Of a stretch of DNA of 64,000 nucleotides, positions 1 through 64,000 are shown one piece after another. This stretch comes from Candidatus Aminicenantia bacterium. GTDB taxonomy: Bacteria > Acidobacteriota > Aminicenantia > UBA2199. The position numbers and the translations under genes were made by a program. The notes beneath the pieces are model-generated. The model was not told the origin of the DNA and did not search any database. It saw only the letters and a program-made list of their open reading frames with translations. Each line of letters begins with the position of its first letter. The first letter of the stretch is position 1. The DNA lies in assembly GCA_965225955.1 (NCBI GenBank), contig CBDDBX010000009.1, positions 68,880 to 132,879 on the forward strand. Reading direction: 5' to 3'.

Positions 1-104
1 TCCTGGAACCAGTAGGTTCCAAACATTAATCCACTAACCATAAAAAGAACGACCCAGCGCATAAAGGCTGAATCTCTTAAAGTCTCTTTAATTCTTTCTG
101 TCAT
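1..104 (-). CDS. Membrane protein, N-terminal fragment only (gene continues beyond the window start); possibly an MFS-type transporter
   Basis: Minus-strand ATG at 104 preceded by GAGGG. Translation MTERIKETLRDSAFMRWVVLFMVSGLMFGTYWFQD is hydrophobic and TM-like. Truncated by the window edge. Confidence 0.4.
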   Translation of the reverse strand, partial: MTERIKETLRDSAFMRWVVLFMVSGLMFGTYWFQ

Positions 105-427
105 TTTCACCCTCATTAATTTATTACCACAGAATATTGCCTTTCTGTGAAGTAGTTTTTCTGCCGGTTAAACAAAACAAATACTCCCTCAAAGGGGTAA
201 TAAAGCAGTTTATGATGGTGGCTGCACTCTATGTGCAACTTTATATGCCTCCTGCAGTAAACAGTAATAAGTTTACTGACTGGTTTTAAAGATGTATCAG
301 ATATCATTCTACAGGAGGATAAAAAAAATTTACAGAAAAACCTGAAAAAATGTGATGAAAGTTGTTTTTTGAGTTCCGGTGTTGAGGTTAGGTAAGCTCT
401 CCCTGAGCTTACCTTTTATTTATATGG

Positions 428-1903
428 TTATTTTTTCCGGTATTTCACCAGTACTGAATTCAGCTTCTTTATTGAAGCAGGTAGCTGGTTAATGAGATAG
501 TTTCCGGGTTTCATCTTTTTCATAACCGGGAACTCCTTTTCTGACCAGTTAATAACTTCCTGCAGTTCAGTTGATAGTTTATTCTCTTTCATGCATTGTA
601 TGAGCTGTTCAGTGTCCGCAATCATCGCCTTTGACGCAGGAGTCTCTTCCTCACTGCCAAAAATTGCAGCAAACCCCTGATGACTTACTGAAGAGAAGAT
701 ACGATCGCTAAGCTTCCTGACTCTTGAATCCTGATTTCTAAGGTTCTCAAATTCGTCAGCATGAGCGTAATAGAGGTGGGTAAGTGCAGCTGCTGAAGGA
801 GATAGTGCTACCATCTCATCTCTGAAGTTATAGAGACTTCCTACAAAAAGATTTTTTTGCTCTTCAGGCATATGCTGTGCAGATTTCTTTACGGGACATT
901 TTTTATCATCCTTGTCGTCGTCTCCGTCGTCAAGCTGATCATCATATTTGCCGGCAATGAAATCTTTATATATTGTATAAGCTGGTTTCTCTGTAAGATC
1001 TGTCTTTATAATGCCCCATGGTGGATTACCATTGTTCAGATCGTCTGCAATTTCGTAGAAGAATATCTTGTCGGGATACTGTTTTTTCTTCATGGATTTC
1101 AGCATTGCAAGATATTTTTCACCCTGGCTCTGTTCGCTGTAATCGTAGGTGTTCCAGCCGGTTTCTGTTATCCAGAAAGGTTTCTGACTGCATCCGGCAT
1201 CTTCAATAATCTTTTTAACAGATGGAATAAGAATATCCCCGTCTTCAAGAGATCTGTATATGTAAGATGCTCCACGCTTATCGTAGATATGGTGGGAAAT
1301 AACATCAATTCTGTCTTTCGTATTTGAAAGTATATACTTGAGCCAGAAGTACCATTCTACTCCTGTACTTGTGAGGTGGGCAAGATCCGGTCCCACAACA
1401 AAAGCTGAAGGATCTTCTGCTTTCACTGCATCAGCGCCGGGGTTGAAGATTCTGTCAAGGAACCTCTCTTTTGATTCGGCGTTGAAGTGCTGCAGATTAG
1501 GCTCGTTCCATATGGCCCAGCACTTAACTCTGGATTTGTATCTTCTGACTGTAGCCTGTACAAATCTCTGCCAGTAGGCAACATTATCGGCTGAATAGTT
1601 GCCTCCTTTTCCTCCGTTTGCCCAGGATGGAGTCGTTCCAAAACCTACCAGTACTGAAACTCCGCGACTGGTAACATAGTTTATTACCCTGTCCATATTG
1701 CTCCAGTGGAATGTGCCGGGTGTTACTTCTATATCACGCCATACTGCATCCACTCTTACCCACTTGATTCCAGCATCAATCGCCTTCTGAAGAACAGCAT
1801 CTGTCTGAACGTGAACATTGATACCGTAAGGTGAAGGTGATACCTGCTGACCGAAACATAAAAACCCGCAAAAAAGTATAGTTATAAGCATTCTGATTAT
1901 CAT
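428..1903 (-). CDS. Secreted glycoside hydrolase family 5 (cellulase/endoglucanase-like), with a C-terminal extension of unknown function
   Basis: 491-aa ORF with an N-terminal signal peptide (MIIRMLITILFCGFLCFG). GH5 catalytic 'NEP' motif in CWAIWNEPN. (beta/alpha)8-type sequence features. Confidence 0.7.
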   Translation of the reverse strand: MIIRMLITILFCGFLCFGQQVSPSPYGINVHVQTDAVLQKAIDAGIKWVRVDAVWRDIEVTPGTFHWSNMDRVINYVTSRGVSVLVGFGTTPSWANGGKGGNYSADNVAYWQRFVQATVRRYKSRVKCWAIWNEPNLQHFNAESKERFLDRIFNPGADAVKAEDPSAFVVGPDLAHLTSTGVEWYFWLKYILSNTKDRIDVISHHIYDKRGASYIYRSLEDGDILIPSVKKIIEDAGCSQKPFWITETGWNTYDYSEQSQGEKYLAMLKSMKKKQYPDKIFFYEIADDLNNGNPPWGIIKTDLTEKPAYTIYKDFIAGKYDDQLDDGDDDKDDKKCPVKKSAQHMPEEQKNLFVGSLYNFRDEMVALSPSAAALTHLYYAHADEFENLRNQDSRVRKLSDRIFSSVSHQGFAAIFGSEEETPASKAMIADTEQLIQCMKENKLSTELQEVINWSEKEFPVMKKMKPGNYLINQLPASIKKLNSVLVKYRKK

Positions 1904-2020
1904 ACCTGAATTATAGAAACTAGCTGTTTCAAAGTCAATTGAAAGAGCAGAGGAAGACTTATGCAGATCTTTTGCAGAAGAAATACTTGACAGTGGTGAG
2001 TTATTATATTAAATTTATTG

Positions 2021-2035
2021 CGAACGTAATGCGAA
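2021..2035 (+). promoter_or_regulatory. GAAC-N7-GAAC direct repeat; candidate LexA/SOS-type operator overlapping the umuD translation start region
   Basis: gaacgtaatgcgaac lies 5 bp upstream of the umuD ATG. It matches the direct-repeat GTTC-N7-GTTC class of LexA boxes. Confidence 0.35.
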
Positions 2036-2039
2036 CAAA

Positions 2040-2453
2040 ATGAATTTTGTAAATGAAAAATATATCGGAGGTGCTCCTGTTTTGCTCACCTGTGTACCTG
2101 CAGGTTTTCCTTCACCTGCAGATGACTATCTTGAAGAGCGCCTTGATCTTAATGAACTTCTGATTGATCATCCTGCAGCAACCTTCTTTGTAAAGGTGGT
2201 GGGGGATTCCATGAGGGACGCCGGTATAATTTCAGGAGATATTCTGGTAGTAGATCGCTCTCTTGAACCAGGGGATGGAAAAGTAGTTGTTGCTGTACTG
2301 AATGGGGAGTTTACGGTAAAAAGAATCCGTTCTACAAAAGAGGGGGTTTTTCTTGTGCCTGAAAATCCTGACTATCCTTTAAAACAGGTCAGTGGAGAAG
2401 ACAGTTTTGAGGTGTGGGGCGTTGTTACCTCTGCAATTCACAGAATTACATAG
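2040..2453 (+). CDS. umuD: Translesion polymerase V accessory subunit UmuD (LexA-like S24 peptidase)
   Basis: 137 aa. Ser-Lys dyad motifs 'GDSM' and 'VKRI'. Immediately followed by umuC. Confidence 0.85.
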   Translation: MNFVNEKYIGGAPVLLTCVPAGFPSPADDYLEERLDLNELLIDHPAATFFVKVVGDSMRDAGIISGDILVVDRSLEPGDGKVVVAVLNGEFTVKRIRSTKEGVFLVPENPDYPLKQVSGEDSFEVWGVVTSAIHRIT

Positions 2454-2454
2454 T

Positions 2455-3747
2455 ATGAGTGCTTTAAATTTTGCTCTTGTGGATTGTAATAGTTTCTACT
2501 CCTCATGTGAAAGAGTATTCAATCCTTCCTTAAAAAATAAGCCTGTTATTGTTCTGTCAAATAATGACGGTTGTGCAATATCTATGTCAGCTGAAGCAAA
2601 AGCTTTTGGGGTAACTCTGGGGGAACCTTTCTATAAATTCCGTGATAAGGCTGTTGAGAAGGGTGCAGGAATTCTATCCTCAAACTACTCTCTTTACGGG
2701 GATATGTCAGCCAGGGTAATGGAGATACTTCAGGAGTATCCCGGAGATGTGGAGATCTACTCTATTGATGAAGCTTTTATTCTTTTTCGGAATATCGACT
2801 CTGCAGAAGTAACTGAAATGTGCAGGGATATGAAAAACAGAATATTGAAATATACCGGCCTTCCTGTATCTGTTGGTACCGGCGCAACCAGAACTATAGC
2901 AAAACTTGCAAGTTACTATGCCAAAAAGAGGGACGGGTTTGATGGAGTTGCGGGGTTCGGGGAGCTGGATTTCAGCAGCCTTAAAGAGTATTACAATATT
3001 ACAGATGTTCAGAATGTCTGGGGAATAGGCCGTAAAAACTCTGCCAGACTAAAGGAAAACGGAGTCGAAAATGTAGCGGATCTGGTGGATCTGGACAACT
3101 CTCTGGTGCGTAAGTTTATGGGAGGGGTAACAGGACTCAGAACTGTTGAGGAACTTAGAGGTCTCTCCTGTATTGGCTCCATGGACCTTTCATCAGATAA
3201 ACAGGGGATTCTCAGTTCCAGATCTTTTGGAAGGAAAACCGGGAACATAAAAGATCTGGAAGAGTCAGTTTCTACATATATAGGGCGTGCAGCCCTTAAA
3301 TTGAGGGAACAGAATTCTGTTGCCGGGGTTGTGGGGGTCTATCTTACTACAGGAAGCCATACAAAACAGGGAGCAGGGGTATATAGTCGATGGCTTACGG
3401 CTGAACTTAAAACACCTACATCTTTTACGCCGGATCTGGTGAGAAAGGCAGAAGAGCTTGTACGGAAACTCTATAAACCTGGCTACATATATAAAAAAAC
3501 CGGAGTAATGCTCCTTGATATAATGCCTGCAGGAGTCCGGCAGAAAAGTCTCTTTGGTGATACTGAGGTTAGCAGAGATAAAAATATGGCACTTATTGAG
3601 GCAGCAGATCTGATAAACCGTAAATGGAAGAACACTCTGCTGTTTCCTGCAAGTGATGGGATTAAGAAAAGCTGGCGTATGAAAAGGGAGATGTTATCTC
3701 CCCGATACACGACCAGCTGGAAGGGGATTTTGCGTATAAATATTTGA
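2455..3747 (+). CDS. umuC: Y-family DNA polymerase UmuC
   Basis: The internal ATG at 2455 gives MSALNFALVDCNSFYSSCERVF..., a typical UmuC/DinB N-terminus. This is translationally coupled to umuD. The ORF-track start at 2392 is probably too early. Confidence 0.85.
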   Translation: MSALNFALVDCNSFYSSCERVFNPSLKNKPVIVLSNNDGCAISMSAEAKAFGVTLGEPFYKFRDKAVEKGAGILSSNYSLYGDMSARVMEILQEYPGDVEIYSIDEAFILFRNIDSAEVTEMCRDMKNRILKYTGLPVSVGTGATRTIAKLASYYAKKRDGFDGVAGFGELDFSSLKEYYNITDVQNVWGIGRKNSARLKENGVENVADLVDLDNSLVRKFMGGVTGLRTVEELRGLSCIGSMDLSSDKQGILSSRSFGRKTGNIKDLEESVSTYIGRAALKLREQNSVAGVVGVYLTTGSHTKQGAGVYSRWLTAELKTPTSFTPDLVRKAEELVRKLYKPGYIYKKTGVMLLDIMPAGVRQKSLFGDTEVSRDKNMALIEAADLINRKWKNTLLFPASDGIKKSWRMKREMLSPRYTTSWKGILRINI

Positions 3748-3826
3748 CAGAAGCCTCTCTATCATTGATTCTTACTGCTTTTTGTGTAAAACTGTAGATG
3801 GAATTTTAAAAGAAGATGGAGGAGTA

Positions 3827-4657
3827 ATGAGACATCTTATCTTGACAATTATGGTTCTTATGTCTGTTTCAGCAACCCTTTTATTCAGCTCAGAAGGAGC
3901 AGACTACTACATAAAAGCTCAGAAAGCCGCAGGACAGGGAGAGATCAAACAGGCTGTCAGGTTAATGAAAATTGCGGTGGAAAATGAGCCTGATAATTCT
4001 GAATATCTCTGTTATCTTGGAGATATGTGTGGCGTTATGGCTCAGAAAGCATCGGTTTTCTCAAAATTCTCATGGGCTAAAAAATGTAAAAAAGCCTATA
4101 TTAAAGCTGTTGAGGTTAATGGTAACAGTGTCAGGGCACGTATGTCACTTATGAGATTCCTTGTTATGGCTCCTGGTATTGCCGGAGGTGATGATGAGGA
4201 AGGTGCCAGACAGGCAGAAGCGGTACTGAAACTTTCACCTGTTATGGGTAAGATCTCATTTGCTTTTATTGCAAATAATGATAAGAAACTTAATGATGCT
4301 ATCCGGTATATTAACGACTCCGTTAATCTGCTGGAAAAAGGGGAAGAATTTTCTGCAAGATGGTATCGTCGTTTTGCTATGAAAGTTATTCGCAATACCG
4401 GTCATAATCTTGGTAAAAAGAAGTTTTATGATGCCTCTGACAAAGTATTTGCTATAGGGTTCTCAATCTTTCCTGAAGAGTTTTCACTTCATCACTATAT
4501 GAGTGTTGTAGCTGAGAAGAAAGGGGACAAGAGAAAAGCTCTTAAGCATATGCAGAAAGCTCTGGAACTTAATAAAAGAAGAAATCTGAAAGAACAGAAA
4601 TATTTCGAATATGACAGTAAAGCAGTAAATCGCCTTAAAAAAGAGGTGAATGTGTGA
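3827..4657 (+). CDS. Secreted TPR-like repeat protein, hypothetical
   Basis: GGAGG RBS before MRHLILTIMVLMSV (signal peptide). Helical-repeat composition. No catalytic motif. Confidence 0.5.
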   Translation: MRHLILTIMVLMSVSATLLFSSEGADYYIKAQKAAGQGEIKQAVRLMKIAVENEPDNSEYLCYLGDMCGVMAQKASVFSKFSWAKKCKKAYIKAVEVNGNSVRARMSLMRFLVMAPGIAGGDDEEGARQAEAVLKLSPVMGKISFAFIANNDKKLNDAIRYINDSVNLLEKGEEFSARWYRRFAMKVIRNTGHNLGKKKFYDASDKVFAIGFSIFPEEFSLHHYMSVVAEKKGDKRKALKHMQKALELNKRRNLKEQKYFEYDSKAVNRLKKEVNV

Positions 4658-5769
4658 GTACCAGCCTCATAGTTTCTATTGCTGTTTCAGTAGCAACAGT
4701 ACTCATACTTGTGGTTGTGGCTGTGGTTACAAGAGTAAGAAAAAACAAGCCGGGAAGCAGGAGAAACAGTGGTTCCGGTACCTTTAACGGAGTGGATTAC
4801 AGTTTCTCCAGCTATGCAGGAGGTAAAAATAATCCTCCTTCCCTTCTTATAACTATTGAATCAGAATCCAGTGGAAGTTTTCATATAAGAAAAGAAACAG
4901 GGTTTGATCGATTCTGGAAAAAGAGGGGACTGGTTAAGGAGATCACCACTTATGATCAGATCTTTGATAACCGTTTCTTCATAGATACAGAGAATGTGCA
5001 TTTTACAGAAGCTGTTCTGAAAAGACAGAAAACCAGGGAACTTATTACATATCTGTTTGATAAAGGGTTTTCCAGAATTCAGCAGAAAAAAAAGAAGCTG
5101 ATTGTACTTTTCAGCCCATACAAGAAGGCTGACAGACTTGAAAATGAAGAGATCAGGGAGATTTCTGAAAAGGTTGCTGAACTGAGTCTGCAGGTTAAGA
5201 GCTGTGACTCAATGGTTCAGGAAGAGGCTGCGGAATGGAGAAAGAAGAAATTAATGCTGCTTCTGGTACCAGGTGTGGTTCTGGTTGCAGGAGTTGTTCT
5301 GCTGGTTACTGGTGGTACAAATTATACTCCTCTGGATGGAGGGGATCTGTTTCTTGATTCTCTGATTCCGGGACTTGCTGCTGCAGTAATAATGACATGG
5401 TTTGCTGTTAAGGTGTTTAGAGAGAGATCGTCTTCGCACTACGTAATTATGGTGGTACTTATTACGTCTCTTTTTGCATGGCCAGCCTCTTTTACCGGGG
5501 GTAAAATGTTTCTTAACGGATATCTGGATGATTCCCCGGGGATGAGTCATAAAGTCAGAATTATAGGAAAGTATAAGAGAAAAACCAAAAGCTCATATGC
5601 CTACTATCTAAGCTATAACAGCTGGAGAAATGAGAAGATAGAAACTCTTAGGGTTAACCGCTCCACTTACAACAATACAATTATAAAGAGGGATTGGGCA
5701 GATATTGTAACCCATACAGGCTTCTATGGTTATGAGTGGATGGAATATTTTGAAATACTTGAGCGATAG
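4654..5769 (+). CDS. Hypothetical membrane protein (N-terminal TM anchor plus a C-terminal 4-TM bundle)
   Basis: GTG start overlapping the previous stop (GTGTGA), with an AAGAGG RBS. Hydrophobic segments at the N-terminus and in the 200-290 region. Confidence 0.45.
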   Translation: MSTSLIVSIAVSVATVLILVVVAVVTRVRKNKPGSRRNSGSGTFNGVDYSFSSYAGGKNNPPSLLITIESESSGSFHIRKETGFDRFWKKRGLVKEITTYDQIFDNRFFIDTENVHFTEAVLKRQKTRELITYLFDKGFSRIQQKKKKLIVLFSPYKKADRLENEEIREISEKVAELSLQVKSCDSMVQEEAAEWRKKKLMLLLVPGVVLVAGVVLLVTGGTNYTPLDGGDLFLDSLIPGLAAAVIMTWFAVKVFRERSSSHYVIMVVLITSLFAWPASFTGGKMFLNGYLDDSPGMSHKVRIIGKYKRKTKSSYAYYLSYNSWRNEKIETLRVNRSTYNNTIIKRDWADIVTHTGFYGYEWMEYFEILER

Positions 5770-5981
5770 TAACTGTTTCAAAACTAATAAAGAATAATTT
5801 AACGCGAAAACACGCTAATAATCGTTCAGGGCGAACATCACAAAAATGTTAAAAAGTTCGGGAAAAATTATGGGCTTTTCTTTTTCCTCATTTTTTAACG
5901 GATCTTTTTTAATACACGCTAAATTAAGGCTATATTGATAGTAGCTGTTTAAATGCTGAACTGAAAAGAGTTTTGTTCCCA

Positions 5982-6890
5982 TCAGGCAGTAGTTGCTTTC
6001 TGTGATTTTGCTGTTCCCCAGACTCCGGTAATAATCATAATGCTGCCTGCAATCTGAATCGGTGTAAACGTCTCGTGCAGAATTACTACTCCGGCTACAA
6101 TGGAAACCACTGTTGTAAGGTTAGTAAGAATGGTAGCTCTGGAGGCTTCAATTTTAGATAAGACATAGTTGAGAGCAAAAAAGGCTATTACAGAAGACAG
6201 AACTCCAAGGTATAAAAGTCCCTGTAGAGATTCCGGATCAGTAAGTGGAGAAAAATATGAAATCGCAGTTTCTGTAATCCTGTATTCCAGCACTGCTATT
6301 ATATTGAAGACTACTGCTCCGGCCCACATCATTATCCAGGTTATTTCAACGGGAGTAAAATCTGTAGAATACTTTCTGGAAAGAATTGTATAGGAGGCAC
6401 CGGATATAACAGCTCCAAGCAGGAAAAATATTCCCGTCATACTTCCTGAATCACTTAATCCGTAACTGTTTACGGTGATTACCCCGGCAACAGAGAGAAC
6501 AATGAAGCCAAGTTGAGTTGCAGTAGGGCGTTCCTTAAGAAACAGAGTTGCAAGAATTACTACTGCAATAGGAATAAAGGCTACCATAATACCTGCCTGG
6601 GAGGATGAAGCGTATTTTATTCCAAATGTTTCAAAGATAAAGTATAAGAATGGCTGAAAGATAGATAAAAGAAGTATTGGGGTTATCTTTTTACCTCTAA
6701 GTCTCACCTTCAGAACTCCTGTTAATACAAGGAGACTCATTGAGATTACTGCAAAGTTGAAACGGTGTGCAAGAAGATGGAAACCACTGTTAAAGCTATC
6801 CAGAAGAGAGCTTGTAAACATAAAAGAGAAACCAAAAATTATTGAAGGTATAGTTCCTATAAATAGTGGGTGAATTTTTATCTTTGCCAT
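5982..6890 (-). CDS. EamA/DMT-family (drug/metabolite) transporter
   Basis: 302 aa, about 10 TM, with a duplicated 5-TM EamA-like architecture. Confidence 0.65.
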   Translation of the reverse strand: MAKIKIHPLFIGTIPSIIFGFSFMFTSSLLDSFNSGFHLLAHRFNFAVISMSLLVLTGVLKVRLRGKKITPILLLSIFQPFLYFIFETFGIKYASSSQAGIMVAFIPIAVVILATLFLKERPTATQLGFIVLSVAGVITVNSYGLSDSGSMTGIFFLLGAVISGASYTILSRKYSTDFTPVEITWIMMWAGAVVFNIIAVLEYRITETAISYFSPLTDPESLQGLLYLGVLSSVIAFFALNYVLSKIEASRATILTNLTTVVSIVAGVVILHETFTPIQIAGSIMIITGVWGTAKSQKATTA

Positions 6891-7140
6891 AATACTACCT
6901 GTTTCTCTGTATAGAGAACGAAATGTGATTATATAGGCAAAGTCAGCTTCTGTCCATAGCCGGATTAATTGACAACAGTCAGATAAATTCTGGTAGTTAA
7001 CTGGTTATCTCATATCTGTTCTGTATTTAATTTAAGTTCTGGAGAAAAAATTGAATATTTGCGTAAATAGATTAGTAGTTCACCTGTACGCTCTCTTATC
7101 AGTATGTTTCAGTACTGATGGGTCAAAAAAATCTTTTTTG

Positions 7141-7169
7141 TTGACATGCGAGTTTTAGTGTACTATTAT
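7141..7169 (+). promoter_or_regulatory. Sigma70-type promoter TTGACA-N17-TATTAT upstream of the beta-propeller gene
   Basis: Exact consensus -35 with a near-consensus -10 and 17-bp spacing. RBS GGAGGG lies 5 bp before the ATG at 7188. Confidence 0.55.
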
Positions 7170-7187
7170 GGTGGTACGGAGGGTTAA

Positions 7188-8210
7188 ATGAAAAAAATAT
7201 TTATCTTTGTGATTGTTATTTTACTGGCGCTGGTTGGAAAGGTAAGTGCAGAAACTGTAGAACTTGAAGGACTTAATAATCCCACTTTTATGACTGTGGA
7301 TTCAAAAAATATCTATGTTGTTGACGGTATTAAGATTAAGATCTATTCACTCAAAGATTACAGTAAAGTCGGTGAATTTGGAAAAGCAGGAACCGGGCCT
7401 GGTGAATTCAGACAGAATCCTGTTGTGGCAAGAGCTTCAATGCAGATTACAACAAGTGGTAATCATATTCTTGTAAACAATATGGACCGATTGTTTCTGT
7501 TCACTAAAGATGGAAAGTATGTTAAAGAACAGAAACTTGCAAACATGAGAACCTCATTTTTCAGAGATATGGGTGATAAATATGCCGCAGTAGCGGTAAA
7601 GGTGGAAGGGACTGAAGTGTACAGAGGTATTGCCATCTGTAATAAATCAGATCTTAAGGAGGTAAAGCTTCTTGCTAAGAGTAAAGTCGAGGGTGGAGCT
7701 TCATCACAGAATCCTCTTCCAAGTACAGTAGAGCACGCTCTGATAGATAACTGCCTCTATGTATCAGCTTCAGATGGAATGGGAGTATTTAAGTTTGATT
7801 CAAAAGGAAATCCACTGGGAAAGGTTGATATCAAAGATTACAAATTCAGAAAAGTTACTGATGCTGATAAGCAGAATGTTCTGGATACTGTAAAAAAGAT
7901 GATACCGGCTAATCTCTTTGAGAGAGTAAAAAAAATGTTGAAATTTCCGGAACATTTTCCTGCAATTCAGAGAATGCTTTCTGATGGTAAGAATATAATA
8001 GTTCAGACCTGGAAGAATAATGGCAAAGGTGAGAGGGAAATTTATATTTTTGATAAAGATCTTAAAACTCACAAAGTAGTGTATGCTCCATTCTTTATGG
8101 AAGATGCTGTTGTGCCTTATCCATCAGATGTAATTAATGGGAAAATGTATCAGGTTGTGGAAAATGAAGATACTGAAGAGTGGGATCTTCATATAACTAA
8201 ATTAATTTAA
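7188..8210 (+). CDS. Secreted NHL-repeat/6-bladed beta-propeller (TolB-like) protein
   Basis: Signal peptide. NHL-like 'GKAGTGPGEFRQNP' motif. Paralogous to the ORF at 62309-63415. Confidence 0.55.
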   Translation: MKKIFIFVIVILLALVGKVSAETVELEGLNNPTFMTVDSKNIYVVDGIKIKIYSLKDYSKVGEFGKAGTGPGEFRQNPVVARASMQITTSGNHILVNNMDRLFLFTKDGKYVKEQKLANMRTSFFRDMGDKYAAVAVKVEGTEVYRGIAICNKSDLKEVKLLAKSKVEGGASSQNPLPSTVEHALIDNCLYVSASDGMGVFKFDSKGNPLGKVDIKDYKFRKVTDADKQNVLDTVKKMIPANLFERVKKMLKFPEHFPAIQRMLSDGKNIIVQTWKNNGKGEREIYIFDKDLKTHKVVYAPFFMEDAVVPYPSDVINGKMYQVVENEDTEEWDLHITKLI

Positions 8211-8258
8211 TTGCCTTTAAAAGTAACATTTGATTAATATTTATGTGTTTCAGCTTCT

Positions 8259-8738
8259 ATGGACAGAGAGGCTGAAACACAGATACCGGATCTGAAAAAC
8301 AGGGTTAACTCAGAGAATTATTCCCAACTGAATTCCTTTCAATTATATGTTTTAGGGAAATTATGGCATAAGCATATTAATCGGGCTGTAATAATGCGCA
8401 CAGTCCCGGGATATGGTGTTAAGGTACTTTCCGCCCTGTTTCGTAATATTTCCTTTCTTTCTTATATTGCACCTCTCCTCAGAAATGTTGTGATGACTCT
8501 TATACCAGAGTGGCAAATTGCTATATCCCTCCCTGTATATGGTGATATATGGGCTCTTGGTAAATTGATTCTCTGGTGTGAAATCCTTGAAGAGGAAGAG
8601 GAGTATATTCAGGCTTTGAAGCAGGTCAGAAGAGCTCTTCGTTCACTTCCTCCCCGTAAAGTTGCAGAAATTATAGAAGATGCTGCAGACAGGCGCAGTA
8701 GTTCTGGATGGTCAACTGAACAGGCTGTATTTTCCTGA
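8259..8738 (+). CDS. Hypothetical protein
   Basis: 159-aa ORF with no recognisable motif. The start region is folded into a hairpin with upstream sequence, so the start is uncertain. Confidence 0.3.
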   Translation: MDREAETQIPDLKNRVNSENYSQLNSFQLYVLGKLWHKHINRAVIMRTVPGYGVKVLSALFRNISFLSYIAPLLRNVVMTLIPEWQIAISLPVYGDIWALGKLILWCEILEEEEEYIQALKQVRRALRSLPPRKVAEIIEDAADRRSSSGWSTEQAVFS

Positions 8739-8865
8739 TACTATTCAAAATCTTTATTATCACTGATTAAACTCTTTTACTGTACCTCAGGTTTTGTTAA
8801 AATGAGCTTTAATTTCTGCTGTACTCCAGCAGCTTTCGATATTATCTACAAGGAGAGATTTAAAA

Positions 8866-10179
8866 ATGAATTTACCTGAAATGTCAGAGCACTTTAAGTC
8901 CAGAAAGCCATCGGCAATCAGACTGTCTCAGATTGAATTTATGAAAAGAGATGATAATGTTAAGGCTATCAATACTGCCATTGGTAATGTATCCCTGCCT
9001 TCCCACCCATCAATGCAGAAAAGGATGTTTGAACTTAACAGTGATAACAGCCCTTTTAGAGACGGAGTAATTAAGTATACCGCTACAGCAGGTATGGAGG
9101 AGACTAATAAGGCTTTTCTGAACATAATCGCTTCCAGTGGTTTTGGTACAGATAATCTCTATTCCCAGATTACAGATGGTGGTAGCCAGGCTATGGAACT
9201 TGTAGTTGTAGGGCTTTGTGGTGATGCAGGGTCTGATGATCGCCCTCTTCTTCTGATTGATGCTGCTTATACAAATTACAATGCAATGGCAGCAAGGGTA
9301 GGACGTAAAACTGTTTCAGTTACAAGAGAACTGCGCAGTAATGGTAAATTCACGTTACCTGATGTTGAAGAGATTGAAGCTGTAATAGAAAAGTACAATC
9401 CTTCTGCAATGGTGGTTATTCCTTACGACAATCCAACAGGCCACTACTATAACAAAGAGTCAATGGTAGCTCTGGCAGAACTGTGTGTGAAACACAATAT
9501 GTGGATTGTTAGTGATGAGGCTTACAGAGAACTCTTTTACACAGATGATGATGTCGCCAGTATCTGGGGGGTAACAGATAAAGATGTGAAAGGTATTGAA
9601 GGAAGAAGAATAAGTATTGAAACAGCTTCAAAGGTATGGAATGCCTGCGGTCTGAGAATTGGCGCTCTTGTAACTGACAGTAGCTCTTTTCATGAAAAAG
9701 CTGTGGCTGAAAATACAGCAAATCTCTGCTCAAACGCTATTGGTCAGTATATTTTTGGTTCACTGGCTGAAGAGAGCCATGAAGATCTGAGAGAGTGGTA
9801 TGGTAAATTAAGAGACTATTACAGACCGATGCTTACAAACCTTTCCCAGGAGCTTAAGGACAGATTGCCAGGGGTAATTGTTTCGAGCCCGGATGCTTCA
9901 ATATACTCAGTTGTGGATGTGAGAAATATTGCACCTGAAGGTTTTGATGCCCAGGATTTTGTAATGTTCTGTTCCAGAAAGGGGAAAGTAGTAGTTGATG
10001 CAGAAAATTATACTCTTCTGGTTTCTCCAATGGCTGGTTTTTACAGTATGGAAGAGGGAGAAAAAAACCCGGGAACTACTCAGATGAGAATTTCATATGT
10101 AGCTCCACCTGAAGAGATGGCTCTGGTGCCTCAACTTTTCGAGAAACTGTTTAAAGAGTATCTGAATACAGTAAAATAG
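8866..10179 (+). CDS. PLP-dependent aminotransferase, class I/II fold
   Basis: 437 aa. Fold-type I aminotransferase sequence features, including a conserved Lys region. RBS GGAGAG upstream. Confidence 0.6.
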   Translation: MNLPEMSEHFKSRKPSAIRLSQIEFMKRDDNVKAINTAIGNVSLPSHPSMQKRMFELNSDNSPFRDGVIKYTATAGMEETNKAFLNIIASSGFGTDNLYSQITDGGSQAMELVVVGLCGDAGSDDRPLLLIDAAYTNYNAMAARVGRKTVSVTRELRSNGKFTLPDVEEIEAVIEKYNPSAMVVIPYDNPTGHYYNKESMVALAELCVKHNMWIVSDEAYRELFYTDDDVASIWGVTDKDVKGIEGRRISIETASKVWNACGLRIGALVTDSSSFHEKAVAENTANLCSNAIGQYIFGSLAEESHEDLREWYGKLRDYYRPMLTNLSQELKDRLPGVIVSSPDASIYSVVDVRNIAPEGFDAQDFVMFCSRKGKVVVDAENYTLLVSPMAGFYSMEEGEKNPGTTQMRISYVAPPEEMALVPQLFEKLFKEYLNTVK

Positions 10180-10197
10180 TGAAAATATAATTTTTAA

Positions 10198-10219
10198 AAG
10201 CCGGGGGTTACTCCGGCTT
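10198..10219. terminator. Bidirectional intrinsic terminator between convergent genes
   Basis: Hairpin aagccgg-gggttact-ccggctt flanked by A/T runs. Confidence 0.5.
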
Positions 10220-10687
10220 CTCATCTTTATCAACAACCGGAATGTCACGGTTAATAGGGGTATCAAGACATATGAGGGTTTCAGTTGACTGAATATATGG
10301 AATTTCCTGCAGTCTTTCTGTAAGAAACATCTGGAGTCCTCTGGTTGAGGTGGCAATAGCTTTTATAAAGATGTTGTATTTGCCGGTTGTGTAGTGAGCT
10401 TCAAGAATTTCGGGTATTCTTCTTAACTCTTCAAGAACAGGCTTGTAATCCCTTGCATTATGCAGGTTTATTCCAACATATGCGCATACATCAAAGCCCA
10501 TTTTGTCTCTGTTAACAGCTATTTTACTGCCTTCAATGAGGCCGGCTTCAACCATTTTGTTGTATCTGATATGAATTGTACCACCCGATACATCAAGCTC
10601 TTTAGCCAGTAGCTGAAAGGGGTATCGGGCATTTTTCTGAAGTCTGTCCAGGATTTTTCTATCCAGTTTGTCAGGATTATAGCTCAT
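10208..10687 (-). CDS. Lrp/AsnC-family transcriptional regulator
   Basis: 159 aa with an N-terminal HTH (KLDRKILDRLQKNARYPFQLLAKELDVS) and a C-terminal RAM domain. Confidence 0.8.
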   Translation of the reverse strand: MSYNPDKLDRKILDRLQKNARYPFQLLAKELDVSGGTIHIRYNKMVEAGLIEGSKIAVNRDKMGFDVCAYVGINLHNARDYKPVLEELRRIPEILEAHYTTGKYNIFIKAIATSTRGLQMFLTERLQEIPYIQSTETLICLDTPINRDIPVVDKDEKPE

Positions 10688-11214
10688 TGGGTATTCCTTT
10701 ATGATTTATAGAATCTATTCTAAATACTATATTATTGTAAAGAGCTTTCTGACAAATTGCAAATCAATAATCAATCTTTTTCTCTTAAATTTTCTTTACA
10801 TTTGATTGGTATAAAAGAAATTACCTGATTTTTGTTTCCCCTTTTATAGTAGGGGTTCTGAAATCAAAAATATCAGAGATGTAATTAAATTATATAATTA
10901 AACATGTACAGTGTTTTGAAGGTAAATCACTATTTGAAACAAACATGAATTGCGTATATGGCTTAAAACAATAGTTTTTTGTGCTTAAAGTAAGAAAAAT
11001 TATAGCTATACTCTATTTATTATATTAAAATGATAAAAAAGATAGAAAAGTATTGACAAAAAATATCTAATATATCAGACTCATTGTGAAAGTTTCTTTT
11101 TTGTAGTTGGGAACTTGTAGCTGGTGTAACAAATTCTGACAGAGTGGAACCGTTACAGGATAAGTGCATACAAAAACTCCTGAGGGGAATCAGGGGAAAA
11201 AGATAGGAGGACGT

Positions 11215-13425
11215 ATGTCTGTAAAGTTTTTGTTTAGAATGTTGGTACTGTTGGTTTTATCAGGGGCTCTGATCGGTGGTCCTGGTAGTGGAAGAGCTTT
11301 TAAGGTTAAGCAGCCTGATGGAAGTCAGATCTGTCTGAAAGCTTATGGAGATGAGTTTCTTAGTTATGTAAGAACAGATGATGGGTATACTGTTGTTAAG
11401 CGTAGTGATGGCTGGTATGTTTATGCGGTTCCATCCAGAAGCGGATACCTGATGGCTTCAGATGTGAAAGTCAGTCCTCAGGGTATGAGAAGTACTCAGG
11501 AGCTTAAGTTTGCTGCTGCTCAGGGGAGAAACCTCATGCCTTCTGATGAGATAATCAGAAAATCGGAGAATAAGAGAAGAGTTTTTAATCAGGGATTAAG
11601 AACTGATAAGGGGCTTGTGCAGGCACTGAAAAAGAGCAGTGGTCCTGCGGAAGAAGCCTCCTCAACTGTAACATGGAATATTCTTGTAATATGTGTGGAC
11701 TTCTCTGATGATCCATCAACTCTCACAACTCAGCAGATTGATAACTTTTTTAATCAGACAGGTTTTACAGGTGGTTTCGGATCTCCTGGCAGCTTTAATG
11801 ACTATTTCAGGGATATCTCCTATGGAAAATTCGGAGTTGTTGCTGATGTAAAAGGATGGTATCGTGCGCCCCAGCCTCATAGTTACTATAACTGGACGCA
11901 TTCCCAGAAATGGGCCAGGTCGCAGGAGCTGACTGTTTTTGCAATGGATCAGGCAGAAGCTGATGGTGTGGACTACTCAAAATACGATAATGATGGAGAT
12001 GGTATTGTAGAGCAGGTGCTTATTGTTCATGCGGGACTTGGTGCTGCCCAGTGGGGAGAAAATCAGTATATCTGGCCTCATAAGAACAATATGTGGTCAA
12101 GTTTTGCCAGAACCTATGATGGCGTTTCGATTGCTGCCTATACTATGCAGGAAGAGATGCATCACAATACCTGGAGTGATGCAACTGAAAGGCAGGCGGG
12201 GCTGGGAATGTATGTTCATGAGTTTGGTCATGCTCTGGGATTACCGGATCTTTACGCTTACACATCCGGTACGTCATCTCTTGGGAACTGGAGTACTATG
12301 GCTTCAGGAAGCTGGCTGAATATTGGTAAGACTCCATCGCATTATGATGCATGGTGTAAAGAGCAGTTGGGATGGGTTGCTCCGACTGTGGTTACTTCAG
12401 GTCAGATGAATGTTAAATCTTTTGATGGTAATGCTGATAGTGTTAAGAGGATAAATATCAGCTCAACAGAGTATTTCCTCATAACCAACAGAACCCAGAG
12501 TGGATTTGATGCATATCTTCCGGGTGCTGGTATGAATATTCTTCATATTGATACAACAAAGGATGCTCAGGGAACCAATCCGAAAAAAGTCATGATGGAG
12601 CAGGCTGACGGGCTGAATGAACTGAATACTTCTGCAGACAGAGGGGATTCCGGCGACCTGTTTCCGGGAAGTGCAAATAACAGAAGTTTTACCAATACCA
12701 CTAATCCTGATACAAAACTGAATAATGGTAATGCCTCAGGAGTTTCAATAACTTCTATAAGTAATGCGCAATCTGTAATGAGTGCTACAGTAAGCAGTGG
12801 TAATACTCCTCCTTCAGCTGAAGCAAATGGTCCCTATTCAGCTACAGTTAACAGTGCAATTCAGTTCTCTTCAAATGGCTCTTATGACCAGGATGGTTCA
12901 ATAGTCTCTTATAGCTGGAATTTTGGTGATGGTACTACTTCTACTCTGACAAATCCATCTAAAACCTACTCTCAGTCAGGAAATTACACTGCAACATTAA
13001 CTGTAACAGATAATGGTGGTGCTACAGGAACAGATAGTGCGGCAGTTACTGTTAATTCACAGGGAGGAAGCTTCATAACTACTGAAACTGAACCTAATGG
13101 GTCACCTGCTACGGCAAGTGGACCTGTTGGTAATAATATTTTAGTAAGTGGTGGATTGAGTTCCTCAGATTATAATGATTACTACTTCTTTAATTCCAAT
13201 AATGGAACTGTAAATATTGAAGTTACTACTACATCCGGTGCACCTATAACCTGGGTTCTGTATAAGGCTTCAGATACTTCAACTTACGCTGCCTGGGGAA
13301 CTGCTTCAAATGGGGTTATTTCAGGTAGTTATAATGTAACAACCAGTGGTAAGTATATAATCAATGTCTATACATGGTCTTCCGGTGCCAGCTATACTCT
13401 CAAGGTAACTGGTCCATTGTATTAA
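11215..13425 (+). CDS. Secreted M6-family (immune inhibitor A-like) zinc metalloprotease with a PKD domain and a C-terminal pre-peptidase domain
   Basis: AGGAGG RBS before MSVKFLFRMLVLLVL (signal peptide). HEFGHALGLPDLY zinc motif. PKD-like 'WNFGDGT' motif. Confidence 0.75.
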   Translation: MSVKFLFRMLVLLVLSGALIGGPGSGRAFKVKQPDGSQICLKAYGDEFLSYVRTDDGYTVVKRSDGWYVYAVPSRSGYLMASDVKVSPQGMRSTQELKFAAAQGRNLMPSDEIIRKSENKRRVFNQGLRTDKGLVQALKKSSGPAEEASSTVTWNILVICVDFSDDPSTLTTQQIDNFFNQTGFTGGFGSPGSFNDYFRDISYGKFGVVADVKGWYRAPQPHSYYNWTHSQKWARSQELTVFAMDQAEADGVDYSKYDNDGDGIVEQVLIVHAGLGAAQWGENQYIWPHKNNMWSSFARTYDGVSIAAYTMQEEMHHNTWSDATERQAGLGMYVHEFGHALGLPDLYAYTSGTSSLGNWSTMASGSWLNIGKTPSHYDAWCKEQLGWVAPTVVTSGQMNVKSFDGNADSVKRINISSTEYFLITNRTQSGFDAYLPGAGMNILHIDTTKDAQGTNPKKVMMEQADGLNELNTSADRGDSGDLFPGSANNRSFTNTTNPDTKLNNGNASGVSITSISNAQSVMSATVSSGNTPPSAEANGPYSATVNSAIQFSSNGSYDQDGSIVSYSWNFGDGTTSTLTNPSKTYSQSGNYTATLTVTDNGGATGTDSAAVTVNSQGGSFITTETEPNGSPATASGPVGNNILVSGGLSSSDYNDYYFFNSNNGTVNIEVTTTSGAPITWVLYKASDTSTYAAWGTASNGVISGSYNVTTSGKYIINVYTWSSGASYTLKVTGPLY

Positions 13426-13444
13426 AAACTACTCCATAAATAAT

Positions 13445-13470
13445 AACAGGGCGGGCTGAAAAGCCCGCTT
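13445..13470 (+). terminator. Intrinsic terminator after the M6 protease gene
   Basis: gcgggc-tgaaaa-gcccgc hairpin followed by a T-containing run. Confidence 0.5.
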
Positions 13471-13568
13471 CTATCGGATAACGCGTCTGGTATATCAGAA
13501 AAAAAACTTTTACCCTGTAATTCAGATCTTTGGATTGACTATGTGCTGTGTTGCTGTTATTTTTAATG

Positions 13569-13583
13569 CATAGAAAGTCTATG
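13569..13583 (+). promoter_or_regulatory. Perfect 6-3-6 palindrome CATAGA-aag-TCTATG; candidate PadR operator overlapping the predicted transcription start site
   Basis: 24 bp upstream of PadR-1. Sits just downstream of a TTGACT-N17-TATTTT promoter at 13535-13563. Confidence 0.4.
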
Positions 13584-13606
13584 TATGTAGACTGCGGAGG
13601 TATTAA

Positions 13607-13954
13607 ATGATTTCAAAAGCCCTTGCTGCAGCATCAACAAAACCGATGATTCTGGCAATATTAAAAGAGGAAGAGAGTTACGGTTATCAGATTGTTAAAA
13701 GAGTAAAGTCTGTTTCCGGCGGAGAACTGGAATGGGCTGAAGGTATGCTTTATCCAGTACTCCACAGAATGCAGAGGGAGGGGCTTGTTGAAACAGAATG
13801 GAAGATATCTGCTGAAGGAAGAAGAAGGAAATATTATAGAATAACAGAGGTCGGTATTGAAGAGCTTAATACTGAGATAGGTCAGTGGGGGAAAATAAAT
13901 TCAATATTTCAAACTCTGCTTGAACCAGTGGAAATGGGGGAGTGTAATGTTTAA
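13607..13954 (+). CDS. PadR-family transcriptional regulator (module 1)
   Basis: 115 aa. Winged-helix PadR motif 'YGYQI...GMLYPVLHRMQREGLVE'. Confidence 0.8.
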   Translation: MISKALAAASTKPMILAILKEEESYGYQIVKRVKSVSGGELEWAEGMLYPVLHRMQREGLVETEWKISAEGRRRKYYRITEVGIEELNTEIGQWGKINSIFQTLLEPVEMGECNV

Positions 13955-16523
13955 TCTGGAAAAAGAGATAAAAAAGTGGAGGCGCAATCTCTATAAATAC
14001 AGAGGTTTTGAAGATGGGCATGTTGAGGAGCTCACAGATCACCTTCGGGATCATGTTGAGGAGTCTGTTAAAACTGGTTTGAGTGAGGAGAAGGCATTCT
14101 CAAAAGCCTGTGCTGAAATGGGGACAGGTGAAGATATGAACCGGGATTTCAGAAGAGCCGGAATAAGTGGCGGACTGCTGGGAAACTATTTTCGTATAGC
14201 CTGGAGAAGCCTTGTAAATAATCGTATCTACTCAGTTATAAACATAGCCGGACTGGCTGTAGGTTTTATCTGCCTTATAATTATGGGGCTTCAGTTTCGC
14301 TGGGAATACAGCTATGACAAACATTTTAAACATTCAGGTCGCCTCTACAGAGTGTATGATAATCAGAAGAGAAACGGAGAAGTCTTTAGTGTAGCAACAG
14401 TTATGCTTCCATTAGGACCGGCTATTGAGAAAGAAGTTCCTGAAATTGAGAAAGCAGTAAGAATCAGTCACAACGGTGCTCTTTTTAAACTCGGAGACAA
14501 GAGATTTGTTGAGAGTATCTATTATGCAGATGATAAGTTTGTTGAAGTTATGGGGCTGGAGTTAGTAAAGGGAACTTCTGATTTCAGCTCTTCAGGTTCA
14601 ATAGTTTTATCTGAATCCTTTGCAAAGAAGTATTTTGGTAAAACTGATCCTCTGGGGAAGGTAATGTATATGAATATTAATACTCCCCTTGTAGTTAGTG
14701 GCGTTATCGGGGATACCCCTCTTAATTCCCATCTGAGTTTTAACATGCTTGTGTCTATGAAGGTATATGAGAAGGTTAAATATAATACTCTTACTAATTG
14801 GAACTCAACGCGGAATGACTATACATACGTTTTGCTTAAACCAGAAAGTTCTGTGGAAAATGTCGAAAGAAGTATAGCTGGAGTACTGAAAAAGAACCTC
14901 TCTGAAAATGGTAGGAAAAGTCACGATATGAAGCTTCAGAAACTCACTGATATACACTTTATGCCTCTTGGGCATGATCATTCAAGATCAGTGCCGGAGA
15001 AGTACATAAAGATTTTTGGGCTTGTGGGAATTCTTATAATGATTATTGCTTGTATAAACTATGTTAATCTTGCAACAGCACGCTCATCCGGCAGAGCCAG
15101 GGAGTCCGGTATGAGAAAGGTTCTGGGAGCAGGAAAAGGTCAGCTTATGAGGCAGTTCCTGACTGAATCCCTCTTTACTTCAGCCGGTGGATTTCTGCTG
15201 GCTGTTTTTATGCTGGGGGCTATTATACCTTTTCTGCAGAGGACTTTTGGTATGGCAATAAGCTTCAGCGGTATGTTTGAACCGGATTTTCTTCTGTACA
15301 TGATTCTTGTGGTTGCTGGGGTAGGTTTACTGTCGGGTTTCTATCCTGCTTTTATTATCTCATCTTTCTCACCGGTAAAGAATTTCAGAGAGAAGAAAAG
15401 TGGAGGAACAAGGTTGAGAGGTGTTCTGGTAACAGGGCAGTTCGCTGTATCCATTCTTCTTATTATTGCAAATATAATGGTTTACCGACAGGTGGATTTT
15501 ATGAAGAAAAGAGATCCGGGATTTGAATCAGATAACATTATGGTTGTACGCACCGGTAAAGATAATGTAGGAAGAAAAATTGATGCTTTCAGGGATACTC
15601 TCATGAGATCTCCCTATGCCTCAGGTGTTACTGTATCCAGCGGTACTCCGGGATCAGGTAGCAGTAGTACAAGTAACTATACACCGGAAGGCAGAGAGAA
15701 AGATGTCTATATGAGAGATATAAGAGTGGATTATGATTTTATGAAGATATATGGAATAAAACTGCTTTCCGGCAGGTGGTTTTCTAAAAAAATGGGGGAA
15801 GACAGAAGTTCTACCTGTATTATTAATGAAGCTGCAGCAAGGAAGATAGGATGGGAAAAACCTGAAGGGAAGTTTATAACTGCTGGTGGAGGAGGCGATA
15901 AGTTCAGGGTAATAGGAGTTATTAAGGACTTTCAGTATGGATCTGCCAGAAAACAGATCTGGCCTACTATATACACTATTGGAACAGGAAGCTTTGTAAC
16001 TGTCAGATTCAGAGAGAGTAATAAGAGTATTATTAAGGATGAAATAAAAAGAATATATCAGAGTTTTAATCCCGAATATCCTTTTTCAGGTTATCATGTG
16101 ACTGTAAGAATGGAACGGTTTTTAAGAATGGAAAACATTATCTTTAAGCTTCTGAATATATCTACTATTGTGGCGCTTCTTATCAGCTGCCTTGGAATAT
16201 ACGGGCTTATCTCATTTACTGTGGAGCAGAAGTCAAAAGAGATAGGAATAAGAAAGGTACTTGGAGCGCCTTCTCCAACAATCTTTATTCAGTTACTTAA
16301 AGGTTTTGGCTTCTGGGTTGTGCTGGCGAATCTGGTAGCTTTTCCTTCAGGCTATTTTCTAATTAACCAGTGGCTTGGAAATTATGCCTATAAAGTAGAT
16401 CTGCCATTATGGATTTTTCCTCTGTCCTCACTGTTTTCACTCATTATTGCAATTATGGCAGCAGGGTTAAAAGCCTGGGCTGCTGCCGGAGCAGATCCGG
16501 TAAAGAGCCTGAAGTATGAATGA
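13947..16523 (+). CDS. Orphan ABC-type permease with duplicated FtsX domains (MacB/ADOP-like) and an N-terminal cytoplasmic 'permease prefix' domain (module 1)
   Basis: About 860 aa. Two FtsX-like 4-TM blocks (about residues 370-490 and the C-terminus). No adjacent ATPase. The ATG at 13947 overlaps the PadR stop. Confidence 0.75.
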   Translation: MFNLEKEIKKWRRNLYKYRGFEDGHVEELTDHLRDHVEESVKTGLSEEKAFSKACAEMGTGEDMNRDFRRAGISGGLLGNYFRIAWRSLVNNRIYSVINIAGLAVGFICLIIMGLQFRWEYSYDKHFKHSGRLYRVYDNQKRNGEVFSVATVMLPLGPAIEKEVPEIEKAVRISHNGALFKLGDKRFVESIYYADDKFVEVMGLELVKGTSDFSSSGSIVLSESFAKKYFGKTDPLGKVMYMNINTPLVVSGVIGDTPLNSHLSFNMLVSMKVYEKVKYNTLTNWNSTRNDYTYVLLKPESSVENVERSIAGVLKKNLSENGRKSHDMKLQKLTDIHFMPLGHDHSRSVPEKYIKIFGLVGILIMIIACINYVNLATARSSGRARESGMRKVLGAGKGQLMRQFLTESLFTSAGGFLLAVFMLGAIIPFLQRTFGMAISFSGMFEPDFLLYMILVVAGVGLLSGFYPAFIISSFSPVKNFREKKSGGTRLRGVLVTGQFAVSILLIIANIMVYRQVDFMKKRDPGFESDNIMVVRTGKDNVGRKIDAFRDTLMRSPYASGVTVSSGTPGSGSSSTSNYTPEGREKDVYMRDIRVDYDFMKIYGIKLLSGRWFSKKMGEDRSSTCIINEAAARKIGWEKPEGKFITAGGGGDKFRVIGVIKDFQYGSARKQIWPTIYTIGTGSFVTVRFRESNKSIIKDEIKRIYQSFNPEYPFSGYHVTVRMERFLRMENIIFKLLNISTIVALLISCLGIYGLISFTVEQKSKEIGIRKVLGAPSPTIFIQLLKGFGFWVVLANLVAFPSGYFLINQWLGNYAYKVDLPLWIFPLSSLFSLIIAIMAAGLKAWAAAGADPVKSLKYE

Positions 16524-16561
16524 GCTATTGATTTAAGATGAATTAGATCTATAATGGCTTT

Positions 16562-17443
16562 ATGTACAGAAAGTTTTTGAAAAGTGCCGGAGATAACAGA
16601 GAGTACAAATATTCAGTTCTGATTCCTACATGGAATAATCTGGATTATCTGAAACTATGTATTGAGAGTATTGAAAAAAACTCTCAATACAAACACCAGA
16701 TAATTATTCATATTAATGAAGGAACGGATGGTACAGTTGAGTGGGTTGAACAGAGTGGCTATGACTATGTACATAGTGATGAGAATATAGGTATCTGCTA
16801 TGCACTTAATCTGGCACGCTCTCTGGTAAGAACAGACTATATCCTGTATATGAATGACGATATGTACGTTTGCCCGGACTGGGATACAGAACTTGGCAGA
16901 GCCGTTGAGAAATCTGAAAGTAAGTTCTTCTTCTATTCATCTACAATGATTGAACCTGAAGATACAGGAAATAGCTGTGTTATTGTTGGGGATTATGGTT
17001 CCGGCCCGGGAGATTTCAGGGAAAAAGAGCTGCTTAAAGAGTTTTCAGGTTATAAAAAAGATAACTGGCTGGGAGCAACATGGCCTCCTAATATAGTGCA
17101 CAGGGATGTGTGGGATCTGGTAGGTGGTTACAGTACGGAATTTTCACCGGGAATGTACTCAGATCCTGATTTCACAATGAAGTTGTGGAATCTTGGAGTA
17201 AGGGATATCAGAGGTATTGCCTCTTCCAGAGTATACCATTTTGGTGGAAGATCTACTGGAAGACTTAAAAGAAAGAGTCAGGGTAAGAAGATCTTTTTAA
17301 ATAAATGGGGAATGACTCCCGGGAATTTTGTGAGATATATTATAAAAAGAGGAGAGACGGGGGACTCTGTGCTTAGTGAACCTGCAAAATGTATCAGAAG
17401 CAGATTCAGAGCTCTGGCAGATAGAATAAGAAGGTATTGCTGA
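16562..17443 (+). CDS. Family 2 glycosyltransferase
   Basis: YSVLIPTWNN N-terminus and a DDMYVCPDWD (DxD) motif. Confidence 0.7.
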   Translation: MYRKFLKSAGDNREYKYSVLIPTWNNLDYLKLCIESIEKNSQYKHQIIIHINEGTDGTVEWVEQSGYDYVHSDENIGICYALNLARSLVRTDYILYMNDDMYVCPDWDTELGRAVEKSESKFFFYSSTMIEPEDTGNSCVIVGDYGSGPGDFREKELLKEFSGYKKDNWLGATWPPNIVHRDVWDLVGGYSTEFSPGMYSDPDFTMKLWNLGVRDIRGIASSRVYHFGGRSTGRLKRKSQGKKIFLNKWGMTPGNFVRYIIKRGETGDSVLSEPAKCIRSRFRALADRIRRYC

Positions 17444-17509
17444 AGATTCATAATGCTGTTGACATAATGTTTTCTTTATGGGAAAATTAAAATTGGACGG
17501 TGTACGCTA

Positions 17510-18139
17510 ATGCCTCAGATAAAGAAAGATGAAATAAGAAATGCACTGCTTGAAACTGCTGCTTCAGAGTTTATGAGCAAAGGGTTCAAGGATGCTTCGA
17601 TAAGAAAAATCGGAGAAATTGCAGGAGTATCAAAGAGTAATCTGTATACATATTTCAGAAATAAGGATCACCTTTTTGAAGAACTGGTTAAGCCTGCAGT
17701 AATTGAGATAGAAGGCTGGTTCAAAGATATTGACCGACCTGAGAGGTTTGGGGAAGACACATGGGGACTGAATTACCATCTTGAACTAATAGAAGGACTT
17801 GCAGATTTTATAGATAGAAGAAGAATGGAATTGTATCTGATTGTATTCAAGTCTTTCGGTTCATCTTTTCAGAACTACTACAACAATTTCATTGGGCGTT
17901 GTACAGCTCTTAATATTAAAAACTTACCTTATTATGCTGAGAAGATGAATTTTAAGAACCGTAATGTATCAAAATTTTTTACTCATAATCTTGCAGCATC
18001 ATATGCAGGGTTTATTAAAGAACTACTGATGCATAATGTCCAGAGAAAGGAAATACTTATATACGGAAAAGAGTTTATGACTTACTCTTATTGCGGTAGC
18101 GCGTCACTTTATGGTTATGAAGAGTGGTTGGATAGATAA
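17510..18139 (+). CDS. TetR/AcrR-family transcriptional regulator
   Basis: N-terminal HTH 'FMSKGFKDASIRKIGEIAGVSKSNLYTYF'. Confidence 0.8.
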   Translation: MPQIKKDEIRNALLETAASEFMSKGFKDASIRKIGEIAGVSKSNLYTYFRNKDHLFEELVKPAVIEIEGWFKDIDRPERFGEDTWGLNYHLELIEGLADFIDRRRMELYLIVFKSFGSSFQNYYNNFIGRCTALNIKNLPYYAEKMNFKNRNVSKFFTHNLAASYAGFIKELLMHNVQRKEILIYGKEFMTYSYCGSASLYGYEEWLDR

Positions 18140-18188
18140 AAAATTTAAATAAAAAAAGGACGCTGTCCTTTTATTGAGGAGAGGATAG

Positions 18189-19208
18189 ATGAAAAAATTA
18201 CCTGAAGTCAGGGGGTCCTGGAAAAGCTTTTATGAGCTTACAACATATTCTGTCAAAAGCACAGTCTTTATGGCTTCACTGAAACTGAAGATATACGACT
18301 ATATGCAGAACTGGAGTACCCCTGAGGAGATTGCATGGGAAGCGGGTTGTAATAAACGTAATCTTGAGTTAATACTCAATGCTCTGGCAGGAATGGACAT
18401 AGTAATCAAATCAAATGGAAAGTTTGTAAACAGCCCAGAATCACAGGAATTTCTCGTTTCTGACAAAGATACATGGATTGGTGATTTTCTGCTCCACGTA
18501 TCAGCCTGGAACAACCTGACAGAAGAGGATTATGTTAAACTTGTAAAACAGGGCCCTCCTGCAGAGAGTCCCGATATCTCTGAAGCAGGCTTGTGGGCTA
18601 AGAGTGCAAAATTGTCTGCACCTTATCAATATACCGGAGCAGCCCAGAGAGTTGCAGGAATAATATCTTCTGTGTCTGATTTCAGAAATATGAAGAGAAT
18701 GATGGATCTTGGTGGTGGTTCCGGTTTCTACTCCATGGCGGTTGCTGAATTGCATCCGGAAATACAGGTTGTTGTATTTGATCAGCCTGAAGTTACAGAG
18801 GTGGCAAAGGAGTTTATATGCCAGTATGATATGGAGCACAGGGTTTCTGTACTTCCTGGGGATTACATGACTGATTCATTTCAGAATACATATGATCTGA
18901 TTCTTGCGAGTGCAACTCTCAATTTTGTCAAAAAAGATCTGAATGAAATAGTTCAGAAGATATACGATGCTCTGGAGCCTGGAGGATATTTTGTGAGTCA
19001 TGCAGATGGTCTTCTTAAAGAGAGAACCCATCCTGTTAATTTTATATCAGAGTTTCTGGTTGGAGAACTTATGGGCAATGATTTTGGTTTCCCTTCAGGT
19101 ATGATCGGTAATGCTATGGCGGAAACCGGGTTCATTCATATAAGAAGTTTCTTTGTGGATTCTGATTCAGGTGAAATGGAGATCACTATAGGAAGAAAAG
19201 GCAAGTAG
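18189..19208 (+). CDS. SAM-dependent O-methyltransferase (family 2-like), tandem copy 1
   Basis: SAM-binding motif 'DLGGGSGFYS'. N-terminal dimerisation-like domain. Close paralog of the downstream ORF. Confidence 0.7.
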   Translation: MKKLPEVRGSWKSFYELTTYSVKSTVFMASLKLKIYDYMQNWSTPEEIAWEAGCNKRNLELILNALAGMDIVIKSNGKFVNSPESQEFLVSDKDTWIGDFLLHVSAWNNLTEEDYVKLVKQGPPAESPDISEAGLWAKSAKLSAPYQYTGAAQRVAGIISSVSDFRNMKRMMDLGGGSGFYSMAVAELHPEIQVVVFDQPEVTEVAKEFICQYDMEHRVSVLPGDYMTDSFQNTYDLILASATLNFVKKDLNEIVQKIYDALEPGGYFVSHADGLLKERTHPVNFISEFLVGELMGNDFGFPSGMIGNAMAETGFIHIRSFFVDSDSGEMEITIGRKGK

Positions 19209-19256
19209 ATATAGAGATGAGGGTAATTGCCGTGTTTTGTTAAAGGAGGAGTTAAA

Positions 19257-20276
19257 ATGAAAAAAATGCCTGAAATTAAAGGATCATGGAAGAGATTTTA
19301 TGATCTTACAGGTTTTACAGTAAGAAGTACTCTGTTTAAGGCATCACTGGAATGGAAGATATATGATTATATGCAGAATAGAGTTTCAGCTTCAGACATT
19401 GCGTCAGATCTTGATTACAATAAACGTAATCTTGAGCTGGTTCTGAATGCACTTGCAGGTATGGGGATTATAGAAAAAAGTAACGGTCTTTTTATTAACA
19501 GCCCTGATGCACAGGAGTTTCTTGTATCAACGGGTAGTGCATATATAGGTGAATTTCTTCTCTATATATCCAAGTGGAATACACTGACTGAAGAAGATTA
19601 TGGAAATCTTGTTAAGAATGGCCCCCCGGAAGAGCAACCTGACATGTCTGATGAGGCGTTCTGGGCTAAAGGTGCTGAATTATCAGCAGCTTATCAATAT
19701 GCAGGTGACGCTCAGAAGGTGGCATCAATTATTGCGGGAATTCCTGAGTTTTCTTCAATAAAAACTATGCTTGATATGGGCGGAGGGCCTGGTTTCTATG
19801 CTATGGCCATGGTTAACAGGCACCCTGATATGAAAGCTGTGATCTTTGATCAGCCTGCTGTTACTGAAGTAGCAGCTGATTTTATAAAAAGCTATGAAAT
19901 GGAAGACAGAATCTCTGTAAGAGCTGGTAACTATATGGAGGATTCTCTTGGTGGGAAGTACGATCTTATATTTGCCAGTGCTACTTTGAATTTTTTTAAG
20001 GGCAGACTGGACGAAATTATAGAGAAAATATACGAGTCACTTGAACCCGGGGGGAGTTTTATAAGTTATTCTGATGGAATGACTAAAGAGAAAACACACC
20101 CTGTAGAGTTTGCAACAGGTTTTCTGGCTGCAGAACTAGGGGGTAATGATTTTAGTTTCCACTCTGGTCTGGTAGGAGATATTATGCTGGAGAAAGGCTT
20201 CAATAGAGTAAGAAGTTTCTTTGTAAATGCCACTACAGGTGAGATGGAGATAACTATAGGAAGAAAAGGTAAGTAG
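19257..20276 (+). CDS. SAM-dependent O-methyltransferase (family 2-like), tandem copy 2
   Basis: GGAGG RBS before MKKMPEIKGSWKRFY. 'DMGGGPGFYA' motif. About 60-65 % identical to copy 1 across the whole length, and the 30 bp after the stop codon are also conserved. Confidence 0.7.
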   Translation: MKKMPEIKGSWKRFYDLTGFTVRSTLFKASLEWKIYDYMQNRVSASDIASDLDYNKRNLELVLNALAGMGIIEKSNGLFINSPDAQEFLVSTGSAYIGEFLLYISKWNTLTEEDYGNLVKNGPPEEQPDMSDEAFWAKGAELSAAYQYAGDAQKVASIIAGIPEFSSIKTMLDMGGGPGFYAMAMVNRHPDMKAVIFDQPAVTEVAADFIKSYEMEDRISVRAGNYMEDSLGGKYDLIFASATLNFFKGRLDEIIEKIYESLEPGGSFISYSDGMTKEKTHPVEFATGFLAAELGGNDFSFHSGLVGDIMLEKGFNRVRSFFVNATTGEMEITIGRKGK

Positions 20277-20345
20277 ATATAGAAATAAGGGTAGTACCGT
20301 TTCGCTGGTGACACAAAGAACAGAGATTTTTACGTACTGACAATG

Positions 20346-20397
20346 ACAAACACAGGTGATTGCAGGATAAACTATTGTCGTGTACTCCTGTGTTTGT
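20346..20397. repeat. Perfect 11-bp inverted repeat (acaaacacagg ... cctgtgtttgt) with a 30-nt spacer
   Basis: Read directly from the sequence. Located in the OMT2-GT4 intergenic region. Confidence 0.6.
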
Positions 20398-20498
20398 TTC
20401 TGTATGTCATTTCCTGGATTTAGCTGAGATATATTCCTGGCATATTTTAGTTTTGACAATAAGTCTCAATCAATTAAAATGGAAACAGGAGATTAGTA

Positions 20499-21608
20499 TT
20501 GAGCAGAAAAAAACGGATTGCAGTTGACTGCCGTATGGTTGAACATTCTGGTATAGGAAGGTATATACAGATGATCATGCCGTTTCTGGCAGAAAATTTT
20601 AAAGTAACTACAATGGGGTGCGCTGAATTGTTGTCCGGGTATGACTGGTTTGATAAAGACAGGCATATAGAACTGAAAAGTAACATATACAACCCTCTTG
20701 AACAGATTGAATTATCTTTTAAGATTCCTGCTACAGATCTGTTCTGGTCTCCACATTTTACTGTTCCGGTGTTTTCCATAAGAGCAAGAAAGCGGGTTGT
20801 AACAGTTCATGATATGTTTCATCTGAGATATATTGAAGACTTTGGTGCTGCTGCAACCTGGTATCTGAAGCTGCTTTTCAGTAAGGTTTCAAAATCAGAC
20901 AGAGTAATAACGGTGTCAGAGTTTTCCAAAAGAGAGATTGATGCTCTGACTGATACACCGCCAGATAAAATTGAAGTTATTCATAATGGCGTTGATACAG
21001 AAAAGTTTGGGAACTCTACAGTAGAACCGGAAATTCAGGGGCAGCAGATGCCGGAGCAATATCTTTTATATGTTGGAAATGTTAAGCCTCATAAGAATCT
21101 CAAAAGGCTTGTTAAGGCTTTCAGTGATATTTCCGATGAATTCCCTGATATGAAACTGGTTATAGCAGGAAAGATGGATGGCTTTATAAATGGTGATCCT
21201 GAACTCAGAAATATAATAGAAGAAAACTCTTCACTAAAAAGCAGAGTGATTTTTACAGGGTATGTAAAAGAAGAGATGCTGCCCGCTCTCTACAGAAAAA
21301 GCAGTGCTCTGGTTTTTCCTTCAATATATGAAGGGTTTGGGCTACCTCCACTCGAAGCAATGGCAGCAGAAGTACCGGTAATAGCGGCAGACTCAGCAAG
21401 TATCCCCGAGGTTTGTGGTGAAGGAGCTCTCTATTTTGACCCTGAAAGTGAAGGTGATATAGCAGAAAAGATCAGTAAGTTACTTAAAGATAAGAACCTT
21501 GCTTCTGAACTTGTTAAAACAGGGAGACTTGTAGTGAATGGATTCCGGTGGAGTGCTTCGGCATCAAAGCATGTTGAACTCTTTAAAGAATTACTTAAAG
21601 AGAGTTAA
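20499..21608 (+). CDS. Family 4 glycosyltransferase (GT-B, 'glycosyl transferase group 1')
   Basis: TTG start with an AGGAG RBS. 'EGFGLPPLEAMAAEVPVIA' motif. Confidence 0.75.
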   Translation: MSRKKRIAVDCRMVEHSGIGRYIQMIMPFLAENFKVTTMGCAELLSGYDWFDKDRHIELKSNIYNPLEQIELSFKIPATDLFWSPHFTVPVFSIRARKRVVTVHDMFHLRYIEDFGAAATWYLKLLFSKVSKSDRVITVSEFSKREIDALTDTPPDKIEVIHNGVDTEKFGNSTVEPEIQGQQMPEQYLLYVGNVKPHKNLKRLVKAFSDISDEFPDMKLVIAGKMDGFINGDPELRNIIEENSSLKSRVIFTGYVKEEMLPALYRKSSALVFPSIYEGFGLPPLEAMAAEVPVIAADSASIPEVCGEGALYFDPESEGDIAEKISKLLKDKNLASELVKTGRLVVNGFRWSASASKHVELFKELLKES

Positions 21609-21640
21609 CCGGAGTGATATGTTACACTCCGGTTTCTATT
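21608..21640. terminator. Bidirectional intrinsic terminator
   Basis: accggagtg-atatgtta-cactccggt hairpin followed by TTCTATT. It lies between convergent genes. Confidence 0.6.
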
Positions 21641-21648
21641 ATTATTGG

Positions 21649-22110
21649 TTATAGGCTATTTTTGAAATCTACAAGAGCTTTATAGTGCTCTCTCTCTTCA
21701 TTAATGAGGCTCTTAATCTGAAGTTCCTGAGACTCTGAAATAAAAGGTGAAATTTCCTGATAGAAGAGTATTGTGTCAAGTTCTCTTCTCATAGCAAATT
21801 TTACTGCATCAACAAGAGTTTCCACTTTGTCAGCTTCTTCCTGCTGAGCCTGCTCGTTGAACAGGTTATCTGCAAAGCTTCTAAGATACTCATCGTAAAA
21901 TTCATAGTTTTCTATATCTGCAGTAAAGTCTCCTGCAGTTGTTTCCAGTCTTTCAAATAGTGCTGCATGGTTGACCTCTTCGTCAGCAAGGTGAGTGAAA
22001 AACTCTTTGTGTTTCGGATCATCTACTCTTTCAGCCCATTTACGGTAGAATACTTCTCCCATTTTCTCTATTCTTACAGCCTGTTTTATTACCTGTTTAA
22101 ATCCCAGCAT
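21649..22110 (-). CDS. Rubrerythrin/ferritin-like diiron-carboxylate protein (no rubredoxin domain), copy 2
   Basis: Two E...ExxH motifs (ADEEVNH, EEREH) in a 4-helix-bundle-sized 153-aa protein. Confidence 0.55.
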   Translation of the reverse strand: MLGFKQVIKQAVRIEKMGEVFYRKWAERVDDPKHKEFFTHLADEEVNHAALFERLETTAGDFTADIENYEFYDEYLRSFADNLFNEQAQQEEADKVETLVDAVKFAMRRELDTILFYQEISPFISESQELQIKSLINEEREHYKALVDFKNSL

Positions 22111-22120
22111 AGTTTACCTC

Positions 22121-22570
22121 CTAATTATCAATAAGTACTTCGTCTTCATAAAGTTTTTCGAAGTGTAGTTTATGTCTTGCCTCTTCCTCTGCAAGTCTGT
22201 AGAAGATTTTTCTGGTGTCTTCGCTTGTGGAGTTTTCAGCAAGGTATTTATAGAGATTAAGTGCTCTCTCTTCTCTTTTCATTGCGATGAGAACGATATC
22301 CTGAAAAGTCATCTCATCCTTCTGCTCAGGTTCTTCAAGGTAATCGGACATCTTCAGAGTATCAAGATTGATTGAAGGCCGTTTCTCTTCGAATGAATCC
22401 CTCATGGATTCAAGAAGTTTTGCATGACCTCTCTCCATGGCTTCATACTCTTTAAGCATCTCCAGCTGTCCCTTGAATGCTGCATGAAACTGAAGCTCTT
22501 TATAGAATTCAGCAGCTTCGTGCTCGCGATCTATGGCAAAAGAGATAATTTTATCAAGTTTCTCATCCAT
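22121..22570 (-). CDS. Rubrerythrin/ferritin-like diiron-carboxylate protein, copy 1
   Basis: AGGAG RBS before MDEKLDKII. ExxH motifs (MERGHAK, EEEARHK). The ORF-track start at 22654 is probably too early. Confidence 0.55.
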   Translation of the reverse strand: MDEKLDKIISFAIDREHEAAEFYKELQFHAAFKGQLEMLKEYEAMERGHAKLLESMRDSFEEKRPSINLDTLKMSDYLEEPEQKDEMTFQDIVLIAMKREERALNLYKYLAENSTSEDTRKIFYRLAEEEARHKLHFEKLYEDEVLIDN

Positions 22571-22589
22571 ATCTATTTCTCCTGATTGA

Positions 22590-22970
22590 TCAGCTCTTCC
22601 AGAAACCGTGCAGGTTACAGTATGCCCGGGCATAAATGTCAGCCCCCTCAACATTGAATACTGCTACAGGTTCTTCTCCCGGATTCAGATACTTCAGATG
22701 GCTTGTAGAACCTTCAACCAGTTCTATCCATTCAATATAGTGTCCGTCAGTCATTGGATGAAGTACTGATCCTACTTTTACTGTAACTCTGTTACCTTCT
22801 CTTTCAATTACAGGAACATGCTTTTCTGTTGCAGCATCTGTAGTATTTTCTGTTAATTTAACCATATCCTGTCCGCAACATACCATATGACCTTTTGCAT
22901 CATGCAGTACGCTTGCTATAACTCCACATCTTTCGCACTTGTAAACATCCATCTTCTTGTATTCCATCAT
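22590..22970 (-). CDS. dfx: Desulfoferrodoxin (2Fe superoxide reductase)
   Basis: N-terminal desulforedoxin CxxC...CC (CERCG...CCG). C-terminal SOR-centre His/Cys ligands. 126 aa. Confidence 0.8.
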   Translation of the reverse strand: MMEYKKMDVYKCERCGVIASVLHDAKGHMVCCGQDMVKLTENTTDAATEKHVPVIEREGNRVTVKVGSVLHPMTDGHYIEWIELVEGSTSHLKYLNPGEEPVAVFNVEGADIYARAYCNLHGFWKS

Positions 22971-22999
22971 TTCCTCCTTAATGAAAAAATCGTATTAAT

Positions 23000-23986
23000 C
23001 TATTTGACAATACCTCTGAAGGTTTTGAATAGATAGCGTGTATAATACAGAACAAGGGGAACACCAATAGCAGCAATTATCAGCATTACAGTCAGAGTCA
23101 GCTGGGATGATGAGGTGTTGTAAATAGTCATGTCCAGTTCAGTGCCGTTATTTGCTCTCACAAGCACTGGGAAGAGCATTGAGCCTACACAGCCCCATAG
23201 TCCTGTAATCATAATTGACGACATAATAAATGAGCTCTTTGCTTTTCCTGATGAGGTGCGGAACCATGCTGTCAGGGAAATCACTATTGAAACCCACAGA
23301 AGAGGTCTTGAATATATACCTTCCGGTAACTGCAGGAAACCTGTGATAAGCATCAGAGCGAAAACAGGTAGAAATACCATTCTGCTTAGTTTTTTTACCT
23401 TTTCAGCCCGTTCTTTTATCGGACCGTCGGTTTTAGTAGTTGTGTAGATACTGCCCTGCATGATAAAGGCAAGTAAACTTACCAGTCCCATCAGAAGAGG
23501 GAAGGGACGCAGGAGAGTAAAGAAGTTTCCGGTAAAGTTCATAGACTGATCAAGTGGAACTCCTACAATTATATTGCCAAGGGCGACACCAAAAAGCAGG
23601 GATGGCAAAAAACTGCCTATAGCAAAGCCTTTAAACCAGAACTCTTTCCCTTCTTCCAGATAGTGAATGAATTCTATGGAAACAGCTCTTATGATAAGGG
23701 CAAACAGTACCAGCATTATTGCCAGATAGAAACCACTGAAAACCGTTGCATAAACGTGAGGGAAAGATGCAAACAGGGCACCACCACCGGTTAAAAGCCA
23801 TACCTCATTTCCGTCCCAGTAAGGGCCAATTGCTTTCATAAGTTTCAGTTTTTCTTTTTCATTCTTTGCAACAAAGGGATAAATTGTACCAACTCCCAAA
23901 TCAAATCCTCCGAGAATAGAGTAGCCAAGAAGCAGTACCCCAACAAGAATAAACCATACAACTCTAAGTATATCTAATAGTTCCAT
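23000..23986 (-). CDS. cydB: Cytochrome bd ubiquinol oxidase subunit II
   Basis: 328-aa polytopic protein with a 'WDGNEVWLL' motif. Directly downstream of cydA. Confidence 0.85.
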   Translation of the reverse strand: MELLDILRVVWFILVGVLLLGYSILGGFDLGVGTIYPFVAKNEKEKLKLMKAIGPYWDGNEVWLLTGGGALFASFPHVYATVFSGFYLAIMLVLFALIIRAVSIEFIHYLEEGKEFWFKGFAIGSFLPSLLFGVALGNIIVGVPLDQSMNFTGNFFTLLRPFPLLMGLVSLLAFIMQGSIYTTTKTDGPIKERAEKVKKLSRMVFLPVFALMLITGFLQLPEGIYSRPLLWVSIVISLTAWFRTSSGKAKSSFIMSSIMITGLWGCVGSMLFPVLVRANNGTELDMTIYNTSSSQLTLTVMLIIAAIGVPLVLYYTRYLFKTFRGIVK

Positions 23987-24054
23987 TTTTTTCTCCTTAA
24001 TAGTTTCCGCTTGTCAGGGATTCCGGTCCTTTTTTAACTATCTGTTTGAAGATT

Positions 24055-25323
24055 TTAAGGAAAATCACAAAAATCAATGAGTATACAATTACAAAAAAGT
24101 ATCAGAGTAGCAAGAATCTGCCATGCCGGTACAGTAGGGGATACAGCTGCTGAAGTTTTCATGATATTGTAAACAACCCAGGGTTGCCTTCCTACCTCTG
24201 CAGCCATCCAGCCAATTTCATTGGCAATGTATGGAAGAGGTATAGCCCATAATAGTAGTTTCAGGAACCATGGAGTTTCAGCAAATTTATCTTTTCTCAT
24301 CATGTATAAAGCAAGAAGCCCTATACCCATCATTGCAACTCCTGCAAAGATCATTATGTGATAAGAAACAAAGGAGAGTACCACCGGGGGTCTCTCATCT
24401 TTTGGAAAATCCTTTAAGCCGATTACTTTACCATCGGGATCAAAATGGATCATGTAGCTGAGCATTTTGGGAAGGCTGAACCAGACTGCAGTCTCTTCTT
24501 TCTCTTCGTCAGGCATACCAAGTACAGTATAGTCAACTCCTGTACCAGTTTCCCATACTCCTTCAAAGGCAGCCATCTTTGCAGGCTGGGTCAGAGCAAC
24601 CTGAACTGCATGGAAATGACCTGCTCCCAGCTGGATAAAGCAGGATATTGCAAATACCGGAAGAGCTATCTTCATAAGAAGTTTTGCAGAGTCAAGGGCT
24701 CTTTTTTTAAGAATATACCAGCCACCTATTGCTGCAGCTACAAGTGAACCGGTTATCCAGCCACCTATTATTACATGTATATATCTTGGTATTGTAGAGT
24801 GATTAATGGCGGCTTCAAAAAAGTCAGTAAGAACAGCTCTGCCTTCTACAATTTTATAGCCTGCAGGTGTTTGCATAAATGAGTTGGCTATAATAATCCA
24901 CAAACCTGACAGATGTGAGCCGAAACATACCATTATTGCTGCTACCAGATAAGCTTTTTTTGATACTTTATCTCTTCCAAAAATCAGAACTCCCAGGAAG
25001 ATCGATTCCATAAAGAATGCGAAAAGTCCTTCAGCTGCAAGAGGGGCTCCAAAAATATCCCCAACCATTCTTGAGTATTCAGACCAGTTTGTTCCGAATG
25101 CAAACTCAAGAGTTATACCTGTAGCAACTCCAACTACAAAGACAAGACCCAGTAACTTTATCATTACTGTTGATATCTTTTTGTACTCTTCTTTGCCTGT
25201 TTTATAGAACATCGCCTCAAGAAGAACTATAACCAGAGTCAACCCAAGTGTTGTGGGTGGGAAAATGTAGTGAAAACCCGCTGCAAAAGCGAATTGTATC
25301 CTTGCAAGTAAAACTGCTTCCAT
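24055..25323 (-). CDS. cydA: Cytochrome bd ubiquinol oxidase subunit I (short Q-loop type)
   Basis: 422 aa with a 'GRQPWVVY' motif and N-terminal heme-ligand region. Confidence 0.85.
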   Translation of the reverse strand: MEAVLLARIQFAFAAGFHYIFPPTTLGLTLVIVLLEAMFYKTGKEEYKKISTVMIKLLGLVFVVGVATGITLEFAFGTNWSEYSRMVGDIFGAPLAAEGLFAFFMESIFLGVLIFGRDKVSKKAYLVAAIMVCFGSHLSGLWIIIANSFMQTPAGYKIVEGRAVLTDFFEAAINHSTIPRYIHVIIGGWITGSLVAAAIGGWYILKKRALDSAKLLMKIALPVFAISCFIQLGAGHFHAVQVALTQPAKMAAFEGVWETGTGVDYTVLGMPDEEKEETAVWFSLPKMLSYMIHFDPDGKVIGLKDFPKDERPPVVLSFVSYHIMIFAGVAMMGIGLLALYMMRKDKFAETPWFLKLLLWAIPLPYIANEIGWMAAEVGRQPWVVYNIMKTSAAVSPTVPAWQILATLILFCNCILIDFCDFP

Positions 25324-25338
25324 TAATGCCTCCTGACT

Positions 25339-25722
25339 TTATTTATTACATTTATTGCATAAGCCTTTGAATATCATTCTCATACCTGTAACTGTAAATT
25401 CCCCTGTATCCAATTTTAACATAATATCTTTTTTATCTTTTGCATTCAATCGGATATCTTCAATAGAGTGGCATTTTACACAGACAGCATGTGAGTGAGG
25501 GGTAGGGTCCCAGTCGTATCTGGCGGGTCCATTCATGAAAGTCAGTTTGGATATATCTCCACTTTCACATAGTTGTTCAAGGTTACGATAAACTGTTGCA
25601 ATACTTATTTTTGGAAAAAGATCTCTCATCTGCATGTATAGTTCATCGGCAGTAGGATGTAATCTGCTGCTTCTTATTAACTTAAGTATTTCGTTTCTTT
25701 GTTTTGAGTTTCTTCTTTTCAT
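25339..25722 (-). CDS. Fur-family metalloregulator (PerR-like by context)
   Basis: 127 aa. HTH 'ISIATVYRNLEQL'. C-terminal CxxC...CxxC (CVKC...CNKC). Sits 15 bp upstream of cydA. Confidence 0.75.
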   Translation of the reverse strand: MKRRNSKQRNEILKLIRSSRLHPTADELYMQMRDLFPKISIATVYRNLEQLCESGDISKLTFMNGPARYDWDPTPHSHAVCVKCHSIEDIRLNAKDKKDIMLKLDTGEFTVTGMRMIFKGLCNKCNK

Positions 25723-25932
25723 TTTTCAATAATAGTAATTATTATCAATTTAAATATAAATAGATTAGAAACGTTTGTCAATAGTAAAAAATTTATATAA
25801 ATACTTTTTCATATTTTTTCTGCTACATGCTGAATAAAACGTTTTTATGTATATTCTAAATAGAGTGAGAGTGGGATCTGTAAGGGTGTTATGTGAAGTG
25901 GAAAATTTTTTCTTAAAAAAAAATTTTTTTTC

Positions 25933-25961
25933 TTGACAACACAAATTAGTTGGATTATCAT
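25933..25961 (+). promoter_or_regulatory. Sigma70-type promoter TTGACA-N17-TATCAT for ahpC
   Basis: Consensus -35 with 17-bp spacing. Preceded by a long A/T tract (UP-like). Confidence 0.45.
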
Positions 25962-25964
25962 GCT

Positions 25965-25983
25965 AATGATAACGATTATCATT
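25965..25983. promoter_or_regulatory. Fur/PerR-type box AATGATAAcgaTTATCATT
   Basis: Palindrome closely matching the GATAATGATAATCATTATC class. Overlaps the ahpC promoter/TSS and is divergent from the fur-cydAB-dfx operon. Confidence 0.55.
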
Positions 25984-26004
25984 AACAAAAAAATGGAGGA
26001 AAAG

Positions 26005-26565
26005 ATGTTAAAGATTAATGAAAAAGTAGAAAGTTGTACAGTTAAAGCGTTTCATGATGGTGAATTAAAAGAGATTAATTTAAAAGAGTATGACGGTAAA
26101 TGGAAAATCTTCTTCTTCTATCCTGCAGATTTTACTTTTGTATGCCCAACAGAACTGGGTGAAATGGCAGATTATTATGAAGAGTTTAAGAAAGAGGGAG
26201 CGGAAGTTTTCAGTGTAAGTACTGATACTGAATTTGTTCATCTGGCATGGCATAATGATTCTCCTACAATTAAAAAGATAAAATACCCAATGCTTGCAGA
26301 TCCCGCAGGTAAACTTAGCCGTTACTTTGGTGTGCATATCGAAGATGCCGGTGTAGCACTCAGAGGAACATTTGTAGTTGATCCTGATGGTGTTCTGAAA
26401 ATAGCAGAAATTCATGACCTGGGTATTGGAAGAAGTGCAAAAGAGCTTTTAAGAAAAGTAAGAGCTGCTAAGTTTGTACGTGAAAACGGAGAAGTTTGTC
26501 CTGCAAGCTGGGAACCTGGTGCAGATACACTGAAGCCTGGTGCTGATCTCGTAGGTAAAATATAG
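26005..26565 (+). CDS. ahpC: Typical 2-Cys peroxiredoxin (AhpC/Tsa family)
   Basis: GGAGG RBS before MLKINEK. Peroxidatic 'FTFVCPTE' and resolving 'EVCPA' motifs. Confidence 0.85.
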   Translation: MLKINEKVESCTVKAFHDGELKEINLKEYDGKWKIFFFYPADFTFVCPTELGEMADYYEEFKKEGAEVFSVSTDTEFVHLAWHNDSPTIKKIKYPMLADPAGKLSRYFGVHIEDAGVALRGTFVVDPDGVLKIAEIHDLGIGRSAKELLRKVRAAKFVRENGEVCPASWEPGADTLKPGADLVGKI

Positions 26566-26579
26566 GATAACCTTAATTT

Positions 26580-26603
26580 GCCGGCAGATTTCTTCTGCCG
26601 GCA
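26580..26603 (+). terminator. Hairpin after ahpC (weak terminator or attenuator)
   Basis: gccggcag-atttctt-ctgccggc. There is no T-tract on the + strand. Confidence 0.3.
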
Positions 26604-26676
26604 TGTGTAGTAAAAAAACGTGTCCTGAAGTATAATTATAGACTTAAATAGTTCAAACGAAATAGGAGAAGATGAT

Positions 26677-27183
26677 ATGATATCAAAAAAGATCGAGCAG
26701 TTACTGAATGATCAGATGAATTTCGAGATTTTTTCAGCTTATGTATACAGAGCAATGGGAGCATATTGTGATGTAAGAGATCTCTCCGGTTTTTCCAACT
26801 GGTTCAAAGTGCAGGCTCAGGAAGAAGAGATGCATGCAGAAAAGATTTATAATTTTGTTCTGGACCGTGGTGGAGAACCTGTATATAAAGGTTTTGGTGA
26901 CCCCGGACATGACTGGGAATCGGTTATTAAAGTATTTGAAGAAGCTCTCGGGCATGAGCAGGTTGTTACCGAAAGGTTTAACAATCTTATGACTGAAGCA
27001 GTTAAAGAAAATGATCACGCAACAAGATCTTTTCTGAACTGGTTTATTGACGAGCAGGTTGAAGAAGAAGCTACTGCTCAGTCAGTGGTAAATCAGCTGA
27101 AAATTTTAGGCGATAGTGGACACGGTATTCTGATGATGGACAGAGAAATGGCTGCCAGAAAGTTCGTGCCTGCTGCTGAGTAA
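26677..27183 (+). CDS. Bacterial non-heme ferritin
   Basis: 168 aa. Ferroxidase-centre residues 'EEEMHAEK' and 'EQVEEE'. Confidence 0.75.
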   Translation: MISKKIEQLLNDQMNFEIFSAYVYRAMGAYCDVRDLSGFSNWFKVQAQEEEMHAEKIYNFVLDRGGEPVYKGFGDPGHDWESVIKVFEEALGHEQVVTERFNNLMTEAVKENDHATRSFLNWFIDEQVEEEATAQSVVNQLKILGDSGHGILMMDREMAARKFVPAAE

Positions 27184-27209
27184 ATATATAAAAAAATCTG
27201 GAGTTGTAA

Positions 27210-28409
27210 ATGGGTAAACTAGACGCTGTAAAGATATCCGAGTCAGTATACTGGGTCGGAGCAATAGACTGGAATGTAAGAAATTTTCATGGATACAGAA
27301 CAGGAAGAGGAACTACATATAATGCTTTTCTGATTCTGGCTGATAAAATAACACTGATTGACACTGTAAAAAGCGGCTTTTTCAGTGAAATGAAGGCAAG
27401 AATTGCTTCACTTATCGATCCTGAAAAAATAGATTATATAGTATCAAACCATGCTGAACCTGATCATTCAGGATCAATGGTTGAGGCAATAGAGTGTTTT
27501 AAGCCTGAAAAGGTTTATGCTTCAAAAATGGGAGTGAAAGCTCTTAATCAGCACTACAATTTCCCAATTGATCTTGTAGCAGTTGCTGATAATGAAGTAC
27601 TGGACCTTGGTAATATGAATCTGACTTGTATTGAAACAAGAATGCTTCACTGGCCGGATAGTATGTTTACCTATCTTAATGAAGAGAAAGTACTCTTTAC
27701 TCAGGATGCATTTGGTATGCATCTGGCTTCAAGTGAGAGATTCGGGGATGAACTGCCATGGACTACACTTGAAAGATGGGCGAAGAGTTACTATGCAAAT
27801 ATTATAACTCTCTATTCACCTCATGTGAGACGATTACTGGAAAAGGTTGAACAATCCGGACTGGATTTCAGTATTGTTGCGCCTGACCATGGGCCTGTAT
27901 GGAGAAATACCGGCAACTTCACCAAACTTCTCGGACTATATAAAAAATGGTCTGACAGGGTTATGGATAAAAAAGTTGTTGTACTTTATGACACAATGTG
28001 GAAGGCTACAGAGACTATGTCACGATACTTTGAAGATGGTCTGAGAAAGGGTGGTGTTCAGGTTGTGTCAATGTCAATGACTCACAGTGACAGAAGTGAA
28101 GTTGCAGACGAACTGCTTGAAGCTGCAGGTGTGGTTGTAGGTTCTCCTACACTCAATAACAACCTTCTGCCTTCAATAGCGGATATTCTTGTCTATATGA
28201 AAGGACTCAAGTTCGGAACTCCGTACTCAGCTGTTTTTGGTTCCTATGGATGGAGTGGTGAATCAATTAAACAGGTTAAAGAGAAGCTTGAGGAGATGGG
28301 GACTGAAGTTGTAGGCGAAGTAAAGTGCCAGTATACTCCTGATGAGGAGACCCTCAGAAAGTGCTACGATATAGGCCTTGAACTGGCTGAGAAAATTAAT
28401 AAAAACTAA
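27210..28409 (+). CDS. Flavodiiron protein (rubredoxin:oxygen/NO oxidoreductase, FprA/ROO type)
   Basis: Metallo-beta-lactamase-like diiron motif 'HAEPDHSG' plus a C-terminal flavodoxin domain. 399 aa. Confidence 0.8.
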
Positions 28410-28429
28410 CTAAATTTGGGAGGCTAATT

Positions 28430-28591
28430 ATGAAAAAGTATGTATGTGATGTTTGTGGATATGTTTATGATGCTGAAACAGGGGATCCTGAAAATGGTGT
28501 AGAAGCAGGAACTGCTTTTGAAAATATTCCGGAAGGATGGCTCTGTCCTCTTTGTGGTGTTGGTGTTGATCAGTTTTCCGAGGATGAATAA
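28430..28591 (+). CDS. Rubredoxin (53 aa)
   Basis: Absent from the ORF track (under 60 aa). [14 protein letters not shown]...GWLCPLCGV carries both CxxCG knuckles. RBS GGGAGG upstream. Confidence 0.85.
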
Positions 28592-28770
28592 TGGCTGATA
28601 CCGAAAAAGTACTTTCTGCTATGAAGGATGCCGGGAAACCTGTAAGACCTGGTGAAATAGCTGAAGCTACAGGTATTGATAAAAAAGATCTTACAAAAAT
28701 TTTCAAATCATTAAAGGAAGAAGGAAAAATTATCTCACCTAAGAGATGTTTTTACTCTCTTCCGGAATAG
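28591..28770 (+). CDS. Small (59 aa) winged-helix-like protein, hypothetical
   Basis: Absent from the ORF track. Its ATG overlaps the rubredoxin stop (TAATG). Translation [59 protein letters not shown]. Confidence 0.45.
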   Translation: MADTEKVLSAMKDAGKPVRPGEIAEATGIDKKDLTKIFKSLKEEGKIISPKRCFYSLPE

Positions 28771-28791
28771 AAAAAAATCTTAAATATAATT

Positions 28792-28813
28792 CGGGAGGCA
28801 ATATCGCCTCCCG
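28792..28813. terminator. Bidirectional intrinsic terminator
   Basis: cgggaggc-aatatc-gcctcccg hairpin. A-run on the + side and U-run on the - side. Confidence 0.55.
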
Positions 28814-28819
28814 GATAGA

Positions 28820-29080
28820 TTAATCTACTTGCAGAGTGACTCTTTTAGCTTCACAGCCGCTGATGAGATTCAGTTTTCTGCAGAACTCATCAAGTTTTGC
28901 TTCCTCTCCCATCATTTCAAGGATTATAAGACCAGTCTGGGTACAGTTGTCCATAACTCCATCGTGGATACCAAGGCGGGTTTTAATCATACAGCCCCAG
29001 CCAGTAAGAATTTTCTGAACATTTACTGCACTCTCTTTTCTTTCGTCCATAAGAATGGCTACAATCTCTCTTCTTTTCAC
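28820..29080 (-). CDS. Small ACT/NikR-C-like regulatory protein (resembles TM1266-type 'iron-only hydrogenase system regulator')
   Basis: GTG start at 29080 with a GGAGGA RBS gives an 86-aa protein, MKRREIVAILMDERKESAVNVQKILTGWGCMIKTRLGIHDG.... The ORF-track start at 29176 is probably too early. Confidence 0.4.
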   Translation of the reverse strand: MKRREIVAILMDERKESAVNVQKILTGWGCMIKTRLGIHDGVMDNCTQTGLIILEMMGEEAKLDEFCRKLNLISGCEAKRVTLQVD

Positions 29081-29314
29081 TATGAATCCTCCATTAATTT
29101 TTGAAATAACTCCTTTTTTATAGTACAGATTCACTTTTTTTTCAAAGGCATTTGTTTGTGGATGAATCCGGTACACAGTCCGTTTATATTCAAAAAGTTG
29201 AATTTGTAGGGTATGAAGAGAAAAGGTAACTGTTTTGGTTAAAATTTGTGTACATAATTTTTCTTTCGTTTGACAAAATTATGACAAAACACGCATACTT
29301 ATAACAGGACAACC

Positions 29315-29866
29315 ATGAACTTGTTGAAAAAAATTTTCAGGAACAGGTATGTTACTTACGGGTTTATCTTTGGTGCGGTATTTGCTTTTGGAGTTGCTTA
29401 TGCAATAAGCTCTGCAGTAAAGCATACCGGTGATGATAAGTTCTGCGGAACCTGCCATATAATGGATTTTGCTATTAATGCATATCATCAGGACGTGCAT
29501 GGGGGAAACAATAAAAACGGATTCAAGGCAGAGTGTACTGACTGTCATCTTCCTCATGACACAATAGTCAATTTTATTCTTACAAAAGGGTATAAAGGGC
29601 TTCATGATCCTATCTCCCAGTTGATAAATGATGAAGAAAAACTGGATTGGGTAGGGATTCTGAAGGACCGGGAGAAGTTTACCTACTCTTCAGGTTGCCT
29701 GAAGTGCCACGATCTTGATGCAATAAAAATGGAAATTCCCAAAGCCTGGCAGGCTCACAGGGATTTTAAGCAGGGTAAGGTTAAAAGCTGTATTGAGTGC
29801 CATAAACATGTCGGTCATAAAGATATTCTGGTTCATATAAAAAAACGTTTTGGAGGTGACAGGTGA
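29315..29866 (+). CDS. NapC/NirT/NrfH-family membrane-anchored tetraheme cytochrome c (quinol dehydrogenase)
   Basis: N-terminal TM helix and 4 CxxCH motifs (CGTCH, CTDCH, CLKCH, CIECH). 183 aa. Confidence 0.8.
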   Translation: MNLLKKIFRNRYVTYGFIFGAVFAFGVAYAISSAVKHTGDDKFCGTCHIMDFAINAYHQDVHGGNNKNGFKAECTDCHLPHDTIVNFILTKGYKGLHDPISQLINDEEKLDWVGILKDREKFTYSSGCLKCHDLDAIKMEIPKAWQAHRDFKQGKVKSCIECHKHVGHKDILVHIKKRFGGDR

Positions 29867-31167
29867 GAAGACTGAAATTAATATTTATCACCGCTGCGGT
29901 GATATTCAGTTTCACAGCACTATGGGCTTCTGTTAAAGGAGTTAAAGAGCTGAAGGTTAACCGGGGGTTAACAAAAGAGGCGGCAAAATGTATAGAGTGC
30001 CACTCAACTAAACAGCCGGGAATAGTTGCTGACTGGAAACAGAGCAGACATGGTCATGTAGGAGTTTCCTGCATAGATTGTCATAAGGTGGAGAAGGGTT
30101 CAAAGATGGCATCCCAGTTTTGTGAGGGGGTCAAAGGAACAGATACTTATCTCTCCTCTCTTGTTACTCCTGAAACCTGTGCCAAGTGCCACGCTCTTGA
30201 AGTTAAGCAGTTTAAAGCCAGTGGCCATTACAGAGCCAGGAAACAGTATGTAAATAAGAAAAATCTTAACGATCTTATTGCAGTTCACGAAGGGCAGAAT
30301 ATGCCGGAATTTGCAACTGCAGCAGAAGAGACTGGTTGCATGCAGTGTCATGGTTCTATTATTAAACTTGACAAGAATAATCGCCCGATAAAATCCACCT
30401 GGCCTACAGCAGGTATTGGTACAATGTATCCAAATGGTGATATTGGTAATTGTACCGTATGTCATACAAGACATACTTTCAGTATAGAAGAAGCAAGAAA
30501 ACCTGATGCGTGCTCTTCATGCCATCTGGGACCTGATCATCCAAATATTGAGATATTTGAAAACAGTAAGCATGGTCATATTTATAAGACCCAGGGGCAT
30601 AAATGGAACTACAGTAGTGCACCGGATGCCTGGGAACCTGGAGATTACAGAGCTCCAACCTGTGCTGTTTGCCACATGAGTGGAATTGGTGATCTTAAAA
30701 CCACTCACAATATTTCTGAAAGATTAAAATGGAATCTCTGGGCTAAAGAATCAAAGATACGTAATTCCAAAGACCCAATGAGTCCTCTTACAGGCAATGG
30801 AATTGAAGGTAGAAAAAAGATGGAACGTGTGTGTAGTAATTGTCATTCAACTCAACACACTAAAGGATTCTTCTCAGCAGCAGATAAGCATATCCGTCTC
30901 TATAATGAGGGGTACTGGAAACCTGCCAAAAAGATGCATGATGAGCTTAAGGCAAAGAACCTCCTTAAGAAAAACCCATGGGAAGATGAGTTCCAGAAAA
31001 TCTTCTATCATCTGTGGCATCACCAGGGAAGAAGAATGCGTCAGGGAGCTGCAATGGGAGCGCCTGATTACGCTCACTGGCATGGAGTCTTTGAATGTCA
31101 GCAGGATATTGCTGAGTTGAGACTGATTCATGCAAAACGTTTAAAAACAGGTAAAATAGAGCATTAA
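29863..31167 (+). CDS. Periplasmic octaheme c-type cytochrome, HAO/Otr-like (reductive type; candidate nitrite/hydroxylamine/NO reductase)
   Basis: Signal peptide. 8 CxxCH motifs (CIECH, CIDCH, CAKCH, CMQCH, CTVCH, CSSCH, CAVCH, CSNCH). Overlapping start, consistent with translational coupling to the NrfH-like gene. Confidence 0.6.
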   Translation: MRRLKLIFITAAVIFSFTALWASVKGVKELKVNRGLTKEAAKCIECHSTKQPGIVADWKQSRHGHVGVSCIDCHKVEKGSKMASQFCEGVKGTDTYLSSLVTPETCAKCHALEVKQFKASGHYRARKQYVNKKNLNDLIAVHEGQNMPEFATAAEETGCMQCHGSIIKLDKNNRPIKSTWPTAGIGTMYPNGDIGNCTVCHTRHTFSIEEARKPDACSSCHLGPDHPNIEIFENSKHGHIYKTQGHKWNYSSAPDAWEPGDYRAPTCAVCHMSGIGDLKTTHNISERLKWNLWAKESKIRNSKDPMSPLTGNGIEGRKKMERVCSNCHSTQHTKGFFSAADKHIRLYNEGYWKPAKKMHDELKAKNLLKKNPWEDEFQKIFYHLWHHQGRRMRQGAAMGAPDYAHWHGVFECQQDIAELRLIHAKRLKTGKIEH

Positions 31168-31179
31168 CAGAATATAAAC

Positions 31180-31199
31180 AGGAGCCGGTAACGGCTCCT
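31180..31199 (+). terminator. Intrinsic terminator after the octaheme cytochrome gene
   Basis: aggagccg-gtaa-cggctcct hairpin. Confidence 0.45.
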
Positions 31200-31220
31200 G
31201 AATGTTTGGGTAAGGGGTGA

Positions 31221-31631
31221 TTCATAGTTGCTGACAAGGGAAAAACAGTTGTCTATGATGGATACTGCAATCTTTGTAGTGGCCTGATAAACATCATCTA
31301 TCAGAAAGCAGTAACAAAAGGTATTGTTTTCGTTCCTTCCGATTCAGAAGAGGGACTGGCTATATTGAGCCGACATAAAATAACTACTGTAAATATAGAA
31401 ATTATCTACATTTCTGACAATAAAGTTCTCAGCGGAGCTGAAGCTGCGCTGCGTATAGCTGAAGATACTGGTGGTATACTGAAATTTTTTGCTGTTTTCA
31501 GGATATTTCCTTTAAAACTCAGAGAGTATATATATCGCTTTATTGCAGAGAGAAGATACCGGATTGCCGGAAAAAGAGATTCCTGTTATATGGTAGTAGA
31601 TAAAAAAGAAAAGAGTAAAGACAAAACTTAA
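31221..31631 (+). CDS. DCC-family (DUF393) thiol-disulfide oxidoreductase; no canonical start codon is available
   Basis: The in-frame sequence after the TGA at 31218 reads FIVADKGKTVVYDGYCNLCSGLINIIYQK..., a conserved DCC N-terminus with a CxxC motif. The first ATG/GTG/TTG (31365) lies downstream of that motif. ATA at 31224 is the only start-like codon. Confidence 0.5.
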   Translation, partial: FIVADKGKTVVYDGYCNLCSGLINIIYQKAVTKGIVFVPSDSEEGLAILSRHKITTVNIEIIYISDNKVLSGAEAALRIAEDTGGILKFFAVFRIFPLKLREYIYRFIAERRYRIAGKRDSCYMVVDKKEKSKDKT

Positions 31632-31676
31632 TCTCCTTATGCTAAGATAGTGGCATATTTTGAAACAGGAGTAGTT

Positions 31677-32234
31677 ATGAAGAGGATTTGTCTTTTATTT
31701 ATACTGATAGTATGTCTGGGGAATGTCATAAAATCTGAAGTACCTGCCGGAAGATTTGTTCTGGAAGGAAGTGTTGGTTATTTTCAGCCAGCCAGTAATA
31801 CATTGAAAGATATCTACAGTAACAGAATTTTTCTTGAATTTGCAGCTGAGTATGTAATTGATTCGAAGTTATCTGTATGGGGGAGTGCTGCATTATATAG
31901 CGGAAATGGTGAATTAACTTTTACAAAAGATAAAACGGAAATAAGTATTGTTCCTCTTATTGCAGGAATAAAATATAAGTTGCCTTTCATAGTTAAAGGG
32001 ATGTATGTTGGTGCAGGAGCAGGTTTTTTCTCATTCAGGGAGAAGAATTTTCTGGGAACAGCTACATCTTTCAGTCCGGGAGTACAGGTCAAAGCTGGAG
32101 TAATGCTCCCCTTGTCAGGGGTTCTGGGACTGGATATTCAGGGACGATATGATTTTTGTACCACTGAGCCTGAAGATATAAAGGTGAAAGTTGGTGGCTT
32201 TAAAACATCAGCCGGACTATTTGTTCATCTATAG
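31677..32234 (+). CDS. Outer-membrane beta-barrel protein (OmpA-like/OmpW-like porin family)
   Basis: AGGAG RBS before MKRICLLFILIVCLG (signal peptide). Alternating amphipathic beta-strands. C-terminal '...GLFVHL' aromatic end. Confidence 0.55.
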   Translation: MKRICLLFILIVCLGNVIKSEVPAGRFVLEGSVGYFQPASNTLKDIYSNRIFLEFAAEYVIDSKLSVWGSAALYSGNGELTFTKDKTEISIVPLIAGIKYKLPFIVKGMYVGAGAGFFSFREKNFLGTATSFSPGVQVKAGVMLPLSGVLGLDIQGRYDFCTTEPEDIKVKVGGFKTSAGLFVHL

Positions 32235-32243
32235 GAGAGGATA

Positions 32244-33812
32244 ATGAAAAAGAAGCTAATATTAACCGGATTAATTATTCTTACTATGACCCTGGGTTCT
32301 GTTGTAATGGCTGACGATTACCTTAAAAAGGTAAAGCCTTTAAAGTGGATGGGGGAAAAATCTCCTGATACTTATGATCAGTATAAAAAAAGAAAAAGAA
32401 TCATGCCTTTTTATATAGAATCGGTTCCCATTGAAGCGAAAGGGAAGAAGGATTCTATGGGAAAGATAATTGTTATGGTTCAGAAAGAACTTTATGGGGA
32501 ACTTTCTGAATATATCAGCAGGTATCTGGGGCATATTGTTTCGGGGGGCTACAGCTCTGAATTGTATCTGGTACAGGGGGGAGTTGCTGAAGATCTTAAA
32601 AAATTCCTGATAGATTCCGGGAGCTCTCTCAGAGGATGCGTTATGATTGGTGAGTTTCCAATAGCGTGGTATGAAGTGGAAAATGATTATGATGAACATG
32701 GAAAGGCAGAATTTCCCTGTGATCTTTTTTTTATGGATCTGGATGGTAACTGGAAAGATAGCGATAATAACGGTCGCTATGATGAACACAGCAATGGTGC
32801 AGGTAATATGCTGCCTGAGATTTTTATTGCACGTATTGATACTACAGGAATGGCTGGAAATGAGGTTAGCTTACTGAAAAACTTCTTTGATAAAAACCAT
32901 AAATTCTGGAAAGGAGATGTAAGTTTCAGTAACAGAGGACTCACTTATACTGATGATGACTGGGTGGATTTTACTGATATAACCGGAGGCATTGTAAGTC
33001 TTTATCCTGATACAGCAGATAGGATAAAAGCTCCCTCTACTCACAGGGATGACTATTATAACAGGCGCCTTGATAATCCGGTGTATTACCTTACCCAGCT
33101 GGCATGCCATTCCGGTCCGGAAACTCACTATTTTGAGAGAGGAGGGACACTGGGATACGAAAGTGTCGTAAATTCATCTCCAGGTGCTCTTGTTTACAAT
33201 CTGTTCTGCTGTAGTGCTTTAAGATATAGTAATGGTAAATGTCTTGGAAAGGCATATCTATATAATGAAGGAAAAGGGCTTGCAGTGGTTGGAAGTACCA
33301 AAACAGGCAGTATGCTGAAGTTCAGATACTTTTATGAAAAACTTGGAAAAGGTGATTCCGTTGGAGCAGCCTTTCTGCACTGGTTCAGAAGTATAGGGGA
33401 CTATGATATATGGGATGTTTACTGGCATTACGGCATGACAATTCTTGGAGATCCTATGGTATTTCCTGATAGAAAGCCTGACATGTCATCCAGTGGAGTT
33501 AAAGCTCCTGCTGAATTTAAAGGCAGAAGAGTTCTTAACAGATCTCTGGCTATTAAAGAGTATATTAATATACTTGAGTGGAAGAAGCCTGTGGAAATGG
33601 ATGAATCAGAGATAGAAGGTTTTACAATCTGGTTTACTGTAAACAATGAAGAGAAGTTGATAAAACTTATCGACACAGAGGCTTCTGCTACAGGTTATAT
33701 GCATAGAAAAACAGAAGGTAATAATATTTATCACTACTATATAAAGACCAGAGATAAGCAAGGTAATGAGAGTATTTCAGCAGAGGTAACCCTGCAGGAA
33801 TATGTAGATTAG
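32244..33812 (+). CDS. Secreted putative clan-CD cysteine peptidase (C25 gingipain-like/C11-like) with a C-terminal Ig/FN3-like domain
   Basis: Signal peptide. Candidate His ('LTQLACHSG') and Cys ('VYNLFCCSAL') sites, each after a hydrophobic strand as in clan CD. C-terminal beta-rich domain. Confidence 0.35.
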   Translation: MKKKLILTGLIILTMTLGSVVMADDYLKKVKPLKWMGEKSPDTYDQYKKRKRIMPFYIESVPIEAKGKKDSMGKIIVMVQKELYGELSEYISRYLGHIVSGGYSSELYLVQGGVAEDLKKFLIDSGSSLRGCVMIGEFPIAWYEVENDYDEHGKAEFPCDLFFMDLDGNWKDSDNNGRYDEHSNGAGNMLPEIFIARIDTTGMAGNEVSLLKNFFDKNHKFWKGDVSFSNRGLTYTDDDWVDFTDITGGIVSLYPDTADRIKAPSTHRDDYYNRRLDNPVYYLTQLACHSGPETHYFERGGTLGYESVVNSSPGALVYNLFCCSALRYSNGKCLGKAYLYNEGKGLAVVGSTKTGSMLKFRYFYEKLGKGDSVGAAFLHWFRSIGDYDIWDVYWHYGMTILGDPMVFPDRKPDMSSSGVKAPAEFKGRRVLNRSLAIKEYINILEWKKPVEMDESEIEGFTIWFTVNNEEKLIKLIDTEASATGYMHRKTEGNNIYHYYIKTRDKQGNESISAEVTLQEYVD

Positions 33813-33844
33813 CATTTTTCTGTTTTTTTTTGTGGAACTATTTC

Positions 33845-33859
33845 TACTGAAAATCAGTA
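33845..33859 (+). promoter_or_regulatory. Perfect 6-3-6 palindrome TACTGA-aaa-TCAGTA; candidate operator of PadR-2
   Basis: 20 bp upstream of the PadR-2 start. Same 6-3-6 architecture as the module 1 palindrome but a different sequence. Confidence 0.4.
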
Positions 33860-33878
33860 TATATGATTGGAGGTTTAA

Positions 33879-34214
33879 ATGGTACAAGTACTTACACTTT
33901 CTGAATCGATAATACTACTGACTATTCATAAGTTACAGCAAGAGGCTTATGGAGTAAAAATCAGACGATCAATAGAAGAAAATACAGGAATAGAATACTC
34001 TTACGGAGCTCTCTACAGCTCTCTGGAGCAGCTTACCAGGAAAGGGTATGCTGATAAAAAGGACGGAGATCCTACACCTGAGCGCGGAGGTCGCAGGAAA
34101 TCCTTTTATACAGTTACTTCTGATGGCATAAAAGCTCTTGAAGCAGCCAGAGAGCTCAACAAAACAATCTGGAAAGATTTCTCATCTGTCAGAGCTGAAG
34201 GAGAGGAAGCATGA
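33879..34214 (+). CDS. PadR-family transcriptional regulator (module 2)
   Basis: 111 aa with a 'YGVKIRRSIEENTG...GALYSSLEQLTRKGY' motif. Confidence 0.8.
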   Translation: MVQVLTLSESIILLTIHKLQQEAYGVKIRRSIEENTGIEYSYGALYSSLEQLTRKGYADKKDGDPTPERGGRRKSFYTVTSDGIKALEAARELNKTIWKDFSSVRAEGEEA

Positions 34215-36769
34215 AGAACTTTTTTATTAAATTCCTTTCAAAAGAGAGCTTTGATGATCTTGCGGGAGATATTGCTGAAGAGTATAACCTTGTAAAAAAG
34301 GAGAGAGGAGCTGTACAGGGAATAGTGTGGCTTATGAAACAGCTTTTTACTACTTTAATTTCTCTTCTGAAATCAGAGGCAGGATGGCGATCAGGGCTTT
34401 TCAGGAGTTTTCTGAAATCAGCTTTCAGAACTCTTCTGAGACAGAAAGCATACTCTTTTGTAAATATAACAGGCCTTGCACTTGGTATATGTGCTGTTAT
34501 TCTGATTATGGTCTATATTGGCTATGAATACAGTTATGAAAATATTCATGAAAAGAGAGAGTCAATCTACAGAATATGTATAAAAACATATAAAGGTGAG
34601 AGGCATATGGGGGATTCAACTTACTATCCTCCTCCCCTTGGAGAAGAGATGACACGGGTTGCTCCTGAAGTGAAGGATTTTGCAACTATGAGTGGAGAGA
34701 AGAAGAGGCATGTGGTTGTTGGTAAGAGGGGATTCATGGTTGATGGGATCAGATATACAACTTCGGGTATTCTAAGAGTTTTCTCTTTTGGTCTCAAAAA
34801 TGGAGTTTATCCGGTTGATTTTGATAAACCCTTTAAGGTGATTCTAACCAGAAGCCTTGAAAAAAGATTGTTTGGAGATGAAACTTCTATTGGTAAATTA
34901 ATAGGTATAAATGGAACGGGTAACTATCAGGTTGTATCTGTAATAGATGACCCTCCCGGGAATTCTCACCTTAAATTTGAGATGCTGGTCTCCTTTTCAT
35001 CACTGGCAAAAGATAGAAACATCTATATACATAAGAATCCCGCCTCTTATCTTGGCTGGAATGGGGGACACCAGTATGTGTCTTACCTGCAGCTGCGAAA
35101 AGGTAGTTCTGCAGAAGCTGTTCAGAAGAGAGCACAGAGTATTGCAGATGATAAGGTAAACAGATCAAGTGGCCCCTGGTATATTAAACCTGTGCTGCAG
35201 AAACTTGGGGATATTCACCTTCATCATACATCGCCGGTGATTATGAGAAATATTAAGATATTCTCTCTGATTGCTGTTTTCATACTCCTGATAGCCTGTA
35301 TAAATTTTGTTAATATGAGTACTGTCGGTGCTGTTAAAAGAGCAAAAGAGATTGGTGTGAGAAAAGTAATGGGAGCAGAGCGGCAGGGACTTATTAAACA
35401 GTTTCTTACAGAATCTTCAGTTCTGAGTAGTGCTGGATTTGCCGGAGGATTTATACTGGCATCTCTTGTAGGAGGGAGATTTTTCAGTCTCCTGGGAAGA
35501 GAACTGGATTTCTGGGGAGCAGTGCAGGTGCAGTATTTTGTACCAGGCATTCTGCTGGCTCTTACTGTAGGAGTTCTGGCAGGGTTATATCCTGCGTTTT
35601 ATCTGTCTTCATGCAGTATAGATGGTAACTTTAAGAAAGGAGCCAGAAAGGGGAAGTTCTTCAGAAACGGGCTTGTGATACTTCAGTTTGCCATATCTAT
35701 CGTTTTGATTGCAGCCACAATACTTGTAAACGGACAGATAAAGTTTATGAAAAACAGAGATCTGGGGTTTCAGAAGGAAAATATGCTCTATCTTCCTTTG
35801 TCCAGCAGAAACGCAGCTGTGAAATCCCATATAATAAAGAAGAAGATAATGGAAATTCCTGGCATAAAAGCCGTTGGTGGAGTTTCACAGCTACCTGGTA
35901 AAGGTTTTACAATGAATGGCTACCGGCCTCAGGGAAAAGATGAGTTTATGATGATAAATGTTGTGGATGTAGACTCAGATTTCTTCAGACTTTTTGGGAT
36001 AACTGTTAAAGATGGAAGAGGATTTCTGCCTGATAATAGTGGGGACATGAACAGGTATGTTGTTAATGAAAAGTTTGCCGATGTAATGGGATGGAGCAGA
36101 GCCACGGGAAAGAGAGTGGAGAGAAACGGTATCCATGAAATTATCGGAGTTGTTAAGGATTTCAGTTTTGATAAAGGATATAAGGATATTGCTCCGCTTA
36201 TTATTACAGCCAGACCATGGGATGGTAAATTTAACTATCTTGTTTTTCGGACATCCGGGAATATAGATGGTGCTGAGTTACTTAACAGAGTTGAAGCGGT
36301 GTGGAGAGATACAGCTCCGCTTACTCCTTTTGAGCCTGGGTTTCTGGAAGATGATATCGATAATCTTTATAGAAGTGAGGAGCGCTTTGAAGGCCTCTTT
36401 TTCTGGTTTTCCTGTATTGCATTGGGGATAGCTTTACTGGGAGTAATAAGTCTGGCTTCCTATTCTGTAGAACAGAGGCTCAGGGAAATTGGTGTCAGGA
36501 AGGTTCTTGGAGCTTCCGGTATGTCAATATTCGGAATGTTTTCCCTGGAGTTTGTGATACTTATTACTGTAGGTAATGTTCTGGCCCTTCCAATTGTATG
36601 GTATTGGGGGAACCTGTGGCTTGAAAATTTTGTGCACAGAATATCAGTTACTCCGGATATTTTTCTTCTCTCCCTTTTTATAAGTGTATTTATGGGAGTT
36701 CTGGTAGTATCTTTTCAGATAATAAGAGGTGTAAATTCCAACCCTGTAGAAGTGTTGAAATGTGATTAA
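34211..36769 (+). CDS. Orphan duplicated-FtsX permease (ADOP/MacB-like) with an N-terminal prefix domain (module 2)
   Basis: 852 aa with two FtsX blocks. Start overlaps the PadR stop (ATGA). Confidence 0.75.
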   Translation: MKNFFIKFLSKESFDDLAGDIAEEYNLVKKERGAVQGIVWLMKQLFTTLISLLKSEAGWRSGLFRSFLKSAFRTLLRQKAYSFVNITGLALGICAVILIMVYIGYEYSYENIHEKRESIYRICIKTYKGERHMGDSTYYPPPLGEEMTRVAPEVKDFATMSGEKKRHVVVGKRGFMVDGIRYTTSGILRVFSFGLKNGVYPVDFDKPFKVILTRSLEKRLFGDETSIGKLIGINGTGNYQVVSVIDDPPGNSHLKFEMLVSFSSLAKDRNIYIHKNPASYLGWNGGHQYVSYLQLRKGSSAEAVQKRAQSIADDKVNRSSGPWYIKPVLQKLGDIHLHHTSPVIMRNIKIFSLIAVFILLIACINFVNMSTVGAVKRAKEIGVRKVMGAERQGLIKQFLTESSVLSSAGFAGGFILASLVGGRFFSLLGRELDFWGAVQVQYFVPGILLALTVGVLAGLYPAFYLSSCSIDGNFKKGARKGKFFRNGLVILQFAISIVLIAATILVNGQIKFMKNRDLGFQKENMLYLPLSSRNAAVKSHIIKKKIMEIPGIKAVGGVSQLPGKGFTMNGYRPQGKDEFMMINVVDVDSDFFRLFGITVKDGRGFLPDNSGDMNRYVVNEKFADVMGWSRATGKRVERNGIHEIIGVVKDFSFDKGYKDIAPLIITARPWDGKFNYLVFRTSGNIDGAELLNRVEAVWRDTAPLTPFEPGFLEDDIDNLYRSEERFEGLFFWFSCIALGIALLGVISLASYSVEQRLREIGVRKVLGASGMSIFGMFSLEFVILITVGNVLALPIVWYWGNLWLENFVHRISVTPDIFLLSLFISVFMGVLVVSFQIIRGVNSNPVEVLKCD

Positions 36770-37329
36770 GGGAACTTTTTTTTGTCTGAAGTATTTTTTT
36801 TCATATATACAGTTGATTTTTGCCTTGAGATGTGTGATATATTAGAAATGACTTGCGATTATTTAATTGTAGGTGATGTGTATTTTTTCTGATATATACG
36901 CTTAAAGTTCTTTGAAATTTCTGAATATGCCGGATCTGCACTGTTTTACGTAGCCAATACAGACTGTTTTTAAATTAAGTTTGAAGTAGAATGAATTTTT
37001 GATTCGTTATTTTGAATTTGGCTGAAGTTTCTGTGTTTAAACAAAAAATTGAAGTTGTATTTTATGTTTTTGAATTATGTAAATTTTATTTTGCATGAGT
37101 TTAGTTTTAATTCTTTGTCTGATTGTGTTATCATGTTATGTTTGCTGGAAGTTAAGTTTTGCATAGTTTGAGATGAGTTAAAGAGGAAATGAATTTATTT
37201 TCTATGGAACTTGCTTCATTCCGAATCGTATCAGGTATATTCAGTAACGATTTTAGATTATGTTTCTGAATAAGAAAATAGTAATGTGTGACCCGAAAGG
37301 GGAGCCTCTTTTTTAACAATTCCAACAGA

Positions 37330-37364
37330 AACGGGAACAGAGGGCAATCTGTTCCCGTTTTTGA
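37330..37364 (+). terminator. Strong + strand intrinsic terminator at the end of a 750-bp AT-rich non-coding tract
   Basis: aacgggaacag-agggcaat-ctgttcccgtt hairpin followed by TTTTT. Confidence 0.6.
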
Positions 37365-37524
37365 TTATCACTGAATATTCTTCAATAATATTCACAGTTT
37401 GTCTTTTAATATAGCCTGATATAATCTTATTATCCGGTATTAATAGTATTTTTGAGTAGCCATTGCAAAATCCAGGGATATCCATATAAGGAAATTCCTG
37501 TATACTGTACTGAGGAGATTAATA

Positions 37525-37911
37525 ATGAAAATTGGTCATGTAGCATTATGGGTTAAGGATCTGGAGAAAATCAGAAATTTCTATGTTAAGTATTTTAACT
37601 GCTCATGTAATGCTAAATATATAAACAAGGAAAAAGGCTTCTCTTCATACTTCCTCTCTTTTAGTGAAGGCCCACGCATAGAAATAATGAACCGAACAGA
37701 TATTACGGAAGAAATATTTAGTGAAGTAATGGGTTACACCCATATAGCAATCATTCTTGAAAACCGGAGTAAAGTGGATATATTTACAGATAAGCTGAAA
37801 GCAGAAGGTGTGAAAATTGTTTCCAGTCCCAGGGTAACAGGAGACGGATATTATGAGAGTGTTATTGCAGATCCGGAAGGCAATCTTATTGAACTGGTAA
37901 GCGGGACTTAG
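37525..37911 (+). CDS. VOC-family (glyoxalase/bleomycin-resistance fold) protein
   Basis: 128 aa with an 'MKIGHVALWVKDLEKIRNFY' N-terminus. RBS GAGG upstream. Confidence 0.65.
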   Translation: MKIGHVALWVKDLEKIRNFYVKYFNCSCNAKYINKEKGFSSYFLSFSEGPRIEIMNRTDITEEIFSEVMGYTHIAIILENRSKVDIFTDKLKAEGVKIVSSPRVTGDGYYESVIADPEGNLIELVSGT

Positions 37912-38178
37912 TGATTCTGATCTTTTCTACAATATTCAGGAAAATCTGCCGGATCTATACCCCGTAGATATAGAAGGTGCATCAGGCTGTTTTTGTAGAT
38001 ATTATGCAAAACCCCTCTTTCAGCCATTTTAATGGAGAAGTAATAACCGGAGAGATGAGTATCTTTAGTGGTTGACCAGGGTTTTTATATTTTCTGATAA
38101 TATCTATATCTTCCTGGGGATATCGGAAAATCCACTACAGTTGATATGTTTATCATTGAGCCCCTCCTTTTACATCTC

Positions 38179-39990
38179 TTAAACCTCTTTGTATTTCTCA
38201 TAAATTTCCCGTATTTCAGGTAAAGCTTCAAAGAAAGCTTTAACTATGTCGGGAGCAAAATGTGTACCTGAAGACTCTTCAATTATTTTGAGACTTTTTT
38301 CAATTGAAAAAGGCTCTTTATAAGGCCTTCTTGATGTAAGGGCATCAAAAACATCCGCAACAGCAACAATTTTTGCTGAAAGAGGAATTTCTTCACCTGA
38401 AACTCCTCCGGGGTAGCCTGAGCCATCATACTTTTCATGATGGTAATTGGCTATTTCTGCAGCCATAGAGAAATAGGTGATACCGTAACTTCTGAATCTT
38501 CTGTTAAGATTTGTAAGAATGACTCCTCCGGCTGTGGCATGCTCTTTCATGATTTTGAACTCATCTTCATTAAGGCGTCCCGGCTTAAGAAGTATATTGT
38601 CCGGTGTCGCAACTTTACCAATATCGTGCATTGGAGCAGAGATCCGCAGATCTGTTACATACTGACTGTCTATTATATCTTTGTATTCACCTTTTTCCAT
38701 TAAACGCTGTGCAATTATTGCTGAATAACTGGACATTCTAACAAGATGCAAGCCGGTCTCCGGATCTTTTGCTTCAGCCATCTCAGCCAGAGATTCTGTG
38801 ATTATTGAAAGAAGTGATTTAAATAGAATTCCTTTATAGAAGGCCATAGAGAGTTTTGCCTTAAAGAGTTCCAGAAAATTGATCCAGGTTTTATCTACTT
38901 CTCTGTCTTTAAATGAGAAGAATATGTAGCCAACATAAGTATTGTTAATTGTTATGGGAGTTATAAGGCTATTCTGTTCAATTACTGTTGTATCAAACTC
39001 TTCCAGATCATCTCCGTTATCTACTGTGCTTATTCTTCCTTCTTCGTCAAGTATAGTTGTAAGAATACTTTTCTGCATGTATCTGTACTTAAGACCCATA
39101 GTGCTGAAGGGTATAAACGTTTTGAAGTTCTGATGAATATATTGAAGTATCTGTTCAAGCTTCTCTTCAAGAATAATCGTATCTTCCAGAGCAAAAATGG
39201 TATTCAGATTATCTATGAAGTTGTTGAAGTTGCTGTAAAGTTCAGTAAATTCGTCATCTTTGGTTCTTTTGAAGCTCTGTTTTATTCTACCTCTGCTCAT
39301 ACTTCTGAATACCCTCTTTATCTCTTTTAGTGGAGTATAGAAGTTGACTGTTATGTGATAAATAAGAAACAGGAATACAGATAGTGCAAGAATAATGCTT
39401 ACTAACTGAATGGTATTACTGGTATTTTTCCTTTTATGTGCATCATTTTCACAAAGCCTTACAACTTCAGAAGAACTCGTAAAGAGACTCTTGTTAAGTT
39501 TTCTGAAGCTTTTAAGCCTGGAAGTATACTGTTCCGGCATGCTTTCTGCTTTGCTGTCAATAAGATATAGAGCCAGCTTTTTAAGATTATCCCACTCTTC
39601 TATAGCTTTTTTAAGATTAAAATTGAAGTCATGTACTATATCTTCACTGAACTTCAGTGTAACCATATCGTTTTCATAAAAATATCTTTTTACAAGAAGT
39701 ACGTTGAGTATTTTATCTATCTCTGTAATTGAATGCTGTATCTCTTTTTCGGACTCTTTTGTTCTGATTCTGTATATTGTGGGATTTGCAAATTTCAGAT
39801 CAGAGTAACCAAGGGTTTTGCTCACTACTTTTGAGACATGATATCTCATGTTGTGTAGCAGGTTACTCAGGATTATATGCTGCTCCTGAGTGTCAGTGGC
39901 GATGAAGCCACTTATAATGGTAGAACCAAGGCCAATAAGAAGAAGTAAAAAAACTGCAAAAATCTTTGATGATATTCTTTTTAAAAACAT
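38179..39990 (-). CDS. Membrane-anchored sensor with a C-terminal HD-GYP domain (c-di-GMP phosphodiesterase)
   Basis: N-terminal TM helix, periplasmic region, second TM helix, and HD-GYP motifs 'HDIGK' and 'YHHEKYDGSGYPGG'. Confidence 0.75.
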   Translation of the reverse strand: MFLKRISSKIFAVFLLLLIGLGSTIISGFIATDTQEQHIILSNLLHNMRYHVSKVVSKTLGYSDLKFANPTIYRIRTKESEKEIQHSITEIDKILNVLLVKRYFYENDMVTLKFSEDIVHDFNFNLKKAIEEWDNLKKLALYLIDSKAESMPEQYTSRLKSFRKLNKSLFTSSSEVVRLCENDAHKRKNTSNTIQLVSIILALSVFLFLIYHITVNFYTPLKEIKRVFRSMSRGRIKQSFKRTKDDEFTELYSNFNNFIDNLNTIFALEDTIILEEKLEQILQYIHQNFKTFIPFSTMGLKYRYMQKSILTTILDEEGRISTVDNGDDLEEFDTTVIEQNSLITPITINNTYVGYIFFSFKDREVDKTWINFLELFKAKLSMAFYKGILFKSLLSIITESLAEMAEAKDPETGLHLVRMSSYSAIIAQRLMEKGEYKDIIDSQYVTDLRISAPMHDIGKVATPDNILLKPGRLNEDEFKIMKEHATAGGVILTNLNRRFRSYGITYFSMAAEIANYHHEKYDGSGYPGGVSGEEIPLSAKIVAVADVFDALTSRRPYKEPFSIEKSLKIIEESSGTHFAPDIVKAFFEALPEIREIYEKYKEV

Positions 39991-40040
39991 CTGCTCTCCC
40001 TTTACAGAATAAAGTTAGTTCAGTTTTTATGAATATCAAA

Positions 40041-41846
40041 CTATTTTTTTCTATCTTCTCCGGGAATAGTAACAGATACAATAAAAAGCAGTTCAGCCGT
40101 TACATATACAAAGAGAGGAATTGCTACTCCTGAAGTGAATCCGTATGAGTGCAGTCCTACTCCAAGAAGATTCACTCCGAACCAGGCCAGTGCAACCATT
40201 ACAGCTCCTGCAACTGAGCCTGCAGCAAAGCCTTTTTCTTTTATCATACCAGCTTTTTTTGCATGGAAGAGAATGGCTGAGAAAATGAGAACTGCCAGAG
40301 CTCCGTTTTCTTTTGGATCCCACCCCCAGAAGCGTCCCCAGCTCTGATCAGCCCATACACCTCCCAGTACTGTACCAGTAAATGTAAATATAAGGCCAAA
40401 CACCTGGGTTGAAAAAACAGCTTTAAAAAGGTTGCTGTCTTTTATTCCTCTCAGATTCTTAACCAGCCAGACATGGGCTGTAAAACCAGATAATATGATG
40501 CCTGCATATCCCAGAATTATGGTTATTACATGAGCTGCCAGCCAGAAGTTTGAATCAAGAACTGCAACAAGAACCCCCATAGTATCTCCATCAAGAGAGT
40601 ATCGTCCGGCAATAAGCATCATTATAAGAGCCGTAACATTTCCCCCAATGAGAGAGGTGGTGTTGTTAAGTCTGAAATAGAGAAAGCCTCCCAGTACAAC
40701 TGTAATAAGGCCTGTGAATATAAAGGTCTCATACAGATTTGTTACCGGAGGTCGTCCTGTTATTGTATATCTGATTGCTACTCCCCACAAGTGGAGAAGA
40801 AAACCACCTGATGTAAGTATCATCCCAGCTGTAAAAAGAGGTTTTTTGTTTCTGAAAAGAGAAGAGAGAAGGAGCAGGAGGGCAGCTATCCCATAAAAAA
40901 ACTGAGCTTTGTAAAACGGATCAACAGAGTTATATAGAACTTCATTCCTTATTGTACTGCTGTCAGTTTGTATAATTGAATCTGTACTATCAATGAATTT
41001 AGTTACAATTCTGTTGAAATTATCTCCGTTACGGTATGCCAGAACAATCTGTTCCAGCTGCTTTATCAGTGGGGGAGCCCCGTTGCCGGTATTGTGCTCT
41101 GCAAGATAAGTCCATGGGGATTTCCAGTCTCCTGAAGCAGAAGGAATGAAGGGGGGAGTTGTAGCACCGTAAAACTCCGGGAAGCTTTTGAGTATTGCCA
41201 GAAGGCGTGATGCCTCTCTCAGTTCCCTGCTATCTTCTGGAGATTCATTGATAAAATTTTCAAGTATCTTCTGAGTCTTTCTGAATTGAAGATATGAGTG
41301 GACGCCGGATCTGGCTCCTGTAATTTTCTGTAATTCCGGTGACTCTATTTTCAGATGGGGAGATGGAATTGCAAACATCATGCAGTTTCTGAGATCTTTG
41401 TAGATAAGGAGCCTGTTGTAGAGAAGTATTATGTCTCTTTCAAGAAGTGAGCGGGATGCTTCACTTTTTGAAGAGATCTGCCTTACAAGCCTGTCTATAT
41501 TTCCTGCACCATGGATCAGCTGGTTATAACTGTATCTGTCCCTGCCTTTTCCGGTTCCTTTTATCCCTATTGCTCCGGGAATATCAGGATTTGAAATAAG
41601 AAAGACTCTGTGATGGGCAGCTTTTTCCGGTTTAAACATTGTTTCCGCCAGCCATCTGGCTGCACTCATCTTCTCATATTTACTCTTCCCGGATAGTTGT
41701 CTCAGAATGTTTATCGCATAAGTATCAAGAGGCAGAGGTCGGCCTTTAAGAATTACCGGTATCTTTCGGAACTCTTCTATATCTGGTGCTGCATCTACTG
41801 GTAGTGTGCAGATAAGTAATAGTATAACCGGTATAATTCTAATCAT
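40041..41846 (-). CDS. ccsA: System II cytochrome c biogenesis protein CcsA (ResC), with a roughly 300-aa N-terminal extracytoplasmic extension
   Basis: WWD heme-handling motif 'WGRFWGWDPKENGA', multiple TM helices, and a signal-like N-terminus. Overlaps the ccsB stop. Confidence 0.75.
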   Translation of the reverse strand: MIRIIPVILLLICTLPVDAAPDIEEFRKIPVILKGRPLPLDTYAINILRQLSGKSKYEKMSAARWLAETMFKPEKAAHHRVFLISNPDIPGAIGIKGTGKGRDRYSYNQLIHGAGNIDRLVRQISSKSEASRSLLERDIILLYNRLLIYKDLRNCMMFAIPSPHLKIESPELQKITGARSGVHSYLQFRKTQKILENFINESPEDSRELREASRLLAILKSFPEFYGATTPPFIPSASGDWKSPWTYLAEHNTGNGAPPLIKQLEQIVLAYRNGDNFNRIVTKFIDSTDSIIQTDSSTIRNEVLYNSVDPFYKAQFFYGIAALLLLLSSLFRNKKPLFTAGMILTSGGFLLHLWGVAIRYTITGRPPVTNLYETFIFTGLITVVLGGFLYFRLNNTTSLIGGNVTALIMMLIAGRYSLDGDTMGVLVAVLDSNFWLAAHVITIILGYAGIILSGFTAHVWLVKNLRGIKDSNLFKAVFSTQVFGLIFTFTGTVLGGVWADQSWGRFWGWDPKENGALAVLIFSAILFHAKKAGMIKEKGFAAGSVAGAVMVALAWFGVNLLGVGLHSYGFTSGVAIPLFVYVTAELLFIVSVTIPGEDRKK

Positions 41847-42921
41847 TTTTTCTCCTGCGAAGCAGAGACTTCAATATAAAGTGAAGTGCCATACCCACAA
41901 AAATTATTGCGCTTGATATATATGGAATAAGCCGTCCTCTGTTCTTTACAACAGCTATTATTGAGTACTCTTCTCCATCACGGTTTTTGAAAAAAGATGA
42001 TTGGTAAAGAGTGTAATCTTTGAAACGCAGAGGTTTGTTCATAGATATTTCTGCATCAAAGGTGTTGCCTTCAGGAGTGGAAACTTTAACTTTGCTTATG
42101 TAACTTCTGGGAATGTTTGAGTTGGGGTGAAACCCGGTAACGAAATCTTTCAGAAATACTTTAACCGGAAGAATTGCTACTTTTCTGCGGAGACTTAAAA
42201 AGCAGGTTCCGGTTCCGGTGTTAATAGTTGCCGGAGATCTGTCTTCTCCCCACAAAGTTATCAGGTGATCTTTTTTATCTGATGATTCTACAGATACGGT
42301 TGCTCCCGGAACTGCTGAAGAATGATCTTCAATAAGCTTTCTGTCTGTGCTCCCCATTTCTTTGATACTCACACTGTTTCTGATTAATTTACGTGGAACT
42401 ATTCTCATATTAAGGTCTTTTAGTTGCAGAGGTTTACCTTCTGAGAGAGCTCCGTAGTCTACTGCCCGAGTAGTTAAGCCATCTTTCTCTTCTGTCTGTA
42501 CTGCAAGTTCCCATTTATGGAGATGAAATACTTTTGAAGAGGCGGTTCCTTCTTTTATATTGAGTCTTGTATGTTCTGAATTAACAAAACTTATAAATGA
42601 ACCTGTAAGCAGTACGGCTATTCCTGCATGGGTAATCAGGTTGCCGGAATTTTTTATAGAAAAGTCCATTCTGAATATTACAGAAAGAATTAAATTTATA
42701 AAAAGTACCAGAGATATGGTGAGAACCCCGGGAAATGGCAGAAACCCGAAAATAGTAAAGAACCATGAGTGAAAAAACTTAGCCTGTGAAGCGTAGAGCC
42801 CGTTACCTGCCTGAAAAAGTGTTCCCCAGAATACAACAACAAGAAGAAATATAAGTCCCCAGGTAGTTAGTTTCAGTGAACCTCCTTTTTTAAGAAGTTC
42901 AACTATTTTTTCTCTATTCAT
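41839..42921 (-). CDS. ccsB: System II cytochrome c biogenesis protein CcsB (ResB-like)
   Basis: 360 aa. N-terminal TM helices, a periplasmic domain and a C-terminal TM helix. Immediately upstream of ccsA. Confidence 0.65.
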   Translation of the reverse strand: MNREKIVELLKKGGSLKLTTWGLIFLLVVVFWGTLFQAGNGLYASQAKFFHSWFFTIFGFLPFPGVLTISLVLFINLILSVIFRMDFSIKNSGNLITHAGIAVLLTGSFISFVNSEHTRLNIKEGTASSKVFHLHKWELAVQTEEKDGLTTRAVDYGALSEGKPLQLKDLNMRIVPRKLIRNSVSIKEMGSTDRKLIEDHSSAVPGATVSVESSDKKDHLITLWGEDRSPATINTGTGTCFLSLRRKVAILPVKVFLKDFVTGFHPNSNIPRSYISKVKVSTPEGNTFDAEISMNKPLRFKDYTLYQSSFFKNRDGEEYSIIAVVKNRGRLIPYISSAIIFVGMALHFILKSLLRRRKND

Positions 42922-43492
42922 TTGTAATTGACTGGCAGAAGGTTATAAGGTCTGTTCTCTCTTTTTTAAGAGATTCAGGCTTTCCTTTGAGTTTTATGAA
43001 CATTCTGCTGTCTCCTGTATTTACAATAGCAATCAGAAAAGAGGTCTCTTCCGGCGCAGATAGTGAGGAAAAATCGTATAGTTTGCCTTTTAATCTGCCA
43101 ATTGTGCTGAACTCTTCAGCACCTTTTATTATAGATTCTATATTCTCTTTTGTATCCTCTTTTTTTAACTGTCTGAGCCATCTGGAGATATTTGCGTTTA
43201 TAGTACCGGCTTCTCCGGGAATCATTATTATTGAACAGACAGACTGAAGAGGAGTATTGTATGTAGCCAGTCTTAAAGAAGATTTTGACTTTACCACAGA
43301 CCAGTTTCCGGGAACTCCCCACAACGGAATTGCCGGCTTTTCTGTCTCTTTTTCTGTCACCCTGGCTCTGGTATTTTCAGATGCAGGTTCTTTATACTTT
43401 CTTACTTCATCTTCTTTACCGCAACTACTCACAGTCAGCAGGGAAAAGAGAAGTACCGCAACAAAAATTAGTAAATTATTTTTTCTACCCAT
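42914..43492 (-). CDS. Lipoprotein, hypothetical (first gene of the ccs operon)
   Basis: Lipobox 'LTVSSC'. 192 aa. Overlaps the ccsB start. Confidence 0.5.
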   Translation of the reverse strand: MGRKNNLLIFVAVLLFSLLTVSSCGKEDEVRKYKEPASENTRARVTEKETEKPAIPLWGVPGNWSVVKSKSSLRLATYNTPLQSVCSIIMIPGEAGTINANISRWLRQLKKEDTKENIESIIKGAEEFSTIGRLKGKLYDFSSLSAPEETSFLIAIVNTGDSRMFIKLKGKPESLKKERTDLITFCQSITNE

Positions 43493-43594
43493 ACCTGAAT
43501 ATTAGCATTAATAGAAATTATTATCATTATTTTCCGGTTTTAAAAAAGGGAAAGCGTAATTACTCTCCCTTATAAATTTTTGCTGATCTTTTAT

Positions 43595-43960
43595 TCAGAA
43601 CTGGTTTGTACTGAGAAGAACCAGAGTACATGCTTCCACGCACTCAATGTCGTTCTCTTCAAACTTCTCTTTTATTGTAGAATCTTCAGTACCAGGATTA
43701 AAGATTATTCTTCTGGGTTTCAATGTAATGATCTTATTCAGCTCTTCAAGAACCCTCTGGGGCTTAATGTAAAGAGTCAGCGTGTCTATGGGACTTTTTA
43801 TGTGTTCGAGGCTCCGGGTAACTTCCACACCGTCAATCTCTTTCAGAACCGGATTAACTGGTATTACATTATAATTTTTACCTTCAAGCATTTTTAAGGC
43901 TTTATATGAATATCGTTCTGGCTTATTGCTTGCTCCCAGAATAGCTACTGTATTTTTCAT
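43595..43960 (-). CDS. CoA-binding domain protein (YccU-like)
   Basis: 'VAILGASNKPERYSYKALKMLEGKNYNVIPVNP' Rossmann-like CoA-binding signature. 121 aa. Confidence 0.7.
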   Translation of the reverse strand: MKNTVAILGASNKPERYSYKALKMLEGKNYNVIPVNPVLKEIDGVEVTRSLEHIKSPIDTLTLYIKPQRVLEELNKIITLKPRRIIFNPGTEDSTIKEKFEENDIECVEACTLVLLSTNQF

Positions 43961-44029
43961 TTAAAACTCCTGTACTTAACTCTATATTCTTAAGTATAAA
44001 TAATTATTGATTTTTTGAAAAAAACAAAT

Positions 44030-44446
44030 TTATATTTTCTTTATTTTGTTAAGAACTGACGTTGTATCGGATGTTTTAAATGAAAATTCAACTCTTCCAC
44101 TGCTATTACTGTTAAAATCCTCTGCATTAAAGGCAAGTTGAAGAAGCCCTCTGGAGGTCTCTTTAAACTGTGCTTTTTTTATAAACTGTTTTTTTAAAGG
44201 AAAATCAGCTATTCTGGTTGAGAAAGAGTAGGCAATGAACCTCTTCTTTGTAATTATTACCGAGCCGGCAAAAACGGATGTTTTTCTGACAAAATGTTTG
44301 CCTGGAGCTTTGTAATTTCTGAAATATACTTTTCCCCTAATACCTTCATCTAAGTATACAATCCCCTCAGCTTCAAGATTTTTTCTGTCTTTGCCGGGGA
44401 TTTTTCCAATTCCAAACCATCTGAAAAGAATAGATTTTTTACTCAT
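44030..44446 (-). CDS. Hypothetical protein
   Basis: 138-aa ORF with no diagnostic motif. Confidence 0.35.
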   Translation of the reverse strand: MSKKSILFRWFGIGKIPGKDRKNLEAEGIVYLDEGIRGKVYFRNYKAPGKHFVRKTSVFAGSVIITKKRFIAYSFSTRIADFPLKKQFIKKAQFKETSRGLLQLAFNAEDFNSNSSGRVEFSFKTSDTTSVLNKIKKI

Positions 44447-44577
44447 TGATTTCTCCGCTTCTGATTATGACACTATTTTTTTCCATTTTCTATTTAATTT
44501 ATTTTTTTATGGAACTATTTAAACTTAAAAGTCGTTAATATATTTTCACGAAAAAGTAGTTAATACAGGAGGCGCTT

Positions 44578-44913
44578 GTGAAAATACTCACAATAAATGA
44601 AGAGATTCTTCTTATGGGAATCTGGAAACTAGGGGAAAATGCTTACGGTGTAAAAATTATGGAGTTCTATTCAGATGCTACGGGCCGGGAAGTAAGTTTT
44701 GGCACCCTTTATAATAATCTTGATCAGCTTGTTAAGAAAGAGTATGTTGTTTCGGTTAAAGGTGAACCAACTGCTGTAAGAGGTGGAAAGAGGAAAGTCT
44801 ATTATACAATCACTGAAATAGGCCGGGAGGCTCTGGGAAGAGCCAGAGAGCTTCATCGGAAAATCTGGGAAGGTGTAGCAGAAACAAACTTCATAGCTGG
44901 AGATTCTGAATGA
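44578..44913 (+). CDS. PadR-family transcriptional regulator (module 3)
   Basis: GTG start with an AGGAGG RBS. 'YGVKIMEF...GTLYNNLDQLVKKEY' motif. Confidence 0.8.
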   Translation: MKILTINEEILLMGIWKLGENAYGVKIMEFYSDATGREVSFGTLYNNLDQLVKKEYVVSVKGEPTAVRGGKRKVYYTITEIGREALGRARELHRKIWEGVAETNFIAGDSE

Positions 44914-47483
44914 ATCAGAAAAATTCACCTCCTTCATCAGCTAAATGGCTTGTATCAAGATTAAGTGAGTATGAGAACAGATACTCTCTCGAAGGGGATA
45001 TGGCTGAAGTGTGGGAAAGTAAGTGTAAAAATCGTGGAAGACTCAGAGCCAATCACTGGTATATAAAAGAGACTGTTAAAAGCAGTTTTTCATATATGAA
45101 ATTTATATCCGGCAGGAACTGCTCTCTTATATTGAATAGTTTTAAACCTGTACTGAGAAATATTGTAAAATTCAAAGGTTACTCACTTATTAATATTCTT
45201 GGACTGGCGATAGCTGTTACTGTTGCTCTGATGATAGCTTTCTTCATCAGAGGTGAAATGCAGATGGACAGTTTTCAGAAAAAAGGTGACAGGATTTACA
45301 GACTTGAAGCCGGTAACTGGGCCATTCTGGGAGCTCCTCACGGAAAGATTGTTAAAGAGAAATTTGCCGAAGTTGAAGAGTATGTTACTTTTAATAACAT
45401 CTCATATACAGGAATGTATGTTAAGAAAAAGGACAATACCAATGTCTCTCTGAAACGAACTATGATGGCTACAGAGGCTTTTTTCAGAATTTTTAATGTG
45501 GATTTCATCCATGCCGTCCCAGAAGGTGCTCTGAAAGCTCCTTTTACGATAGTTCTTAATAGAAGTGAAGCAATGAAGATCTTTGGTACAGTTGATGTGG
45601 TGGGCCGGAACCTGGTTGTAAATAAGGTATATACATTTAAAGTCGTTGGTGTTATGGAGGATATGAAGAATGTTCACTTCAGAGTGGGGTCAGTCATGTC
45701 GTTTATAACTCTTAGCAAAATTATTGATGATAAAAGGTTTATGACCCGTCTCGGTTCCTGGAATCACGGTACTTTTCTCCTGTTAAAACCGGGAGTTAAT
45801 TTACGAAACCTGGAAAAGAAGATTACCGCTCATTTTAGTGATCTCTATTTCAGCAGACATAATGAAAAAAGTGATGCTGTATTCTCTCTGAGAAATTACA
45901 GAAACATCTATTTCTGCAAAGATAAGTTTCATGAGTACAGTATGAAGCGGGGTAGTAGTGGTTTTCTGATGATTCTTGGAGGGATAGCAGTTTTTATAAT
46001 TTTAATTGCATGTATGAACTATATAAATATATCGACTGCAATAGCTGGTTTACGGGCAAAAGAGATCGGTTTGAGGAAAACAGTAGGCGGAAGTCGGGGA
46101 AATCTTATAATGCAGTTTATGATGGAAACAGCTGTAATATGTTCAACAGGATTTGTTATTGCATCAGGATTGTTATGGTCTATTATGCCGGGGTTCAGTA
46201 AATTTCTTAACAGTGAGATGAGTTTTACTCTCTTTGATCCATGGGTTATTGGAATAATGGGAGGTGTCTGGTTAACAGTTACAATTATGGCAGGACTTTA
46301 TCCTGCACTATATCTGACATCCTTTAAACCTGCAGAAGTACTGAAAGGAAGAAGTAGTAACAGACAGAAGGGAAGTTTAAGAAAAATACTTGTAGTTTTT
46401 CAGTTCGCAGTATCAGTTGGACTCTCTATTGCAACACTGATCATTTTTGATCAGATTAACTATATGAGAAATGCGGAAACCGGTTTTACTAAAGATCAGG
46501 TGATAAATTTTGCTTTGAGGGGTGATTTGAGAAAAAAGAAAGATATGGTTAAAGAGGAGCTGTTAAAGATGCCTGATATAAAAGGTGTTGCATACTCAAA
46601 TACAATTCCCGGCAGAATAAGATGGACTGAAACATTTAAAGCAGAGGGCAGATTCTGTAGTGCAAGTTTTAATCCTGTTGATGAGGACTACCTTAAAGTT
46701 ATGGATTTAAAGCTCCTTGAAGGACGCAACCTTATAAAGAGTGACTGTAGCTCAGAATCAGAAGGCTTTCTCTGTAATGAAACAGCTGTTAAAGCTCTTG
46801 ATCTTAAAAAACCCTGGGCTGGTAAGAGAGTTGATAACGGCTATGCAAAAAATGCAAGAATAGTGGGAGTTGTTAAAGATTTTCATATAGACTCTCTCCA
46901 TACAAAAATCAAGCCACTGTTTATGTCTATAAGAAATCATGGGTTGTCCTGCGCAAACGTAAGGGTTAGCGGAAAGAATGTTCCAGAAGTACTGAGTCAT
47001 ATTGAGAAACTATGGAAAAGATATGCCCCTGATTATCCATTCAGGTATGTTTTTCTAAATGAGTCCTTTGATAGTCAATACAGAAAAGAGGAAAAAATGG
47101 GTAATATGGTCGGTTATTTTGCTCTTATAGCTCTCTTTATTGCCGGAGCAGGGCTCACAGGTTTATCTTCATTTACAGCAAGACAGAAGAGAAAAGAGGT
47201 TAGTTTAAGGAAAGTTCTGGGAGCTTCAGTGCCGAAAGTTGTTCTGCTACTATCTGCTGATTTCATGAAATGGGTACTTCTGGCTAATATCATTGCATGG
47301 CCTCTTGCATGGAGCGGTATGAATACCTGGCTCAGCAATTTTGCATACAGAACAGACATTGACATTACTCTTTTTATCCTCTCAGGTTCAGTTGCATTTA
47401 TAACAGCTTTTATAACTATATGTTTTCATTCAGTTAAAGCTGCTACAGAGAATCCTGCAGAGGTTTTGAGGTGTGATATCTGA
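44910..47483 (+). CDS. Orphan duplicated-FtsX permease (ADOP/MacB-like) with an N-terminal prefix domain (module 3)
   Basis: 857 aa with two FtsX blocks. Start overlaps the PadR stop. Confidence 0.75.
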   Translation: MNQKNSPPSSAKWLVSRLSEYENRYSLEGDMAEVWESKCKNRGRLRANHWYIKETVKSSFSYMKFISGRNCSLILNSFKPVLRNIVKFKGYSLINILGLAIAVTVALMIAFFIRGEMQMDSFQKKGDRIYRLEAGNWAILGAPHGKIVKEKFAEVEEYVTFNNISYTGMYVKKKDNTNVSLKRTMMATEAFFRIFNVDFIHAVPEGALKAPFTIVLNRSEAMKIFGTVDVVGRNLVVNKVYTFKVVGVMEDMKNVHFRVGSVMSFITLSKIIDDKRFMTRLGSWNHGTFLLLKPGVNLRNLEKKITAHFSDLYFSRHNEKSDAVFSLRNYRNIYFCKDKFHEYSMKRGSSGFLMILGGIAVFIILIACMNYINISTAIAGLRAKEIGLRKTVGGSRGNLIMQFMMETAVICSTGFVIASGLLWSIMPGFSKFLNSEMSFTLFDPWVIGIMGGVWLTVTIMAGLYPALYLTSFKPAEVLKGRSSNRQKGSLRKILVVFQFAVSVGLSIATLIIFDQINYMRNAETGFTKDQVINFALRGDLRKKKDMVKEELLKMPDIKGVAYSNTIPGRIRWTETFKAEGRFCSASFNPVDEDYLKVMDLKLLEGRNLIKSDCSSESEGFLCNETAVKALDLKKPWAGKRVDNGYAKNARIVGVVKDFHIDSLHTKIKPLFMSIRNHGLSCANVRVSGKNVPEVLSHIEKLWKRYAPDYPFRYVFLNESFDSQYRKEEKMGNMVGYFALIALFIAGAGLTGLSSFTARQKRKEVSLRKVLGASVPKVVLLLSADFMKWVLLANIIAWPLAWSGMNTWLSNFAYRTDIDITLFILSGSVAFITAFITICFHSVKAATENPAEVLRCDI

Positions 47484-47496
47484 CTATTTATAAAAA

Positions 47497-47530
47497 GGGA
47501 GGCAGATTTCTGCCTCCGTTTACTTTTGTG
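47497..47530 (+). terminator. Intrinsic terminator after permease 3
   Basis: gggaggcag-attt-ctgcctcc hairpin followed by GTTTACTTTTGTG. Confidence 0.6.
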
Positions 47531-47796
47531 TACATTTTGTACGGTTTTTTTGATGCAGGGGGCTTTTATTAAAAATAAAGAAATTTATCCCTTGACTTTG
47601 AATTTGCAATTAATTAAATTGTGTAAGTTGATACAAATTTAGAGATATTATGGAATCATCGGTATCTCATTATGGTTTATGAATTATCAGAATAAGATTG
47701 ATTGTACAGGCAATCTCAAAGTTGAAGACTAACCTGACTACTCGTTTGTATCGATAGATTTTAAAGGATTGTTGTAAAATAATCTGCCAAAGGGAT

Positions 47797-49062
47797 TTGT
47801 TTGTGACTGTTTGCAGTTCGGAATATTACTGGGTGTTTTTAAAACCTTATGTTAAGGTGTTTCGCAATAATGATAGGGCACTACTGTATAATACCAGCAA
47901 CGGGGATCGACTGATTGTTGAAAGACCAGATCAGCTGAATGGTATAGATGAATTGAACAGAGACAGAAGCAGGCCTGTTTTAAAAGAATCCGGCGAACTT
48001 AATGTTTCAGATACAGACTCTTTAATAGAAGAACTAAAAAGCAGAGGTATGCTTGAAGTTCTTCAGGTTGCAGAAAACAGAAGCCCGTTGATAATAGGTG
48101 CTCCCATTGAGAAGGGAAGAGTAGGGCACGATGGTGAATTGATAGCTTCCGGGCTTCTGAATCATCTTAAAAAACTGAATATAAACATATATTCAGAAGC
48201 AGGTGTGTTTCCACAATCATTCAGGGAAGCGGGGAAACAGTTCCCTTTTTTTGAACATACTGAACATGGAGTTGCAGAAATAGAAACCTCTTTGCTGGAA
48301 AAGATATTCTGTGAGTTAAAGGGAAGAGGGGTATCTGAACTGTCTGTTTTCACTACTTCCCTTGGTAGACACAGGGATTTTGATATTATTACAGAGATGG
48401 CAGGAGATTATAGTGAGGATATTGTGTTCAATATACCTGCAACTGACCTTAGTCGTCAGCTGGAGAGCATAGGAAAGATTAATATTTACAGTAATATTTC
48501 TGTAAAAATACACTTTGCCTCTTCTATTCCTGAAACAGAACTTGATGCAGCACTTAAAGGTTTGAGATTGTCCTGGATACCTTTTGAGTTCAATTTTATT
48601 GTAAAAGGGGAGGAGGATCTTGACTACTATTCAGATCTTATTGAAGAGTTCAGCCCTGAATCTTACTGGATGCAGCCTTTTTTTGATGGAGGTAATCTGG
48701 GATTCTTCAAAGATAATGTGGTTGTTAAAAGTGCTGGATTTGAGAGAATAAGAAGCAGTGAAGATATATTTACTAATTCAATATTTAATACTGAAAATTA
48801 CGGAAGTCTGACAGTGTCCACCGATGGCAGAGTGTATGGTAGTATGAATAAATCCTCTATCGGAGAGCTTACCCACTCCTCTCTTTTTGAAATAATCTAT
48901 AAAGAGTTGAGAGAAGGGAACTCCTGGGGAGATGTGCGAACTAAACTGGAGTTTTGTAAAGACTGTGTGTATAACAGAATCTGCCCCCCGATTAAAGGTT
49001 ATGAGCATGTAATAGGTACAGAACATGTATGTATGCTCAATGATAACCCCGAGAGTAGCTGA
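47797..49062 (+). CDS. Radical-SAM-like protein lacking the CxxxCxxC cluster but retaining a C-terminal SPASM/twitch-like Cys motif ('pseudo-rSAM'-like)
   Basis: N-terminal 'YWVFLKPYVKVFRNNDRALLYNTSNGDRL', typical of SPASM-family peptide maturases. No CxxxCxxC anywhere in the protein. C-terminal 'CKDCVYNRICPP...C'. Start uncertain (TTG at 47797 or GTG at 47803). Confidence 0.4.
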   Translation: MFVTVCSSEYYWVFLKPYVKVFRNNDRALLYNTSNGDRLIVERPDQLNGIDELNRDRSRPVLKESGELNVSDTDSLIEELKSRGMLEVLQVAENRSPLIIGAPIEKGRVGHDGELIASGLLNHLKKLNINIYSEAGVFPQSFREAGKQFPFFEHTEHGVAEIETSLLEKIFCELKGRGVSELSVFTTSLGRHRDFDIITEMAGDYSEDIVFNIPATDLSRQLESIGKINIYSNISVKIHFASSIPETELDAALKGLRLSWIPFEFNFIVKGEEDLDYYSDLIEEFSPESYWMQPFFDGGNLGFFKDNVVVKSAGFERIRSSEDIFTNSIFNTENYGSLTVSTDGRVYGSMNKSSIGELTHSSLFEIIYKELREGNSWGDVRTKLEFCKDCVYNRICPPIKGYEHVIGTEHVCMLNDNPESS

Positions 49063-49079
49063 AAAAGGAAGGTGCTATA

Positions 49080-49535
49080 ATGGAATCTATATATCATCAG
49101 GTCATAATTGATGCGGACGAAAAGGTGGTTTTGAAAGCAATTACTTCAACAGAAGGAGTCGCAGGCTGGTGGATTGCTGAATGTAAAATCGGAGAAAAAA
49201 CTGGCGAGGAAAATGTATTCTATTACAATAATGAACCTTCACTGAAGATGAGAATAAACAGGCTTGAAGAAACCGGAGTGGAATGGGAGTGTGTAAAAGG
49301 GCCGGAAGAGTGGATGGGAACAAAAATAGTGTTCAGTTTCACTGTATATAATAGCTATATAAAGCTCGATTTCAGGCATACAGGGTGGAAAGAGCAGTCT
49401 GAATTTTTTGGAACCTGCAGTTATCACTGGGCAAGACACATGAGAATGTTAAGAGCTCTCTGTGAAACTGGTGAGAATCAGGTGAAACCTGAAGTAGAGA
49501 AAAATGAGATCCAGAGGGTAGCTGGAATCCGATAA
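49080..49535 (+). CDS. SRPBCC-superfamily protein (AHSA1/polyketide-cyclase-like fold)
   Basis: 151 aa with a 'VVLKAITSTEGVAGWW' N-terminus, typical of Aha1-like SRPBCC proteins. Confidence 0.6.
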   Translation: MESIYHQVIIDADEKVVLKAITSTEGVAGWWIAECKIGEKTGEENVFYYNNEPSLKMRINRLEETGVEWECVKGPEEWMGTKIVFSFTVYNSYIKLDFRHTGWKEQSEFFGTCSYHWARHMRMLRALCETGENQVKPEVEKNEIQRVAGIR

Positions 49536-50040
49536 AATTTTAATCCATTTTTTTTATCCAATATTCCACCTTTTTGGAGTATATGGTTTATTGCAGTTTT
49601 ACTGCATTTAAATTTCTGTTGTATTCGGACTTTCTTTAAGAACTGAGAGTACAGCTTTGAGCTGTAACCGGGCTTGAACGCAGGGGTTTGTTCCCGGATT
49701 ATACAGAACTTTACAGGAATAATTGGGCAGGAGCGCAATGAAGGCCAGGGAGACAGCAGGTACTGTTCAGCCTGCTTTTCCGGTCTTTCACTTTTCCAGA
49801 GATGATAAATTGTACTCTTTAGTTTAATCGGTAAAAATACTAAAGGAGATAGTAACAGGCGGATCTGGTAATGAAAGAAAACTCTCTATCTTTATGGGGA
49901 GAAGAACTATAAAAGAGGAAATGCTTTCTGTAGTAATTACTATCGATACAGTTTCACTAAAGAGAACAGATTTTTCCGGTGCCTACCTGAGAGCTGGAAC
50001 TGGTTTAAGATTCTGATTTAACTAATTATTCGATATAGGA

Positions 50041-50070
50041 GAGCACCGGATTTCCGGTGCTCTTATTGTT
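50041..50070 (+). terminator. Hairpin, possible terminator
   Basis: gagcaccgg-attt-ccggtgctc followed by TTATTGTT. Confidence 0.4.
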
Positions 50071-50075
50071 AACTT

Positions 50076-50329
50076 CGTTACGTCATTCAGTGGGAAGTAT
50101 AAGGAGACAGCTGCGTTCCTCTGAATAAGAGAACACAGTGCGTTGCCCATCTTTGCGAAGCAATGCTTCCCGCTTCGCTTCAGCATTGGCAAAGACCCAT
50201 CTCACCTATATTTTCATTCCTTCGCTTCGCTACGTCATTCAGTGGGAAGTATAAGGAGACAGCTGCGTTCCTCGCTGCACCCATCTCACCTATATTTTCA
50301 TTCCTTCGCTTCGCTACGTCATTCAGTGG
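50076..50329. repeat. Cluster of tandem/degenerate direct repeats (period about 84 bp; 2 full-ish copies plus a 45-bp partial copy)
   Basis: 'cccatctcacctatattttcattccttcgcttcgctacgtcattcagtgg' occurs at 50196 and 50280. 'cg(c/t)tacgtcattcagtgggaagtataaggagacagctgcgttcct' occurs at 50076 and 50228. The last copy supplies the final codons of dcp. Confidence 0.8.
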
Positions 50330-52479
50330 TGAGACCACGTTTTTTCATGAGGCCTTCAATTTTTGGTTCTCTGCCACGGAAAGCTTTATACATTTCCATC
50401 TCATCCATCTTGCCACCCATTGAAAGGATGTTGTTTCTAAAGGATTCTGCAGTTTTTTTGTCAAAGAGTGATGTCTCTTTAAATGCTTCAAATGCATCAC
50501 AGTCAAGAACTTCTGCCCAGATATATGCATGGTAACCGCAGTCGTAACCACCAATAATGTGCTGGAAGTATGTGCTTCTGTATCTGGAGATAACTTCAGG
50601 AATAAGGCCGATTTTTTTGAAATAATCTGCTTCAAACTTAGCTGTATCAACCTCTTTCTCTTCTGTAATTGTGTGATAGTTCATGTCAAGAAGTGATGCT
50701 GCCAGATATTCAACTGTAGCAAAGCCCTGGTTGAAGTGGCTGCTTTTTTCAAGTTTTTTAATAAGTGAATCGGGAATTGGTTTACCGGTTTTGTAGTGTT
50801 TTGCATAAACCTTAAGAACTTCAGGTTCTGCACACCAGTGTTCCATGATCTGTGATGGAAGCTCTACAAAATCTCTTGATGTTCTTGAAACACCAGGATA
50901 GTTACACTTATTAAAGAGTCCGTGAAGAGCGTGACCAAATTCGTGGAAAAGGGTTGTTGCTTCATCAAAACTCAGAAGTGCAGGTTTATCTCCTGATGGA
51001 GGAGTAAAGTTACATACATTGTAGATAACCGGAGTTTTCAGTTTACCTTCAATATTTGAGTAGCCTCTCAGACCACCGCACCATGCGCCGCCTCTTTTAC
51101 TGTTTCTGTAGAAATAATCAGTGTATAGAATACCGAGGTGTGAACCATCAGCTTCCTGAACTTCAAATACTTTTGCATCTTTATGGAAAACAGGAATATC
51201 TTTTCTTTCGATAAATTTGAGACCGTACAACTTAGTTGCTACATAGAAAGCTCCTTCACGTACGTTATCTACATCGAAATATGGTCTGAGTTCTTTCTCA
51301 TCCAGGTTGTATCTGGCTTTACGCAGCTTTTCTGCATAATACCACCAGTCCCAGGATTCAAGTTTCTCCTTTTTTACCCTCTTTATCCATAAGCTCCTGC
51401 ATGGCAGCGCGCTCTTTTTTTGCCATATTCAGAGCAGGAGTCCATAGTTTGTTGAGAAGTTTATAAACATTTGCAGGCTCTTTGGACATATTTATTTCCA
51501 GTCTGAAGTCTGCGTGTGTTTTATATCCCATTATTCTGGCTTTCTTTAATCTTAACAGAGCAATTCTTGCAATAATTTTCTTATTGTCATACTTGTCATT
51601 ATTGTTACATCTGTTGATATAGCCTTTATATAATTTTTCTCTGAGTTCTCTTTTGGGAGAGTACTGAAGGAATGGAATCCAGCTTGGTTTATGAAGTGTA
51701 AAAAGCCATTTGCCTTCCTGACCATCTTTTTTTGCAGCAGCAGCAGCGGTTTTTACAAGTGTTGCAGGAAGACCTTCCAGATCTTCTTTCTTATCGATGA
51801 AAAGTTTGAAACCGTTGGTGTCGTGGAGGAGGTTCTTTCTGAATTTAAGAGCCAGTACAGCCATCTCTTCGTTGATTGCTTTGATCTTTGCCTTCTCTTC
51901 AGGTTTCAGTTTTGCTCCACTTCTCACAAAACCTCTCCAGGTGTCAGTAAGAAGAGTCATCTCTTCAGAAGTAAGTTTCAGGTTATCCTTTTTTGCATAG
52001 AGAGTGTCAATTCTTTTGAAAAGCTCTGCATTGAGATTAACGAAATTACGATATTTACTGAGCATTGGTGTGATTTTGTCAGAAAGTTTCTGAAGTCCGG
52101 GAGTTGTATCGGCTCCATTCAGATGAAAGAATACAGCAGATACTTTACCAAGAAGTTCTCCATTTTTCTGCATCGCTACAATTGTATTGGCAAAAGTTGG
52201 TTCTTCTTTATTGTTGATAATAGCAAGAATTCCATCTTTTGCTTCTTTCAGGCCCTTTTCAAATGCCGGCATATAGTGCTCTTCTTTTATGAGCTTGAAT
52301 GGGGGCACTTTAAAAGGAGTGTTGTACTCTTTAAAGAATGGGTTCTCAGCTGTTACCGGAGCTTTTTCTGATGCAGGTTTAACCTCCTTCTTATCAGACC
52401 CGCTATTACATCCGGTGAAAATCAGCATTGAGAAAAATAGTATCCAGGACAGATTTTTAACAAAAGCTATTTTTTTCAT
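50319..52479 (-). pseudogene. dcp: M3-family peptidyl-dipeptidase (Dcp/oligopeptidase A-like) lipoprotein, interrupted by a single -1 frameshift near 51353-51364
   Basis: N-terminal part 51358-52479 has lipobox 'FTGC'. C-terminal part 50319-51230 carries HEFGH. Re-reading the junction in the +1 frame gives the contiguous ...GKKGET/LESWDWWYYAEKL..., the conserved M3 sequence. This is either a sequencing error or a recent pseudogene. Confidence 0.7.
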
Positions 52480-52550
52480 TATCCAAATACGTGAATTTAC
52501 ATACTTTTGTTTATGCAATATCTGATGGAAAATGAAAAATTTTTATTAAT

Positions 52551-52961
52551 TCAGTCTTTTTTTCCACCTTCCAGCAGGCATTTGTCACCTTCTTTGGTAA
52601 GTGTACATCTGTAGCTGCTGTAAGAGAGCCATAAAAGAATGATTGCAATGAGTGCGGGGGTGAATTTATTATCTGCAGCATATATGTGTGCAATAAGTGC
52701 CAGAAGAAAATTGAAAAAGAATCCTGAGTAGGCCAGATGTTTAAGAAAAAATGATCTGTTGCTCCATATAGCAATAAGTCCCAGGAGTTTGGCTATTGCA
52801 AGGGGATATATGATATATAAAGGAAATCCAAGGGCTTCAAATGAGGGTGCTGCAGTTTCCTCAAATTTGAAAAAATATATGTAGACTGAAGAGATCATCA
52901 TTATTGTAAGAAGTCCTGTTGAGAAAAAATATATAATCTTTGATCTGTTGTCTTTTAACAT
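52551..52961 (-). CDS. DoxX-like small membrane protein
   Basis: 136 aa, 4 TM, hydrophobic composition similar to the DoxX/SURF4 family. Confidence 0.4.
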   Translation of the reverse strand: MLKDNRSKIIYFFSTGLLTIMMISSVYIYFFKFEETAAPSFEALGFPLYIIYPLAIAKLLGLIAIWSNRSFFLKHLAYSGFFFNFLLALIAHIYAADNKFTPALIAIILLWLSYSSYRCTLTKEGDKCLLEGGKKD

Positions 52962-53893
52962 ATCTCCTCCTTAAAATTAATCTATAGTTAAAATATTGTA
53001 TTCAGGAGCTGATTTTTCAAGCGTCTGCTGGTGTTGGAAGTAAGATAGATTGTGATGTTGATGTGAATAGTGTTGATGTTAAAGTTGGTCGGAAGTAACT
53101 GGCAGCAGGTATGGGTTTTAGTTTTTTTAATTCAGGTGTTGATTTTTTATCAGGTCTGAACTAAAATAGAGTTGGGTTAGTTTTTAAAACATAAATATTG
53201 ATGATTTGGTAAACTGAGAGATCTGAATTGTTGAATTTGTTTTAATGGTGTTGCGTTTAGCTCATACCGGATAAACTGTTGAATGCAAACAATTGGGAAA
53301 ACATTGTTCAACCTGATGTGAATCAACCTCTCTTTCTATTTTCATCAACAAATTTATAAAAAGTTTTAAAAGCGAGGTATTTATGGGGCCGAAGGTCATT
53401 TTTAGCTACAAACCTGTATGGTTAATTCCAGATCCCTATTCTTCTTTTTTCGAAAATTTCATGATACTTCCTTTAAAAAACAGGGAGGTTTCTGCTCATA
53501 TATACATAAAATTCAGTAGCAGTTAGCTTATTTAAAAATTTTTAATGCCAGCCTTGATAGTCATAGGGACAGGTCTGTTCAGAAAACAGCCTGTAATTTT
53601 CTGCTGTAACTCTTTCAGGCAGGCAGATATGAAGAAATTATATTGCAGATATTGCTCTGCATGCGTTTTAGATAGTAGTGTTTATGTTTTAAACATAACC
53701 CAAACAAGGTGACTTCTCCGGATTCACCGGTATGAATCCGGGGAGGTTGCCCGGGTATGATGTAGTCAGTTTTTTAATAAAATAACGGGCTTTATCCGTC
53801 AATCGAAGCAGAAAGGATCCGGTTATTATTCTCCTGATTGCTGAACAGCCCCCTCAGTTCAGCACTATTTGGGGGCGGGTCCTGCTAATCCGG

Positions 53894-53925
53894 CCTTCCT
53901 GCCTTTTTGAGGCAGGAAGGTTTTT
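53894..53925 (+). terminator. Strong + strand intrinsic terminator ending a non-coding region (candidate sRNA 3' end)
   Basis: ccttcctgcc-tttttga-ggcaggaagg hairpin followed by TTTTT on the + strand only. It abuts the stop codon of the minus-strand C69 gene. Confidence 0.6.
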
Positions 53926-55563
53926 CTATAACTCCCGTTCGCCGTCTCTTAATTGTTTAATGCGATGTTTTCTGCCTTTTTTTCTGATCTCTTTTTTGAG
54001 CCATTTTACCGGGTATCCTACCTCTTCCGGTCGGTGTTTCTGGTTCTGAATATAACCGTCATTGTATTTTGTAATAAGATGTGTTCCCAGTTCTCTCCAG
54101 CGATTTACAACTGAAGTTGCATTCTCTCCACAATATTTTGTCATAAATTTACTTACAAGCTCGGGTTTTCTTTTAAGAAGATCTTTCGCAGCTATCTCAA
54201 TTGATGGCTGAAGATCAAACTCAATGTCTTCAAGTTCCTGCTGAACCTTCTTAATATCTTTTATCATATAGCTGTATCTTAAATTTGCGTAGTTCGCCAC
54301 AAAATTAAAAACCCACCATGCAGATTTATCTGAGTATTTTCTGAGTGTTCCTGTAGAGTATGCAGGTGGCATTTTCGTAATTGATGAGTAGAAAGGGACA
54401 AAAACAGATGTATATGGTGTATCTATACCGTACCAGTATATACCTCCAATTTCATCCGGCAGATCTGACCTTGATTCTGATACAAAAACGAAGGCTGCCT
54501 GTTGTGTTGAAATTGGTCTCTCCCATGCATAGATTTTTTTATCAACCTTCCATTTCATAGGTCTCCATCTGTCAGGACTTCCAAAAGGTCCTGCAACAAC
54601 ATCTTTTGTCATATCAAATTCTGTGCCTTCATAGTGATCTCTATGTAGTGCAATAACATCCCTGATATCAAGCTTTTTATCTGGTTTTATGCATAGAGGG
54701 TAAGGCTTTGTTCCTTTCCTGTTTGAACTGTAATCCGGGGAGAAGCCTGCAGAAGGTTTAACTCTCCTGAATATGCTCCATATTCTTCTGGAGGAGTATC
54801 TTACCTGCTCATCAGTAGGCGGATTGTAGGCTTCAGAAAAACTGAATGGTTTACCACTTTTCGGATTGTAATAGCCCTTTTCTATTGCAAACTTTATTAC
54901 GTTTTCTGAATAGACTGCTTTATCAGGATTGTTAAGGGGAAATTCCCTTATACGTGACATATTGGCTGTAGCACAGATTTCACCTTCAGGTATTCTTACA
55001 GCAACCCAGTTTGCTCCTTTTCCTCCCGGCCCGGGACCTACTATTTCAAGAAGCCAGGCTTCTTCTTTATCTGCAATTGAAATAGATTCCCCGCTGCTTC
55101 TGTATCCATATTTCTCTACAAGATCTCCAATGACCTTTATAGCTTCTCTAGCGGTTTTTGCTCTTTGAAGAGTTATCATCATGAGGGGATAGTAGTGAAA
55201 CATTCCTTCAGGATTGATCAGCTCTTTACGGCCATCAAAAGTTGTTTCACCGATAGCAAGCTGGTGCTCATTCATATGCCCCACAACACGGTAAGTATAA
55301 GGAACCTGCGGGATCTTTCCTACAATTCCACTCCAGCTTTTTATAACATGCATTTCACCAGGTTTATAGTGTGCTGCAGGAATTATTTTAGGATAAGTAT
55401 GAAATTCACCATCACAGGAATAGCTGATCATTGGTGCGCCTTTTTTTGATGCTCCTTTGGAAACCAGTATTGAGGTGCAGGCATTTATATAGTTATATAT
55501 ACTTACCGACAGTATCAGTGTTAACTGTAAAGTTATTATTGTTAAGGCTTTCAAGATTTTCAT
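53926..55563 (-). CDS. C69-family dipeptidase (Ntn-hydrolase with an N-terminal Cys nucleophile)
   Basis: Signal peptide followed by 'NACTSILVSK' (Cys at the mature N-terminus). 545 aa. Confidence 0.65.
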   Translation of the reverse strand: MKILKALTIITLQLTLILSVSIYNYINACTSILVSKGASKKGAPMISYSCDGEFHTYPKIIPAAHYKPGEMHVIKSWSGIVGKIPQVPYTYRVVGHMNEHQLAIGETTFDGRKELINPEGMFHYYPLMMITLQRAKTAREAIKVIGDLVEKYGYRSSGESISIADKEEAWLLEIVGPGPGGKGANWVAVRIPEGEICATANMSRIREFPLNNPDKAVYSENVIKFAIEKGYYNPKSGKPFSFSEAYNPPTDEQVRYSSRRIWSIFRRVKPSAGFSPDYSSNRKGTKPYPLCIKPDKKLDIRDVIALHRDHYEGTEFDMTKDVVAGPFGSPDRWRPMKWKVDKKIYAWERPISTQQAAFVFVSESRSDLPDEIGGIYWYGIDTPYTSVFVPFYSSITKMPPAYSTGTLRKYSDKSAWWVFNFVANYANLRYSYMIKDIKKVQQELEDIEFDLQPSIEIAAKDLLKRKPELVSKFMTKYCGENATSVVNRWRELGTHLITKYNDGYIQNQKHRPEEVGYPVKWLKKEIRKKGRKHRIKQLRDGEREL

Positions 55564-55689
55564 TTTCTCCTCCCTGAATCTTTTTACTCAGTTAATACGG
55601 AAGATTTTTTCTGTGAGTTCAAATAATTGAAATAAAAAAAACTGATGTCATCCAAAAAGAACTTAGCATTGTTAATTGAGTTGTTGGCA

Positions 55690-56256
55690 ATGGAAAGAAA
55701 TATCGATCTTATAGTAACTGATGCTCAGAAGGGATGTCCGGAAGCGATGGAAGAGATTTTTGAACTCTACAGAGAAAAACTCTACAGACTTACTATGGGT
55801 ATGACAGGAAACAGAGAGGATGCAGAGGATCTTCTCCAGGAGATCTTTACAAAAATTTTTGTATCACTTCATGGTTTTAAGGTTAAACCTGGTGGTGGAT
55901 TTACTACCTGGGTGTTGAGAGTAGGTACCAACCACTCTATAAGTTATGTAAAAAAGCACAGGGGGTATGGTAGAGATGAGTGTGAGCTTAAAGATGAGTT
56001 TATGGCAGATACCTCTTCTCCACCAGATAATGTAGAGAAGGCGGAGATTGGTACCATTGTTCTTAAGAAACTTGGGAACCTGTCCCCAAAACAGAGAGCG
56101 GTTATTATTCACAGATATTATAACGGTTTGACAATAAGAGAGATTGGCGGGGCCATGAAATGTCATGAAGGAAGCGTAAAAAGACATTTGTACAGAGGAC
56201 TTGATAAATTAAGGAGGCTTCTGGGCATGTCTGAAGAGGTTGGAAATGAAGTGTAG
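55690..56256 (+). CDS. ECF-subfamily sigma-70 factor
   Basis: Region 2 'LLQEIFTKIF...TWVLRVGTN'. Region 4 'LSPKQRAVIIHRYYNGLTIREIG'. Confidence 0.8.
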   Translation: MERNIDLIVTDAQKGCPEAMEEIFELYREKLYRLTMGMTGNREDAEDLLQEIFTKIFVSLHGFKVKPGGGFTTWVLRVGTNHSISYVKKHRGYGRDECELKDEFMADTSSPPDNVEKAEIGTIVLKKLGNLSPKQRAVIIHRYYNGLTIREIGGAMKCHEGSVKRHLYRGLDKLRRLLGMSEEVGNEV

Positions 56257-57022
56257 AAAAGTTTTGGAGAACTCATCTTATCTATTTTCAGATACAGTTG
56301 ATGTTAGTGATTCTGCAGCTCTTGAAAAACACCTTGCAAACTGCAGCAGATGTACAGAAAAGTATGAGGATTTTAAAAGAATTGCCGGATCAATAGAGAG
56401 TGAAGCGGTTAATCTGGAAGAACCTGACTGGAATCGGACTTACAGTAGAGCAATAAGGAATAGTCTGAGACAGAAACAGCAAAAAAATGGAAGTACGAGT
56501 AGGTTTCTCAAACCAGCTCTGACTATTATCATGATGTTGATGGTTTTCTCCATAGGACTGTTTTTTAATGACCTTTTTACTATTAGTAACAATCCGGTTT
56601 ACAGAAAATCTGTAGATTCTCTTCCGGTTGTAGCAATTCTTGATAACCTGGAAAAAAGCAGAATGGTATTACTGGAGTATATTAATATGGATCAGGAAGG
56701 TTCGCCTGAAAGAGGATGGGGCAGTAATAATATAAAACTGGCGAAAAGAGTTCTGATTAAAAACAGACAACTTAGTCAAAGATATAGAAAGCTCATGTCT
56801 GAGCAGCTTCTTGTACTTATGGAAGACCTGGAGATGCTCTTTATGGAGATTAAAAATCTTGACGAAGAGATTGACAGTAAATTCTATATTGAGAAGTTAA
56901 TGAAAAGCAGAAGAATTCTGCTTAAGATTGAACGTATCTTTTTAAACAGCCGCAAAGACAGTGGAGGAAAGAATGCTTTTGGTAAAGATAAGGTATTTGT
57001 TGGTTCTGATTGCTCTCTGTAG
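56240..57022 (+). CDS. Zinc-finger anti-sigma factor with a single TM helix
   Basis: 'HLANCSRCTEKYEDF' (HxxxCxxC) motif. TM helix 'ALTIIMMLMVFSIGLFF'. Overlaps the sigma-factor stop. Confidence 0.65.
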   Translation: MEMKCRKVLENSSYLFSDTVDVSDSAALEKHLANCSRCTEKYEDFKRIAGSIESEAVNLEEPDWNRTYSRAIRNSLRQKQQKNGSTSRFLKPALTIIMMLMVFSIGLFFNDLFTISNNPVYRKSVDSLPVVAILDNLEKSRMVLLEYINMDQEGSPERGWGSNNIKLAKRVLIKNRQLSQRYRKLMSEQLLVLMEDLEMLFMEIKNLDEEIDSKFYIEKLMKSRRILLKIERIFLNSRKDSGGKNAFGKDKVFVGSDCSL

Positions 57023-57917
57023 TGTTTTACATCCTGCACAGGGTAGCATGGATAATAGAGCAGAGCTTACATATAGAGAAGGAAAAGAGGCTGTTTTGAG
57101 AAAAGAATGGAGAACAGCTGTTTCTGTTCTGGAAAAATTTAAATCAGAATTCAGAGATAGCAGAGTAGCTGCTGCTGGTATCTACTGGCTGGCGTACAGC
57201 CGTTACAATATTGGTGTTGGATTTAAAGGAGAAAAGGGACTTGCTGAATTAACAGGAACTCTTGAGGATCTTAAATATCTGGCGACCAGATATGAAAACA
57301 GCAAATGGGTTGATGATGGCATGGTACTTAAAGTACGTGTGGCAGTAGAACTGAAAGACAGAGGAGATGCAGGAGGAGAGAAATTACTGACAGAAGTTCT
57401 TGTACGTTATGGAGATAGTTTGTCTGATTGTGTCTTACTTGCAATGGAAGCTTTGATAGATATTAAAGGGGAAAAAATATTTCAGCATCTTCTTGAAATA
57501 AAAAAACCTTTCCTGGCAAGGGAGGCGGTATTCAGCTTCTCAAGATCAAGAGAGGATATGGTGCCATTTGAAGAAAAACCGGATTTTCTGAAATATCCGG
57601 CTGACCTGACCTATCCATCTCTGGCTCTTAAATCATGGATATCCTGGACTTCAGTTATGGAAATTAAAATAGATAAAACAGGAAAAGTTGTTAAGGTAAG
57701 AACCATTTGTGGAGCGGTTAATCACAGAAAACTTGATAGTGAAGTTGAGAAAGAGTTGTTCAGATGCAGGTATGCTCCGGTAAAAGATGACATGGGGAGA
57801 GAGATGGAAGTATCTTTTGTAGAGATCTGGCGATATAAATACAACCATACCAGAAGAACATGGAAAATTCTGAGGTGGATAGATCAGAGTCGGGGAGGAA
57901 TTGCTGATTATGAATAG
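56973..57917 (+). CDS. Secreted TPR-like protein with a TonB-C-like C-terminal domain
   Basis: Signal peptide MLLVKIRYLLVLIALCSV. C-terminal 'EIKIDKTGKVVKVRTICGAVNHRKLDSEVEKELFRCRYAPV' resembles the TonB_C fold. Overlaps the anti-sigma gene 3' end in another frame. Confidence 0.4.
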   Translation: MLLVKIRYLLVLIALCSVLHPAQGSMDNRAELTYREGKEAVLRKEWRTAVSVLEKFKSEFRDSRVAAAGIYWLAYSRYNIGVGFKGEKGLAELTGTLEDLKYLATRYENSKWVDDGMVLKVRVAVELKDRGDAGGEKLLTEVLVRYGDSLSDCVLLAMEALIDIKGEKIFQHLLEIKKPFLAREAVFSFSRSREDMVPFEEKPDFLKYPADLTYPSLALKSWISWTSVMEIKIDKTGKVVKVRTICGAVNHRKLDSEVEKELFRCRYAPVKDDMGREMEVSFVEIWRYKYNHTRRTWKILRWIDQSRGGIADYE

Positions 57918-59766
57918 AAAAAGAGGAAGTTTTTTATTGATTCTACTGTTTTTTACTATCGGAATATCAGCTCAGAATCAGTTTGACTGGAAAAAGATCA
58001 ATCAGCAGGCTATTGATCACTATGTAAAGGGTGAATATGAAATAGCCGAAGGAAAAGCATCTGAAGCATTGATTATAGCTGAGAAGGTCTTTGGAGGAAA
58101 ACACGATAATTACAGGGTATCCCTCAATAATTACGGTAGAATTCTACATCTGAGAAAGAAGTTTAAAGAGGCTGATAAGATATATACAGCTCTTCTTGGT
58201 AGTCTTACAGATAATGATAAACAAGGTGAAGAATACCTTACTATTCTGAATAATGCTGGGGAGTTGCAGATGAAAATCGGGAAAAACAGGGAAGCTGAAG
58301 ATAAATTTTCTGAAATAATACGTCTATGTAATAGAACCGATAATTCCGAAAGTAATATCTGTTTTGCTGCTCTGGTTAACATCGGTAATCTTAAAAAGAG
58401 AGCTGGTAATCTGAACCGTGCAGCAGGTTATCTTGAAAAGGCTCTTAAAACAGGAAAAAAAGTATTTGGAGAAGAGTCCTGGAAATTAAAAGAGGTAATG
58501 AGGAGTCTCGGGGTAATATATTTCGAATTAAAGCAATTTATTAAGGCAGATGAAATTATCAAATACAGAGCAGAGCTTAATAGAAAAACAGCAACCTCAA
58601 ATTTTGTTGAATATAACAACAGTGGAGCAATATATTTTTATAAAGGACTCAACCGTGCAGCTGAGAGAAAATTCATGGCAGCTGTGGAAACTGCGCCGGA
58701 AGGGGAACTTGTTACTGTTCTGATAAACCTTGGCACCCTGTACTATTCGGTGAATCGTTACCGTAGAGCTATTAAGGTGCTTAAAAAAGCTGATGAAATC
58801 ATCAGTAAAGAGAGTGGTAGTGATACCAGTTTTAATAAAGGCCTTATATTTTATAAACTGGGACAGGTATATGAAAGACAGCACAGGTATCTTAAAGCTT
58901 CAGACTATCTCAAAAAAGCTTATGAAATTTTCAGAGGTGATGGGAGAGAAGAAGTGAATAGCGTTGATGTTTCAAAAACCCTTTACCGACTTGGGCAGAT
59001 GTATATATCCAGGAGATTGCCGGGAAGGGCAGAAGACTATTTTAATGAATCACGGCGTGCAGGGCGTGAGCATGGTATGGACAGGAACCCTTATATTTTT
59101 GGATGTATAAATTATCTACGAAGAATCTATGAGATAAGAAAAGAGAAAAAATCGGTTCTGAAAATGTTTGATGAAGAAATCACCCTGAGTGGAACTGGAA
59201 AAGTCAGGAATGTTGAACATATGATTGCTGTATTAATGGAGAAGGCCAGTTATCTCAGATCTGTTAATATGACAGATGAGGCACTGCAAGCTTTAAAGAA
59301 GGCAGAAGAGGCGAGCCAGCAGCTCAATATTGCTGATCACCCAGTAACTTTGCACTCTCTTACTGAACTTATGGCGGAAATACTTATGGATATGAAACAG
59401 TATAAAGAGAGTGAGAAGTACTACAGGGCAAGACTTAAACAGATAACTGAATCAAAAGGAGAGGAGAATCCTGATAAGGGAAGTATACTGGTAGCACTGG
59501 CAGAACTTAAATATAAAATGAGAGAGAAGGAAGAAGCCCTGAAGCTCTGCAGAGAGAGCCTGACTTTTAATATAAGATACATAAAACCAGGCAGTATATA
59601 CATGAAACAGTTTCTGCAGCAGATGTCTGAGTTGTTCAAAAAGTGTGGAGACAAAGTTACTGCAGGAAAACTAAAGAAAGAGGCTGCGATGATTAAACTA
59701 CCATTCTCTGAAGATGAGAGAGGATATGAAGAGAAGATGAAGAGATGGGACTCTGATAGGAAATAA
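57901..59766 (+). CDS. Secreted tetratricopeptide-repeat protein
   Basis: Signal peptide, then about 600 aa of TPR-like repeats (recurring 'A...Y...G.Y..A...Y' patterns). Confidence 0.6.
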   Translation: MLIMNRKRGSFLLILLFFTIGISAQNQFDWKKINQQAIDHYVKGEYEIAEGKASEALIIAEKVFGGKHDNYRVSLNNYGRILHLRKKFKEADKIYTALLGSLTDNDKQGEEYLTILNNAGELQMKIGKNREAEDKFSEIIRLCNRTDNSESNICFAALVNIGNLKKRAGNLNRAAGYLEKALKTGKKVFGEESWKLKEVMRSLGVIYFELKQFIKADEIIKYRAELNRKTATSNFVEYNNSGAIYFYKGLNRAAERKFMAAVETAPEGELVTVLINLGTLYYSVNRYRRAIKVLKKADEIISKESGSDTSFNKGLIFYKLGQVYERQHRYLKASDYLKKAYEIFRGDGREEVNSVDVSKTLYRLGQMYISRRLPGRAEDYFNESRRAGREHGMDRNPYIFGCINYLRRIYEIRKEKKSVLKMFDEEITLSGTGKVRNVEHMIAVLMEKASYLRSVNMTDEALQALKKAEEASQQLNIADHPVTLHSLTELMAEILMDMKQYKESEKYYRARLKQITESKGEENPDKGSILVALAELKYKMREKEEALKLCRESLTFNIRYIKPGSIYMKQFLQQMSELFKKCGDKVTAGKLKKEAAMIKLPFSEDERGYEEKMKRWDSDRK

Positions 59767-59837
59767 TGCCTCTTAAGGTAGATGAGTCAGGTATTAAGGT
59801 AAATTGAAGTTTGATTTTTATACCTTACTGAAGGATA

Positions 59838-60311
59838 ATGTCGTTGATATTTTTTTGTGGAGGCCTAATGGAGTCAAAATATATACTCATCGATAACGAA
59901 ATAATTCCCGAAGTTTACAGTAAAGTTCTTGAAGCTAAAGCACTGATAAAATCGGGAGAAGCCAGCGGTATATCTGAGGCAGTTAAGATGGTGAATATAT
60001 CCCGGAGTGCTTACTACAAATATCATAAACATATTTTTCAGCTATCTCAGGGAAGGGAGAAGGTTAAAAAAGCAACTCTCAGATTTGTGCTGTGCCATCA
60101 GCATGGAGTTCTCTCAAATATTCTTAACTACCTTGCAGATACTGGTGGTAATATTCTTACTATAAGTCAGGATATTCCAATTAATGATATTGCGAATCTA
60201 AGTATAACTCTTGATATAAGTGGTCTGAAGTCAGCGATTAATGAATCTATAGAAGAGATGAATGGAATGGATGGAGTTGTTAAGGTTGAACTGCTGGCTG
60301 TAGGGTACTGA
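59838..60311 (+). CDS. ACT-domain protein of the UPF0735 (PheB-like) family
   Basis: 'IPEVYSKVLEAKALI...ISEAVKMVNISRSAYYKY' HTH-like N-terminus plus an ACT domain 'LRFVLCHQHGVLSNILNYLADTGGNILTISQ'. Confidence 0.6.
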   Translation: MSLIFFCGGLMESKYILIDNEIIPEVYSKVLEAKALIKSGEASGISEAVKMVNISRSAYYKYHKHIFQLSQGREKVKKATLRFVLCHQHGVLSNILNYLADTGGNILTISQDIPINDIANLSITLDISGLKSAINESIEEMNGMDGVVKVELLAVGY

Positions 60312-60326
60312 TAACTAACTGAGTAA

Positions 60327-60356
60327 ACCGGCAAGTATCTATTGCCGGTATTTCTG
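60327..60356 (+). terminator. Intrinsic terminator
   Basis: accggcaa-gtatcta-ttgccggt hairpin followed by ATTTCTGATCTTGTTTTT. Confidence 0.6.
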
Positions 60357-60452
60357 ATCTTGTTTTTACTATCTATTTAACAGCAAACATAGGCATAATT
60401 TCTTTGCCATAAACTTCGTTAAGTACCTGAGCTATTGACGCATACATTGCGC

Positions 60453-60961
60453 TTAATCCCCGCAGATAATTCCTTCATAACCGGCTATGGTTTTTAATGT
60501 CTCACTACCTGTAAAGTCAGCAGTAGCAAGAAGAAAGAAGAGCACAACAAGTGAGCCGAAAACAAACTGAAGTACTTTGTTAATTCTGAAAGTACCAGCA
60601 AACATTCCTATAGTAAAAATACCCCATACTGTCAGGTATGATCCCATTGCTTCTTTGGTAGGAGCAGAGCCCAGACCGAACTTAGGCATGAGAATCAGAG
60701 CTACAAGAGAGATCCAGAAGAATCCATAAGCTGTGAATGCAGTTGTACCAAAAGTATTATTCTTTTTCCACTCCATAATACCAACGCATACCTGTGACAG
60801 GCCGCCAATGGTAAGTCCCATAGCAAGAATCATTGCGTCAAGGCCGAAGAATCCTGCATTATGCAGATTGAGAAGAATTGTTGTCATACCAAAACCAATT
60901 AATCCAAGGGGGGCAGGATTTGCTGTGGTATCTTTAATTTCCATTGCGTTTTTTTCCATAA
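60453..60961 (-). CDS. satP: GPR1/FUN34/YaaH-family acetate/succinate channel (SatP-like)
   Basis: AGGAG RBS before MEKNAMEIK. Signature 'NPAPLGLIGFGMTT'. 6 TM. The ORF-track start at 61124 is probably too early. Confidence 0.75.
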
Positions 60962-61205
60962 AAATCTCCTGAGTTGAACATATCTTTTTTTGTATAAAAA
61001 AACAGAGAAGCCAAAGCTTAACACAAATTGTTACTCTGTCAAGTAAAAAAATACCCCTGAAAACCGTATGAGAACAGAATCTGAGGAAGTAATTCCTGTA
61101 CCACAGGATATGATTTGTGTCCAAATACAGATACGTAGTACGTATAAGTAGCTGATTCTCTTATTTTTCAGGGAATTTGTAAGAGAGTTATTAAGAGGAG
61201 AAGGT

Positions 61206-62213
61206 ATGAACAAGGGAGTAAAGATGTTGCTCTGCTTTATAATTGTTATCACTGTGTCAGTTCTGGATGCCAGGCAGGAGGTAAAACTCTATGTACCATC
61301 AGAAATGACCTTACATGAAGGTACATGGCTTCAGTGGCCATATATTTATGGTGGTGATGGAGAAGAGTATAAATATGAAGATGCCTGGGTAAGAATTTCA
61401 ACGGCTCTTCATAGAGGTGAAAACCTTCATATAGCTGTATTTAGTGATAAAGAGAAGGAGAGAGTTAAAGGACTTCTTGAAAATGCAGATGTAAATATGG
61501 AGAGGGTAGACTTTCATATTGTAGGTAAAGAGAGTTCTGTAACCGGAAACAGGGAAATCTGTTTTGTGTATAACAGAAATGATGAACTTGTTGTTGTTAA
61601 CTGGAAGTCAGAAAAAATCAGAGATAAAAAAGATAAGAGTCATGGTTTTGCAGACAAAATCAGCCGTATACTTAATTTACCCCGCTTATCTATAGATTTT
61701 CTGAGTAATCTTAAGGATATGGATGTAGATGGTAAGGGAACTATGATTGTAAAGACCGGGGAATCCCGGATTAACAAAGAAGATTGTATTAAATCTGCAG
61801 AAAAATATCTTAGACGCAATTTTGGAATAAAGCGTTTTATCTGGTTGAATGAGGGGTATGCAAGGTTTGTAGACAGCGATACAATTGTGGTATCAGGTAA
61901 AAGAAGCAGAGAGTGTTACAGCAGGATAAGAATGGCTATTAATGCTAAAGGGGCGGGTTACAGAATTGTGGGAATTCCCGAAACAGAGCTACCTGTTGAA
62001 GGAACCAGGTTTTCTGGTAGTTATGTAGATTTCTATGTAGGTAACAGTGTTGTTCTTATACCGCAGTATTATGATAATAATGATTCTGAAGCTGTAAGGC
62101 TTTTTCAACAGTTCTATCCTGACAGAGAGATTGTTGGAGTAGATTGCCGGAAACTTTTCAGAAATGGTATAAAACTTCGCAGTCTGGCTTTTCCTCAGCC
62201 AATGTCAAGGTAA
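61206..62213 (+). CDS. Secreted agmatine-deiminase/Porphyromonas-type peptidylarginine-deiminase-family protein, possibly non-catalytic
   Basis: Signal peptide. 'TWLQWPY' matches the family N-terminal motif. The C-terminal region reads '...VGVDCRKLFRNGIKLRSLAFPQP' where '...GGNIHCITQQ' (catalytic Cys) is expected. Confidence 0.45.
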   Translation: MNKGVKMLLCFIIVITVSVLDARQEVKLYVPSEMTLHEGTWLQWPYIYGGDGEEYKYEDAWVRISTALHRGENLHIAVFSDKEKERVKGLLENADVNMERVDFHIVGKESSVTGNREICFVYNRNDELVVVNWKSEKIRDKKDKSHGFADKISRILNLPRLSIDFLSNLKDMDVDGKGTMIVKTGESRINKEDCIKSAEKYLRRNFGIKRFIWLNEGYARFVDSDTIVVSGKRSRECYSRIRMAINAKGAGYRIVGIPETELPVEGTRFSGSYVDFYVGNSVVLIPQYYDNNDSEAVRLFQQFYPDREIVGVDCRKLFRNGIKLRSLAFPQPMSR

Positions 62214-62308
62214 GAGAGCTTCTGTTTTAAAAGATAATTTTATGAAACGTTTTGTTTCAGAATCGCGTCCTTTATTTTTTAGCACGAAATATTGCAATGG
62301 AGGATGTG

Positions 62309-63415
62309 ATGAAGAAACTGATTCTTTTGGTTGTATGCCTTGTACTGGCAGTTTATCTTAACGGAGATGTAAAGAATATTGATAAACCTTTGAAAGGGGA
62401 ATGGAAACCTGAATTAACAAAGGTAGCTGATCTTGAATGTGGTAATGGGGAGTTTTTCAGTAGAATTGATTCAATAAAGACTTCAGAAGATGGAAGAGTT
62501 TTTATTGCAGATGATAAAAACAGCAAAATCTATATTTTTGATAAAAACGGAAAATATATTACTGCTTTTGGCAAAAAAGGCGAAGGACCGGGAGAGTTCA
62601 GGTATCTGGAATCCATCCATGTTTTAAAAGATATGGTTGTAGTAGTGGGAAGAGCTCATCTTATCTATTTTGATACAGATGGTAAATACATTAAAACAGA
62701 AAAGTATCCTTCTGATCTTGAACCAAGAGTTTTCATCGATAAAGACAGATTTGTATCTGCACCTTCAGTTCCCTCCAGCAGAACAAAAGATACCAGACTT
62801 AAACTGGAAATATATAATATTGCAGATGAGAAGCGCACCGTTCTTACTGAATACAGCGCATTTGATAAAGCTTCTGTATCAAAAACTAAAGGGGGGCAGC
62901 AGATGGTTGTTAATATGATCGTCGGAGGAGTTACCCCTTTAATGGTTGTTGCATATAATGACGGAATAATCTATTACGGTATGAACGATCAGTACAGAGT
63001 TAATATGGTTGACCTTAATGGTAAGAGTAAAGGTGCTTTTGTTCTGGAAGGAAGAGATAAAGACCCTTTTACTACTGATAAAAAGAAGGAGCTTTTCACA
63101 AAAGTTAAAGGAATACCTCAGTCAACAATCAAAGTGCTGGTAAACGGACTTCCTGATGAACTGACATATTTCGACTCAGTGGAATTTGGCAATAATGGAA
63201 TGAGATATCTCTTTTTATCAGATGCCAGTGATGGAGAAGAGAAGAGAGTGGATATCTTCTCTGCTGAAGGTAAATATTTGTATAAAGGCCTTCTTGTATT
63301 TGAAGAAGGACTTGATATGAAAGCCTTTCATATTGATGGTAAGAGAGTAATTGTGGCCGCGGAAAATGAAGATGGAGAAGTTGTTGCGTCAATATACAGT
63401 GCTTCTCTTAAATAA
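62309..63415 (+). CDS. Secreted NHL-repeat/6-bladed beta-propeller (TolB-like) protein, paralog of 7188-8210
   Basis: GGAGG RBS before MKKLILLVVCLVLAV. 'GKKGEGPGEFRY' NHL motif. Shares its architecture with the first copy. Confidence 0.55.
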   Translation: MKKLILLVVCLVLAVYLNGDVKNIDKPLKGEWKPELTKVADLECGNGEFFSRIDSIKTSEDGRVFIADDKNSKIYIFDKNGKYITAFGKKGEGPGEFRYLESIHVLKDMVVVVGRAHLIYFDTDGKYIKTEKYPSDLEPRVFIDKDRFVSAPSVPSSRTKDTRLKLEIYNIADEKRTVLTEYSAFDKASVSKTKGGQQMVVNMIVGGVTPLMVVAYNDGIIYYGMNDQYRVNMVDLNGKSKGAFVLEGRDKDPFTTDKKKELFTKVKGIPQSTIKVLVNGLPDELTYFDSVEFGNNGMRYLFLSDASDGEEKRVDIFSAEGKYLYKGLLVFEEGLDMKAFHIDGKRVIVAAENEDGEVVASIYSASLK

Positions 63416-63457
63416 GAATAAGTTATTAGTGTAGATAAAAAACTTCATTACCTTAGA

Positions 63458-63490
63458 ATGCCCGGTATATTTTTACCGGGCATTTCTATT
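63458..63490 (+). terminator. Intrinsic terminator
   Basis: atgcccggta-tatttt-taccgggcat hairpin followed by a T-rich run. Confidence 0.6.
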
Positions 63491-63576
63491 GTGTAACATG
63501 ATTAAGTTGAAATTCTTATGTATAAATAATATTCTCATCAATGGTACTCTGAAACTACCAGATAAAGGAGGAATTT

Positions 63577-64000
63577 ATGGAAGTTATTAAAAAACATAAT
63601 CCCGGTACATTCTGCTGGGTTGAACTGGCTACTTCAGATAGTGAAAAAGCAAAACAATTTTATAGAGAACTTTTTGGATGGGAAGCTATAGATCAGACCA
63701 TGGGAGATGGCGGAGTCTATACTATGTTTAAACTTGATGGTAAAGAGGTTGGTGCAATGTATCAGCTGGATAAAAATCATAGTGAAGTTCCACCACACTG
63801 GCTGGCTTATATTAGTGTTGATAACATTGATGATACAGTGAAAAAAGTGGTTGAAGCAGGAGGTACTACATGCGTAGGTCCTTTCGATGTATCAACTGCC
63901 GGACGTATGGCAGTAATTACAGCACCTGAAGGCGAGTATTTTGGAGTATGGCAGCCTAAGGATCATATAGGAACAAAGGTTAAAAATGTGCCTGGAAGTT
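63577..64000 (+). CDS. VOC-family (glyoxalase/PhnB-like) protein, 3' end beyond the window
   Basis: AAGGAGG RBS. 'FCWVELATSDSEKAKQFYRELFGWEA' VOC N-terminus. The ORF runs off the window end. Confidence 0.6.
   Translation, partial: MEVIKKHNPGTFCWVELATSDSEKAKQFYRELFGWEAIDQTMGDGGVYTMFKLDGKEVGAMYQLDKNHSEVPPHWLAYISVDNIDDTVKKVVEAGGTTCVGPFDVSTAGRMAVITAPEGEYFGVWQPKDHIGTKVKNVPGS

Follow-up and report, generated by a model that had tools for sequence, protein, structure and literature searches.

Three PadR-linked double MacB/FtsX-type permeases in a Candidatus Aminicenantia bacterium and the putative role of their N-terminal prefix domains

How might a membrane permease work that is preceded by a PadR regulator gene and accompanied by no ATPase gene, and what is the extra domain at its N terminus for? 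The question is raised by a 64-kb stretch of DNA from a Candidatus Aminicenantia bacterium (hereafter the window; 39% G+C), which contains three old, diverged copies of a unit made of a PadR gene and an orphan double MacB/FtsX-type permease gene. In soil and sediment bacteria, ADOP-like permeases make up one of the largest paralogous families of membrane proteins without an assigned function, and this has been so since they were named. The arrangement has already been catalogued, and the window adds further members, not a new kind of system. Comparison with related loci nevertheless sharpens the picture: the prefix is tied to PadR, two types of the pair remain unmixed, the motif at the ATPase-docking position is kept, and solitary ATPase genes occasionally adjoin the units.

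Three diverged bicistrons

The modules span positions 13607-16523, 33879-36769 and 44578-47483, each with a PadR gene and a gene for a permease of ~855 residues. All features described below are on the plus strand unless stated otherwise. PadR1 (13607..13954) has 115 residues and is of type A. PadR2 (33879..34214) and PadR3 (44578..44913, with a GTG start) have 111 residues each and are of type B. The three proteins score 88.7, 42.8 and 46.5 bits, respectively, against PF03551, all above its gathering threshold of 27 bits. PadR2 and PadR3 are 47% identical, and PadR1 is ~30% identical to either. The genes of Perm2 (34211..36769; 852 residues) and Perm3 (44910..47483; 857 residues) begin within an ATGA stop/start overlap at 34211-34214 and 44910-44913. 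Perm1 (13947..16523; 858 residues) most likely starts at ATG 13947, eight nucleotides of overlap with the PadR1 stop (ATGTTTAA), and the TTG at 13920 given by the ORF lister is probably not a start. The ATG is preferred because it overlaps the PadR1 stop and yields the 858-residue protein recorded by public gene callers, to which Perm1 is identical (public protein P0001). Apart from this corrected start, the coordinates, the PadR-permease architecture and the overlapping stops and starts of the original prediction were all recovered.

In each permease, two protomers of the MacB/FtsX (type VII ABC) fold form a fused pseudo-dimer, which has two periplasmic domains. Pfam places both MacB_PCD (PF12704) and FtsX (PF02687) at two sites in every one of the three. 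The hydropathy order is a prefix of ~85 residues, TM1, a loop of ~240 residues, TM2-4, TM5, a loop of ~220 residues and TM6-8, giving eight transmembrane segments. BLASTP aligns the N-terminal half with the C-terminal one (E 3e-6 to 4e-5), so that the duplication proposed for the FtsX-like blocks holds. In pairwise comparison the permeases share 29-31% identity (E 1e-101 to 1e-113), as expected of the old paralogues they had been taken for. They share with MacB, LolCDE and FtsEX, the type VII ABC systems of mechanotransmission, the 4-TM FtsX fold, the large periplasmic domain between TM1 and TM2, and a cytoplasmic R-x-K-E-I-G-x-R-K-x-L-G-A loop between TM2 and TM3. Unlike in these systems, however, two protomers are fused into one chain, and the window holds no fused or adjacent ATPase, adaptor or TolC-like partner.

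The ADOP permeases (TIGR03434) with their padR_acidobact regulators (TIGR03433) are the closest catalogued counterpart. Both have two MacB_PCD/FtsX repeats in one chain of ~800-900 residues, with a short PadR gene immediately in front, and both occur as several paralogues with no ATPase gene alongside. The ADOP family definition includes an acidobacterial lineage. A profile search returned TIGR03434 as the best NCBIfam match of all three permeases and TIGR03433 as that of all three PadRs, but the scores are far below the curated cut-offs: 293.2, 275.1 and 265.1 bits for Perm1-3 against 622.3, and 90.1, 29.3 and 25.2 bits for PadR1-3 against 101.8. The nearest named relatives come from Ignavibacteria, Melioribacter, Aminicenantes and Bacteroidota. 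In view of the sub-cut-off scores, these relatives and the G+C content, the modules are ADOP-like and probably not members of the acidobacterial subfamily; the kinship asserted in the original prediction is real, whereas the identification itself went too far for all six proteins.

The closest relative of Perm1 (locus L001) is 62% identical to it. The fused architecture is shared by prefixless duplicated MacB-type permease arrays of Bacteroidota and Ignavibacteria, which are close relatives as well (31-36% identity); the window permeases also score 94-153 bits against the profile of DarB-type permeases (NF038008). Many of these arrays likewise have no ATPase gene in their chain, and in some of them one or two genes for MacB-type ATPases come first. 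They differ from the window modules in having neither a prefix nor a PadR gene.

Prefix domains and their PadR genes

The prefix of Perm1 (residues 1-75; 13947..14171) is predicted to be cytoplasmic and helical. It scores 38.7 bits against NF038403, above the cut-off of 30, and so belongs to perm_prefix_1. Its AF2 model (mean pLDDT 73) has helices at residues 4-16, 23-42, 47-58 and 61-72, and W11, D35, A50 and F51 are invariant in the alignment of prefix-1 sequences (A2). The last two helices are separated by a break at G59, a position occupied by Gly in 23 of the 27 prefix-1 relatives.

The three prefixes had been described as unrelated in sequence. This is true of the Perm1 prefix, which is of type 1, but not of the other two, which are 26% identical over 66 residues (E 1.6e-6) and constitute type 2. 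Eighteen prefix-2 sequences out of 19, Perm3 among them, are matched by the profile NF038404 with E <= 1 (best 1.4e-8); the divergent prefix of Perm2 is the only one of the 19 without a match. The perm_prefix_2 cut-off of 35 bits is reached neither by Perm3 (19.9 bits) nor by Perm2, which is assigned to type 2 only by its similarity to Perm3. The AF2 model of the Perm2 prefix is a helical hairpin (residues 11-32 and 34-56; pLDDT up to 94), a topology that is tentative because the second helix is hydrophobic in some relatives. A relation between the two types was considered and discarded: hhalign gives a probability of 0.2%, and prefixes 1 and 2 are therefore treated as different domains.

The association between prefix and regulator was counted in 82 sources (81 loci and the window), the whole comparison comprising ~90 related loci. 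Thirteen of the 22 prefix-bearing permeases are directly preceded by a PadR gene, a number that rises to 16 when tandem chains of permeases are traced back; none of the 242 prefixless permeases is so preceded. Further loci have one PadR gene followed by one to five genes for prefix-bearing permeases. The PadR subtype matches the prefix type in all 13 pairs and in all seven further loci. The PadRs ahead of prefix-1 proteins in L082, L085, L087, L089 and L091 share 48-62% identity with PadR1; for the first three of these loci the identity is 56-62%, although that of the permeases is only ~34-38%. It is the prefix, rather than the body of the permease, that is tied to PadR, and the two prefix/PadR types do not mix.

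Prefix 1 also occurs without a permease. Behind the type-A PadR gene of L089 (Pedosphaera parvula) and that of L091 come two to four genes, each of which starts with prefix 1 (E 1e-22 to 1e-24) and continues into a small multi-TM tail or a soluble Clp_N domain. Prefix 1 is thus a separable module tied to PadR. Prefix 2 was not found outside permeases, a protein search having given 11 short matches, mostly on short contigs.

A similar coupling has been described as the dyad formed by HAAS and a PadR-like wHTH, proposed as an alternative to two-component signalling, and fusions of FtsX-like TM segments with MacB/PCD are named as one form of it (Ravi et al., mSystems 2024; PMC11237479). The HAAS domain has three helices, the third kinked at a conserved GxP motif (PMC11237479). 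The window modules resemble the dyad. In both, a PadR gene is paired with a multi-TM protein that carries a helical domain at its N terminus; the standalone PadR gene overlaps the prefix gene in all three modules, and the linkage is kept across loci. The helix break at G59 in the model of prefix 1 might correspond to the GxP kink, but Pro is found two residues further on in only ~4 of the 27 relatives. The modular domain that travels with a PadR gene is represented by prefix 1, as L089 and L091 demonstrate, while prefix 2 was found on permeases only. With the HAAS superfamily taken as PF22564, DUF1700, DUF1129 and DUF1048, the likeness in sequence is slight: PF22564 matches four of the 27 prefix-1 relatives weakly (best E 0.014) and does not match Perm1, and for prefix 2 no relation to either prefix 1 or HAAS could be detected. 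Comparison of prefix 1 with PDB profiles and by Foldseek gave nothing significant (top match 2apl, E 1.8). HAAS membership of prefix 1 is therefore weak by sequence. The description of these systems as functionally uncharacterised overlooked the published signalling hypothesis (PMC11237479); no published demonstration of physical contact between PadR and a prefix was found in the literature.

The reading that we favour, while giving it slightly less than an even chance, is that each module is an autoregulated PadR/prefix signalling pair, a HAAS-PadR dyad, mounted on a MacB-type permease whose ATPases are encoded elsewhere. A PadR dimer would repress the bicistron that encodes it by way of a palindrome overlapping the promoter or lying downstream of it. 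The cytoplasmic prefix, which occupies the place of MacB's fused N-terminal ATPase domain, would be the dedicated partner of the co-translated PadR, as their co-occurrence and co-variation suggest, and would hold or release it according to the conformational state of the permease. In this way the envelope load on the permease would adjust expression. The three modules would then be separate channels, one of type A with prefix 1 and two of type B with prefix 2, each with its own operator. The signalling part of this reading is drawn from the linkage of PadR to the prefix, the match of subtypes, the separability of prefix 1, the stop/start overlaps, which point to translational coupling, the palindromes upstream of the modules, and the inclusion of FtsX/MacB-PCD fusions among the published forms of the dyad.

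The clearest of these palindromes belongs to module 1. A promoter-like site found by a consensus scan (13535..13563; TTGACT, 17 nucleotides, TATTTT) would serve this module, and its TTGAC and TATTTTTAAT blocks are conserved in L001. Just downstream of the -10 element is the candidate PadR1 operator (13577..13592), GTCTA-TGTATG-TAGAC, which is unique in the window even if three mismatches are allowed. Its counterpart in L001 is CTCTA-GGTATA-TAGAG, where the outermost pair has changed from G..C to C..G and complementarity is kept, a compensatory change. The candidate PadR2 operator (33845..33859), TACTGA-AAA-TCAGTA, lies 20 nucleotides before the PadR2 start. Its core, CTRA-AAA-TYAG, recurs in L016 and L057, again upstream of a type-B PadR gene; the pattern, defined post hoc from these three sites, has five matches in 1.48 Mb of loci, of which three are upstream of PadR. 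Module 3 holds only a degenerate version. The other window matches to the module-2 palindrome carry two or three mismatches, and those placed on the ORF map (best at 56600) are inside ORFs. A wider PadR regulon in the window was discarded on these grounds, there being no second module-1 palindrome either. Modules 2 and 3 are also preceded by an 11-mer, TGGAACTATTT, whose only two exact copies in the window are at 33833..33843 and 44510..44520; it may be a promoter element, of which the ECF type was considered, or an operator.

A candidate palindrome for each module would equally be expected of an ordinary repressor/efflux pair, in which PadR senses a toxic ligand in the cytoplasm and derepresses a MacB-type exporter, the prefix being merely a structural or assembly element. 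LmrR controls the LmrCD ABC exporter, and PadR controls padC, by direct ligand sensing, and the short PadR form of ~110 residues (LmrR, LadR) binds drugs directly and controls transporters. The window PadRs are of this short form, and the Trp of the C-terminal helix is kept in 12 of the 13 aligned paired PadRs, that of L006 being the exception. We nevertheless hold this explanation to be unlikely, as it does not account for the restriction of PadR to prefix-bearing permeases, for the PadR subtype following the prefix type at 20 of 20 loci, or for the occurrence of prefix 1 on unrelated C-terminal modules, the soluble Clp_N protein among them.

The coupling-helix region and the probable source of the ATPase

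The original prediction that no ABC ATPase gene adjoins the modules is borne out over the whole window, where a six-frame search for Walker A and the LSGGQ signature found none. Pfam detected neither an ABC ATPase nor a HlyD-type adaptor in 46 window ORFs (~40 neighbouring and the six module proteins), and none of the 22 prefix-bearing permeases has an ATPase gene within 500 bp. This absence is not special to the prefix/PadR modules. Among prefixless relatives whose same-strand gene chains are complete, 73% have no ATPase gene either; this implies sharing of ATPases throughout the clade.

The site at which an ATPase would dock has been retained. In Perm1 the cytoplasmic TM2-TM3 loop of the N-terminal half (15081..15134; residues 379-396, RSSGRARESGMRKVLGAG) is at the position of the ATPase-docking (coupling) helix of MacB, and R383, E386, G388, R390, K391 and G394 are invariant in the permease alignment (A1). 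The equivalent loop of the C-terminal half (16218..16271; residues 758-775) contains KEIGIRKVLGA, and E765, R769, V771, L772 and G773 are invariant there. Conservation of the coupling-helix regions is 0.75/0.76 in 81 prefix-bearing permeases compared to 0.68/0.74 in 22 ATPase-adjacent ones, with the same consensus, and periplasmic control regions score 0.34-0.43 by the same measure. A structural role might, however, also explain why the motif is conserved. Two loci, L057 and L070, have a solitary gene for an ATPase of 229 and 228 residues, respectively; it precedes the PadR gene by 545 bp in the former and 340 bp in the latter and has the same orientation, and its product is 65-77% identical to ATPases that flank prefixless permeases in other genomes. 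Judged from its sequence, the permease is probably not independent of ATPases. The conserved coupling-helix regions, together with the solitary genes of L057 and L070, suggest that it most probably relies on MacB/LolD-type ATPases whose genes lie elsewhere in the genome, the motif at the docking position having been kept in both halves.

The same evidence makes it quite improbable that the permease is purely a receptor, that is, a protein which has lost its coupling to an ATPase and only senses a periplasmic ligand or stress for PadR, performing neither transport nor mechanical work. The lack of ATPase genes in the 64 kb and around the 22 prefix-bearing permeases would follow naturally from such a role, as would the replacement of MacB's N-terminal ATPase domain by a regulator-linked prefix. 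Against it stand the motif at the ATPase-docking position, which shows no variation in either half and matches that of ATPase-linked relatives in its degree of conservation, and the ATPase genes upstream of PadR in L057 and L070; a missing ATPase gene is usual among the prefixless relatives too.

The signalling pair corresponds to the published HAAS-PadR scheme and would operate much as flux sensing does in BceAB-BceRS. In this Firmicutes system the output passes through a histidine kinase and a response regulator, and the gene of the BceA ATPase adjoins that of BceB. The proposed likeness is that an FtsX-type permease doubles as the sensor for its own expression; the differences are that PadR stands in for the kinase and regulator and that no ATPase gene is adjacent. 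A broader version of the idea, which we put forward tentatively and think doubtful, is that prefix and PadR form a general partner switch from membrane to DNA, which signals how an ATP-driven machine of the MacB type is working. PadR would be held at the membrane by the prefix and freed when substrate loads the permease, powered by shared ATPases from elsewhere. At least two unrelated prefix folds would each have evolved to match their own PadR clade, and the window would accommodate three independent channels of this kinase-free equivalent of Bce-type sensing side by side. If correct, the switch would be a compact means of coupling envelope transport load to transcription.

Neighbouring genes

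An M6 peptidase gene with a PKD domain is situated upstream of module 1 and a C25-like peptidase gene upstream of module 2, from which a link to secreted peptidases had been proposed. The link is not conserved, and a partnership with peptidases was rejected for this reason. FtsEX-type proteins activate periplasmic hydrolases, and these two genes, together with a tricorn/S41 protease gene that adjoins the array in L082, could in principle indicate that the periplasmic domains bind and switch on an adjacent M6 or C25-like protease; this is very improbable, since the upstream gene in L001 is unrelated to the M6 peptidase, a Pfam scan of the adjoining ORFs found no peptidase next to module 3, the neighbours differ among L084 to L088 and other loci, and a G+C-rich hairpin (13451-13468) separates the M6 gene from PadR1. 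The scan classed this hairpin as terminator-like for the minus strand alone, since it lacks a following T-run on the plus strand.

A conserved third gene was also sought and discarded: the 421-residue ORF after module 3 is unrelated to the 443-residue ORF after the module of L086, and no credible small ORF follows module 2. Immediately 3' of Perm3 is a terminator-like hairpin (47498..47517), which suggests that module 3 is a self-contained bicistron.

Genes, proteins and family placement

Each module lies on the plus strand and consists of a small ORF followed by a large one. Module 1 occupies positions 13607-16523, module 2 33879-36769 and module 3 44578-47483. The small ORFs code for 111-115 residues and the large ones for 852-867. 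All three small proteins match PadR (PF03551) in Pfam, and in each of the three large proteins both MacB_PCD (PF12704) and FtsX (PF02687) are found twice, so that ORF map and domain content agree with the original prediction of three PadR plus duplicated-permease modules. Hydropathy gives the order of the permease as prefix, TM1, a loop of ~240 residues, TM2-4, TM5, a loop of ~220 residues and TM6-8. In each permease, the N-terminal half aligns with the C-terminal one (E 3e-6 to 4e-5), which bears out the proposed homology of the two FtsX-like blocks. The expected overlap of PadR stop and permease start is ATGA in modules 2 and 3. The most likely start of Perm1 is the ATG at 13947. The overlap with the PadR1 stop is then 8 nucleotides, and the product, of 858 residues, is identical to a protein in public collections.

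The permeases are clearly diverged, as had been proposed, with pairwise identities of 29-31%. Identity is 47% between PadR2 and PadR3 and about 30% between PadR1 and either of them. The prefixes had all been considered unrelated, but this is not the case: those of Perm2 and Perm3 align with each other (E 1.6e-6) and group with 'permease prefix domain 2'. NF038404 was matched at E <= 1 by 18 of the 19 prefix-2 sequences scanned, Perm3 included. The Perm1 prefix scores 38.7 bits with NF038403 ('permease prefix domain 1'), for which the cut-off is 30. The suggested kinship with the ADOP permeases (TIGR03434) and padR_acidobact (TIGR03433) holds insofar as these models are the best matches for the window proteins, yet the scores are far below the cut-offs. 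The nearest named relatives are from Ignavibacteria, Melioribacter, Aminicenantes and Bacteroidota, the window has a G+C content of 39%, and the lineage of the modules is outside that used to build the family models. The original classification was broadly right, and the three modules are diverged further members of a catalogued ADOP-like permease and PadR architecture. This architecture is already known from the NCBIfam prefix-domain models and, in the literature, from a dyad termed 'HAAS-PadR-like wHTH', which its authors set beside two-component systems as an alternative (Ravi et al., mSystems 2024, PMC11237479).

HAAS fusions to FtsX-like transmembrane and MacB/PCD domains have been described, with an example from Acidobacterium capsulatum (PMC11237479). 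At the sequence level, prefix 1 is a weak candidate for a HAAS domain. PF22564 matches four of 27 prefix-1 relatives, weakly (best E 0.014), and Perm1 is not among them. A profile search found no PDB relatives of prefix 1, and Foldseek gave no significant match. AF2 models prefix 1 (pLDDT 73) with helices at residues 4-16, 23-42, 47-58 and 61-72 and a break between the last two at the conserved G59; this resembles the published description of HAAS as three helices, the third being kinked. The model of prefix 2 is a long helical hairpin, for which no structural or profile relative was found.

Prefix domains and their linked PadR genes

By their N-terminus, homologs of Perm1 can be divided into three classes: those with prefix 1, those with prefix 2, and prefixless proteins of about 800 residues. 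Our own ORF calls and HMMs were used to survey 81 related loci and the window. A PadR gene is directly upstream of 13 of the 22 prefix-bearing permeases found there, and of 16 if tandem permease chains are traced back, but of none of the 242 prefixless permeases. The two PadR clades follow the prefix type without exception, in all 13 pairs and in seven of seven further loci. In Pfam-annotated contexts, too, a single PadR gene precedes between one and five prefix-bearing permeases: L082, an Ignavibacteria contig, has five, L085 three, L087 two, and L084 and L086 have one each. The PadR proteins of L082, L085 and L087 share 56-62% identity with PadR1, their permeases only about 34-38% with Perm1. 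Three to five tandem prefix-bearing permeases stand behind one PadR gene in two Cytophagales loci (L048 and L060) and in L082, and a single regulator may therefore serve several prefixes.

When the prefix-1 alignment was used as a search profile, short standalone proteins were found as well. In Pedosphaera parvula (L089, 2656-5432) and in a second locus (L091, 4039-5423) two to four genes stand behind a type-A PadR gene, and all of them start with prefix 1 (E 1e-22 to 1e-24). C-terminal to the prefix, one of them has a soluble Clp_N domain and the others have small multi-TM tails of 140-210 residues. This makes prefix 1 a separable module linked to PadR. A protein search, which gave 11 short hits, found no prefix 2 outside permeases.

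The reading that we favor, with some reserve, is a switch between PadR and prefix that reports on a MacB-type permease. The prefix would be the switching partner of PadR, the output of the pair would report on the permease, and the permease would be powered by ATPases encoded elsewhere in the genome. A plain ligand-sensing repressor coupled to an efflux permease is a distinctly less probable arrangement. A tryptophan in the C-terminal helix of PadR (W94 in PadR1 and its equivalents in PadR2 and PadR3) is kept in 12 of 13 permease-paired PadR proteins, being absent in locus L006. Its position presumably corresponds to the drug-stacking Trp96 of LmrR. Trp11 is invariant in prefix 1 and a WYW motif is conserved in prefix 2; the PadR and prefix tryptophans may be in contact.

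Predicted coupling loops and the missing ATPase

As predicted, no ABC ATPase gene accompanies the modules: a six-frame search for Walker A and ABC signature motifs found none in the 64 kb. In 46 window ORFs, comprising the six module proteins and about 40 neighbors, Pfam detected no ATPase and no membrane-fusion adaptor. That the permeases are ATPase-free receptors is nevertheless unlikely, somewhat more so than the repressor and efflux arrangement. The cytoplasmic loop after TM2, which we take to be the helix that docks the ATPase in the established MacB and LolCDE structures, has the consensus RAKEVGIRKVVGA in one half and TKEIGIRKVLGA in the other, with six and five invariant positions, respectively, across the permease alignment. 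Conservation of the two loops is 0.75 and 0.76 in 81 prefix-bearing permeases, compared to 0.68 and 0.74 in 22 prefixless permeases located no more than 500 bp from an ATPase gene; periplasmic control segments have values of 0.28-0.43 across the three groups compared. The loop is thus as conserved in prefix-bearing permeases as in prefixless ones near an ATPase.

Two loci have a solitary ATPase gene upstream of PadR on the same strand, coding for 229 residues at a distance of 545 bp in L057 and for 228 residues at 340 bp in L070. No second duplicated permease was found for about 6 kb in either direction, although L057 has a prefixless one at its far end on the opposite strand. Both ATPases share 65-77% identity with the ones that, in other phyla, head arrays of prefixless permeases. 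Among prefixless permeases in complete same-strand chains, 88 of 121 are in a chain that contains no ATPase gene, an absence that is general in the permease clade. Most simply, a few ATPases would be common to many permeases, and 'orphan' would then describe gene order, not mechanism. The results on co-variation, modularity and the coupling helix make an old open question experimentally specific.

Two different MacB-type ATPase genes stand in tandem before arrays of prefixless permeases in L012 (8598-9974) and L034 (1104-2520). The subtypes, of 229 and 220 residues, are about 55% identical to each other and 65-77% identical across phyla; L017 has both, but separated by about 11 kb. The tandem arrangement is suggestive of a heterodimeric ATPase pair for a fused, asymmetric permease.

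Predicted regulatory sites and gene neighborhood

Module 1 is preceded by a promoter-like site, TTGACT-17-TATTTT, and, 3' of it, a palindrome at 13577-13592 (GTCTA-TGTATG-TAGAC) that occurs once in the window; in L001, the closest relative, its outer pair is altered in a compensatory manner. The palindrome of module 2 is at 33845-33859 (TACTGA-AAA-TCAGTA). Its core is also found 5' of type-B PadR genes in L016 and L057 and has just two further matches in 1.48 Mb, the pattern having been chosen post hoc. An exact TGGAACTATTT is upstream of both module 2 and module 3, and a terminator-like hairpin is 3' of Perm3. The predicted sites fit self-contained, autoregulated bicistrons.

The permease of L001 is 62% identical to Perm1, and its downstream GT2 and TetR genes are syntenic with those behind module 1. 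The gene upstream of the L001 module is unrelated to the M6 peptidase, and gene neighbors differ in other related loci. Peptidase neighbors thus vary between loci, and the claimed tie of the modules to a secreted peptidase was not upheld; an FtsEX-like activator of a neighboring peptidase is for the same reason very improbable. In the window, a hairpin separates the M6 peptidase gene from PadR1. An M3 peptidase (PF01432) is distributed over two minus-strand ORFs about 130 nucleotides apart, at 50319-51230 (profile positions 149-456) and 51358-52518 (positions 1-100), probably owing to a frameshift, a pseudogene or an assembly error.

A small cluster for a GT2 glycosyltransferase, a TetR regulator, two tandem O-methyltransferase paralogs and a GT4 glycosyltransferase follows module 1 at 16562-21608 on the plus strand. 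At 55645-59766, also on the plus strand, the gene of an ECF sigma factor is succeeded by two ORFs that match nothing in Pfam and by one for a large TPR protein. The first of the two ORFs includes the palindrome TACAGAAAATCTGTA (56600-56614), which has two mismatches to that of module 2, a likeness that is probably due to chance. A multihaem cytochrome c, CcsA/ResB cytochrome c biogenesis proteins and a signaling protein with HAMP and HD domains are encoded between the modules, at 29863-31167 (plus strand) and 38179-42921 (minus strand). Cytochrome bd oxidase, rubrerythrin and peroxiredoxin genes are located at 22121-26565.

Follow-up and report, generated by a model that had tools for sequence, protein, structure and literature searches.

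Do the oxygen- and peroxide-defence genes that lie side by side in this locus answer to one Fur-family regulator, or does that regulator reach only some of them? A sequence-only reading of the window, by which we mean the whole 64-kb stretch of DNA analysed here, had described about 16 consecutive genes as a single defence island. Profile searches of the translated open reading frames against Pfam and NCBIfam upheld its family assignments, with every named family present in its place and the genes contiguous, although the block holds 15 genes and not 16, and the base composition, in which a foreign "island" signature was sought, shows no sign of foreign origin. The cluster is genuine, though as an oxygen/peroxide defence gene set of an anaerobe it is fairly ordinary. 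We think it fairly probable that a PerR-type repressor controls perR-cydAB-dfx-rbrL2-rbrL1 and ahpC through two divergent promoters, the rest of the block consisting of independent units.

A probable perR-cydAB operon

The regulator gene perR (25339..25722, minus strand; PF01475) encodes a 127-aa Fur-family protein of PerR type and is the first of six genes on that strand, lying exactly 15 nt upstream of cydA as the earlier reading had stated. It is followed by cydA and cydB, for cytochrome bd oxidase subunits I (23997..25323, minus; PF01654, E 2e-147) and II (23000..23986, minus; PF02322, E 5e-89; TIGR00203, 258 versus 117), and by dfx (22590..22970, minus), for a desulfoferrodoxin, or two-iron superoxide reductase (TIGR00320, 173.3 bits versus a cut-off of 146.9; PF06397 and PF01880). 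The last two genes encode rubredoxin-less diiron proteins of the Rubrerythrin family. rbrL2 (22121..22570, minus; 149 aa; PF02915, E 4e-10, and Ferritin_2) begins at 22570 behind a GGAG, which corrects the start given earlier, matches 1vjx among solved structures (E 1e-4) and has homologues in L093 and L012. rbrL1 (21649..22110, minus; 153 aa; PF02915, E 1e-8) encodes a four-helix-bundle protein whose translation shows E..ExxH..E..ExxH motifs; its best solved relative is the ferritin-like diiron-carboxylate protein TM1526 (1vjx, E 4e-11), and it shares 39% identity with the product of a gene from the cydAB island of L093.

The gaps from perR to rbrL1 measure 15, 10 (frameshift-corrected), 29, 19 and 10 nt, a Shine-Dalgarno site precedes each downstream gene, and a bidirectional hairpin (21607..21634; -17.5 kcal/mol, z -5.6) closes the series; it also stands 3' of the upstream glycosyltransferase gene and, like the other gene-end hairpins of the region, has no U tract. 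Given this tight spacing, the Shine-Dalgarno sites, a single hairpin at the end and a single strong promoter with its box, perR-cydAB-dfx-rbrL2-rbrL1 is likely a single minus-strand operon, as had been proposed. One of its genes is damaged as assembled: a homopolymer run in cydA, near 24100-24106, is one T too long, so that the called frame ends early at 24055 and the last ~30 residues of CydA are swapped. Removing one T restores a 441-aa protein with a C-terminus as in relatives, and up to the run CydA is 90% identical to that of L084; with the frameshift as assembled, the oxidase could be defective.

The regulator and its candidate operators

Two divergent sigma-70-like promoters lie in the 282 bp that separate perR from ahpC; each matches 11 of 12 positions, the two are the joint best in 11.5 kb, and a 7-1-7 inverted repeat covers the predicted start site of each. 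On the perR side (25730..25781, minus), TTGACA-17-TATATT at 25781-25753 is followed 5 nt on by the candidate box TGATAATAATTACTATTA at 25747-25730; on the ahpC side (25933..25983, plus), TTGACA-17-TATCAT at 25933-25961 is followed 3 nt on by the palindromic candidate box AATGATAACGATTATCATT, whose 19 nt are located at 25965-25983 with zero mismatches. The boxes depart from the Fur-type 7-1-7 consensus TGATAATNATTATCA at one or two positions (AATGATAACGATTATCATT at one); they belong to the B. subtilis Fur type and not to the PerR type. ahpC itself (26005..26565, plus) encodes a 2-Cys peroxiredoxin (TIGR03137, 273.6 versus 272; PF00578 and PF10417). Its start, previously placed at a TTG at 25933, is replaced by 26005 (MLKI, with GGAGG ahead), which puts AATGATAACGATTATCATT in the promoter and outside the coding sequence; the divergent ahpC thus does carry a Fur-type box on its promoter, over the predicted transcription start. 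Within the block, boxes were found at the perR and ahpC promoters only. A third, TGATAATAATTTCTATTA (43509..43526, minus), matches the perR operator at 17/18 positions and stands 16 nt ahead of an operon 12 kb away (43492-40041) whose lipoprotein, ResB-like and CcsA-like genes represent System II cytochrome c maturation, which suggests that the same repressor may also control that operon.

What does the protein on these boxes sense? PerR and Irr are distinguished by an Asp at the regulatory site, the position at which Fur, Zur, Mur and Nur carry Glu; in helix H4, Fur-type proteins read DNA with an Arg, which sets them apart from PerR with its canonical Asn (PMC8638967). H22, D70, H76, H78 and D89 of the perR product align with H37, D85, H91, H93 and D104 of B. 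subtilis PerR, as does the Cys4 site, and nine homologues without exception keep the five ligands and the four Cys. The best PDB match is B. subtilis PerR (2fe3, E 3e-21), and among NCBIfam models those for PerR score highest (91 and 88 bits versus 72 for Fur, a lead of 15-19 bits), with PerR and Fur scores alike under their curated cut-offs. By these features, and with the diagnostic Asp present, the regulator is PerR-like, which supports the earlier "Fur/PerR-like". In its recognition helix H4, R46 aligns with N61 of B. subtilis PerR, and this Fur-type residue is consistent with the Fur-type TGATAA boxes.

That combination makes an iron-responsive Fur compatible with the sequence, a protein that would bind Fur boxes when iron is plentiful and tie the cluster to iron status and not to peroxide. 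The ferritin gene adjoining the operon's partner ahpC, the third box on a haem-handling ccs operon and the iron- and haem-rich enzymes of the cluster would all fit such a sensor. We nonetheless regard it as unlikely: in place of the Glu of Fur, Zur, Mur and Nur the protein carries Asp89, its best matches are PerR profiles and a PerR structure, no iron-uptake gene was found near the boxes, and homologues 40-47% identical to it head rbr-dfx-ftn-fdp-rd operons, the classic PerR target set, in relatives.

For the PerR-type repressor that we favour, the B. subtilis protein offers an analogy. A reduced, metal-loaded dimer would sit on both operators and repress its own operon, perR-cydA-cydB-dfx-rbrL2-rbrL1, together with ahpC, until H2O2 oxidised a metal-ligand His and the repressor left the DNA. 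Derepression would then supply a quinol-driven bd oxidase, which would clear O2 at the membrane, along with a superoxide reductase, a peroxiredoxin and two putative peroxidases of the diiron, erythrin-like kind.

How far does the regulon extend?

The earlier reading went further, placing all of its roughly 16 genes in one integrated aerotolerance/NO-tolerance regulon under the Fur-family protein. The genes are indeed contiguous and functionally coherent. In the first unit past ahpC, ftn (26677..27183, plus; PF00210, E 2e-40) encodes a non-haem ferritin and fdp (27210..28409, plus; ODP and Flavodoxin_1) a class-A flavodiiron protein of ROO/FprA type, with an HAEPDH diiron motif in its translation and 372 bits, under the cut-off, against the flavorubredoxin model; its product probably reduces O2 and/or NO. 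Rubredoxin follows (rd, 28430..28591, plus; NF045768, 96.9 versus 90; PF00301), and then a 59-aa conserved winged-helix-like protein (wHTH, 28591..28770, plus), whose only Pfam match is a weak one to MarR_2. A 59%-identical orthologue occupies the same place after rd in L001 and L002, a C-terminal EGKIISPKRCFYSLP is invariant among the orthologues, and the family counts 489 representatives; an AlphaFold2 model has a three-helix core (pLDDT 76), with Zalpha and MarR winged helices as its best folds (TM 0.76, E 0.12). The four genes would form a conserved O2/NO-reducing, iron-sequestering module, and in related genomes ftn-fdp-rd lies inside PerR-headed operons.

Transcription could run on from ahpC into ftn, but a hairpin 3' of ahpC (26579..26603, plus; -22 kcal/mol, z -5.4), a probable terminator or attenuator, stands between the two genes. 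Because it equals the region's other gene-end hairpins in strength and is of their type, ftn-fdp-rd-wHTH is probably a separate transcription unit with its own promoter, for which a perfect -10 TATAAT at 26631-26636 lies upstream of ftn with no box, even allowing two mismatches. PerR could then act on the module only through transcription that runs past the hairpin of ahpC.

The remaining genes lie alongside but form independently bounded units, neighbours by function at most. Beyond a bidirectional hairpin between convergent genes (28792..28813; -21.5 kcal/mol, z -5.5), the ACT-like gene (28820..29080) runs on the opposite, minus strand from a GTG at 29080 after GGAGG, a corrected start; its 86-aa product belongs to the CPF_0552 family (TM1266-like, ACT-like fold; NF052672, 95.4 versus 85; PF21699, weak). 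The haoC-like nrfH (29315..29866, plus; PF03264, E 7e-29), preceded by a promoter-like TTGACA-18-CATACT at 29270-29299, encodes an NrfH/NapC-type membrane tetrahaem quinol dehydrogenase with an N-terminal helix and four CxxCH motifs. Its stop overlaps the start of hao (29863..31167, plus; PF13447), for an octahaem HAO-family cytochrome of epsilon-Hao type with eight CxxCH motifs, whose first PDB match is IhOCC (4qo5, E 6e-43), followed by HAOs, and which shares 59-74% identity with a large family that takes in a Halarcobacter protein. The pair, closed by a hairpin at 31179..31200 (-20.8 kcal/mol), would act as a quinol to nitrite/hydroxylamine reductase. Last comes a DCC1-like thiol-disulfide oxidoreductase (31221..31631, plus). 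The family and the full domain with its CxxC are present in the stop-to-stop frame (PF04134 profile 1-113), but the 88-aa frame listed earlier has no CxxC (profile 52-113), and no ATG, GTG or TTG stands ahead of that motif in frame within 31221-31631; an ATA at 31224 is preceded by the SD-like AAGGGGTG.

For these units, too, the upstream regions of the ACT-like gene, nrfH and DCC have no box even at two mismatches. The third box would tie PerR to the maturation of NrfH and Hao, both c-type cytochromes, but the pair itself gives no sign of belonging to a PerR regulon: nrfH comes together with hao throughout L086-L090, and the neighbours are unrelated genes in all five relatives' loci (three distinct neighbourhoods). 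With boxes confined to two promoters, a strong hairpin at the bounds of each unit, one gene on the opposite strand and another without a canonical start codon, a single regulon over the whole block is quite improbable, and the claim gives way to a probable smaller regulon of the perR operon and ahpC.

Relatives and known systems

How unusual is a regulator of this kind in front of a bd oxidase? None of 80 PerR-homologue loci and none of the 3 nearest cydAB loci has perR directly upstream of cydAB, so the arrangement is rare, in keeping with the earlier reading, although an 82%-identical relative, L084, keeps the perR-cydA-cydB order, the perR promoter and the box. The presence of a bd oxidase within a ROS-defence cluster is not unusual; among the nearest CydA relatives it is the rule, with FDP, Dfx, Rbr and Rd genes around cydAB in all three nearest loci (3/3). 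At these islands (L091-L093) neither such a box nor an adjoining Fur-family gene is present, and PerR control of cydAB would thus be lineage-specific at best. At the perR homologues of L001, L005, L033 and L036, the top-ranking 7-1-7 match of the surrounding 16-20 kb sits 20-50 nt upstream of the homologue.

Taken with the recurrence of the clustering in relatives, the enrichment of boxes in intergenic DNA (4 hits, or three sites, against an expectation of 0.12 in the 64-kb window, a count of 4 being reached in 0 of 300 simulations, for a degenerate consensus partly derived from these same sites) suggests that the defence genes cluster by more than chance. A functional neighbourhood under several other regulators, its palindromes being AT-rich promoter features with no operator role, could draw on the ease with which such palindromes arise in intergenic DNA of 34% GC, on the box-free islands and on C. 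difficile, where fdp and revRbr are under OseR and sigma-B and not PerR (PMC11980386), but it is very unlikely given that enrichment, the two distant sites identical at 17/18 positions, the box and promoter kept in L084 and the equivalent boxes in four other lineages.

Experiments elsewhere offer precedents for the proposed control: PerR of C. difficile regulates its own operon, rbr-perR-sor-CD0828, and in C. acetobutylicum PerR controls O2 detoxification (PMC11980386). With B. subtilis PerR the regulator described here has the ligands and the Cys4 site in common, whereas its helix H4 carries Arg46 instead of Asn.

Oxygen- and peroxide-defence genes of the cluster

A Fur-family gene, perR (25339-25722, minus strand, 127 aa; PF01475, E 4e-25), lies 15 nt upstream of cydA and heads a co-directional series on the minus strand: cydA (to 25323; PF01654, E 2e-147), cydB (23000-23986; PF02322, E 5e-89), the desulfoferrodoxin gene dfx (22590-22970; TIGR00320, 173.3 against a cut-off of 146.9) and two genes that Pfam places in the Rubrerythrin family without a rubredoxin domain, rbrL2 (22121-22570) and rbrL1 (21649-22110). 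Divergently, across a 282-bp spacer, ahpC opens a plus-strand arm that continues with a ferritin gene (ftn), a class-A flavodiiron gene (fdp), a rubredoxin gene (rd) and a 59-aa ORF. Convergent with this ORF, on the minus strand, is an 86-aa CPF_0552/TM1266-like (ACT-like) gene, and beyond it the plus strand carries a tetrahaem NapC/NrfH-type gene whose stop overlaps the start of an octahaem HAO-family gene (29863-31167), followed by a DCC1-like frame (31221-31631). The sequence-only reading had named these families, and the ORF listing together with Pfam and NCBIfam profile searches bore out every one. Some of its start positions shifted: those of rbrL2 and the ACT-like gene were corrected to 22570 and to a GTG at 29080, and that of ahpC was moved to 26005. 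The 19-nt palindrome it had reported, AATGATAACGATTATCATT, is present at 25965-25983 and, given the ahpC start at 26005, therefore falls in the promoter.

Several of these proteins can be placed more precisely. The desulfoferrodoxin joins an N-terminal desulforedoxin-like FeS4 domain to a neelaredoxin ferrous domain, and TIGR00319 and TIGR00332 also exceed their cut-offs. RbrL1 and RbrL2 have only the PF02915 diiron bundle, with neither RUBY_RBDX nor a C-terminal rubredoxin domain, and their nearest structure is TM1526, a ferritin-like diiron-carboxylate protein; by domain content they classify as erythrin-like proteins, not true rubrerythrins. AhpC scores just over its equivalog cut-off (TIGR03137, 273.6 against 272), and the annotated ORFs of the 64-kb window include no AhpF-like reductase gene. 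The 399-aa flavodiiron protein has the PF19583 and PF00258 domains and the HAEPDH motif of the ROO/FprA class, with the separate rubredoxin gene 20 nt downstream. The 59-aa protein (28591-28770) has EGKIISPKRCFYSLP as an invariant motif at its C-terminus and belongs to a widespread, unannotated family of roughly 57-60-aa members (489 representatives at E<=1e-3); its gene directly follows rubredoxin both here and in a distant relative's locus, L001 (13788-13964). Its Foldseek matches are winged helices with E-values of at least 0.12, which are not significant, and the N-terminal extensions of some family members, considered as possible fusions, look like mis-called starts.

Two genes show lesions or irregularities. 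CydA carries the GWMAAEVGRQPW motif and the genes for subunits I and II are adjacent, but at the 3' end of cydA (minus strand) one additional T in a T6 run, at 24100-24106, alters the last ~30 residues. Removal of one T yields a 441-aa protein with the C-terminus found in L084, a relative's locus, and in all close relatives. Either an error (of assembly or in the homopolymer) or a recent mutation that inactivates the gene would account for the frameshift, and cydA would be intact only if the assembly has one T too many. In the DCC1-like frame, the complete domain (profile positions 1-113, including the N-terminal CxxC, CNLC) is present only when 31221-31631 is read from stop to stop; no ATG, GTG or TTG precedes the CxxC motif (31221-31365), and an ATA at 31224 follows a Shine-Dalgarno-like AAGGGGTG, which suggests a mutated or non-canonical start.

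We rejected the possibility that the block is a foreign island, because its GC content (0.37-0.40) matches that across the window (0.35-0.42) and the flip in GC skew tracks the coding strand. An Rfam search of 21000-32500 gave no match, hence no riboswitch or known sRNA there. Just upstream of the cluster lie tandem paralogous O-methyltransferase genes (18189-19208 and 19227-20276; 339 and 349 aa, clearly similar).

A PerR-type regulator and its predicted operators

Is the regulator a PerR or a Fur? Its closest solved structure is Bacillus subtilis PerR (2fe3, E 3e-21, aligned over the full length), and it has the N-terminal winged helix and C-terminal dimerisation domain of the Fur-family fold. 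H22, D70, H76, H78 and D89 align with PerR H37, D85, H91, H93 and D104, and the two CxxC pairs of the zinc site, C81/C84 and C122/C125, align with PerR C96/C99 and C136/C139; the regulatory-site ligands and all four cysteines are invariant across nine homologues. The position of PerR N61 in helix H4 is occupied by Arg46. According to a passage in PMC8638967 (citing Parent 2013 and Caux-Thang 2015), PerR and Irr have Asp in the regulatory site where Fur and Zur have Glu, and helix H4 has Asn in PerR and Arg in Fur. The protein thus appears to combine PerR-type sensing chemistry (Asp89) with a Fur-type reading head (Arg46), and the TGATAA-type boxes at its putative operators, the one at ahpC a single mismatch from the Fur-type consensus TGATAATNATTATCA, are consistent with such a head.

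The main alternative, that the gene encodes an iron-sensing Fur, draws on the same arginine and the same Fur-type boxes, but it must contend with Asp89 in place of Glu, with the target set, and with the profile scores, in which the PerR models of NCBIfam rank highest (91.4 and 87.5 bits, Fur reaching 72) although all PerR and Fur scores fall under the curated cut-offs (200 and 180 for PerR). A PerR-based metagenome scan returned a single irrelevant match at 27% identity.

The two best sigma-70-like promoters in 21000-32500, each matching at 11 of 12 positions, face away from each other in the perR-ahpC spacer: TTGACA-17-TATCAT at 25933-25961 (plus strand) for ahpC and TTGACA-17-TATATT at 25781-25753 (minus strand) for perR. 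A 7-1-7 inverted repeat (25965-25983 and 25730-25747) comes 3-5 nt after each promoter, so that the boxes cover the predicted start sites. A degenerate consensus, in part post hoc, gave four hits (three sites) in the 8.3 kb of intergenic DNA in the window against 0.12 expected, and none of 300 Markov simulations reached four. L084, which is 82% identical, keeps the perR-cydA-cydB order together with the promoter and box of perR. Four further relatives' loci (L001, L005, L033 and L036) were compared over 16-20 kb each; in all four the consensus finds its best match 20-50 nt upstream of the perR homologue. The comparison is thus evidence for the motif as this clade's operator. That the boxes have no operator role is contradicted by both their enrichment and their conservation.

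The third site (43509-43526, minus strand) agrees with the perR operator at 17 of 18 positions and lies 16 nt upstream of an operon of lipoprotein, ResB-like and CcsA-like genes (ccs; 43492-40041). An HD-GYP/HAMP gene (38179-39990) follows that operon on the same strand. Another box-like site, with one mismatch (33719), falls within coding DNA and precedes the first of two padR genes by 160 nt; these belong to paralogous pairs of PadR-like and MacB/FtsX-type permease genes (33879-36769 and 44578-47483), and a third, stand-alone MacB-like permease gene occupies 13920-16523.

The limits of the transcription units can be sketched from spacing and hairpins. The genes that follow perR are set off by gaps of 15, 10 (corrected for the frameshift), 29, 19 and 10 nt, a Shine-Dalgarno site precedes each of them, and a hairpin of -17.5 kcal/mol closes the unit. 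perR itself has no Shine-Dalgarno sequence (25723-25747), the operator occupying most of its predicted leader of ~24 nt; the other genes of the cluster all carry GGAG or GGAGG at 5-9 nt from the start. Gene-end hairpins at 21607-21634, 26579-26603, 28792-28813 and 31179-31200 (-17.5 to -22 kcal/mol) have no U tract; standard scans for intrinsic terminators under-call terminators in this organism. Because the strong hairpin after ahpC (-22 kcal/mol) is of this same kind, ahpC is probably monocistronic. The ftn-fdp-rd genes and the 59-aa, winged-helix-like (wHTH) ORF are probably transcribed from their own promoter; upstream of ftn there is a perfect TATAAT (26631-26636) and no box.

The perR-cydAB arrangement and the reach of the predicted regulon

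The sequence-only reading had called the placement of a bd oxidase directly behind perR unusual, and the genomic context of PerR homologues agrees. Among the best 80 loci of a scan of the genome collection (35-45% identity), none exceeds 45% identity to the window PerR and none has cydAB within 10 kb. Six of the 80, from five lineages, have perR-(rbr)-dfx-ftn-fdp, usually with rd. These operons (L001/L002, L005, L033, L036 and L070) belong to the same regulator clade (39-43% identity) and share dfx, ftn, fdp and rd with the window; four of them (L001, L005, L033 and L036) share the 7-1-7 box, and L001/L002 also the orthologue of the 59-aa gene, after rd. They differ in forming one co-directional operon without cydAB, whereas the window has the module in two divergent arms, with cydAB inserted after perR and ahpC added.

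Approached from the oxidase, the picture is complementary. The nearest CydA relatives (L091-L093, 66-68% identity) all lie among ROS-defence genes, likewise with FDP, rubredoxin, Dfx, rubrerythrin and ferritin genes, but in orders unlike that of the window: cydAB-rd-fdp-dfx-rbr in L091 and L092, and ftn-rbrL-rd-cydAB-hemerythrin-fdp-rbrL-dfx-rbr in L093, which also holds homologues of rbrL1 and rbrL2. Neither a 7-1-7 box nor an adjacent Fur-family gene occurs in these three islands. In L091, four tandem copies of AAGAAGCGTTAGAAAG (~7900-7970) stand immediately upstream of cydA, pointing to a different regulator there. A bd oxidase within a ROS island is thus a recurrent arrangement, and the joining of perR upstream of cydAB is specific to this lineage; no description of a PerR-cydAB operon was found in the open-access literature.

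How far does the regulon extend? All the genes had been read as one integrated aerotolerance and NO-tolerance regulon, a view that the outer genes, with neither boxes nor conserved synteny, do not support: no box was found upstream of ftn, the ACT-like gene, nrfH or the DCC frame. The ferritin-FDP-rubredoxin-wHTH genes are functionally allied and PerR-linked in relatives; here PerR would reach them by read-through at most. The nrfH-hao pair, the ACT-like gene and the DCC frame are, as far as their sequences indicate, neighbours without sign of co-regulation. An imperfect palindrome abutting the nrfH -35 element (AAAATTTGTGTACATAATTTTT, 29241-29262) was considered and set aside, not being conserved upstream of nrfH in L086 or L088, two relatives' loci.

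With eight CxxCH motifs and PF13447 in the octahaem protein, and four CxxCH motifs and PF03264 in the tetrahaem one, the nrfH-hao pair has the make-up of an epsilon-Hao (reductive HAO) and its NrfH partner; the best solved relative of the octahaem protein is IhOCC (4qo5), with HAOs next. Its family is large and highly conserved (59-74% identity in Cloacimonadota, Delongbacteria, Desulfobulbus and Halarcobacter), and several public records label HAO-type members 'beta-ketoacyl-ACP synthase', apparently a propagated misannotation. In L086-L090 hao always follows an NrfH-type gene while the remaining neighbours are unrelated, so its placement beside an oxidative-stress cluster is not conserved. 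Characterised epsilon-HAOs have no cross-link Tyr and reduce nitrite and hydroxylamine (PMC8042395; PMC10949509). From these reports and from 59% identity to a Campylobacterota member, we infer that the window Hao, whose host is not one of the Campylobacterota, would likewise be without the haem-cross-linking Tyr of oxidative HAOs; single-sequence and profile alignments to PDB structures end short of the Hao C-terminus, the region in question, or are unreliable in it.

In the best-supported picture, a PerR-type repressor would occupy the two divergent operators and probably the third at the ccs operon; peroxide would inactivate it, and the derepressed cell would make bd oxidase, superoxide reductase, the two erythrin-like diiron proteins and AhpC. 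We infer the peroxide sensing, the repression and what the enzymes do from the known behaviour of their families and from experimental precedent in Clostridioides difficile and Clostridium acetobutylicum (PMC11980386). A more far-reaching joint reading is that, with peroxide sensor and bd oxidase on one autoregulated transcript and the same operator at the System II ccs operon, H2O2 rather than the usual O2 or redox sensors might induce membrane O2 scavenging together with cytochrome c maturation, through a sensor that is a natural PerR-Asp/Fur-Arg hybrid with Fur-type boxes. We advance this tentatively, as less likely than not to hold. If it is true, the hybrid sensor would parallel in nature the N61R switch engineered into B. 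subtilis PerR.

PerR-headed, autoregulated ROS operons of anaerobes are already known from experiment, and the gene families are standard. What is new is modest: the perR-cydAB fusion, the Asp/Arg hybrid regulator and, for the cytochrome c maturation genes, a putative operator. The fusion and the hybrid are small variations on a well-studied theme, which could aid the annotation of PerR versus Fur in metagenome-assembled genomes (MAGs), and the cluster leaves current understanding unchallenged. It does offer a small and testable scheme for the way in which an uncultured anaerobe of a seldom-sampled lineage may deal with O2 and peroxide, in which one sensor acts through two operators on about seven target genes and on a third, distant target, and a caution that adjacent stress-related genes need not form one regulon.

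Comparison with known systems

The window shares an octahaem gene placed directly after that of a tetrahaem quinol dehydrogenase with the known epsilon-Hao/NrfH-type systems (Haase et al. 2017) and IhOCC from Ignicoccus hospitalis. Bd oxidase, as an O2 scavenger, and ROO-type FDPs count among the recognised means by which anaerobes defend themselves against O2 (PMC11451228). Desulfovibrio rd-roo likewise pairs a class-A FDP with a separately encoded rubredoxin; in the window fdp comes before rd, with ferritin ahead of both and the small wHTH gene after them.

The closest experimental parallel to the perR operon is rbr-perR-sor-CD0828 of C. difficile, which PerR autoregulates from a sigma-A-type promoter with an operator and which is induced by peroxide and air (PMC11980386). 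As in that operon and the broader PerR regulon of C. acetobutylicum, perR here sits within an anaerobe ROS operon with rubrerythrin-family and desulfoferrodoxin genes. Unlike in those clostridia, it is the first gene and is followed by cydAB, genes that they lack; the erythrin-like proteins have no rubredoxin domain, and ahpC is divergent with its own operator. Nor is the organism a clostridium; its flanking genes have their nearest homologues in Cloacimonadota, Delongbacteria and MAGs.

With B. subtilis PerR the regulator shares the fold, the Cys4 zinc site, the regulatory site and a 7-1-7 operator overlapping the promoter. Their target sets overlap, by prediction in the window, in ahpC and a haem-related operon, the B. 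subtilis precedent for the latter being the hemA operon. The window protein differs in having Arg46 for Asn61, TGATAA (Fur-type) boxes for TTATAA, a length of 127 aa without the N-terminal extension of its B. subtilis counterpart, and a target set of the anaerobe type.

Follow-up and report, generated by a model that had tools for sequence, protein, structure and literature searches.

The two neighbouring genes haoC and haoA probably form a translationally coupled operon for an epsilon-Hao-type complex, which would reduce nitrite, hydroxylamine and presumably also NO at the expense of menaquinol, and whose main role in this organism would be periplasmic detoxification. That haoCA belongs, as a regular member, to the established epsilon-Hao (HaoC/HaoA) family is supported by the sequence comparisons given below; for the substrates, the product, the quinol coupling and the physiological role we infer from the same sequences what is set out thereafter. 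The analysis covered a window of 64 kb (the whole stretch of DNA that was analysed), in which haoC and haoA are the sole open reading frames with multiple CxxCH motifs. A recount reproduced what the original prediction had given for the two reading frames (Table 1), namely their positions, 183 amino acids with four CxxCH motifs, 434 amino acids with eight, and the lack of a CxxCK motif in the octaheme protein.

Table 1. Features of the haoCA locus and its surroundings, with positions counted in the window.
Feature	Position	Strand	Description
O2/ROS/NO defence island	21649..28770	.	Pfam and NCBIfam matches
Direct repeat TGACAAAA-N3-TGACAAAA	29271..29289	+	Exact; 26 nt upstream of the haoC ATG
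haoC	29315..29866	+	183 aa; predicted NapC/NirT/NrfH-family membrane-anchored tetraheme quinol dehydrogenase
HaoC N-terminal transmembrane anchor (predicted)	29351..29413	+	Residues ~13-33, VTYGFIFGAVFAFGVAYAISS; read from the translation
haoA Shine-Dalgarno GGAGG	29852..29856	+	Within the haoC 3' end; sequence ttGGAGGtgacagGTGa; 6 nt upstream of the GTG
haoA	29863..31167	+	434 aa; HAO-family octaheme cytochrome c, epsilon-Hao type, predicted periplasmic
HaoA Sec signal peptide (predicted)	29863..29928	+	Residues 1-22, MRRLKLIFITAAVIFSFTALWA then SVKG; read by eye
HaoA heme-4 motif C159-M-Q-C-H163	30337..30351	+	Predicted catalytic five-coordinate heme; invariant in alignment A1
HaoA D225-H226	30535..30540	+	Distal-pocket Asp-His pair after the heme-6 motif; invariant in 40 homologues
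HaoA P401-D-Y-A-H-W-H-G408 motif	31063..31086	+	Equivalent of the HAO cross-linking Tyr segment
GC-rich hairpin	31179..31200	+	9 bp stem with 7 GC pairs; 12 nt past the haoA stop
System II cytochrome c maturation operon	40041..43492	-	192-aa lipoprotein, ResB-like CcsB, CcsA

The gene pair and the predicted quinol dehydrogenase HaoC

The reading frames of haoC and haoA overlap by 4 nt, with the GTG start of haoA overlapping the stop of haoC (GTGA). This stop/start overlap, together with the 6-nt spacing of the Shine-Dalgarno sequence, indicates translational coupling of the two genes. The hairpin behind haoA likely marks the end of the operon; its T-tail was scored on the minus strand, and the downstream T-run on the plus strand is weak. 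The direct repeat upstream of haoC has a single exact occurrence in the window and overlaps a sigma-70-like match (29270-29299), and one may speculate that it is an operator or promoter element. The region ahead of haoC showed no PerR/Fur-like box that would point to a co-regulation with the stress island. The idea that the loci share a conserved operator in front of haoC was considered and rejected, as the only trace of it was a loose resemblance to a Delongbacteria locus, which MAFFT did not align.

In translation HaoC contains exactly four CxxCH motifs (CGTCH, CTDCH, CLKCH and CIECH), a number that recurs in 64 of 66 HaoC homologues. The protein matches Pfam PF03264 (E=7e-29; 101 bits, cutoff 24.1) and remains below the NCBIfam equivalog cutoffs for NrfH (TIGR03153, 74 vs 134 bits) and NapC (TIGR02161, 59 vs 311 bits). 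By sequence, HaoC thus forms a branch of its own within the NapC/NirT/NrfH superfamily.

In the alignment the N-terminal hydrophobic helix of HaoC coincides with the helix region at the NrfH N terminus, and M50, K90 and D97 stand opposite Met49, Lys82 and Asp89 of Desulfovibrio vulgaris NrfH. From the NrfH structural literature we take the Met of the CxxCHxM motif, Lys82 and Asp89 to be residues of the quinol site. Of 66 HaoC sequences, at least 90% keep K90 and D97, and 56 have the CxxCHxM motif. Because the equivalents of the three NrfH residues are conserved, HaoC, held by one N-terminal helix, would oxidise menaquinol at heme 1, and the electrons would pass through its four hemes to the periplasmic HaoA.

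Hemes, active site and family of HaoA

The eight CxxCH motifs of HaoA start at C43, C70, C106, C159, C197, C217, C267 and C324. All eight are invariant in an alignment of 40 homologues from several phyla (A1), and for this reason they can be regarded as conserved heme sites and not as chance occurrences, which is in line with the earlier reading of these motifs. HaoA matches Pfam PF13447 with E=7e-32 (cutoff 21.9 bits). Its heme-4 motif CMQCH stands opposite CTMCH of Nitrosomonas europaea HAO, where this motif binds the catalytic P460 heme, and opposite SCLACH of IhOCC. The aligned counterpart of the Asp-His pair is Asp267-His268 of N. europaea HAO (CHSGVDH vs CHLGPDH). As both the heme-4 motif and the Asp-His pair are invariant across phyla, a conserved HAO-type catalytic site is suggested, in which seven bis-His hemes would feed heme 4 (C159-H163), itself His-ligated and distally open. 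Heme 4 and the distal Asp225-His226 could then convert the N-oxide to ammonium, with no Tyr-heme cross-link of the P460 type.

An AF2 model of HaoA has a mean pLDDT of 75, with values below 50 at residues 200-275 (the heme core), and gives a TM of about 0.35 against solved structures. Long C-terminal helices, the elements through which enzymes of the HAO clade form their homotrimers, are modelled at 330-364, 376-398 and 401-429. Given the low confidence in the heme core, the active-site geometry described here is derived from the sequence alignment alone.

The cross-linking Tyr of oxidative HAOs, whose position the original prediction had asked to be checked, has no Tyr as its counterpart in HaoA. 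To place it we used as oxidative-HAO references two C-terminal fragments (P0338/P0339) that bear the motif NPGGWTYTEGWG. In the MAFFT alignment the cross-linking Tyr of this motif falls opposite H405, and by counting from the conserved Pro it falls opposite W406, which leaves an uncertainty of one residue in its placement. An hhalign comparison of A1 with the same fragments ended before the C-terminal segment. The nearly invariant Y403 lies 2-3 residues N-terminal of the aligned position, and the segment PDYAHWHGVFE is identical in the HaoA of the window and in the epsilon-Hao of Campylobacter fetus. Tyr334 of N. europaea HAO aligns with W293 of HaoA.

Across its full length HaoA shares 51% identity with the epsilon-Hao of C. 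fetus (P0178, E=4e-168); the identity between HaoC and the C. fetus HaoC is 42%. Identity of HaoA to a Halarcobacter homologue amounts to 59%, and the best match in a GTDB scan reaches 68%; the closest relatives are metagenome sequences and a Cloacimonadota MAG. Directly upstream of haoA, haoC was found in approximately 70 of 74 evaluable species loci from several phyla, as it is in C. fetus. The pairing with the HaoC/HaoA modules that had been foreseen is thus supported by these identities and by the adjacency of the genes.

Among solved structures, single-sequence searches gave IhOCC (4qo5, E=6e-43) and N. europaea HAO (approximately 1e-27), and a profile search gave IhOCC (4qo5, 2.5e-63), Kustc0458 (6h5l, 2e-39) and N. 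europaea HAO (1fgj, 4e-32). A Foldseek search with the model had these same three at the top. Strong PDB matches are limited to structures of the HAO clade. An NrfA type was rejected for HaoA, as the protein has no CxxCK, scores 17 bits with the NrfA-family model PF02335 (below its cutoff of 24.1), and matches NrfA no better than about 1e-4 in sequence and profile searches. An Otr or MccA type, a grouping that had been named as speaking against the original prediction, was rejected as well, since neither Otr (1SP3) nor MccA (4RKM) was matched by HaoA in the PDB sequence, profile or Foldseek searches.

A neighbour-joining tree (no bootstrap) was rooted on four more distant representatives, relative to which the protein of the window is nested within the family. 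It lies in a clade of Desulfobulbales, Cloacimonadota and Delongbacteria that is sister to the Campylobacterota sequences and not inside them. Hundreds of homologues outside the Campylobacterota typically measure 429-441 aa, and the Campylobacterota proteins reach 449-461 aa by a lineage-specific insertion of approximately 17 aa, to which C. fetus adds a further 12 aa. The idea of a distinct compact octaheme subfamily therefore finds no support: eight hemes are the rule of the family, and the length is the usual one outside the Campylobacterota.

A relative is present in at least 593 species-level genomes. Earlier publications already describe the epsilon-Hao family with its partner HaoC, as well as how widely the family is spread across anoxic habitats. 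Public records mislabel close homologues as "beta-ketoacyl-ACP synthase", "cytochrome c3 family" or "hydroxylamine dehydrogenase", and their annotation should read HaoA (reductive epsilon-Hao-type octaheme nitrite/hydroxylamine reductase) together with a HaoC quinol dehydrogenase. Conclusions on the nitrogen cycle drawn from metagenomes depend on such labels: a gene called hao is readily taken for a nitrification marker, yet anoxic habitats very commonly harbour the epsilon-Hao-type family (PMC8940962).

Genomic context and proposed role

Pfam and NCBIfam matches agree with the oxidative-stress island that had been described around haoCA. The island comprises two rubrerythrins, a desulfoferrodoxin, cydBA, a PerR-like Fur-family regulator, AhpC and a ferritin, and also a flavodiiron protein, a rubredoxin and a small wHTH protein. 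Its place among genes for defence against oxygen and nitric oxide is the one point that sets this otherwise regular two-gene unit apart. The presence of CydAB implies that the organism has a quinol pool. The predicted System II maturation operon is likewise present, approximately 9 kb away and of the CcsA/ResB type: CcsA (40041-41846) matches PF01578 and TIGR03144 and has the WWD motif WGRFWGWDPKE, and the ResB-like CcsB (41839-42921) matches PF05140. The 64-kb window offers no support for the earlier statement that this operon is dedicated to haoCA.

We infer a functional link between haoCA and the defence island from their proximity. As defence genes adjoin haoCA and no nap, nar or nrf gene was found in the window, the main role would be the detoxification of nitrite, NO and hydroxylamine; the setting in the stress island is a hint towards detoxification over respiration. 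This would, in our judgement, parallel NrfHA of Desulfovibrio, and for D. vulgaris NrfA a function in detoxification rather than in respiration is described (PMC12285233). The epsilon-Hao of C. fetus and of other Campylobacterota is reported to reduce nitrite and hydroxylamine with negligible oxidation of hydroxylamine (PMC8042395 citing Haase 2017; PMC10949509).

The same enzyme with the same chemistry might instead be respiratory, with HaoCA as the terminal nitrite reductase of DNRA in place of NrfHA, a function that has been put forward for Campylobacterota, Caldithrix and cable bacteria. The literature gives epsilon-Hao homologues such a role, often beside nap (PMC5317091; preprint 10.1101/2020.02.22.960823; PMC3701875), and in Campylobacter and some proteobacterial loci haoCA comes with FNR/Crp-like regulators or boxes. 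Stress genes as neighbours are moreover the exception, with approximately 4-6 of 55 long loci, and in the closest named relatives (Cloacimonadota, Delongbacteria) haoCA stands in unrelated housekeeping contexts. Against this, the immediate neighbours here are O2/NO defence genes, and in the 64-kb window there is neither nap nor nar nor nrf nor a nitrate/nitrite transporter gene, although nap, nar or nrfA may be encoded elsewhere in the genome. Also, the step from quinol to nitrite of the NrfH type is held to be non-electrogenic (Simon and Klotz, cited in PMC5317091). We consider a respiratory role rather unlikely for this organism, while giving it some weight.

The remaining alternatives concern the chemistry of HaoA. 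It is improbable that HaoA forms or releases NO from nitrite like the non-cross-linked anammox HAOr Kustc0458 and does not form ammonium. Kustc0458 is the second-best solved relative in the profile search, and it also has no Tyr cross-link and converts nitrite to NO (PMC8042395). Its identity to HaoA is, however, 20% in the Foldseek alignment vs 51% for the C. fetus epsilon-Hao; its partner is the diheme Kustc0457 and not an NrfH-type quinol dehydrogenase; and the release of NO into the periplasm beside genes for NO defence would be counter-productive. Ammonium, moreover, is said to be the product measured for epsilon-Hao enzymes in the 2017 work of Haase, which likewise argues against NO as the end product. 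Still less probable is a reductase of sulfur oxyanions (tetrathionate or sulfite, Otr- or MccA-like) or a non-catalytic periplasmic electron-transfer cytochrome. Many octaheme cytochromes are promiscuous in vitro and the active site is not visible in the AF2 model, but the Otr and MccA structures go unmatched in sequence and fold, and the invariance of the heme-4 motif and of the distal Asp-His pair across phyla speaks for catalysis of the HAO type. An oxidative hydroxylamine or hydrazine oxidoreductase (P460) that passes its electrons via HaoC into the quinone pool appears extremely improbable. HaoA belongs to the HAO family, and its near-invariant Y403 is just 2-3 residues off the cross-link position. 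The position itself is nevertheless taken by H405 or W406, and PDYAHWHGVFE is shared with the C. fetus enzyme, which is reported to be without the critical Tyr and to oxidise NH2OH negligibly (PMC8042395 citing Haase 2017). Furthermore, the window contains no amo, haoB or c554 gene, and its gene content is of an anaerobe type (desulfoferrodoxin, rubrerythrin, flavodiiron protein).

A further hint towards the detoxifying reading comes from other loci. In a Desulfobacterales MAG (L077) haoCA occurs with rubrerythrin, Dfx, Hcp, rubredoxin, FDP, Rrf2 and CydA, and Hcp, FDP or CydAB are found near haoCA in three more loci (L006, L007 and L057). From this recurrent but minority linkage to O2/NO stress genes one can draw a hint, open to testing, that some members of the family detoxify and do not conserve energy. 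Peroxide scavenging has been reported for NrfA. As a tentative proposal, which we regard as possible and on balance doubtful, HaoCA of strict anaerobes in at least two phyla may be the quinol-fed periplasmic arm of an integrated O2/ROS/NO defence island instead of a respiratory system, and may scavenge nitrite, NO, hydroxylamine and possibly peroxide. If this holds, the flavodiiron protein with rubredoxin, Hcp, rubrerythrin and desulfoferrodoxin would be the intracellular arm, and the window and the Desulfobacterales locus would represent two independent assemblies of one defence logic.

Comparison with known systems

The epsilon-Hao enzymes of C. fetus, C. curvus, Nautilia profundicola and Caminibacter mediatlanticus are reportedly the subject of Haase et al. 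in 2017 (Mol Microbiol 105:127). With the Campylobacterota enzymes HaoA shares eight CxxCH motifs, the Asp-His pair, the absence of the cross-link Tyr, the signal peptide and a haoC of the NapC/NrfH type upstream. It differs from them in lacking two insertions, their own of approximately 17 aa that follows residue 301 and the one of 12 aa in C. fetus (434 vs 449-461 aa), and in its neighbours, which are oxidative-stress genes and not a Crp/Fnr regulator or nap genes.

Of the solved structures, IhOCC of Ignicoccus hospitalis (4QO5), which has been called an octaheme nitrite reductase (PMC9250108), is the best match. Like HaoA it belongs to the non-cross-linked HAO clade, and it is aligned from heme 1 to the C-terminal helices at approximately 22% identity (Foldseek alignment). 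In contrast to HaoA, IhOCC is archaeal, has 521 aa with a large insertion between hemes 7 and 8, and carries a Trp where the family of the window protein has Y403. The order of the heme motifs and the Asp-His pair are shared with N. europaea HAO (1FGJ/4FAS) and with anammox HOX/HDH, and the C-terminal half is clearly homologous. Unlike N. europaea HAO, the HaoA of the window is shorter and has neither the cross-linking Tyr nor a C-terminal membrane anchor, and its partner is a quinol dehydrogenase, whereas that of N. europaea HAO is cytochrome c554.

The octaheme cytochromes pMHC and BOGUAY_0691 of cable bacteria and orange Beggiatoa are described as a sister clade of epsilon-Hao with activity from nitrite to ammonium (preprint 10.1101/2020.02.22.960823). 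The closest named relatives of the window HaoA are Desulfobulbales. The cable-bacterial pMHC is reported to have no NrfH-like partner, whereas in the window and in the examined Desulfobulbaceae/Desulfocapsaceae loci haoC is located directly upstream.

HaoC resembles NrfH of D. vulgaris (2J7A) and Wolinella succinogenes in its four hemes, single transmembrane helix, CxxCHxM motif and the Lys and Asp residues. HaoA is set apart from the pentaheme NrfA, which has CxxCK with Lys ligation, by its eight hemes and by an active-site heme with a His-ligated CxxCH. In its logic haoCA would nevertheless be like NrfHA, that is, a quinol-fed periplasmic multiheme ammonifier of nitrite.

Organization of the haoCA locus

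The gene pair was described accurately by the original prediction, as the ORF listing and a motif scan agree on both frames, on the heme counts and on the lack of CxxCK. The small protein (HaoC), with a hydrophobic helix near its N-terminus, contains four CxxCH motifs; the large protein (HaoA) contains eight and a predicted Sec-type signal peptide (judged by eye), and a search of HaoA for CxxCK gave no match. Further ORFs with more than one CxxCH do not occur in the 64-kb window. The GTG start of haoA overlaps with the TGA stop of haoC (GTGA), and a GGAGG Shine-Dalgarno sequence is located six bases 5' of this GTG. Overlap and spacing indicate that both genes are translationally coupled. The non-coding gap 5' of haoC comprises at least 138 nt and includes the TGACAAAA repeat, which overlaps a sigma-70-like promoter match. 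A loosely similar element, for which no automatic alignment to the repeat was obtained, lies upstream of a Delongbacteria haoC (locus L085).

Coordinates of features in the window and, in the last line, of the related locus L077
Feature	Position	Strand	Remarks
haoC	29315-29866	+	ATG start, 183 aa (ORF listing)
haoA	29863-31167	+	GTG start, 434 aa (ORF listing)
Exact direct repeat TGACAAAA-N3-TGACAAAA	29271-29289	+	26 nt 5' of haoC start codon
GC-rich hairpin	31179-31200		3' of haoA stop codon
CPF_0552-family gene	28820-29176	-	divergent from haoC
DCC1-like gene	31221-31631	+	3' of haoA; called start TTG at 31365
Palindrome ATAATAGTAATTATTAT	25729-25745		Fur/PerR-box-like; divergent perR/ahpC promoter region
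Two-mismatch copy of ATAATAGTAATTATTAT	43508-43524		just 5' of ccs operon
ccs operon	40041-43492	-	CcsA with WWD motif, ResB-like protein, lipoprotein; opposite to haoCA
Lipoprotein gene	42914-43492	-	first ccs-operon gene, 192 aa
Peptidase M3 (oligopeptidase) gene	50319-52518	-	appears split in two ORFs
PadR-family regulator, then MacB-PCD/FtsX permease (~850 aa)	13607-16523, 33879-36769, 44578-47483	+	three paralogous pairs
L077 haoCA/stress cluster	4142-16062	+	Desulfobacterales MAG, co-directional genes

The gene divergent from haoC encodes a small TM1266/ACT-like protein of uncharacterised function; as the family match is limited to residues 37-115, translation probably begins further 3' than the called GTG. 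In the gene of the DCC1-like thiol-disulfide oxidoreductase the open frame reaches back to 31221, and VYDGYCNLCS, the N-terminal CxxC of the family, is encoded by codons 31251-31280. No ATG, GTG or TTG was found 5' of these codons in this frame, which suggests that the start is non-canonical, that a sequencing error is present or that the gene is decaying.

The predicted System II cytochrome c maturation operon was confirmed. Its predicted lipoprotein (signal sequence ending ...LLTVSSC), an uncharacterised CcsBA companion, gave no Pfam or NCBIfam match. Elsewhere in the window, the two peptidase M3 ORFs cover profile positions 1-100 (51358-52518) and 149-456 (50319-51230), likely due to a frameshift, a pseudogene or an assembly error.

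Family assignment of HaoA and HaoC

HaoA matches Pfam PF13447 (Multi-haem_cyto) with 7e-32; the NrfA model PF02335 remained under threshold, and the closest NCBIfam model, hydrazine dehydrogenase, scored far under its cutoff. A single-sequence search of solved structures returned the Ignicoccus octaheme cytochrome IhOCC (4qo5, 6e-43) as best match, followed by N. europaea HAO (NeHAO, ~1e-27), Kuenenia HAO-like proteins and HDH. With a 40-sequence profile we obtained IhOCC (2.5e-63), Kustc0458 (2e-39) and NeHAO (4e-32), NrfA with only ~1e-4, and neither Otr nor MccA among the solved structures. Foldseek with an AF2 model (mean pLDDT 75; the heme core is poorly modelled, which is to be expected when a multiheme protein is predicted in its apo form) again ranked IhOCC, Kustc0458 and NeHAO on top, at low TM-scores. 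Taken together, Pfam, structure searches and Foldseek assign HaoA to the HAO/HDH/IhOCC clade that Soares et al. (PMC9250108) delineated.

The proposal of a distinct compact octaheme subfamily was not upheld. The best 120 of 2758 HaoA homologues in a large protein database (59-74% identity; Cloacimonadota, Delongbacteria, Desulfobulbales, Kiritimatiellota, Chloroflexota, Gammaproteobacteria and Halarcobacter) are 408-480 aa long. In the 40-sequence alignment Campylobacterota carry a 14+3-residue insertion after position 301, and C. fetus 12 more residues. As these insertions explain the length gap, 434 aa is ordinary outside Campylobacterota. A neighbour-joining tree without bootstrap contains three clades (Campylobacterota; Gammaproteobacteria/Chloroflexota; Desulfobulbales/Cloacimonadota/Delongbacteria), and the window HaoA falls into the last of these, beside two metagenome sequences. 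Public records often label the octaheme family "beta-ketoacyl-ACP synthase" (proteins P0004, P0035, P0050, P0079, P0090, P0110, P0161 and P0178), evidently a propagated mis-annotation; JGI names vary between "ribosomal protein S20" and "hydroxylamine dehydrogenase".

HaoC matches Pfam PF03264 (NapC/NirT) with 7e-29. As it scores well under both the NrfH and the NapC equivalog cutoffs of NCBIfam, it represents a separate branch of the NapC/NirT superfamily. HaoC shares 42% identity with the 185-aa NapC/NirT protein whose gene is located immediately 5' of C. fetus haoA. Of the solved structures, only D. vulgaris NrfH (2j7a_C) is related to HaoC; its Met49, Lys82 and Asp89, which the NrfHA structural work of Rodrigues and co-workers is reported to identify as heme-1 ligands and menaquinol-site residues, align with M50 (in CGTCHIM), K90 and D97. 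Among 66 distinct HaoC sequences from related loci, 64 contain four CxxCH and 56 the CxxCHxM motif, and K90 and D97 are conserved in at least 90%.

Active-site residues and proposed reaction

The C. fetus epsilon-Hao (P0178), recovered by a second search seeded with a Halarcobacter homologue, is 51% identical to HaoA over the full length (E=4e-168). Haase et al. (2017) reportedly purified four enzymes, this one included, and measured ammonium as product. According to PMC8042395, four purified epsilon-Hao reduce nitrite and hydroxylamine with negligible hydroxylamine oxidation; PMC10949509 also cites this work of Haase et al. (2017). In the 40-sequence alignment all eight CxxCH are invariant, and so is D225-H226, which aligns with the distal-pocket pair Asp267-His268 of NeHAO. 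The number of invariant His residues also suffices to ligate seven bis-His hemes on the distal side.

The C-terminal cross-linking Tyr, proposed as a check in the original prediction, appears to be missing. Two C-terminal fragments of oxidative HAO (P0338, P0339) carry NPGGWTYTEGWG; HaoA has APDYAHWHGVF at this place. The HAO Tyr aligns with H405 (MAFFT, 70 intermediate homologues) or falls on W406 if counted from the conserved Pro, so the alignment is uncertain by one residue, and neither position is a Tyr. The eleven-residue motif is identical in the C. fetus epsilon-Hao, which is described as lacking the critical Tyr and as essentially non-oxidative (PMC8042395). On both grounds the residue was scored absent. 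The nearly invariant Y403, 2-3 residues upstream, is replaced by Trp in IhOCC and by Val in Kustc0458.

The data speak best for a HaoCA complex on NrfHA-like logic. HaoC would oxidise menaquinol; in the periplasm, at a heme 4 that is not cross-linked, HaoA would reduce nitrite with six electrons, hydroxylamine with two and probably NO with five. The structural and evolutionary steps of this reading come from the data; the chemistry we infer from 51% identity to characterised enzymes.

Genomic context and physiological role

At least 593 loci encode a HaoA relative (each GTDB species scanned by one genome). In our synteny sample, the best 80 of these plus six others, a HaoC homologue is located directly 5' of haoA in ~70 of the 74 loci with sufficient upstream sequence. 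In Cloacimonadota and Delongbacteria MAGs haoCA stands alone among unrelated housekeeping genes, in Delongbacteria with the same 4-nt overlap. As the genes remain paired in such surroundings, HaoCA behaves as a self-contained two-gene module.

The predicted oxidative-stress island is indeed present upstream of haoCA: two rubrerythrins, desulfoferrodoxin, cydBA, AhpC, ferritin, rubredoxin, a Fur-family protein matching PerR models best and a flavodiiron protein with anaerobic NO reductase flavorubredoxin as best NCBIfam match (under cutoff). Also encoded upstream of haoCA are a 59-aa wHTH protein and the divergently transcribed CPF_0552/TM1266-like protein. A PerR-like box was sought upstream of haoC and not found. 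The ATAATAGTAATTATTAT-like copy near the ccs operon may be due to chance, as 7 of 100 shuffles gave an equal match count. No nap, nar, nrf or nitrate-transport genes were found within the 64-kb window.

The linkage to stress genes is not general. Using as queries the window stress proteins and Hcp (hybrid-cluster protein), rubrerythrin and Rrf2 of L077, we found such neighbours in only ~4-6 of 55 long loci. A striking case is L077, a second island in which haoCA is combined with nitrosative- and oxidative-stress genes. Its cluster comprises haoC, haoA, a PAS/sigma-54 activator, a wHTH59-like protein (a 64% identical segment inside 134 aa), rubrerythrin, desulfoferrodoxin, Hcp, rubredoxin, a flavodiiron protein, Rrf2 and CydA. 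The HaoA proteins of L077 and of the window share only 41% identity, so this island was assembled independently. Hcp also lies within ~6 kb of haoCA in two further loci (L006, L057).

With regard to the physiological role, we lean slightly towards detoxification, because the stress island, the L077 parallel and the precedent of D. vulgaris NrfA (PMC12285233) speak for it and against respiration. A respiratory role, which we favour less, would agree with most relatives having no stress-gene neighbours and with the DNRA function next to nap usually assigned to epsilon-Hao (PMC5317091; preprint 10.1101/2020.02.22.960823).

What the window adds is one more family member, from a lineage of ~39% GC, in a modestly interesting stress-island setting. 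The family, its reductive nature and the HaoC partner have been published already, reportedly by Haase in 2017. For the same points Simon and Klotz (2013) are cited in PMC5317091; the family was already reported outside Campylobacterota (PMC5317091) and is abundant in anoxic metagenomes along with hcp (PMC8940962).
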